Shown one piece after another: positions 1-20,000 of a DNA stretch of 20,000 nt. The notes beneath the pieces are model-generated. The model had not been told where the DNA came from and did no database searches. It saw only the letters and a program-made list of their open reading frames with translations. The position numbers were made by a program, and so were the translations under genes. Source of the stretch: an uncultured virus (IMG/VR IMGVR_UViG_3300049982_000338) (taxonomy: Duplodnaviria; Heunggongvirae; Uroviricota; Caudoviricetes). The stretch is from the IMG/VR virus record IMGVR_UViG_3300049982_000338; one strand, 5' to 3'. The number at the start of each line of letters is the position of its first letter. The stretch's first letter is position 1.

Positions 1-329
1 GAGGGGGTGGGCAGGGCGGCGGTGGGGTCGGGGACCTCCTCGAGCCAGCCGGCGGCGATCCCCGCGAGCACGGCCGGGTCGTCGCCGTACACCCGGAACA
101 CCTGCCCCGCGGAGGCGCCCAGGGCGGCGATCCACGCCCGCACGTAGATCGTGCCGGCGGGCTCGACCACCGGCGGCACGTACGGCGGCACGGCGGGGGC
201 GGCGGTGCGGGTCCAGTAGCGGGCGGCGATCATCTGCGCGGCCAGCGGGTCGGCGTCGTCGACCTGGAACACCGACCCGCGTTCGGCGGTCGTAGTGGTG
301 GTGGTGGCGCGGACCCACACGACCGTCAC
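1..329 (-). CDS. Partial hypothetical protein running off the window, with two tandem ~40-aa domains
   Basis: Not in ORF track. GTG 329 with GGGAG RBS, open to the window edge: MTVVWVRATTTTTTAERGSVFQVDDADPLAAQMIAARYW...TIYVRAWIAALGASAGQVFRVYGDDPAVLAGIAAGWLEEV. Confidence 0.7.
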   Translation of the reverse strand, partial: MTVVWVRATTTTTTAERGSVFQVDDADPLAAQMIAARYWTRTAAPAVPPYVPPVVEPAGTIYVRAWIAALGASAGQVFRVYGDDPAVLAGIAAGWLEEVPDPTAALPTP

Positions 330-353
330 AGCAGCTCCCAGGCACAGGGGGGT

Positions 354-387
354 GCACGGCCCGGAGCCAGCTGCACCGGTCAGGCTA
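354..387 (-). promoter_or_regulatory. Conserved leader motif copy 5 with -10-like TAGCCT
   Basis: Minus strand gcagctggctccgggccgtgc (374-354) matches the GCTGGCYnnnGGCCG core. TAGCCT at 387-382. Confidence 0.65.
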
Positions 388-402
388 CCGGCCGGGCGCG
401 GT

Positions 403-1809
403 CTACTTGGTTTCCATCGAGCGGAGCCGGTCCAGGATCTTCGCCAGCTGCGCGGTCAACGTCACCGCCGGCGGCAGCCGCGGCGCATCCGGCTGCGTCA
501 CACCCAGGGTGACCGTGGTGGGGGTGTCGCCCTGCCCCACCGCCACCTGCTTCGACAGCAGCCGCACCTTCGCCGTGGTCGCCTTCGGCCACTCCTCGTA
601 GGCCGGGTGGGTGATCTGCACCTCCAGCTCATCCCCCACCTGGTAGGAGCCGAGGGGGAACTTCCCGGCGGCGGACACCTGCAACCCGTCCAGCTTCCGG
701 CCCGCCGCGCGGGAGGTGAGCAGGGTGCCGGTCACCGCCTCGGACAGCGCCGTCCGCCACCGGGCGGCGTGAATGTCGGCCCAGCTGTCCATCGGCACGT
801 TGTAGACGTCGGGCACCGTGCCGTCCACGGCCAGGTCCCGCAGCTCCTTGCTCATCGACGCCGTCACCGGGATCCGCCGGTCGGCGGCGTCCAGGTCCGG
901 ATAGCCCTCCCCGTGCATCAGCACCGGGAACCCGGCGGCGATCTCATCAGACCCAATGTCGTCCACGGTGGTCACCTGGAACGCCCGCACCTCCGGCTCG
1001 GCGGGCTGCACCACCACCGGTTCCGCCCCGGCCACCGGGGTTCCGGCCGCGTCGGTGGGCTGCACCTTCACCTCGGCGATGGCCGGCTTCACCGACGACC
1101 CCACGTAGGTGTTGTCCATCACCGACCCGTCCTCCTCATCGGACCAGGACAGCAGGCTGCCGGGGTAGGTGAAGGACAGGCCCGACGCGGCGGCGGTCCG
1201 GCCCAGCCGGGGCTCCCCGATCTGCAGGGTGCGGCGCATCGTGCCGTCGGTGTCCCGGTAGCACAGCACGTGGAACTCGATGGGGGTCTGCGTCTCCGTG
1301 AACGAGGAGATCAACTGGGTGACGTTCTTCAGGTCCGCGGCCAGCCACTCCCGGTTGCGGAGCGCCCCGCCGCCGGTCACGTTCTGCACCGTCAGACCAA
1401 TGTCGGCGCCGAACAGGGTCTGCACGTCGGCCACGATCGCGGCGATCATCGTGGCCGCGGTGGCGTTGGTGAACACCCGATCGGCGCGCAGCAGCTGGTG
1501 CGCCAGATACGACTCGAACGAGGCGGCGACCAGCTGGATGCCGGGAAACCCGTGGGCCCGCTTCCGCCCCCACACGATCCCGCCCCACTCCACATGATCG
1601 CCGTACTCCACGTACACGGCGGTACGCCGGGGAGCGGTCGCCGCCCACGGATCCCGGTCCCGCACCTCCTTATCGGTGAGGACCAGGCCCCCGGCCAGCG
1701 ACCCCACCCCGGCCAGCACGTCCTCATACGAGACGCCGATCAACGGGAGGGTCGCCAGCTCGGTGTTCGTGCGCAGGTCGTGGAACACGTACCGCCAACC
1801 GTCGGCCAC
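403..1809 (-). CDS. Minor tail / baseplate hub protein (~468 aa)
   Basis: GTG 1809 just after the upstream stop. WRYVFHDLRT...LPL, WGGIVW.R, G.PRLG, F.YPGSL.SW, YQVGD...V.I and a C-terminal coiled coil (LDRLRSME). Confidence 0.75.
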   Translation of the reverse strand: MADGWRYVFHDLRTNTELATLPLIGVSYEDVLAGVGSLAGGLVLTDKEVRDRDPWAATAPRRTAVYVEYGDHVEWGGIVWGRKRAHGFPGIQLVAASFESYLAHQLLRADRVFTNATAATMIAAIVADVQTLFGADIGLTVQNVTGGGALRNREWLAADLKNVTQLISSFTETQTPIEFHVLCYRDTDGTMRRTLQIGEPRLGRTAAASGLSFTYPGSLLSWSDEEDGSVMDNTYVGSSVKPAIAEVKVQPTDAAGTPVAGAEPVVVQPAEPEVRAFQVTTVDDIGSDEIAAGFPVLMHGEGYPDLDAADRRIPVTASMSKELRDLAVDGTVPDVYNVPMDSWADIHAARWRTALSEAVTGTLLTSRAAGRKLDGLQVSAAGKFPLGSYQVGDELEVQITHPAYEEWPKATTAKVRLLSKQVAVGQGDTPTTVTLGVTQPDAPRLPPAVTLTAQLAKILDRLRSMETK

Positions 1810-1810
1810 G

Positions 1811-3022
1811 TCAGGCCAGGAACTGCTGGTAGGCGATCGGGGAGTCCCAGCGGACAGCGGCATCCCAGGTGGCGGTCATCCCACCGACGGCGGCACCCAC
1901 CTGCACGTAGAACCGGAGGATGGTCGGCCCCTGGTACGGGCCCCGCCCGAACGGCAGCAGCAGCCCGCTGCTCGTCTCATACGGCGGGAAGGTGTCGGTG
2001 TCCCCGGTCGTGGCGTTCGACGCGTAGAAGTCGTTGACGGTGTTGCTGGGGGACAACTGGCTGCCGTTGCTGGAGTTGTCGGCCTGCCATCCGTCGGTGG
2101 GGCTGACCCAGTCGAACGAGCCGTCCGCCTTGTACAGGCGGGCCAGCAGCCGGATCGGCAGGTACTGGGCGGCACCGCCCTGCACCTGGGACTGGGCGGA
2201 GTGCCCGGCGAACCGGAACGCCAGCTTCAGCATGTACGGCAGGCCAATGTCCTCGATCGGCACGTCCGGGCCGACCTGCTGCATCTGTCCGGCGGGCAAC
2301 GCCCCGAGGCGGAGGATCGCCCCCGCGTTGGGTGCGGGCACGGTCTGGTGCCAGCGGCCGTACCCGCCGCCGGCGGCCCGCCACTGCGCCGGGGCGCGGG
2401 AGGTGTCCCACCGCTGCAGGCCCAGCGTGGGATGGTCCCGGTAGGCCCCGTGGTAGGCACCCGGCGCGGTGTCGGTGGTCTGCACCGGCCGGATCCCCCC
2501 GACCGCGACGGTCACCGGCGGCACCACCGTGCCGACCGCCACCGGCCCGGCGGAGCCGTAGACGACGGTCTGCAGCAGCAACGCCCCGGCCGGCACCGCC
2601 GGGGCCACCACCGACCCCTGGGTGGCGGCGTTGGCGCCCATCACCAGGAACACGTCCAGGTCGTTGCTGCTGCCACCGTCGTACAGCTCGTCCCGCACCC
2701 GCGCGCACACGATCCCGGCCGCGTAGGTGGAGGGGCCGGGCAGGGTGGTGGGGGTGAGCAGCTTCTCCGCCCGCAGCGCCGCGATGTAGGCGCCCTGCCC
2801 ACCGCCGCCAGAGGCGATCACGACGGCGAACGGCTGCACCCGCAGGTAGATCCCGGACGCGGTCACCGTGCCCCGGGCGGGGCCGGGGAGCAGCCCGGAG
2901 ATCGGGCGCAGCACATCGGTCGGGGACTGGGTGAGCAGCGCCCCCAGCTCCACCCGGGCGTCCTCGGCGGGCAGCAGCACCGGGGAGTCCTCGGCGCCCT
3001 GCATGAACAACGGAACGGTCAT
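1811..3022 (-). CDS. Minor tail protein (~403 aa)
   Basis: ATG 3022 with AAGGA RBS. ARVRDELYDG...G...PAVPAGALLL..V...VAVGGIRP shoulder-type region, then a beta-rich C-terminus. Confidence 0.7.
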   Translation of the reverse strand: MTVPLFMQGAEDSPVLLPAEDARVELGALLTQSPTDVLRPISGLLPGPARGTVTASGIYLRVQPFAVVIASGGGGQGAYIAALRAEKLLTPTTLPGPSTYAAGIVCARVRDELYDGGSSNDLDVFLVMGANAATQGSVVAPAVPAGALLLQTVVYGSAGPVAVGTVVPPVTVAVGGIRPVQTTDTAPGAYHGAYRDHPTLGLQRWDTSRAPAQWRAAGGGYGRWHQTVPAPNAGAILRLGALPAGQMQQVGPDVPIEDIGLPYMLKLAFRFAGHSAQSQVQGGAAQYLPIRLLARLYKADGSFDWVSPTDGWQADNSSNGSQLSPSNTVNDFYASNATTGDTDTFPPYETSSGLLLPFGRGPYQGPTILRFYVQVGAAVGGMTATWDAAVRWDSPIAYQQFLA

Positions 3023-3047
3023 CGTCGGTTCCTTCTCTCGGGTCGGG

Positions 3048-3935
3048 TCATCGCCAGGCGGGGCGGTAGGTGACGGTGGCCAGACCGACCCCGTTGTAGG
3101 AGTCGGCGAGGAACCGGACGTCATTGTCGCCGGGCTGCACGGCCCAGAACTCGGCGCCGTAGGCGCGGGCGGACAGCTGGGACACCCCATCGACGGTGAC
3201 CGTCTCCGCGGCGCAGTCCACGACCACTTTCTGACCGTCGGCCAGCGGGAACCGGAGCGCGAACGTCTGCCCGGTGGTGCGGTTCAGCAGCCGCGGATTG
3301 GGCGGCGTCGGCCCGGTCAGGGTGAACACGGTGTCCCGGGACGGGGCGCGGCCGGGGTTGTAGTCCGGCTCCAGCCCGGCCGCGCCACCGAAGTTCCACG
3401 GCGAGCGGGCGGGGAAGGTGAGCCCACCGAACACCGGCGCCACCAGCCGGCGGGTGATCGTCCGGATCCCGGCCAGCCCGGCGGCGTACTTGTACGGATC
3501 CGCCGCCCCCAACACCACGGAGAAGGTGCGGGCCCGGGTACCGCGGTGCGGGTCCACGATGCACGGCCCGGCCTGCCGCACCGCCATCTGCTTGGGCTGC
3601 GTGCCGTCCTCACGCCACAGCAGCACGTCCCGGTCCAGGACCTCCACGGCGTCCCGGAACCGGTCCTCCGCGTCGTCCATGTCCGCGCCGCACCGCACCG
3701 GCCGGAACCCGCCCGTCATGGTCAGCGTCTTCGACGGGCGGCGGCCGATCCCGAACCAGCCACCATCCCCCGCCCCCTCCTCGATGGGCAGCGACGCGTT
3801 GGTGGTGCGCCACCCGTCCACGTTCTCCACCACCCACTCGATGCCGAACTCGTCGACGCCGTTGAGCTGCAGCACCGGCGCCTCGTAGGCCGGGCCGAGC
3901 CCCCACGTCACACGTCCACCGGGCGCGAACGTCAC
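3048..3935 (-). CDS. Distal tail protein (Dit)-like minor tail protein (295 aa)
   Basis: GTGA overlap with the tape measure gene. A.DPYKY, FTLTGP..NP.L, W.VQPGDN.V and YRPAW motifs of siphovirus Dit proteins. Confidence 0.8.
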   Translation of the reverse strand: MTFAPGGRVTWGLGPAYEAPVLQLNGVDEFGIEWVVENVDGWRTTNASLPIEEGAGDGGWFGIGRRPSKTLTMTGGFRPVRCGADMDDAEDRFRDAVEVLDRDVLLWREDGTQPKQMAVRQAGPCIVDPHRGTRARTFSVVLGAADPYKYAAGLAGIRTITRRLVAPVFGGLTFPARSPWNFGGAAGLEPDYNPGRAPSRDTVFTLTGPTPPNPRLLNRTTGQTFALRFPLADGQKVVVDCAAETVTVDGVSQLSARAYGAEFWAVQPGDNDVRFLADSYNGVGLATVTYRPAWR

Positions 3936-6900
3936 CAGGCCACCTCCCCGATCTGTGCGTTGAGCAGCCCCATCCGCAGGGAGCGGGCCAGGTCCTGCTC
4001 CAAGATGGCGGCGGCCTGACCGGCGGTCGGCACCGTCGGAACCGTCAGCGTCGGGGAGTAGGTGACGTACACGGCGGCGGCCGCTTCGTGCGCCGCGATC
4101 GCGCCCTGAACGTCACCGGCGGCCTCCAGCTGACGGGCCCGGGCGCGGGCGTTGTCGAACGCGAACTGCGCCATGCTCGCCGTCGACTCGGCGTCGGCCC
4201 CCGCCCCATCGGCGGTGGTGGCGGTGTCGGTGGTGGCGGTGGCGGTGGCGGCGGCCTTCGCCGCCAGCGCGGCGGCGGTCAGCCCGGCCCGCTCGAGCAC
4301 CACGAACTTGTCCGCATCCGACCGGGCCAGGGTCACCGTGCCCGGGTCCAGCCCCTGGGCGACGGCCTGCGCCTTCCCGATCGTCTCGGTCATCAACGCC
4401 ACCTCGGCCAGCAGCGCGGACAGCTCGCGGAGGGTGACCAGGACCTTCCAGCGGACGTCGGCGGCCACGGCGCGCGCATCGGTGGCCTCGGTGATCGCCC
4501 CGTCCACCAGCTCCCGGAACGCGCCGAGGGTGGTGGCCACGGCGCCGGTCTGCTCCGCGATGCGGGTCAGCGCCGTGCTCGACGTCATCAGGTAGCCGAT
4601 GACCTGCCCGGCGACCCCGGTGTCCCCGGTCAGGGCGGGCCGCAGGTTGGACTCCAGCACCTGCCACTGCGCGCCGGTGAACACCGGCTCCGGCGCGTTG
4701 GACAGGTTCAGCCCCGCCATCCCGGGCAGCAGCATCCCGCCGCCGTCGTAGACGGCGGCGTGGACGTGGTTGTGGTGGTCCTTGCGGGTCTGCGCGTTGT
4801 ACGTGTGGTCCCGGCCGTTCTTCACGTCCGGGGTGTCGTCATAAGCCCCGTCGTAGATGAGCTCCGCCAGGGTCTTCCCGAACCCGGAGTACAGGAACCG
4901 GGCGATCGAGGCCAGACCGGCGGACCCGTTCCCACCCGGCCCGGACCCGAACCCGAAGTCGATGGCCTTGCCCTTCCCGTGGTAGCCGGGGTCCCCCGCG
5001 CGGAAGGTCGAGTTGATCCGGGCCTGCGGGATCGCGGCGTGCACCACGTCCCACACGGACCGCCACGCACCGGTGAGCCCACCGCCGGCACCAGCGGCGA
5101 CCTTCCCCGCAGCCTGGGCAGCACCGGCGGCGGCTGCCTCGGCGGCGGTGCGGGTCAGGGTGTCCAGGGCGAACCGGGACGCGTAGTTGGTGATCTCGTC
5201 CTCCACCTCCTTCCGCCGGGTCAGGGCGGCGCCCAGGATCAGCCCACCCTCAGCCATGTGCGGCACGTCGGGGTTGACCACGGCCAGGCCCATCCGGCGG
5301 GCGGTCTGGTCCAGGATCGACATGGACCGGGCGGAGGTGTTGATCGGGATATACGCCTCGTCATCCCGCACCCGGTCCCCGATGACCCGCCAGGTGTTGG
5401 GCTTGACGACCTGCGCGATCCCTCCGCGCATCGCCTTCGGCTCGATCCCGCCCTTCGCGTAGGCGTGCACGATGCCGCCGTCATGCTCATAGGCCACCCC
5501 GAGCGCGAGCCCACCGTTGGCGGTGCGGTACTGCTGCTGGAAGCGGCCCGGGGCGACCTCCATCGTGTTCAGGGCGACGGTCAGCGTCCGCCCCTTCAGG
5601 TTGTCGATCGCCTTCTGCAGGTCGGCGGCGGCCTGGGTGGCGTCGGCGGTGTCGGCGGTGATCTGCGTGGTCCGTTCGGCCGGGATCCCGAGGATCTGGT
5701 CGGCGTAGGTGCGGGCCTGCTCCTGGGACATACCCATCTGCGTGGCCGTGTCGATGAACGTCTGCCGCAACTGGGCGTCCTTGGCGACCACCTGATCGGA
5801 GGTGGCGCCCTGCTCGATCATCTTCTGGATCAGGTCGTTACCGGCGTCCCGCATCCCCAGCAGCGCGGCCTGCGCATTACGCCCGGAATCGGTGTGCAGG
5901 TCGAACTTGCCGGTGGCCTGGTCCACCTGCCCGGTCAGCCCCTCCACCGACGCCTTCGCCTGGTCGACCGACGCCCAGTAGTTGGCCTCCGCCGTGTCGG
6001 CGTCGACCGTGGACCCGGTCAGCCCGTCCAGGCTGGCCTTCTCCGCGTCCAGCGCCGTGGTCGCGGCCTGGGTGGCGGTGTCCAGCTCCGCCTGCTTGCC
6101 GCGCATCCCCTCGGCCTTCGTCTTGGCCTCGTCCATCGACGAGGCCAGGCCCAGCCATTCGGCGACGTGCCCGAGCCAGTCCGGCTTCTTCCCGCCGAAC
6201 TGCTTCTGGTATTCGGTGTTGAAGTCCTCCGATTTCAGGGTGCCGTTGGCGATGGCCGTCGCCCACGCGTCGGTCTGCGCGGACGCCTTCTCCATCTGCC
6301 CGCCGACGGCACCGACGAGGGCGCTGGCGCCGGCGATGGCGATACCCCACGGCCCGCCGAACGCGGCCAGGACACCGCTGGCCGCCCCGGACAGTTTCCC
6401 GACCTTCCCCGCCGCGCCCTCCGCGGCGCCACCGATCCCGGCGAGCGCGCCCTGCGCCGCCCCGGTCTGCCCGGACAGCCGGCCGATCGCCCCGGTCACC
6501 CCGTCGATGACCCCGGACACCCCGGTGAGCGTCTTGTAGCCGAGGAACGCGGTCAGCAGCGCCGCCACCACCGGCACCGGCAGCGCCGCGAGGACGTCGG
6601 TCAGCAACGCCAGCGACGGCAGCAGCGCCTGCCCGATCCCCGCACCGGCGACCACCACGTTCCCGATGATCTCGGCGACGTTCCCGATGATCTCCTTCAC
6701 CAGCGGCCAGTTGGTCCGCACGTACTCGGTGAACTGGTGGAACCCGTCCGAGCCACCGAACTGCTGCGACCAGGTGAGGAACTTCCCGGTCAGGTCCTCG
6801 ATGCCGGTGGCCATCTCCGTGCCGAGCGGCGCGAACGCCGTCCAGATCGCCCCCAGGGCTTCGGCGATGTTCTCCCCGGCGTGCCACAGCGCCTCGAACT

Positions 6901-9067
6901 GCGGCACCCCCTGCGTCTGCAGGGTGTCGAAGAACCGCGTCCAGGTGGGGTCCGACAGCCGCCCGATGGTGCCCTGCAGCAGCTTCCCCGCCGAGGTGGC
7001 GAACGCGTCCACAAAGCCGGTGATCCGCCCCTCCTGGGACAGCAGCCCCTCCAGGCCGGTCTGCACACCGGGCAGGATCCCGGCGGCGGCGGTGTCCTGC
7101 AGCCGCTTCCACGCCGGCCGCAGGGTGCCGTCCACGAACTCCGCGAACCGGCGGGTCGACGGGGACACCTTGTCCAGCTCGGCGTTGATCCGGGCCAGCG
7201 CGTTCGACCCGGCGTCCCCGGACCCGGCGGCGGCGGTGGCGACCGCGGCCATCGCCCCGGCCACCCCGCCCTGCGCCTGGGAGATCGAGAACGCCGACTG
7301 CCGCTGCTGGGTGGCCTGCGCCGCCACCGCGTCGCTGATCGCCCGCTGCGCGGCCTCGACCTTCCGGGCGCCGTCCTCCCGCGCCTTGCCCACCGCGGCC
7401 TCGGCGTCGCCGATTTTTCGGGCGCTGGCGACCTGAGAATCGGCGAGGGCCTGCTGTGCCAGGGCGATTTTTTCGGCTCCCTCGACGCGGGCGGCGTCGA
7501 CGTCGGCGGCGGCAGCGCCGACGTCCTTCACCCCGTCGGTCACCCGCTGCTGCGCGTCGACGAGCTGCTGCTGCGCGGCGGTCACCTGGTCGGAGCCGTC
7601 GACCCCCTTCGCCGCCTCCTCCTTCTGCTGCTCCACCAGCCGCTGCCCGGCGAGGCGCAGTTCCTTCTGCGACTGGACCTGCTGCTCGTAGCGGAGCTGC
7701 GCCTGGGCGCGGGCGGCGGCGTCGGCCTTCGGGTCGGCCATCGTCTTGTTCAGCTCGGCCTGCGCGTCGGCGACGTCGAGGACGGCTTGGCGCTGGTCCA
7801 GGGCGTTGTCGGTGACCCGGTTGGCCAGGTCCTCCAGCTGCTGCTCGGCGTCCTTCCGGGCGCCGGTCAGGTCCTCCTGCGCCTGCTGCTGCGCCTTCTG
7901 CGCCACCGTCAGCGCCCGCTCGGCGGTCTCCTGCCGGTCCAGGGCGGTCTGCACCCGGGTGGAGGCCGCGGCCTCGGCCTGCGCCACCGCGCGGCCCGCC
8001 CGGTCGGCGTCCTTCGCGGCCTGGTCCCGCGCATCGGACAATTTTCGGAGCGCGGCGTCGATGGCGGAGGCACCGTCCTGCTCGGCCCGCACCTCCGCGG
8101 CGCGGGCATCGGTGACGGTCCGGGCAGCCTTGGCGGCGGAGTCGGCCGCGTTCGCCCGGGTGTTCGCCAGCCCGGCCTCCGCCGACTCCAGCCCGCGCTG
8201 CGCGGAGGCCAGCGCGGCGGCGGACGCGGACTGCTTCCCGGCGGCCTGGGTCGCGGCGGCGGCCTGCGCGGTCTGCTGCTGCCCGAGGAGCTTCACCGCG
8301 TCCCCGACCCCGGAGAACCCGAGGGCGATCACCCCGAGCCCGGCGGCGGCCCCACCGGCGGCGGCACCGATCCCGGCGATCGCCAGCGCCGCGGCGGCGG
8401 CGGCGGGGATGATCGCGGACCCGATCCCGATGCCGGCGGCGATCAGCCCACCGATGCTCGACGTGGCGCGGGCCGCGGACCCGCCGTCGTCCACGTCGAC
8501 CTTGACGTCAGCGTTCTTGCCGTCCAGGGCGTCGACCTCGGCGCGGACCGCGGCGAGCTCCGCGATCGCCGCCGCCGCATCCGCCCGCACCGCCACATCG
8601 GAGGTGGAGCCGGCCAGGTCCCGCAGCTGGTGCTCGATCGCACCCAGCTCCAGCAGCGCGTCCCCGGTGGACACGTCGACCCCGAGCCGCTTGGACCCGA
8701 GGGTTTCCATCTGCCGGCGGATGCCGGTGATCGCGTGGTCGGCGTCGGAGGAATCCGCGCGGATCTGGATGTCCGGCAGGTCGGCCATCGCCGCCCGCAG
8801 CCGCTTGGCGAACGCGTCCCCGAACGCACCGGCGGCCCGCTCCGCCGCCGGCTTCGCCTTCCGCGCGACCTCGTCCCCGAGGGAGTCGGACACCTTCTGC
8901 CCGGTCTCCCGGGCCTTCCGCTCGACCTTGCCCAGCGCCTTGTCGTAGGAGTCCACGACCTTGCCCAGCGACCGGTCGATCTTCGCTTCGAGGTCCCGGC
9001 CGACGGCGGAGGCATCAGCTGTGACGGCGATGTAGGCGTCGCCGAGCTTCGTGCCGCCAGCAGGCAC
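3932..9067 (-). CDS. Tape measure protein (1711 aa) with C-terminal LAS-type zinc peptidase domain
   Basis: N-terminal LGDAYIAVTAD, long Ala/Gln-rich helical regions, hydrophobic segments, GGPWG, YAKGG...EAYIP and YDGGG...EPVFT..QW motifs. Lies between the chaperones and the distal tail gene. Confidence 0.93.
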   Translation of the reverse strand: MPAGGTKLGDAYIAVTADASAVGRDLEAKIDRSLGKVVDSYDKALGKVERKARETGQKVSDSLGDEVARKAKPAAERAAGAFGDAFAKRLRAAMADLPDIQIRADSSDADHAITGIRRQMETLGSKRLGVDVSTGDALLELGAIEHQLRDLAGSTSDVAVRADAAAAIAELAAVRAEVDALDGKNADVKVDVDDGGSAARATSSIGGLIAAGIGIGSAIIPAAAAAALAIAGIGAAAGGAAAGLGVIALGFSGVGDAVKLLGQQQTAQAAAATQAAGKQSASAAALASAQRGLESAEAGLANTRANAADSAAKAARTVTDARAAEVRAEQDGASAIDAALRKLSDARDQAAKDADRAGRAVAQAEAAASTRVQTALDRQETAERALTVAQKAQQQAQEDLTGARKDAEQQLEDLANRVTDNALDQRQAVLDVADAQAELNKTMADPKADAAARAQAQLRYEQQVQSQKELRLAGQRLVEQQKEEAAKGVDGSDQVTAAQQQLVDAQQRVTDGVKDVGAAAADVDAARVEGAEKIALAQQALADSQVASARKIGDAEAAVGKAREDGARKVEAAQRAISDAVAAQATQQRQSAFSISQAQGGVAGAMAAVATAAAGSGDAGSNALARINAELDKVSPSTRRFAEFVDGTLRPAWKRLQDTAAAGILPGVQTGLEGLLSQEGRITGFVDAFATSAGKLLQGTIGRLSDPTWTRFFDTLQTQGVPQFEALWHAGENIAEALGAIWTAFAPLGTEMATGIEDLTGKFLTWSQQFGGSDGFHQFTEYVRTNWPLVKEIIGNVAEIIGNVVVAGAGIGQALLPSLALLTDVLAALPVPVVAALLTAFLGYKTLTGVSGVIDGVTGAIGRLSGQTGAAQGALAGIGGAAEGAAGKVGKLSGAASGVLAAFGGPWGIAIAGASALVGAVGGQMEKASAQTDAWATAIANGTLKSEDFNTEYQKQFGGKKPDWLGHVAEWLGLASSMDEAKTKAEGMRGKQAELDTATQAATTALDAEKASLDGLTGSTVDADTAEANYWASVDQAKASVEGLTGQVDQATGKFDLHTDSGRNAQAALLGMRDAGNDLIQKMIEQGATSDQVVAKDAQLRQTFIDTATQMGMSQEQARTYADQILGIPAERTTQITADTADATQAAADLQKAIDNLKGRTLTVALNTMEVAPGRFQQQYRTANGGLALGVAYEHDGGIVHAYAKGGIEPKAMRGGIAQVVKPNTWRVIGDRVRDDEAYIPINTSARSMSILDQTARRMGLAVVNPDVPHMAEGGLILGAALTRRKEVEDEITNYASRFALDTLTRTAAEAAAAGAAQAAGKVAAGAGGGLTGAWRSVWDVVHAAIPQARINSTFRAGDPGYHGKGKAIDFGFGSGPGGNGSAGLASIARFLYSGFGKTLAELIYDGAYDDTPDVKNGRDHTYNAQTRKDHHNHVHAAVYDGGGMLLPGMAGLNLSNAPEPVFTGAQWQVLESNLRPALTGDTGVAGQVIGYLMTSSTALTRIAEQTGAVATTLGAFRELVDGAITEATDARAVAADVRWKVLVTLRELSALLAEVALMTETIGKAQAVAQGLDPGTVTLARSDADKFVVLERAGLTAAALAAKAAATATATTDTATTADGAGADAESTASMAQFAFDNARARARQLEAAGDVQGAIAAHEAAAAVYVTYSPTLTVPTVPTAGQAAAILEQDLARSLRMGLLNAQIGEVAW

Positions 9068-9096
9068 CGGGCGGGCCCCTCACTGTGTGCAGGAGG

Positions 9097-9132
9097 GCCC
9101 GGCCCGAAGCCAGCAGCGCAACCCGCAGGATA
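9097..9132 (-). promoter_or_regulatory. Conserved leader motif copy 4 with -10-like TATCCT, upstream of tape measure gene
   Basis: 21-bp identity with 10145-10165. TATCCT on the minus strand at 9132-9127. Confidence 0.75.
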
Positions 9133-9156
9133 GCCGCCAGCCCCCCGGCCGCCCGG

Positions 9157-9756
9157 TCAGGCGCGCACGACCTGCCCCCCGTCGGGCTGCATCCCGGCCA
9201 GCTGCAACCAGCCGGACGCCTCATCCGCCCACGGCGCGTCGTCCTCACCCCCGGCGGAGCTGGCCTCGGTGATGGTGGCGGGGGCGGCCAGCGATGCGTC
9301 GACCCGGGCCCGTTCCTCCGCGCTCCGCCCGTCGACCATCCGCGTGTACAGCCAGTTGCACAGCCGCTCCAGCGGCCACTCCAACAGGTCTCCCAGCCCC
9401 CGGTCGGCGGCCCGCCCCGACCACAGCTCCCAGTCCCCCACCAGCACCCCGACCAGCTGGGTGGCCTGCCACCACGGCCGACCCGCGACCCGGCCGAGGA
9501 CCCCGCGCCCCATCTCGGCCAGCAGCTCCGGGGTCACCCCACTGTCGGGGTCCATCGCGTCGTCCCACAGCTCCGCGGCCACCGCCTCGGGGAGGACGTC
9601 CAGCAGCAGGTCCGCCGGCTCGTCGGACAACACCCCCAGCACCCACACCCGCGCCGGCTGGTCGGGCACCTCGTACTCCACCCCGTCCAGGGTGAACGTC
9701 ACCGGCCCGGGGGTGTGCCGGGCCCGCCAGGCGGCGAAGTCGACCCCGCCGGTCAC
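9157..9756 (-). CDS. Tail assembly chaperone 2-like protein (199 aa)
   Basis: GTGA overlap with chaperone 1, immediately before the tape measure gene. GRPWWQATQL...WPLERLCNWLY helical region. Confidence 0.6.
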   Translation of the reverse strand: MTGGVDFAAWRARHTPGPVTFTLDGVEYEVPDQPARVWVLGVLSDEPADLLLDVLPEAVAAELWDDAMDPDSGVTPELLAEMGRGVLGRVAGRPWWQATQLVGVLVGDWELWSGRAADRGLGDLLEWPLERLCNWLYTRMVDGRSAEERARVDASLAAPATITEASSAGGEDDAPWADEASGWLQLAGMQPDGGQVVRA

Positions 9757-10112
9757 CGCCGACGCTTGGGTGCGTTCGCCTTCCAGTGCTCACCGATCGC
9801 GTCGAGGATCGGCATCACGTCATCGACGTCCAGGTCGTCGTCCCGGTCCAGCAGCCGACCGGCCACATACGAGCGGCCCGGCTCCTGCAGGCAGTCGTCG
9901 AGGAAGTTCAGCGCCAGCTTCAGCTTCTGCAGCGGCGGGGTCCGCCGCGACGACACCGGCGCGATCTCCGCGATCAGGGCGTCCTTCGGCTTCACCGCGA
10001 CCAGCTCCACCCCGTCCAGCAGGCAGCGGAACGGGGGCGTGCCGCCGGCGGCGGCATCGTCGGCGGCCGGGTCGGTCTTCGGGGTGGTGGTGAACTCGAG
10101 CATCTCGGACAC
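9753..10112 (-). CDS. Tail assembly chaperone 1 (~119 aa)
   Basis: GTG 10112 with GGAG RBS. F.CLLDGVEL.AVKPK and RLLDRDDDLD motifs; two genes upstream of the tape measure gene. Confidence 0.7.
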   Translation of the reverse strand: MSEMLEFTTTPKTDPAADDAAAGGTPPFRCLLDGVELVAVKPKDALIAEIAPVSSRRTPPLQKLKLALNFLDDCLQEPGRSYVAGRLLDRDDDLDVDDVMPILDAIGEHWKANAPKRRR

Positions 10113-10144
10113 GGGCAGGCTCCACGAGGGGGGTGCGAAGGGGA

Positions 10145-10177
10145 GCCCGGCCCGAAGCCAGCAGCCCGCCCAGTATC
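10145..10177 (-). promoter_or_regulatory. Conserved leader motif copy 3, upstream of tail assembly chaperone
   Basis: 21 bp at 10145-10165 are identical to 9097-9117. Weaker -10-like GATACT at 10177-10172. Confidence 0.7.
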
Positions 10178-10252
10178 GCCTGCCACCCGCCCGGGTGCGG
10201 TGCACGTTGGGGGCGCGCGTCGCCCCGTCCGTACGGAACCGGACAGACCCGG

Positions 10253-10783
10253 TCAGGCGCCGCCGCCGACGACGTCCTGCATCGCCCTGCGGAGGAAGGG
10301 GCGGCCGGCGCGGGCGCCCACGGTGCGGGTGTGCGCGGGCACCGTGTGGGTGAGCTGGGTGCGGGCCGCCACCCGGTGCTTCTTCACGGTGTGCGCGGCC
10401 ACCGTGTACGCCTTCCGGCCGCCCTTGGCGGGCACCGTGTAGCCGAGCTGGGTGCGGGCGGCCACCGTGTGCGCCCGGATCTTCCGCGACCGGACGGTGT
10501 GCTCGGCGACCGTCTCCGTGCCTGCCTTCCGGCCTTCGTGCACGACCAGCGCGTACTCGACGGGGGTGCCGACGGTGCCGCGGACCACCAGCCCGACGGG
10601 GGCGTCCAGGGCGGTGACGATCGACGCCCGCAGGTTCCCGGTGTCGACCGGGCAGTACAGGACGGCCCGGTTGCGGATCTCCCGGGTCACCCGCAGCACG
10701 TAGCGGGTGACCAGCCCGCCGGGTCCGGCGAGCTTGGCCTCCAGCTCCGCGCGGGCCAGTTCGACCCGCGCCGTGGCGGGCAC
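10253..10783 (-). CDS. HK97 gp10-like tail completion protein with a repetitive His/Thr/Val insertion (176 aa)
   Basis: CPVDTGNLRASI, VGTPVEYALVVHEG and terminal RPFLRRAM are hallmark motifs. Confidence 0.8.
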   Translation of the reverse strand: MPATARVELARAELEAKLAGPGGLVTRYVLRVTREIRNRAVLYCPVDTGNLRASIVTALDAPVGLVVRGTVGTPVEYALVVHEGRKAGTETVAEHTVRSRKIRAHTVAARTQLGYTVPAKGGRKAYTVAAHTVKKHRVAARTQLTHTVPAHTRTVGARAGRPFLRRAMQDVVGGGA

Positions 10784-10786
10784 CGG

Positions 10787-11167
10787 TCAGCCCTCCCCGG
10801 CGTCGCCGCCGTGGTCGCCGTCGTCGCCGTCGGCGTCGGTGGGACTGTCCGGATCCGTACGGTCCGCCGCCCCGGCCGGTGGGGTGGGATCCCCGGCGGT
10901 CACGGTGGCCGGATGCTCGGAGTGCAGGTGCCGGGTCAGGCGGGACCGCTTGGCGCGGACCAGCCCGTGGGTGGGCAGCCCGTGCGCGCGGAGCGCCTCA
11001 TCCAGCTCCTCCCCCCGCAGCTCGGTCCCCGCGTGCACCTCCTCCAGCACGGTCAGCCGGCCGTCGGCGATCGCCGCCTCCACCAGCCGGGTGCGGGCCA
11101 GGGTGATCTCCTCACCCCACGCCAGCCCCAGCATCGGGGTCTCGGTACGCACACGAACATCGGACAC
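10787..11167 (-). CDS. Hypothetical protein with SAP/HeH-like motif and acidic tail (126 aa)
   Basis: GGAGG RBS. LRGEELDEALRAHGLPTHGLVRAKRSRL resembles the SAP pattern. Confidence 0.65.
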   Translation of the reverse strand: MSDVRVRTETPMLGLAWGEEITLARTRLVEAAIADGRLTVLEEVHAGTELRGEELDEALRAHGLPTHGLVRAKRSRLTRHLHSEHPATVTAGDPTPPAGAADRTDPDSPTDADGDDGDHGGDAGEG

Positions 11168-11196
11168 AACAGCCTCCAGGCGACGGGCAGGAACGG

Positions 11197-11754
11197 TCAG
11201 GGGACGTGGACGGTGGCGGTGGTGGCGCCGCCGACGACCCCACCGTCGGGGCCGAACGGCACGAACGCGCCGAGGACCATGCCGACGTCCAGGGCGTCGG
11301 CGTAGGTGTAGAGCAGCGCGTCCCGGACGATCGCCGCGTCCAGCACCGCCCGGTCCGCGGCGGCGGTCTCCTCCTCCATCGTGGGGAGCAGCAGCTCGGT
11401 GCCGGCTTCCCGCACCACCGGCGCCGGGCGGACCACCCCGACCTCCACCACCACCGCCCAGGACAGATCCCGGTCACCGACGGACGTGGCGTCCTGGGCG
11501 GGGAACTGCGCGGTGGGGTACAGGTTGACCAGCCGCACCCACAGCTGCCCGCAGCAGCCGGACGCCTCATCCAGCCCGCGGTCGACCACCGCCGCCGCGC
11601 CGGACAGGACCCCCGCCGCGCACGGCGCCACCACACTCGGATCGGCGGCGGCGAGCTCGTCGTACCGGTCCAGCACCGCCCCCAGCACGGCGGCCAGGAC
11701 GGGGGCGGCCACCGGGTCCAGCACCTGCCCGCCGACCACACAGATACGGGTCAC
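11197..11754 (-). CDS. Probable tail terminator / tail completion protein (~185 aa)
   Basis: GTG 11754 (GTGA overlap). CGQLWVRLV..YP, VEVGVVR and PFGPDGGVVG motifs; position in the neck region. Confidence 0.6.
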   Translation of the reverse strand: MTRICVVGGQVLDPVAAPVLAAVLGAVLDRYDELAAADPSVVAPCAAGVLSGAAAVVDRGLDEASGCCGQLWVRLVNLYPTAQFPAQDATSVGDRDLSWAVVVEVGVVRPAPVVREAGTELLLPTMEEETAAADRAVLDAAIVRDALLYTYADALDVGMVLGAFVPFGPDGGVVGGATTATVHVP

Positions 11755-12500
11755 GGGCCGACCGCCAGCACCCGATGCCGCGTCGTGCCCGCACCCCACA
11801 CGCTGGCGGCCCGGTCCAGGCCGTCCGGGTTCACCGACCGCAGCCACGCATCCACCACCGCGATGCCGGTCAGCCCGGCGTCGGCCAGCTCCGTCGGGTC
11901 GGCGATGGACACCGAGATACCTTGGCGGGCGACGTCCCTCGTGCGGGCCGGCAACCGGCAGCCGGGGTCGGCGGTCATGCCCAGCGCCAACTCCAGGGCG
12001 TACCGGCCGGCGGCCAGGTTCGCGTCGTCGGACGCTTCCCGGCCGCGGGTGTAGCGCACCACCCAGCGGGGGGCGTACACGTCCTGGGCGACCGGCCACC
12101 CGCCGCCGTCGGTGCGGACCAGCGTCCCGTCCGGATCACACGCCCACGCATCCCCGGGCAGGGCGGCGCCGTCGAGGAGGACCTCCGCCACGGCGGTGAC
12201 CGGGCCGGGCAACCGGAACGCCCGCACCCATCCGCCGCAGCCCGCACCATTGTCGGCGGAACGGGTAGCGGCGTGCAGCGCGACCGCCCGCGGCGGCACG
12301 TCGTAGAAGGTGCGGCGCGGCGCCGGGACGTACGGGGCGAGGGTGACCTGCACGGTGCCGAACTGCCGCCCCGACAACGCCCACAGGGTCCGCACCGCCC
12401 CGGACAGGGCCGCCTCCCGCACCTCCGCGGGCAGGGCAGCCCACCGGTCCCCGAGCACCGAAGTGCTCGGGGACCAGCCGGCCGGCAGCGGGACGGTCAT
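11751..12500 (-). CDS. Head-to-tail adaptor (~249 aa)
   Basis: From ATG 12500: LWALSGRQFG, LPGPVTAVAEV.LDG, LVRTDGGGWP..QD, YTRG, CRLP.R...ARQGIS, GLTGI..VDAWL..VNP. Synteny after the tail tube gene. Confidence 0.75.
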   Translation of the reverse strand: MTVPLPAGWSPSTSVLGDRWAALPAEVREAALSGAVRTLWALSGRQFGTVQVTLAPYVPAPRRTFYDVPPRAVALHAATRSADNGAGCGGWVRAFRLPGPVTAVAEVLLDGAALPGDAWACDPDGTLVRTDGGGWPVAQDVYAPRWVVRYTRGREASDDANLAAGRYALELALGMTADPGCRLPARTRDVARQGISVSIADPTELADAGLTGIAVVDAWLRSVNPDGLDRAASVWGAGTTRHRVLAVGP

Positions 12501-12502
12501 GC

Positions 12503-13207
12503 TCAGGCGGCGGCGAGGGCCACGAGGCCCTCGGTGACCTCCGGCGGCGCGACCGAGGTGATCTGCAGGTGGAAGTGGGTCTTGGGGCCGACCTCGGTCA
12601 GCAGCGGACCCGGCACCGTCGGGGCGCCACCGTTCGCACCGGCCACGGTGTGCACCACGTCGTAGGGACCGGCGCCCCACTGCGAGTTCTCCCGCGTCGT
12701 GGACGAGATCGAGAACGACGCGGCGCCGTCCTCGATGGTGAAGTCCCCGATCTTCCCGCCCCGCAGGAACGGCAGCAGCGTGTACCCAAAGTTCGCCAGG
12801 CCGGCGCACTCCTGCCCACCGATCCCGGTCCACACCTCCAGCGCCCAACCGCCCAGCACCGGGATACCGCCGTCCATGCGGAACCCGACACCGCGGGCGG
12901 CGGCGTCCACGATCGTCTGGTTCCCGGTGATCAGGGAGACGAGGTCGGGGTCGACGCGGGTGAACGCGATCTCCGCGGACATGGCGGTCAGCCGCGAGTC
13001 GGCCGGCTCGTTGATGTCGATGTCACCGTCGGCGTCCTTGATGGTGACGGTCTCCCCGTCCTCGTACTGCGGGGACAGACCGACCGACACGAACCCCTTC
13101 GACACGCGGGTGGTGGCGGGGCCGACGACGGGGGCACCGCACTCGTCGAGCCGGGTGATCCGCATGCGCTTGCCGCGGATCGGGGCGAAGGTGAGGCCAG
13201 CAGCCAT
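12503..13207 (-). CDS. Major tail (tube) protein (234 aa)
   Basis: FAPIRGKRMRITRLDECG, GFVSV, ALEVW, YTLLPFL, GDFTIE and WGAGPYDV motifs typical of cluster B-like siphophage tail tubes. GGAG RBS. Confidence 0.85.
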   Translation of the reverse strand: MAAGLTFAPIRGKRMRITRLDECGAPVVGPATTRVSKGFVSVGLSPQYEDGETVTIKDADGDIDINEPADSRLTAMSAEIAFTRVDPDLVSLITGNQTIVDAAARGVGFRMDGGIPVLGGWALEVWTGIGGQECAGLANFGYTLLPFLRGGKIGDFTIEDGAASFSISSTTRENSQWGAGPYDVVHTVAGANGGAPTVPGPLLTEVGPKTHFHLQITSVAPPEVTEGLVALAAA

Positions 13208-13234
13208 GAGGTTCTCTCCAGGTGCTCAGGGAAT

Positions 13235-13277
13235 GAGCGCCCGGCCCTCGGCCAGCGGCGGTACAGGCCGCAGCGTA
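13235..13277 (-). promoter_or_regulatory. Conserved leader motif copy 2 with -10-like TACGCT, upstream of major tail gene
   Basis: 26-bp identity with 17863-17888. TACGCT on the minus strand at 13277-13272. Confidence 0.75.
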
Positions 13278-13311
13278 GTGCAGCCCCCGCCCGGTTGGTG
13301 GGGTGGCGCGC

Positions 13312-13674
13312 TCAGTTGTGCCGCGGCCTGGTCCCAGGGAACAGGCCGCAGTACCAGGGCTGGTCCACGGCGTAGGCGGGCAGCCACCCGCCGGGGGGTT
13401 CCATCAACGCGACCCCCGGATAGCAGTTGTTCCGCACCAGCTCGTGGCCGTAGACCGCGGCGTAGGCGACGGTGGGGCTCCACACCAGCATCCCGGCGGC
13501 GATCACCGCCACGATCCACCGTTGCCGGCGGCGGGTGTCCTCGGCGGTGGCGTGCGCGGCGTCGGCCCGCTTGTCGGTCAGGTCGGCGATCGTCGTCCGC
13601 TCGTGCAGCAGCCCGTCGAGGCGCTCGACCCGTTCGTGCAGGTCCCGCACGCCGGCGTCGAACTCCTGCATCAC
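13312..13674 (-). CDS. Coiled-coil plus single-TM membrane protein (~120 aa)
   Basis: C-terminal part of track ORF 13312..14133 from GTG 13674: MQEFDAGVRDLHERVERLD...RRRQRWIVAVIAAGMLVW..., with two C-terminal Cys. Confidence 0.7.
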   Translation of the reverse strand: MMQEFDAGVRDLHERVERLDGLLHERTTIADLTDKRADAAHATAEDTRRRQRWIVAVIAAGMLVWSPTVAYAAVYGHELVRNNCYPGVALMEPPGGWLPAYAVDQPWYCGLFPGTRPRHN

Positions 13675-14216
13675 GGTGACCCGTCGGGACCGTCGAGTCG
13701 GGTGACCCGGGCGACGATGCTCCGGCCGTCCACCCCCGGCCCGGGAGGGCCCTCGGTGGAGCCTTCCAGCTCGCCGGGGTACCACCGCTGCTCGAGGAGC
13801 CCGGGGTGGGACTCGCGGATCCGCTTGACCTCCCGCACCGGCACCAGCACCATCCCGCGGGGCACCCTGTTCCCCAGTTGGTAGTCCTGCAACGCGAGCC
13901 GCAGGTCGTTGACCTGCCGTTCCAGGGACTTGTTCTCCACCTTCAGCTCGCGGATGTCCGCGGTGTGGGATGCCTTCAGGTCGGCGATCGCCTTCTCGTA
14001 GCCGTCGACCCGGTTCTTCGTCTCGGTCAGCAGCACCTTCAGCACGTCCAGGTTGCCCTGGGCTTCGACGACGGTGACCTGTTTCCGGTCGGCGGCGGCG
14101 GCGTCGGCCCGGTCCCCGCGGCGGGTCGCCCATTTGCCGATGATGTCTTTCACACCGAACGCGGCCAGGAAGGTGCCGAGCGCGGCGAGGAACGCGATCA
14201 CGGTGTCCCCGTTCAC
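13671..14216 (-). CDS. N-terminal TM plus coiled-coil protein (181 aa), lysis-cassette-like
   Basis: TVIAFLAALGTFLAAFG anchor, then heptad region (IRELKVENKSLERQVNDLRLAL). Coupled by GTGA overlaps on both sides. Confidence 0.75.
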   Translation of the reverse strand: MNGDTVIAFLAALGTFLAAFGVKDIIGKWATRRGDRADAAAADRKQVTVVEAQGNLDVLKVLLTETKNRVDGYEKAIADLKASHTADIRELKVENKSLERQVNDLRLALQDYQLGNRVPRGMVLVPVREVKRIRESHPGLLEQRWYPGELEGSTEGPPGPGVDGRSIVARVTRLDGPDGSP

Positions 14217-14653
14217 GCCGGGCCCTCCGAGTAGCTGCGGCGGAGCTGGTCCCGCCAGGCAGACAGGTGCGCGTAGGCGTAGCCGTGCATCGCCGCGACC
14301 AGGGCGTAGACGAGGGTGCCGAGCTGGGACACGTTGGTGATGGTCAGGTCCACCGCGAACAGCACCCAGGTGAGCAGCGCCAGCAGGTTCGCCACGTCGG
14401 TGGCCCGCAGCAGCCGGTCGGTGTAGAGGGAGGCGGTCATCACCCCGCCGAACAGCAGCAGCCCGATCCCGAGCGGTATGTCACCGAAGAAGTGCCGCTC
14501 GATCAGGGCGTAGGCGCTGCCGTCGGTGAGGATCTCGTCGGGGCACAGCAGCCGCACCCCGACCGCGACGTCGAACAGGGCGGCCAGGACCCGGGCGGAG
14601 GTGACCCGCGGATAGCGGTGGTCGGGGTCGGCGGTCGGGAACAGGCGGGCCAT
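14213..14653 (-). CDS. Four-TM membrane protein, holin-like candidate (146 aa)
   Basis: About four hydrophobic segments, GGAG RBS, GTGA overlap with the next gene. Confidence 0.65.
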   Translation of the reverse strand: MARLFPTADPDHRYPRVTSARVLAALFDVAVGVRLLCPDEILTDGSAYALIERHFFGDIPLGIGLLLFGGVMTASLYTDRLLRATDVANLLALLTWVLFAVDLTITNVSQLGTLVYALVAAMHGYAYAHLSAWRDQLRRSYSEGPA

Positions 14654-14672
14654 CTGCGCTCTCCGGTAGGGG

Positions 14673-14712
14673 CCGGCCCCGGCACCCCCGGGGAAGGGGG
14701 GGCCGGGGCCGG
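14673..14712. terminator. GC-rich hairpin after the capsid gene block
   Basis: ccggccccggc-a-ccccc / ggggg-g-gccggggccgg with a 6-nt loop, about 15 nt after the stop at 14728. Confidence 0.65.
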
Positions 14713-14727
14713 GAACGGTGCGGGGGG

Positions 14728-15168
14728 TCAGGCGGTGCGGCGGGCCGCGCGGCGCGCGGCCGGCTTCTCACCCTCGGCGTCACCCTCGGCGGCGCCGTCC
14801 ACCTCATCGGTGGTGGGGTTCTCCGCCGCGGCCGGCGTCTCGCCGCCGGGCCGGTCGGTGAGGTGCTGACGGCCGCCGTCGACCTTCGCCGGCAGCGACT
14901 CCGGCGCCGACCCGGACAGAATGTCCGCGGCCTGCACATCGGTGGGCAGCGCCGTGTTGCCCAGCGCGGAACCGGAACGGGCCTCGGCGTCCACGACCTC
15001 GTTCGAGCCGGGGGTGTAGCCGGCGGCCTCCGCGACCGAGGCGGGGACACGGAACCCGTCGGCGACGGTCCGCACCACCTCAGGCTGGTCACCGGCGGCG
15101 GCCAGCAGCTTGCGGGCCACCTCCGGCTGGTCGGCGGACAGGGCGTAGACGTCAACGAACTCAGGCAC
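14728..15168 (-). CDS. Hypothetical virion-associated protein (146 aa); small folded N-domain plus acidic disordered tail
   Basis: AAGGAG RBS before GTG. ARKLLAAAGDQPEVVRTVADGFRVP N-domain and basic C-terminus AARRAARRTA. Confidence 0.7.
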   Translation of the reverse strand: MPEFVDVYALSADQPEVARKLLAAAGDQPEVVRTVADGFRVPASVAEAAGYTPGSNEVVDAEARSGSALGNTALPTDVQAADILSGSAPESLPAKVDGGRQHLTDRPGGETPAAAENPTTDEVDGAAEGDAEGEKPAARRAARRTA

Positions 15169-15185
15169 AGCAGACTCCTTGGGGG

Positions 15186-16019
15186 TCAGGCGGTCAGATC
15201 AACAGGAACAGCGACGAGCCCGCAGGAGTGCCCGACGGACACGATGCGGGCCGCCTGGACCGTGGCGACGTTCGTCTCCCGGTCCAGGGCATCAGGGAGG
15301 TTGTGCGGCAGGTCGATGACCGGGCCGCGGGCGACCTGCACCGGCCCGGTGGCGTACAGCCACGTCACCGCATCAGTGCGGGGCTCACCGGCCGGCCCGG
15401 TGCCGGGGTAGCCGGTGCCGAACACCACCCGGGTGCCCAGCTCGGTACGCATCACCCCACGGGACTCGGCCACCAGCCCCTTCAGGGCGGGGAACGCGAC
15501 GCGGGGGGCGTGGATCACCCCGACCGCACCGGACATTCCCCCGATCGCCTCCTCCAGCCGCCCGAACGCCAGCGCCGCCTTCAGCGGGGTGCCGGACAGG
15601 ATGGTCACCTCGTCACCGGCGGCGAGGTGCGGGGCGGCCACGTCATCGGGCCAGCCGACACCGGTCCAGTAGGCGCGCTCGACCGCGGTCTGCTCCGCCA
15701 GCCGCAGCCGGGTGCGGGCGATCTCCCGGAGCCGCTCCAGGGTGGTGCCGACCGGCTTGCAGCGGACCCGGGACGACACCCCGAACGGGGGCGCCTCGAC
15801 CTGCGGCAGACCACCCTCCGGGACGTCGAGGGGGAACACGTCGTCGGGCTGCGGGCAGCCGACCGGGAACACGTCGGGCAGCCCGCAGATCGTGGGCTCC
15901 CAGGTGATCCCGGACTGCACGTGCGGATCGTCGGGGTCCAGCACCGTCGCAGCGGAGTACAGCCCGTACCCGGCCGCCTCGGGGGCCGGTTCCTTCACGG
16001 GGAACAGCGGGGTGGTCAC
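15186..16019 (-). CDS. Second capsid protein, probable capsid pentamer protein (277 aa)
   Basis: Directly follows the major capsid gene. GLYSAATV, ITWEPTICG, GVIHAP, T.LGT.VVFG.GY and LYATG.V motifs match the gene that follows the capsid in cluster B-like phages. GGAG RBS. Confidence 0.65.
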   Translation of the reverse strand: MTTPLFPVKEPAPEAAGYGLYSAATVLDPDDPHVQSGITWEPTICGLPDVFPVGCPQPDDVFPLDVPEGGLPQVEAPPFGVSSRVRCKPVGTTLERLREIARTRLRLAEQTAVERAYWTGVGWPDDVAAPHLAAGDEVTILSGTPLKAALAFGRLEEAIGGMSGAVGVIHAPRVAFPALKGLVAESRGVMRTELGTRVVFGTGYPGTGPAGEPRTDAVTWLYATGPVQVARGPVIDLPHNLPDALDRETNVATVQAARIVSVGHSCGLVAVPVDLTA

Positions 16020-16041
16020 GGGCGGGGCGCTCCTTCCATGA

Positions 16042-16078
16042 CCGAGGCCGGGGAGCCGGTCAGGCTCCCCGGCCTCGG
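16042..16078. terminator. Perfect 16-bp hairpin between the two capsid genes (terminator/attenuator or mRNA stabiliser)
   Basis: ccgaggccggggagcc (16042-16057), loop ggtca, ggctccccggcctcgg (16063-16078). Confidence 0.75.
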
Positions 16079-16096
16079 GTCAGGCGCTACGAGGGG

Positions 16097-17833
16097 TCAG
16101 GAGGCGGCGACGGCGACCGCGCCACCGGCGTTCGTGTAGCCGTTCGCGGCGATCGGCACCGTGTACACCCGGGAGTCGTGACCGGTCTTGGCGACCAGCA
16201 GGCTCTCCTCGGTGAACAGCCCGGTGAACTCGTTCTCCACCAGACCAGCGGAGTCGTAGATCGTGTCCAGGCTGATGACGTCCCCGAGACCCCGAACGAA
16301 CGTGCCCGCCGGGTAGACCAGGAACGACACCGTGGCGGGCCAACGCGCGGCGGCCGTGGCCTGACCGATCGCCGAGTCCTGCCAGTCGTAGACGAACTGG
16401 GGGGCGACGTTGCGGAGGGTGAACCAGCCGCGGATCTGCTGGTCGGTCACCGCGAGCAGGTCGGTGCCGCCCTGCCACGCCAGGTCCGCCCGGATCGCCG
16501 GAACGATCCACGCCGGGAACACGGCCTCCAGCGTCGTACCCCGCGCCATGCGGTGCCGGTACTTGACGTCCTCGACGGCGAGCTCGATGGCGTTCATCAC
16601 CGGCGTGCCGGCGCCGCCACCCGGGTTCGGGAGCGCGGTCACCGCGGTGGACAGCGCCACCATCCGGGCGATCGACTTGGCGGAAATGCGGTGCGCGTGC
16701 GCCGCCAGCGCGCCACGCACGACGCGGGCGGTCAGCTCCGGGTACGCCCGGTTCTGCAGGATGCCGGCGGTGATGCACAGCCCCTCGACCCCGGCCCGCT
16801 CCTCCGTGAAGTCCGGGCAGGGCACCCGGTAGCAGGGCTTCGTCTGCCCCGCGATGGCCTGAGCCTCCGTCTGCGAGAACCCGGTGCCGTCGAAGATGGA
16901 CCGGAAGTCGGGGCCCGGGGTGAACCGAATCCCACCCCTGGCGACGTTGATCTCCGGCAGGTCGACCAGCGCGTCAGCGGCCTCGTACTCCGCCAGGTCG
17001 TACAGCGTCTCCGACGGGGAGCACCAGCCGCCGGCGGCGATCAGGTTGCCGCCGGGCAGCCGGGACTGGTCGATGGCGTAGTCGATGACCTGCGAGTCGG
17101 TGACGGCCTTGGCGACCAGGCCGGGCTCGAAGTCCTTCCGCAGCAGCGCGATGCCGTGCTTCATGCGGGTACGGCCACCGGGCAGCGGCGCCGACGGGTA
17201 CTCCGACGCACGCCGGGACACGGCCTCGGCGACGTCCATGAACGACCCGAACGGGGTACCGGCCTGGTGGCCGGGGGCCTCCGGGGCGGCGATCAGGGTG
17301 ACCGGGCGACGCTCGGGGGCGGCCGGCTTCGGGGACCGCGGCGCCAGGTCAGCGACCCGGGCGCGGGTGCGGGCACCACCAGCCGGCTTCACGGCGGCGG
17401 CGGTGACGGCCTGCGGCTGGTCGATCTCCGACGCGTCGTCGGGAACCGTGACGTCATCGGCCTCGGTGCCGTCCGCGTCCGCGTCGACCGTCTCGTCGGC
17501 GGGGGCGGGGGCCAGGGCGTCGCCGAGGCCGGCGAGCTTGTCGCGGCGGGCGGTAGCGGCCTCCGCGCGGGTGTCCTGCTCGACCCGGACGGTGGTGACG
17601 ATCTCGGCGAGGCGCTCGGCCTCGGCCACGTCGTCGTCGGTCAGGAAGTCCAGGCCGCGGATGGCCTCGAACGCGGCGACGGCCTGCGCCTCGAGGTCGG
17701 CCAGGCCGGCGTCGTCCAGACCGGTCGCACCGTCGGCGGGCAGGGCGATCGGGGTGTCACTGTTGTCGGCGTACACCGTGAAGCGGGCGCCGGTCAGGTC
17801 ACGCTTGATGCGCGGGAGGGTGGACAGGTTCAC
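16097..17833 (-). CDS. Major capsid protein (cluster B-like hexamer type) with long N-terminal scaffold-like region (~578 aa)
   Basis: LIAAGGWCSPSETLYD, DLPEINVARGGI, KPCYRVPCPDF, GLCITAGILQNRAYPEL, LDTIYDS...N.FTGLFTEE motifs typical of this actinophage capsid family. GTG 17833 has an AGGAG RBS. Confidence 0.85.
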   Translation of the reverse strand: MNLSTLPRIKRDLTGARFTVYADNSDTPIALPADGATGLDDAGLADLEAQAVAAFEAIRGLDFLTDDDVAEAERLAEIVTTVRVEQDTRAEAATARRDKLAGLGDALAPAPADETVDADADGTEADDVTVPDDASEIDQPQAVTAAAVKPAGGARTRARVADLAPRSPKPAAPERRPVTLIAAPEAPGHQAGTPFGSFMDVAEAVSRRASEYPSAPLPGGRTRMKHGIALLRKDFEPGLVAKAVTDSQVIDYAIDQSRLPGGNLIAAGGWCSPSETLYDLAEYEAADALVDLPEINVARGGIRFTPGPDFRSIFDGTGFSQTEAQAIAGQTKPCYRVPCPDFTEERAGVEGLCITAGILQNRAYPELTARVVRGALAAHAHRISAKSIARMVALSTAVTALPNPGGGAGTPVMNAIELAVEDVKYRHRMARGTTLEAVFPAWIVPAIRADLAWQGGTDLLAVTDQQIRGWFTLRNVAPQFVYDWQDSAIGQATAAARWPATVSFLVYPAGTFVRGLGDVISLDTIYDSAGLVENEFTGLFTEESLLVAKTGHDSRVYTVPIAANGYTNAGGAVAVAAS

Positions 17834-17862
17834 GGGGGAGGCTCCTGGGTGCTCGGAAGTGC

Positions 17863-17907
17863 GAGCGCCCGGCCCTCGGCCAGCGGCGTGTTCCGACTCG
17901 GAGGGTA
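17863..17907 (-). promoter_or_regulatory. Conserved leader motif copy 1 with -10-like TACCCT, upstream of major capsid gene
   Basis: 26 bp at 17863-17888 are identical to 13235-13260. TACCCT on the minus strand at 17907-17902. Confidence 0.75.
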
Positions 17908-17913
17908 TCCGAG

Positions 17914-17965
17914 ACACGTGATGGCCGCCCGTGTGCCATGAACGACACGCGGGCGGCCATCGTGT
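17914..17965. repeat. Inverted repeat between parB and the capsid gene (terminator, operator or parS candidate)
   Basis: Perfect 12-bp arms gatggccgcccg (17920-17931) / cgggcggccatc (17950-17961), extendable with acac/gtgt outside. Confidence 0.6.
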
Positions 17966-17979
17966 AGAGGACCCCCGGA

Positions 17980-18426
17980 TCAGCTCCCCAGCGGCCTTCC
18001 CGTGGGCAGCTCCCCCGCGCCGATCCCGGGCCAGGAACGCCCCCCGTTGTAGGTGGCCTCCCGCCGTTCCACCTCACGGCGCACCGCCCCGGCGACGAAC
18101 TCCGCCCACGACCGTTCACCCTCCGCGACCGCGGTCTGCCGGTAGGCGGCCCGCGCCCGGGCGAGCCCGGCGGGGGTGTCGTAGAACGTCGACTTTTCGC
18201 GCGCCCCCGTCCGCGTGGTGGCCGCCGCCGGGGCGGCAGCAGACGGGACGACCGTGGCCGGTGCGGCGGCCGGCACCGGCCGGGGAGCGCCCACCACGTC
18301 AGCGGCCCGCTGCGACGCCGACGGTCCGGCGCCGAGCACGGGGTCCACGTCCGGGGCCTTCCGCAGCCCGCCCGGCGACAGCGCCCCCAACGCCTCCGGG
18401 TCCGGCACAGCACCCCGCCGCGTCAC
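17980..18426 (-). CDS. parB: Small centromere-binding ParB-like protein with C-terminal ribbon-helix-helix (actinobacterial plasmid ParB_C type)
   Basis: Lies downstream of parA. Disordered Ala/Pro N-terminus, then KSTFY...ARARAAY...SWAEFVAGAVRREVERREATYNGGRSWP...LPTGRP, resembling the pCXC100-type ParB C-terminal domain as recalled. Confidence 0.72.
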   Translation of the reverse strand: MTRRGAVPDPEALGALSPGGLRKAPDVDPVLGAGPSASQRAADVVGAPRPVPAAAPATVVPSAAAPAAATTRTGAREKSTFYDTPAGLARARAAYRQTAVAEGERSWAEFVAGAVRREVERREATYNGGRSWPGIGAGELPTGRPLGS

Positions 18427-18620
18427 TGGAACCCCCGCCAGTGGACCAGCAGATCCCAGCCGCGGGTGGTGAGGTACCCGGCCAGGAACGCAACGTTGAT
18501 GGCCAGCGCCACGGGTGCGCTACCCAACACGATCTGCAGCACGAGCGCAACGGTGACGAACAGGACCAGCATCAGTGACGCAGACAGCCCGGTACGCGGT
18601 GCCAGCCGAGGGCCGGTCAT
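18423..18620 (-). CDS. Small two-TM membrane protein (65 aa)
   Basis: C-terminal part of track ORF 18423..19574 from ATG 18620: MTGPRLAPRTGLSASLMLVLFVTVALVLQIVLGSAPVALAINVAFLAGYLTTRGW. ATGA and GTGA overlaps on both sides. Confidence 0.7.
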   Translation of the reverse strand: MTGPRLAPRTGLSASLMLVLFVTVALVLQIVLGSAPVALAINVAFLAGYLTTRGWDLLVHWRGFQ

Positions 18621-19444
18621 GCCGGCACCCCCGCCAGCACTCGACGGGCCACCGCCTGCAGCGCGGTCCGCACCCCGTCCGCCCGGTGGAACGGCACCGA
18701 CGGGTCCTCGTTCGGGGTCAGCGGCGCCGAGTGCGACGCCGCCCGCCGCACCCCCTCCCGTTCCGGCACATACGGCCAGATCAGGTGCTGCCCGTAGTTC
18801 TCCCGCAGGAACGCCACCCACTCCTCCCGGTCCACCCGACGATCGTTGTGCTTGTTGACCACCACCCCGGCCAGTTCCAGCCCGGGGTTCAGCGCCCGCC
18901 GGACCGTGGCCAGGGTGCGGACGATCTCCCCCAGCCCGTCGATGGACAGCGCGGACGGCTCGGTGACCAGCAGCGCCGCATCTGCTGCCGTCAGGGCGTT
19001 GACGGTGAGCTGCCCCAGCGACGGCGGGCAGTCGATCAACACCACGTCCATGCTGCTGCTGGCCGGTCCGGACAGTGCGGTGCGGAGCCGGAACTCCCGG
19101 CCCGGGTCCTGGTCCTGCTCCCTGTTCGCCAGCTTCCGTTCCGACGGAACCACCCGGATGCCGGTCGACCACAGTCGCCCGGCGGGGACCGCCATGCCGT
19201 AGGCGCAGCCCGGCGCAGCGGTCCCTAGTTCGGCGTCGACGTACAGGGCGTCGGCGAGGGTGAACTGGACGGCGTCGCGGTCGACGCCGAGCACGGCGGT
19301 GGCGTTGGCCTGCGGATCGGCGTCCACCACGAGCACCGACAGCCCTGCGGTGGCCAGCTCGGCGGCGAGGTTGACGGTGACGGTGGTCTTGCCGACGCCG
19401 CCCTTCTGCTGGCAGACGGCGATCACCCGCGCCCGGCCGCTCAC
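18617..19444 (-). CDS. parA: ParA/Soj family partition ATPase (~275 aa)
   Basis: Deviant Walker A QQKGGVGKTT, VLVVDADPQANAT, Walker B DVVLIDCPPSLG, NALTAAD. Start re-assigned to GTG 19444 (GTGA overlap). No N-terminal HTH, so type Ib-like. Confidence 0.93.
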   Translation of the reverse strand: MSGRARVIAVCQQKGGVGKTTVTVNLAAELATAGLSVLVVDADPQANATAVLGVDRDAVQFTLADALYVDAELGTAAPGCAYGMAVPAGRLWSTGIRVVPSERKLANREQDQDPGREFRLRTALSGPASSSMDVVLIDCPPSLGQLTVNALTAADAALLVTEPSALSIDGLGEIVRTLATVRRALNPGLELAGVVVNKHNDRRVDREEWVAFLRENYGQHLIWPYVPEREGVRRAASHSAPLTPNEDPSVPFHRADGVRTALQAVARRVLAGVPA

Positions 19445-19602
19445 TTGTCCACCGCCAGCACGTTGACGTACAGGAACAGGGCGAACACGGCGACGGCGAG
19501 GCAGACCACGGCCGCCGTGGTGTACCCGAACAGGGCGGCCCAAACAGCGAAGAACACGGGCCCGCCGACGGCACCGCCGAGCAACGCGCGCACGACGATC
19601 AT
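19441..19602 (-). CDS. Small two-TM membrane protein (53 aa, not in ORF track)
   Basis: Hand translation MIVVRALLGGAVGGPVFFAVWAALFGYTTAAVVCLAVAVFALFLYVNVLAVDK*. ATGA overlap upstream and GTGA overlap with the parA start downstream. Confidence 0.7.
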   Translation of the reverse strand: MIVVRALLGGAVGGPVFFAVWAALFGYTTAAVVCLAVAVFALFLYVNVLAVDK

Positions 19603-20000
19603 GCCGACGCCTCCGGCCAGGCGACGGGCAGCGACCGCTCAACGGTCACCGTGGTGGCCGGCGGGACACCCGGTGCGCCGTCGTCGGAGGGGTCGGGGCC
19701 ACCTGCGATCTCCTCCAGCCCCTCCAGCCGCTTCGCGGCGTGCTTGTCGGCGGACTGCTTGGACTGGAAGTGCCGCACCTCGGAGCGCGGGCCGAGCCGG
19801 TTGTAGTCGTCCCAGGTGGCGGTGACCCGGTACAGGTACTTGCGGCGGCCTGACGGAGACAGGAACGCCAGCAACTGCTGCGCCCCGTACTCGTTGATGT
19901 GGCCGAGCTTTCGCAGGTACTCGACACGTTCGGCCACAGTGATACCGGGCTCACCGATCGCGGAGCCCGGTATCGGGCCAGGCGTGGGCAGATCAGTCAT
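19599..20000 (-). CDS. Hypothetical protein (133 aa), first visible gene of the par operon
   Basis: ATG at the window edge, so the true start is unverified. Non-shadow composition (YLRKLGHINEYG...YLYRVTATWDDY). Its stop overlaps the next start (ATGA, 19599-19602). Confidence 0.65.
   Translation of the reverse strand: MTDLPTPGPIPGSAIGEPGITVAERVEYLRKLGHINEYGAQQLLAFLSPSGRRKYLYRVTATWDDYNRLGPRSEVRHFQSKQSADKHAAKRLEGLEEIAGGPDPSDDGAPGVPPATTVTVERSLPVAWPEASA

Follow-up and report, generated by a model that had tools for sequence, protein, structure and literature searches.

A bulged leader hairpin repeated ahead of late genes in actinobacteriophages is probably an undescribed shared control element

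Introduction

To our knowledge, late-gene control in actinobacteriophages is poorly understood, and the few repeated motifs described, such as SAS/ESAS and stoperators, are cluster-specific. Here, we ask what is marked by a short inverted repeat that recurs through the structural module of a siphophage recovered from a soil metagenome. The window, i.e. the whole 20,000-nt stretch of DNA analysed, comes from the uncultured virus IMGVR_UViG_3300049982_000338. An initial annotation, made from the letters of the window, had proposed that five copies of a structured leader coordinate a late-gene regulon, acting either as a cis-regulatory RNA or as a hairpin DNA site.

Five copies ahead of structural genes

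The core GCTGGCYNNNGGCCG (pattern GCTGGCY-NNN-GGCCG) matched five times in the window, always on the minus strand (357-371, 9100-9114, 10148-10162, 13242-13256 and 17870-17884) and always between genes; these were the same five places named by the initial annotation. Across 200 dinucleotide-preserving shuffles the mean number of matches was 0.07 and the maximum 2, with none reaching five. A GC3 frame plot also placed all five copies within gaps separating minus-strand genes. Numbered from the major head gene, copies 1 and 2 have 26 identical bp in common and copies 3 and 4 have 21, as confirmed by reading the sequence. The core lies 36, 34, 35, 32 and 27 nt ahead of start codons at 17833, 13207, 10112, 9067 and 329, respectively; this range of 27–36 nt agrees with the 25–35 nt estimated beforehand.

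The gene behind copy 1 encodes the major head protein (phrog_777, E 2e-163), that behind copy 2 the major tail protein (phrog_792, E 2e-69) and that behind copy 4 the tape measure (eight PHROG families matched), whilst the gene behind copy 5 is without annotation. Copy 3 precedes a putative tail assembly chaperone gene, an assignment based on a weak Pfam match (PF23781, 23.7 bits against a cutoff of 27) and on its position immediately ahead of the tape measure gene. The proposed series of capsid, tail tube, chaperone, tape measure and one further gene was thus corroborated by PHROG for the head, major tail and tape measure genes, the chaperone match being below the cutoff. The features are as follows.

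17902..17907, minus strand: -10-like box TACCCT of copy 1, 17 nt upstream of the GC bulge
17866..17888, minus strand: leader hairpin copy 1, basal CGCC/GGCG, GC bulge, apical UGGCC/GGCCG, loop GAG; cmsearch 40.2 bits
17851..17866, minus strand: second hairpin, sequence-variable, GCUCG/CGAGC, directly 3' of copy 1
16097-17833, minus strand: major head gene, behind copy 1
13272..13277, minus strand: -10-like box TACGCT of copy 2, 15 nt upstream of the GC bulge
13238..13260, minus strand: leader hairpin copy 2, same 26 nt as copy 1; cmsearch 38.5 bits
12503-13207, minus strand: major tail gene, behind copy 2
10172..10177, minus strand: -10-like box GATACT of copy 3, upstream of the hairpin, read directly, class NANN[AC]T
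10143..10167, minus strand: leader hairpin copy 3, basal GGGCU/GGCUC, loop UCG; cmsearch 42.4 bits
9753-10112, minus strand: putative tail assembly chaperone gene, behind copy 3
9127..9132, minus strand: -10-like box TATCCT of copy 4, 12 nt upstream of the GC bulge
9097..9117, minus strand: leader hairpin copy 4, basal GCU/GGC, loop UCG; cmsearch 41.3 bits
3932-9067, minus strand: tape measure gene, behind copy 4
382..387, minus strand: -10-like box TAGCCT of copy 5, 10 nt upstream of the GC bulge
351..377, minus strand: leader hairpin copy 5, basal GGUGCA/UGCACC, loop CCG; cmsearch 40.9 bits
start 329, continuing past the window edge, minus strand: unannotated gene, behind copy 5

Occurrence in other phages, prophages and hosts

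The same hairpin was found in distantly related actinophages ahead of orthologous genes, among them those for capsid, major tail, tape measure and lysin. Three related viral contigs (G001, G002 and G003), whose capsids are 82%, 61% and 55% identical to that of the window, carry the element ahead of the capsid, major tail and tape measure genes. This included a UGGUU/GACCG variant at the tape measure gene of G001 and G002, both of which also have the element ahead of the lysin gene and of a gene for head morphogenesis. Jambalaya, a phage of Gordonia, carries it in front of its capsid, major tail, tape measure and lysin A genes, and approximately 49 other Gordonia phage records with the element were retrieved using blastn. 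Further occurrences were located ahead of the major tail gene of Gordonia phage Ribeye, the tape measure gene of Microbacterium phage Hendrix, the capsid gene of Mycobacterium phage Godines, the capsid and major tail genes of Micromonospora prophages and the capsid gene of Streptomyces prophages. Capsid-based scans gave at least 12 loci in genome contigs and at least five in metagenome contigs. A pattern scan of viral contigs returned at least 124 stretches, and about 13 of the 80 listed had, by eye, the layout of box, hairpin, Shine-Dalgarno sequence and start codon; the remaining stretches were coding-sequence matches and were dropped. Judged by these occurrences, the element is a family spread over many actinophages and not a five-copy peculiarity of the window phage.

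Virion or lysis genes stand behind 21 of the 28 sites in the window, the three related contigs and Jambalaya. At the other seven sites the gene that follows is not clearly a late one (ParB-like, peptidase-like, small ORFs and unknowns). The proposed late-gene regulon of the initial annotation would cover most sites, in several lineages, and leave a quarter of them aside. Copies ahead of late genes number 4–8 per genome. When five whole host genomes (6.6–10 Mb) were searched, prophage sites were the only matches at E ≤ 0.05, with the best 150 of approximately 20,000 candidates per genome scored. The covariance model had no match at E ≤ 0.1 in phages SM23, PG1 and YDN12; a look-alike with a 4-bp stem was seen by eye in YDN12. 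Using tblastn, 70 ORFs of G003 were compared with the window, with G001, G002 and Jambalaya, with the prophage loci and with phage SM23, which lacks the motif. Only structural genes were shared and no candidate for a binding protein emerged from this search, in which fast-evolving small proteins are missable by BLAST.

Conservation of the fold

The hairpin comprises a basal stem, a GC bulge that is invariant in all 43 aligned sites, and the apical stem UGGCY/GGCCG. All pairings proposed for the window (CGCC/GGCG, GGGCT/GGCTC, GCT/GGC and GGTGCA/TGCACC) can be drawn as described. The triloop had been called variable, which is true of its first two bases, whilst the third is G in 43/43 sites.

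Across 43 distinct sites, 14 of which came from a pattern scan with the 3' flank fixed as GGGC, 84.4% of cells were paired and the covariation score was 0.235, compared with 0.174 for shuffles. None of 500 shuffles reached the score or the paired-cell percentage, statistics that overstate independence because many sites are paralogues or orthologues, and slid-register controls also scored below the proposed fold. The initial annotation had described an outer stem that changes sequence whilst keeping its pairing, and covariation across homologues bears this out, with compensatory changes present in the basal and apical stems alike. Pair 13/31 was paired in 43/43 sites (CG 36, UG 4, AU 3), as was pair 14/30 (UG 22, CG 19, AU 1, UA 1), and the apical pair 20/26 was CG at 40 sites and UA at three. 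Independent double changes included A14-U30 in copy 5 of the window, U14-A30 in the G001 tape-measure leader and A13-U31 in Micromonospora capsid leaders. The apical C-G to U-A double change was found in the tape-measure leaders of G001 and G002 and in the capsid leader of L049. RNAalifold preferred a slightly different register (C16-G, G bulge), which was without covariation and was rejected.

The substitutions were also strongly asymmetric between strands. In the eight core pairs, 96 cells were G-U versus five A-C, and change was one-sided, with Y at columns 14 and 21, C or T at column 13, the partner always G and the 3' half unvaried. This suggests folding of the sense strand, for which RNA is the simplest form. 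Between the two natures first proposed for the element, the G-U pattern favours an RNA over a duplex DNA site.

The five 46-nt sites had no better folding energy than shuffled sequence (z -0.29 to +1.20), so structure is supported by comparison and not by thermodynamics. When whole leaders were folded, the minimum-energy structures varied by site and frequently chose other pairings, often placing one half of the hairpin against the Shine-Dalgarno region; these were made in 73% G+C sequence and are not separable from chance. Of the features looked for in a structured cis-regulatory RNA, compensatory changes were thus present and thermodynamic stability beyond that of shuffles was absent. Taken together, the comparative data support a conserved structured element, not a chance repeat.

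Promoter-like box and leader layout

A TANNNT box was present 8–20 nt upstream of the bulge at 31/45 sites, versus 0.27% of 20,000 random positions. Allowing either TANNNT or NANN[AC]T, this rose to 39/45 sites versus 7.8% of random positions. The second base of the box is A and the sixth is T, as in a -10 element of the sigma-70/SigA type. No shared -35 element was visible by eye across the leaders, and a two-hexamer consensus sigma-70 scan, with the -35 hexamer at 16–18 nt spacing, found no promoters in the window. Given the enrichment of the upstream box, we regard the unit as promoter plus 5' leader hairpin; in this cassette, whose promoter is putative, the hairpin forms the downstream half. 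Spacing from box to bulge was 9–12 nt in short-spaced sites and 14–18 nt in capsid and tail leaders. The capsid and tail leaders often had two adjacent hairpins.

Comparison with known systems

No Rfam 15 family was found at the five sites when the whole window was scanned with cmscan (E ≤ 1), consistent with the initial annotation, which had recognised no named family. The only matches were two sub-threshold mir-3155 hits (28.7 and 25.3 bits, the gathering score being 70), which fell at 16033-16084, off all five sites. A literature search that included the motif string itself, and whose coverage excluded subscription journals and phagesdb notes, found no description of the element. The hairpin is probably a late-gene control element that these phages share and that has so far gone undescribed.

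The nut sites (boxA/boxB) of lambda and the put sites of HK022 are promoter-proximal hairpins of nascent RNA that act on elongating polymerase. They form two sites after early promoters, the boxB loop being a GNRA-like pentaloop and put consisting of two adjacent hairpins. By a comparison made through the Rfam scan only, the element is likewise a short promoter-proximal hairpin in a putative leader, often doubled in capsid and tail leaders. It differs in its N-N-G loop, in having 4–8 copies per genome before late genes, in lacking an Rfam match and in that no N-like protein was identified. Class III late transcripts of T7, for example the gene 10 leader, carry a conserved 5' stem-loop ahead of a strong ribosome-binding site, and are made by the phage's own RNA polymerase from a 23-bp promoter. 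The element similarly lies at the start of putative late transcripts for capsid and other late genes, but its box resembles a host -10 and its hairpin has an invariant bulge. With intrinsic terminators it shares a G+C-rich, intergenic hairpin; unlike them it has no U tract, a C-rich 3' flank and a hairpin placed after, not before, a promoter-like box. A terminator scan of the window gave four terminator-like sites, all on the plus strand and none coinciding with the five hairpins.

The immunity repressor binds stoperators, which are asymmetric duplex sites spread through structural genes. According to PMC5559632, those of Cluster A actinophages are multi-copy, orientation-fixed and intergenic. 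The element likewise has many copies among structural genes, in short intergenic spaces and in one orientation relative to transcription; unlike stoperators, it has hairpin covariation and the G-U asymmetry.

The SAS and ESAS motifs of Cluster K mycobacteriophages are, according to PMC3203893, a 13-bp SAS adjoining the translation start and an ESAS formed by a 17-bp imperfect inverted repeat with a 4–13 bp spacer, whose consensus differs among subclusters. On the same account (PMC3203893), they resemble the element in being repeated, orientation-fixed, ahead of a subset of genes in actinophages, kept at orthologous genes and built on an inverted repeat, with the function of both unassigned. 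In contrast to these motifs (PMC3203893), the element has arms of 5 bp plus 3–6 bp and a 3-nt loop, ends 25–40 nt before the start codon, follows a -10-like box, keeps an invariant core across host genera and is unrelated in sequence. The element does not have the SAS/ESAS geometry given there (PMC3203893).

Discussion

What is observed is a repeat that is conserved at orthologous genes, shows covariation and an asymmetry in favour of the sense strand, and has a -10-like box upstream. With somewhat more belief than doubt, we take each copy to be transcribed as the 5' leader of a late unit of its own, its hairpin being read for a shared control after initiation. Host RNA polymerase would start at a -10-only promoter (TANNNT-like) 9–18 nt upstream of the hairpin. 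Within its first ~30 nt, the mRNA would then fold into a bulged hairpin with a variable basal stem of 3–6 bp, an invariant 5' GC bulge, UGGCY/GGCCG with a U-G closing pair and an N-N-G loop, and the Shine-Dalgarno sequence and start codon would follow 25–40 nt after it. The bulge and apical stem sequence are kept across phages whose capsids are only 35–45% identical, and the hairpin is absent elsewhere in the searched host chromosomes, among the candidates scored; from this we infer sequence-specific reading, whether the reader is a trans-acting factor or the RNA polymerase. Such reading could place virion and lysis genes under one common post-initiation control, through 5'-end protection and/or polymerase read-through of strong intercistronic hairpins. 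We likewise infer that transcription starts from the box, that the hairpin folds in RNA, that a factor may bind it and which way regulation would run, and post-initiation control of late mRNAs via a hairpin-recognising factor is the putative function that we favour.

Stem-loops at the 5' end stabilise mRNAs in other systems, and the hairpin could be a factor-independent cap that protects abundant late mRNAs against 5'-end-dependent RNases with no specific protein reader. The genes served make bulk products (capsid, tail tube, tape measure, lysin), and at short-spaced sites (9–12 nt) a start ~7 nt past the box would put the hairpin at the very 5' end, whereas the 14–18 nt spacing of capsid and tail leaders would leave ~5–10 unpaired nt 5' of the stem. 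A cap needs structure and not sequence; yet the bulge (43/43), the apical stem and the third loop G (43/43) are invariant across host genera, and stability is modest and not above that of shuffles. We regard this explanation as unlikely. We give still less credence to a duplex-DNA operator, in which a dimeric phage repressor or activator would bind the TGGCY-NNN-GGCCG inverted repeat over the early transcribed region. The inverted repeat itself, the freely varying first two bases of the central spacer, the position just downstream of a -10-like box and the temperate nature of Jambalaya, with its annotated immunity repressor, are all in keeping with such a site. So is the multi-copy, orientation-fixed, intergenic arrangement, as for the stoperators of PMC5559632. 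However, the basal sequence changes with complementarity kept, which a duplex-binding protein would not select, and a palindromic site would vary in both halves, whereas substitutions here are one-sided (96 G-U versus five A-C). The outer T...G of the repeat is non-complementary in 43/43 sites, and variation is confined to the 5' half (C/T), opposite an invariant G. The element is also present in a Rosebushvirus mycobacteriophage, a group that we take to be lytic.

Two further explanations concern cleavage and DNA-level structure. Copies lie between cistrons of one co-oriented gene block, and a G003 protein matches PHROG 645, labelled 'RNase E', as would suit a processing site at which a host or phage RNase splits a long late transcript into separately stable mRNAs. 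This we think very improbable, as the strongly enriched upstream -10-like box would be superfluous and the interrupted stem of 8–11 bp is shorter than RNase III requires; moreover, Pfam gave no match for the PHROG 645 protein, and tblastn no relative in G001, G002 or Jambalaya. Promoters of the N4 virion RNA polymerase have a short stem and a 3-nt loop, and a single-stranded DNA hairpin promoter, or another DNA-level hairpin site, would share this geometry (5-bp stem, 3-nt loop); the fairly constant distance of 25–40 nt to the start codon is a further point in its favour, and the G-T pattern would fit the sense DNA strand too. Such a site is barely credible here: it leaves the upstream -10-like box unaccounted for, and no polymerase-size ORF or PHROG was seen in the complete 52-kb G003, whose ORFs were partly searched, or in the inspected Jambalaya annotation.

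Reading each hairpin as the leader of a separate late unit permits a more specific version, which we put forward tentatively and rather doubt. In it, the hairpin would be the RNA operator of an unrecognised late-gene control system, the nascent RNA recruiting a factor or acting on the polymerase, as HK022 put RNA acts directly on RNA polymerase, with resistance to intercistronic hairpins as the outcome. Its lineage might then, just as tentatively, be the phages with 'capsid hexamer/pentamer' heads that infect Gordonia, Mycobacterium, Microbacterium, Micromonospora and Streptomyces. If true, virion and lysis output from 4–8 late promoters would be tied to one signal. The core stays invariant all the way from phages of Gordonia to prophages of Micromonospora, and the genes it marks are the same throughout, which suggests possible uses in annotating late promoters and transcription units, as a portable promoter-leader module to drive expression in actinobacteria of high G+C content and as bait for a factor that reads the hairpin. 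The element is directly testable, since cultured, non-pathogenic pairs of phage and host carry it, for example Gordonia terrae 3612 with Jambalaya or Wizard.

A conserved repeat upstream of structural genes

PHROG and Pfam matches identified the window (G+C content 73%) as a siphophage structural module, with all genes located on the minus strand (GC3 frame plot). The sequence is present in one DNA run from a soil metagenome.

Genes and additional hairpins of the window
Downstream of Dit, minus, minor tail proteins (PHROG)
3048-3935, minus, Dit (PHROG/Pfam)
3932-9067, minus, tape measure (8 PHROG families)
9753-10112, minus, putative tail assembly chaperone (PF23781, below cutoff)
10253-10783, minus, neck protein (PHROG)
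11751-12497, minus, head-tail adaptor (PHROG)
12503-13207, minus, major tail protein (phrog_792)
13223-13238, minus, second hairpin of the tail leader
15186-16019, minus, unnamed family beside the capsid gene (phrog_779)
16033-16084, minus, very strong hairpin of 14 consecutive G+C-rich pairs (-49.8 kcal/mol, z -4.95)
16097-17833, minus, major head protein (phrog_777, E 2e-163)
17851-17866, minus, second hairpin of the capsid leader
17920-17961, minus, very strong hairpin (-47.1 kcal/mol for an 81-nt stretch, z -5.47)

The core motif GCTGGCYNNNGGCCG occurred five times in the window, on the minus strand every time, compared to a chance expectation of 0.07. All five copies were found in intergenic gaps exceeding 50 nt, of which the window has few. 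The core ended 27-36 nt from the start codon and each start was preceded by a Shine-Dalgarno sequence. The identities of 26 nt between copies 1 and 2 (capsid and major tail leaders) and 21 nt between copies 3 and 4 (chaperone and tape-measure leaders) were as claimed in the initial annotation. The single further loose match (12003-12016) was intragenic, lacked the flanks and was not returned by the covariance model. An Rfam search of the window gave no family match at any of the five hairpin sites, in agreement with the initial annotation, which had not recognised it as a named family.

The phrog_779 gene 3' of the capsid gene, of unknown function, occupies the same position as the annotated 'major capsid pentamer protein' of mycobacteriophage PG1. 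On the 5' side of the capsid gene, the product of 17980-18426 has the C-terminal domain of ParB (PF18064, E 1.8e-9).

Occurrence in viral contigs, prophages and cultured phages

The repeat is genuine and is kept far outside this window. Using the tail-tube protein, capsid protein and 23-nt core as queries, we found three viral contigs, G001 (87 kb), G002 (95 kb) and G003 (52 kb, terminal repeats), whose capsids were 82%, 61% and 55% identical to that of the window, respectively. All three carried the same hairpin, with differing loops, 5' of the capsid and major tail genes, and further copies stood ahead of the tape measure, the lysin, one gene for head morphogenesis and a small number of others. 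A covariance model made from 29 sites and run on 35 sources (629,706 bases) returned 37 matches at E ≤ 0.0015 plus weaker variants. The window and G001-G003 accounted for 22/37, and every one of these preceded an ORF that has a Shine-Dalgarno sequence.

Prophages that are more distant, their capsids sharing 35-43% identity, likewise carried the hairpin. This included Micromonospora prophages (5' of the capsid and of the major tail protein) and two Streptomyces prophages (upstream of the capsid), one with a tandem pair (L035, 9701-9778). These tandem copies lie 33 nt apart; their basal stems differ (GUGUCC/GGAUGC in one, GACCC/GGGUC in the other), and in both the GC bulge is replaced by the 3-nt GUC. 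In five whole host genomes, with scoring limited to 150 of ~20,000 first-look candidates in each, model matches at E ≤ 0.05 were confined to prophage sites.

Among cultured phages, Gordonia phage Jambalaya possessed four copies, 5' of the genes for the major capsid protein, major tail protein, tape measure and lysin A. Across the window, G001-G003 and Jambalaya, 21/28 sites preceded virion or lysis genes. A 35-nt blastn query matched 49 Gordonia phage records and, among the matches listed, mostly at four places apiece in unannotated DNA. In Ribeye the hairpin was found 5' of the major tail gene, and inspection by eye placed another 5' of the capsid gene. It also preceded the capsid gene in Godines (Rosebushvirus) and the tape measure in Microbacterium phage Hendrix. 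By eye, the Hendrix capsid leader (L188, ~440-500) has its apical halves, GCUGGC ... GGGCCGG, split by a ~21-nt insertion, which can itself fold as a small hairpin. PG1, YDN12 and SM23 gave zero model matches at E ≤ 0.1.

Covariation supports a bulged hairpin

Folding energy alone was uninformative: the five window sites folded no better than shuffled sequence and whole-leader folds disagreed between sites. Comparative evidence for structure was better. We compared 43 distinct sites, a set with many paralogues and orthologues and 14 members from a scan with a fixed 3' flank. The fold of the initial annotation, comprising a basal stem, GC bulge and apical stem, paired 84.4% of cells, and its covariation score was equalled by 0/500 shuffles and exceeded that of all slid registers, supporting the compensatory changes proposed initially. 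Basal pairs 13/31 and 14/30 were paired in 43/43 sites, with three or four pair types each. Several independent double changes kept pairing, namely A-U in window copy 5 and in Micromonospora capsid leaders, U-A in the G001 tape-measure leader, and an apical C-G to U-A change in the G001/G002 tape-measure leaders and the L049 capsid leader. Streptomyces copies had 5-6 bp basal stems of quite different sequence. Past three or four basal pairs, pairing fell to about background (11/33 in 25/43; 10/34 in 19/43). The GC bulge was invariant (43/43), as first described. The triloop, originally called variable, varied at its first two bases; the third was G in 43/43 sites and the loop is therefore N-N-G. 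The register preferred by RNAalifold was rejected, as it lacked covariation and the two sites at which its pairing fails are precisely those where the original register compensates.

Promoter-like box and flanking hairpins

A -10-like hexamer (TACCCT, TACGCT, TATCCT, CACACT, CAGACT and others) was located 5' of the hairpin, with no -35 element apparent upstream of the sites. TANNNT occurred 8-20 nt before the bulge in 31/45 sites, compared to 0.27% of positions drawn at random from these phages. Spacings formed two groups: capsid and tail leaders mostly had TACCCT or TACGCT at 13-18 nt, and the 9-12 nt group included lysin, head-morphogenesis and tape-measure leaders. In the G001/G002 head-morphogenesis leaders (L016, L018, L021; short spacing), small G+C hairpins (CCCC-N(4-6)-GGGG) abut the CA(C/G)ACT boxes on the 5' side; they may either terminate the unit before them or belong to the promoter.

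Directly 3' of the first hairpin, capsid and tail leaders usually had a second of variable sequence, both in the window and in L014, L021, L024, L051 and L083. Its stem differed by phage (GCUCG/CGAGC, GCUCA/UGAGC, CUCGG/CCGAG, CGCAU/AUGCG, CGUGA/UCACG) and its position was kept; stems of at least 5 bp occurred in 15/43 sites versus 7.7 ± 2.5 in shuffles.

Strong hairpins also flank the capsid unit. The one at 17920-17961 separates the capsid -10-like box from the stop codon (17980) of the preceding gene and resembles an insulator or terminator placed in front of the capsid promoter. The one at 16033-16084 follows the stop codon of the capsid gene and ends short of the gene after it; it has no U tract and may be an attenuator or 3' stabiliser. 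The sole Rfam match, mir-3155 at this hairpin, was far below gathering and spurious. The whole therefore looks like a unit in which an insulating hairpin is followed by the -10 box, then the leader hairpin, a Shine-Dalgarno sequence and the start codon.

Possible modes of action

The eight core pairs contained 96 G-U cells versus 5 A-C cells; the 5' partner varied between C and T, the 3' G was constant and the outer U-G was invariant. This one-sided variation points to a sense-strand fold rather than a symmetric duplex operator, making the latter unlikely. The initial annotation had allowed an RNA element or a hairpin DNA site. Given the G-U asymmetry, the simplest reading is an RNA hairpin in the mRNA; a sense-strand DNA hairpin is compatible with the same data and less simple, and we consider a DNA hairpin acting as a promoter highly improbable.

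We infer that this promoter-proximal 5' leader RNA hairpin would give late transcription units common post-initiation control. The strong intercistronic hairpins make control of read-through attractive. nut/put RNAs and the 5' stem-loops of T7 late promoters are functionally similar, a likeness implying no membership. A plain 5' stabiliser is a rather doubtful alternative, as the bulge and apical stem keep their sequence across host genera, which suggests specific recognition instead of generic stabilisation. We regard a processing site as improbable. For the favoured leader-hairpin control, no candidate factor was found by tblastn of G003 ORFs against G001, G002, Jambalaya, the prophages and SM23. 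One 191-aa G003 protein (L025, 4356-4931) gave a hit (E 1.7e-33) to PHROG 645, a family that carries the label 'RNase E'; it had no Pfam match and no tblastn relatives in G001, G002 or Jambalaya.

Relation to described repeats

No description of the element was found in the literature, including by motif string, and it appears to be undescribed so far. Among described elements, two come closest: the SAS/ESAS repeats found in Cluster K mycobacteriophages (PMC3203893) and stoperators, which PMC5559632 mentions. Both differ from the present hairpin in geometry, sequence and covariation. The words 'stem-loop' and 'promoter' are absent from the main text of PMC5559632, a Gordonia phage paper. Other repeated intergenic motifs are reported in a DR-cluster genome note (PMC9302106).

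Follow-up and report, generated by a model that had tools for sequence, protein, structure and literature searches.

The 20,000-nt stretch analysed here (the window), from the uncultured Caudoviricetes record IMGVR_UViG_3300049982_000338, very probably carries the late capsid-connector-tail operon of a temperate siphovirus of about 97 kb, which belongs to a high-GC soil actinomycete, is maintained as a plasmid and has a split head module. The window lacks the packaging genes, which are almost certainly encoded elsewhere on this DNA molecule, and the element is regarded as a new uncultured phage-plasmid lineage with rearranged gene order, which would persist as a plasmid and produce virions.

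All real genes of the window are on the minus strand and have GC3 values of 0.84-0.97. The virion structural genes of the replicon encode capsid, connector, major tail, tape measure, Dit and minor tail proteins. Three of the homologous loci used for comparison (L019, L020 and L115) are contigs of one metagenome, so that few samples underlie the support drawn from relatives. The major capsid protein (16097..17833, 578 aa) matched phrog_777 (2.7e-163) and is 81-82% identical to the capsid of L019; its N-terminal 190 aa or so form a variable, acidic region. In a tblastn search it matched 874 phage records. It is followed by a 277-aa head-module protein (15186..16019; phrog_779, function unknown, 6.9e-45; 72% identity to L019) and by four small, GC3-supported ORFs of the head/connector region (14728-15168, 14213-14653, 13671-14216 and 13312-13674), which have syntenic homologs in L019 and L020 and match PHROG families of unknown function weakly. 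Further downstream are the genes of the major tail protein (12503..13207, 234 aa; phrog_792, 1.6e-69; 66-70% identity to L019 and L020), the head-tail adaptor (11751..12500, 249 aa; phrog_783, 1.7e-46) and three connector proteins syntenic in L019 and L020: a phrog_810 protein (11197-11754, 1.1e-21), a 126-aa ORF (10787-11167) and a Neck1/tail-completion protein (10253-10783; phrog_5, 5.6e-10).

The tail assembly chaperone pair (9753-10112 and 9157-9756; Pfam Phage_TAC_16, 9.6e-5, below the cut-off) is joined through a GTGA stop/start overlap, in which an XXXYYYZ slippery heptamer for frameshifting was not found. The 1711-aa tape measure protein (3932-9067) matched phrog_4197 (2.9e-29) and seven other PHROG families, six of which are tape-measure families. 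The tail-tip genes code for Dit (3048-3935; Pfam SPP1_Dit, 1e-11), a virion structural protein (1811-3190, or from a later start) and a minor tail protein (403-1863), and this region (403..3935) gave further matches to phrog_5577, phrog_33, phrog_3398 (7e-14) and phrog_1885 (1.2e-37). The structural genes are under purifying selection: dN/dS relative to L019 was 0.28-0.56 over six of them, with 0.28 for the capsid gene, values that are rough owing to the extreme GC3. The parA gene was left out of this calculation because of a faulty alignment (29% identity vs 55% by tblastn). At gathering thresholds the window matched no Rfam family.

Upstream of the capsid gene, also on the minus strand, is a partition cassette of type Ib-like pattern, in which a Walker-type ParA is followed by a small ParB with the Pfam domain CB_ParB_C. 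The partition ATPase ParA (18617..19444, 275 aa, GTG start at 19444) matched AAA_31 (6.8e-41), CbiA (2.5e-26) and phrog_164 (1.2e-51), and is 55% identical to the ParA of L019 by tblastn. The centromere-binding protein ParB (17980..18426, up to 148 aa) was recognized by CB_ParB_C (PF18064) with 1.8e-9 and 38 bits against a cut-off of 27, and is 58% identical to the product of L019:9292-9756, which occupies the equivalent position. A repeat scan of 17800-20000 found no clear repeat array that could serve as parS, only short two-copy families and one palindrome (19941-19974). The ORF upstream of parA (19599..20000, minus strand, at least 133 aa, GC3 0.86), which may run off the window, had no match in the family search and is 38% identical to L019:7730-7969, situated between the T4CP gene and parA. 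Near-identical DNA in PLSDB was limited to a 49-nt parA match in NC_013449.1, and none was found in the phage collection.

The original prediction was that the window has no gene for TerL, portal, protease/MuF, integrase, sheath or endolysin. This was confirmed, as none of the 25 ORFs scanned matched such a family in Pfam or PHROG, and a six-frame tblastn search of the window with 16 proteins of the relatives (TerL, portal, MuF/protease, T4CP and others) gave a best E of 0.034 over 25 residues. Also in agreement with the prediction, packaging genes do normally precede the capsid gene in such phages: MuF was just upstream of the capsid in 58 of the 61 more distant relatives that have at least 9 kb of upstream DNA, and canonical relatives of about 50 kb (G003, G004) exist. 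The TerL of the actinophage FuzzBuster had no match in G003 or G004.

The nearest relatives among the matches listed, G001 (87.2 kb, containing L019) and G002 (94.6 kb), are arranged differently. The genes of TerL, portal and MuF/protease are intact in both, and lie 36-46 kb upstream of the capsid gene on the same contig and strand. The coordinates are 76637-77974, 70930-72788 and 68027-70672, with the capsid at about 30088-31806, on the minus strand of G001; and 4901-6205, 10003-11810 and 12002-14605 (MuF), with the capsid at 60667-62409, on the plus strand of G002. The portal consists of two ORFs in G001 and G002 vs one in the canonical relatives, an arrangement that may be read as a conserved split. 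A third candidate for the separated arrangement, L062, was rejected, its upstream MuF being separated from the capsid by only about 11 kb. The split architecture recurs among elements with 58-82% capsid identity, and the neighbour of the capsid gene varies: in the window, as in L019, it is parB, and in L020 and L115 a divergently transcribed M23 block. All capsid homologs with at least 58% identity are from metagenome-type sources (jgi, lgn, ena) and the best NCBI-sourced one has 43%; the lineage is apparently known from uncultured sources only. It follows from the relatives that a head-assembly module tolerates an insert of 36-46 kb.

In G001 and G002 the two head blocks are separated by DNA that codes for ParAB and an M23 hydrolase as well as for a relaxase, a VirD4-type coupling protein and a VirB4-like ATPase. 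The matches of the relaxase (PF03432) and of the coupling protein (TraG-D_C) exceed their cut-offs, the VirB4-like match is weak (8e-10, far below the cut-off), and adjoining the VirB4-like ATPase is an SCO6880-family protein (7.7e-129). A TrwC-type relaxase (PF08751) was not matched in either genome, and in the window six-frame tblastn detected no relaxase or T4SS-type gene. An insert of this kind would join viral and conjugative transfer functions in an unusual way. Since phage-ICE tandems are on record (available text of PMC13651849) and both relatives are classed as linear and lack end repeats, this gene content might also be explained by an integrated prophage that is fused with, or lies beside, an integrative and conjugative element, parAB being either a remnant or used by the excised form. 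We consider this improbable: an intact parAB cassette is common to the window and L019, the window yielded no integrase match, and the contigs, 87-97 kb long, showed no chromosomal genes in the parts examined.

The window represents 20 kb of a 96,744-bp contig. A 61-mer taken from its right end had no exact occurrence in the metagenome collection, and among the matches listed in capsid scans of genome, viral and metagenome contigs none reached 100%. The location of its packaging genes is indicated by three proteins, each from a single contig of 96,744 bp: the window capsid (P0001), a 509-aa portal (P0123) that is 84% identical to the portal of G001, and a 521-aa TerL (P0243) with Terminase_6N/6C domains that is 79% identical to that of G001. 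These identities match the divergence of the window capsid (81%). The shared length of 96,744 bp and the matching divergence, rather than sequence continuity, suggest that TerL and portal are on the window's own contig, where MuF/protease would also be expected from its adjacency to the portal in the relatives. The presence of a head-tail adaptor had been taken earlier as a sign that a portal is supplied from somewhere, and P0123 and the portals of G001 and G002 bear this out. Terminase, portal and protease elsewhere on the same element, together with particles that package their own genome, had been named as the mark of an ordinary phage-plasmid with altered gene order, and for terminase and portal this is what the 96,744-bp contigs point to.

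The apparent lack of packaging genes is most probably an effect of viewing 20 kb of a 97-kb element. Of the two readings offered originally, relocation of the packaging genes is supported by the relatives and by the 96,744-bp contigs. The other, a plasmid-domesticated head-plus-tail particle, whether headed tailocin or helper-dependent satellite, without portal, terminase and protease of its own, would fit a 20-kb window that has none of these genes and a capsid gene placed directly after plasmid partition genes. It has become very unlikely, because G001 and G002 carry intact TerL, portal and MuF/protease genes on the capsid contig, and because portal and TerL of matching divergence come from contigs of the same length as the contig of the window capsid, which is 96.7 kb long and of which the window makes up only 20 kb.

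The distance between the parB stop (17980) and the capsid start, predicted to be about 146 bp, is exactly 146 nt given the GTG start at 17833, which has an AGGAG ribosome-binding site and agrees with the alignment of five relatives. The order parA-parB-capsid-tail is kept in L019. Just after the parB stop, the minus strand can form a hairpin (17920..17961, inverted repeat I14) with 16-nt arms that are 94% complementary, and the segment 17840-17985 folds with -79.1 kcal/mol (z = -4.0). This hairpin aligns with hairpins of L020 and L115, and the one in L019 differs in sequence. It probably acts as a terminator, by which parAB would be insulated from the late operon. A sigma-70 promoter/terminator scan of 15900-20000, which is uninformative for high-GC phage promoters, gave no promoter-like site and one terminator-like site, located in parA, vs 0.6 expected. 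No RNA sequencing runs containing the stretch were listed.

A separately assembled contig spans 16751-19404 with 0 differences, which argues against a chimeric parB-capsid junction, with the qualification that it comes from the sole DNA sequencing run holding the stretch, a run that may be the source of the window and is hence not independent. Read depth over the window pieces was even (12-16), and short joints with sides of 20-23 nt were set aside as likely cross-matches. An assembly artefact joining a roughly 50-kb phage to a conjugative plasmid that co-occurred with it in soil metagenomes, conceivable insofar as all the evidence consists of metagenome assemblies and canonical relatives of about 50 kb exist, has a negligible chance of being correct in view of this bridging contig, the even depth and the recurrence of the architecture at 58-82% capsid identity with differing junction partners.

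Between the hairpin and the capsid gene, at 17867..17907 of the minus strand, lies a leader motif that consists of a TACCCTCC box (17900-17907), a spacer and a small hairpin, GCTGGCCGAGGGCCGGGC (17867-17884). The leader DNA was conserved in all six aligned elements, in which the reading frames differ; the motif is therefore taken to be non-coding, as it is conserved at the DNA level but read in different frames. The capsid leader hairpin motif is an exact copy, and a second exact copy (13239..13256, minus strand) is found 32 nt before the start of the major tail protein, whose genes are likewise preceded by the motif in L019 and L020. Copies with one mismatch stand on the minus strand before the tail chaperones (10145-10162) and the tape measure gene (9097-9114). 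Altogether there were six matches in the window, all on the coding strand, vs 0.43 expected. Over 139 loci of the relatives the motif gave 35 matches on the capsid strand and none on the opposite strand, with 3 in reversed-sequence controls. The capsid 5' leader is common to split and canonical relatives, and in G001 and G002 the motif also stands before a gene that lies upstream of the portal and before a start codon within the long MuF/protease frame. This strand-specific motif marks structural genes across the phage family and is a candidate late-gene control element.

Cluster K mycobacteriophages have start-associated sequences (SAS/ESAS) near many gene starts, described there as of unknown function (available text of PMC3203893). 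According to the same text, these are similar in being short, strand-specific repeats at a fixed distance upstream of starts, conserved in related phages and with an inverted-repeat component. They differ in that SAS overlaps with the ribosome-binding site and is found at non-structural genes, whereas the leader motif is situated some 20-25 nt upstream of that site and at structural genes; the two are unrelated in sequence.

Taken together, the observations can be accommodated by the following model, in which the roles of the post-parB hairpin and of the leader motif are deduced from sequence. The head genes would be divided into one block with TerL, portal and MuF/protease and a second, 36-46 kb away on the same strand, with the capsid and tail genes. 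The DNA between the blocks would carry plasmid functions, parAB being the part that abuts the capsid gene, and transcription of the partition genes would probably end at the strong hairpin after parB. The capsid, major tail, chaperone and tape-measure genes would be under a common leader motif, and since the motif occurs at both blocks, the separated blocks could be switched on together. Products of the two blocks might then assemble in trans into ordinary DNA-filled virions. Because the intervening block contains a relaxase and a cell-wall hydrolase along with a VirD4-type coupling protein and a VirB4-like ATPase, conjugative spread besides virions is possible. We put forward only tentatively, as a rather doubtful proposal, that the 87-97-kb lineage may have two routes of transfer, virions and single-strand conjugation of T4SS type, with the shared leader motif co-regulating the head halves; here the window contributes the junction and the motif, and the conjugation block is seen solely in the two nearest relatives.

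T4SS-like clusters comparable with this block, cmdABCDEF and SCO6871-6884, are chromosomal in Streptomyces coelicolor (available text of PMC2782261). The likeness is that the relatives' block has an SCO6880-family protein beside the VirB4-like ATPase; unlike in the chromosomal clusters, as far as that text describes them, the relatives' genes accompany a relaxase and a VirD4-like T4CP within a phage genome, and the window is without them. Microbacterium phage FuzzBuster (MN062720.1) and its group have capsids that measure about 580-650 aa, with connector, tape measure and minor tail genes downstream in a similar order. These lytic/temperate actinophages differ in size (54-58 kb) and in having TerL, small genes and then an unbroken portal-MuF-protease-capsid series, and in the 30 kb examined no parAB was annotated.

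The late operons of phage P1 are scattered, with morphogenesis genes in more than one contiguous block. P1 is also alike in being a phage-plasmid, in its size of about 95 kb and in having partition genes (PMC12282955), but it is an unrelated enterobacterial myovirus without T4SS-type genes. Also comparable are pZL12/phiZL12 and its relative pSLE1, described in the available text of PMC4487206 and PMC5431353 as Streptomyces replicons of about 86-90 kb that combine a plasmid with ParA/ParB and phage particle genes. The 7 PLSDB plasmids matching the window capsid included no pZL12-like record. The title of the pZL12/phiZL12 study of Zhong et al. 2010 (J Bacteriol 192:3747) reportedly mentions 'transfer' as well. 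Actinomycete plasmids with this capsid family are about 59-103 kb long. Two of them, NZ_CP134608.1 (Streptomyces pSITFR-21c) and CP108834.1 (Micromonospora), carry, besides a capsid of the phrog_777 type like that of the window, a portal (phrog_776), a TerL (phrog_38) and tail genes. Plasmids of this type differ in that their capsids are 33-36% identical to that of the window, and in that portal, MuF ('phage minor head protein') and capsid lie in the canonical order within about 6 kb.

All credible genes of the window lie on the minus strand, as judged from third-position GC across the whole window, whose G+C content is 70-76%. Twenty-five ORFs were searched against Pfam and PHROG profiles. 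In transcription order, an ORF of unknown function (19599 to at least 20000) is followed by genes for ParA (18617-19444; AAA_31, 6.8e-41; phrog_164, 1.2e-51), a small ParB (17980-18426; CB_ParB_C domain, 38 bits with the cut-off at 27) and the 578 aa major capsid protein (16097-17833; phrog_777, 2.7e-163). Then come a conserved protein matching phrog_779 and four small ORFs, followed by the major tail protein (phrog_792, 1.6e-69), the head-tail adaptor (phrog_783, 1.7e-46), a phrog_810 protein, a Neck1/tail-completion protein (phrog_5), two chaperone ORFs, the 1711 aa tape measure, Dit (Pfam SPP1_Dit, 1e-11) and two further tail proteins. None of the 25 ORFs matched terminase, portal, MuF, protease, integrase, sheath or endolysin families in Pfam or PHROGs, and when 16 proteins from relatives were compared with all six frames of the window by tblastn, the best match had E = 0.034 over 25 residues. 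The original prediction, that capsid and tail genes adjoin parAB here without packaging genes, was thus borne out for the window.

Because neither PLSDB nor the phage collection contained a record near-identical to the window, relatives were gathered through the capsid protein, which yielded at least 16 genome loci, 79 viral-contig loci and at least 44 metagenome-contig loci. The closest among the matches listed (L019; capsid identity 81-82%) lies in an 87.2-kb record, G001, and has the gene order of the window: parA, parB, capsid, tail genes. A second locus, L020 (capsid identity 58%), is part of the 94.6-kb record G002; there, as in the locus L115, a divergently transcribed block adjoins the capsid gene in place of parAB. 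Whole-record searches showed that packaging and head-assembly genes are present in both records. In G001 (minus strand) TerL is encoded at 76637-77974, the portal at 70930-72788, MuF/protease at 68027-70672 and the capsid at about 30088-31806; the corresponding positions in G002 (plus strand) are 4901-6205, 10003-11810, 12002-14605 and 60667-62409. The packaging and head-assembly genes are co-oriented with the capsid gene, at a distance of 36 kb (G001) and 46 kb (G002) on its upstream side.

This separation is exceptional among the relatives. Of the 95 genome and viral-contig loci, 61 were listed with at least 9 kb of DNA 5' of the capsid gene (duplicates included), and 58 of these had MuF upstream of the capsid, the median gap being 2.9 kb. 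The loci that deviated were L019, L020 and L062; the last was rejected as a split case when its MuF was found about 11 kb 5' of the capsid. The canonical order, with portal, MuF and capsid close together, is also that of the annotated relatives Microbacterium phage FuzzBuster and plasmids NZ_CP134608.1 and CP108834.1. In both G001 (L101:1100-3051) and G002 (L100:1474-3310) the portal is encoded by an ORF of 508-530 aa and, beginning at a GTGA overlap, a second one of about 110 aa, whereas the canonical relatives L021 and L022 have a single ORF of about 603 aa. The two-ORF arrangement is identical in G001 and G002, though they have diverged, and looks like a conserved split rather than decay.

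The lack of packaging genes in the window would also fit the other reading offered originally, that of a domesticated head-plus-tail particle. In a large protein collection, the capsid of the window (P0001) is on one contig of 96,744 bp, so the window represents only about one fifth of the element. When the portal and TerL of G001 were used as queries, they retrieved P0123 (509 aa, 84% identical) and P0243 (521 aa, 79% identical, with Terminase_6N/6C domains), each on one contig of, again, 96,744 bp. Since all three proteins point to one lineage, each being about 80% identical to its G001 counterpart and on contigs of equal length, coincidence is not plausible, and we infer that TerL and portal are encoded on the window's own contig. 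MuF/protease presumably is as well, given its adjacency to the portal in the relatives. With TerL and portal probably on this contig, and present in G001 and G002, a domesticated particle is very unlikely.

Phage-plasmids are an established class (PMC7969092, PMC12282955), and a Streptomyces plasmid-phage, pZL12, is known; the element is therefore best described as a new lineage within this class, one that has so far not been cultured. All capsid homologs with at least 58% identity in the large protein collection came from metagenome-type sources, and the best NCBI-sourced match was 43% identical. Two traits of this phage-plasmid lineage are unusual: a large plasmid block splits the head module, and in the nearest relatives this block carries transfer genes of the type IV secretion system (T4SS) type.

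The genes of the splitting block listed below lie at about 32-47 kb in G001 and about 45-60 kb in G002, stretches partly covered by L019:1-9800, L020:1-9300 and L115:1-9100. ParB, ParA and small ORFs are found 5' of the L019 capsid gene, and the upstream DNA of this locus encodes a VirD4-type coupling protein (TraG-D_C, 2.9e-28), an SCO6880-family protein (7.7e-129) and a weakly VirB4-like ATPase (8e-10, far under the cut-off). The ATPase, the SCO6880-family protein and two neighboring ORFs have homologs in L020 and L115, inverted relative to L019; these two loci also encode an M23 peptidase, a ParA-like ATPase and a DUF6668 protein. Genes for the coupling protein, the SCO6880-family protein and a PF03432 relaxase occur in both G001 and G002, all above curated cut-offs and all within the intervening block; a TrwC-type relaxase was not found in either record. 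The canonical 52-kb phage G003 has neither the coupling protein nor the SCO6880-family gene, and tblastn detected none of the transfer-type genes of the block within the window. SCO6880 is described as part of a Streptomyces cluster resembling the T4SS-like cmd genes (PMC2782261). In the available text of the literature on phage-plasmids with VirB4/VirD4 or relaxase genes, no such actinomycete element was found described.

The boundary between the partition cassette and the structural genes was examined at the nucleotide level. The capsid start codon is GTG at 17833; an AGGAG ribosome-binding site precedes it, and aligning the window with five relatives supports the same start. The gap of 146 nt between parB and capsid given in the original prediction therefore holds. 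A contig assembled separately from the only public run found to contain this DNA bridges 16751-19404 with 0 differences, which argues against a chimeric junction, although this run may be the window's own source, so that the bridging does not represent independent data. Directly 3' of the parB stop is a strong hairpin with 16-nt arms (17920-17961; fold z = -4.0), to which L020 and L115 align; at this position L019 carries another hairpin. The hairpin of the window probably terminates parAB transcription and so separates the partition cassette from the late operon. The first ~190 residues of the capsid protein (window 17260-17833) make up an acidic, alanine-rich region of variable sequence that contains a conserved DEDVAEAERLA-like stretch and may constitute a built-in scaffold/delta domain removed by a protease; no separate scaffold gene was recognised. 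Comparison of the structural genes with those of L019 gave dN/dS values of 0.28-0.56, which are rough at such GC3 (the parA value was discarded).

All six aligned elements, whether split or canonical, share DNA-level conservation over about 100 nt 5' of the capsid start, and since this leader is read in different frames across the elements, the conservation is not protein-coding. Its core consists of a TACCCTCC box, a spacer, a small hairpin (CTGGCY-NNN-GGCCGG; stem conserved, loop variable), about 20-25 nt, a GGAG-type ribosome-binding site and the start codon. In the window the TACCCTCC box and the hairpin CTGGCY-NNN-GGCCGGGC before the capsid gene occupy 17867-17907, with an exact copy of the motif at 17867-17884. 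Another exact copy precedes the major tail protein gene (13239-13256), copies with one mismatch precede the chaperone (10145-10162) and tape-measure (9097-9114) genes, and weaker copies are at 1682-1699 and 354-371. These six matches, against 0.43 expected, are all on the coding (minus) strand, and the motif sits at a fixed distance 5' of structural-gene starts. In the relatives it was also found before major tail protein genes and before a gene upstream of the portal. Over 139 relatives' loci (2.2 Mb) the strict motif had 35 occurrences on the capsid strand, none on the other and 3 in reversed-sequence controls; all 35 matches were followed by a ribosome-binding-site-plus-start pattern, which is permissive in high-GC DNA and was scored without a control.

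No Rfam family matched in the window. The closest known analog, the start-associated sequence of Cluster K mycobacteriophages as described in PMC3203893, has another sequence and another position, and marks a different class of genes. The motif is a putative late-gene control element, either a promoter/activator site or an RNA element. As it is found on both halves of the head module, one control element could serve the separated blocks, and co-expression would then not require gene adjacency. An internal copy, with a ribosome-binding site and an ATG after it, is located within the long MuF/protease frame of G002 (L105:2186) and G001 (L106:3137, minus strand), which suggests a separately started downstream product. 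MuF and protease are annotated as two genes in FuzzBuster.

The two tail-chaperone ORFs of the window meet at a GTGA overlap (9753-9756), where the second ORF lies in the -1 frame with respect to the first; a search of this overlap for a classic slippery heptamer was negative. The ORF preceding parA contains, close to its 5' end, a near-perfect palindrome (19941-19974; two adjacent 17-nt arms, 88% complementary), which could be an operator or resemble a centromere; a repeat scan of 17800-20000 revealed no clear parS array. The sole near-identical DNA in PLSDB was a 49-nt stretch of parA (19360-19408), which shares 98% identity with the ParA gene of NC_013449.1, an 85.5-kb plasmid of Streptomyces sp. 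W9.
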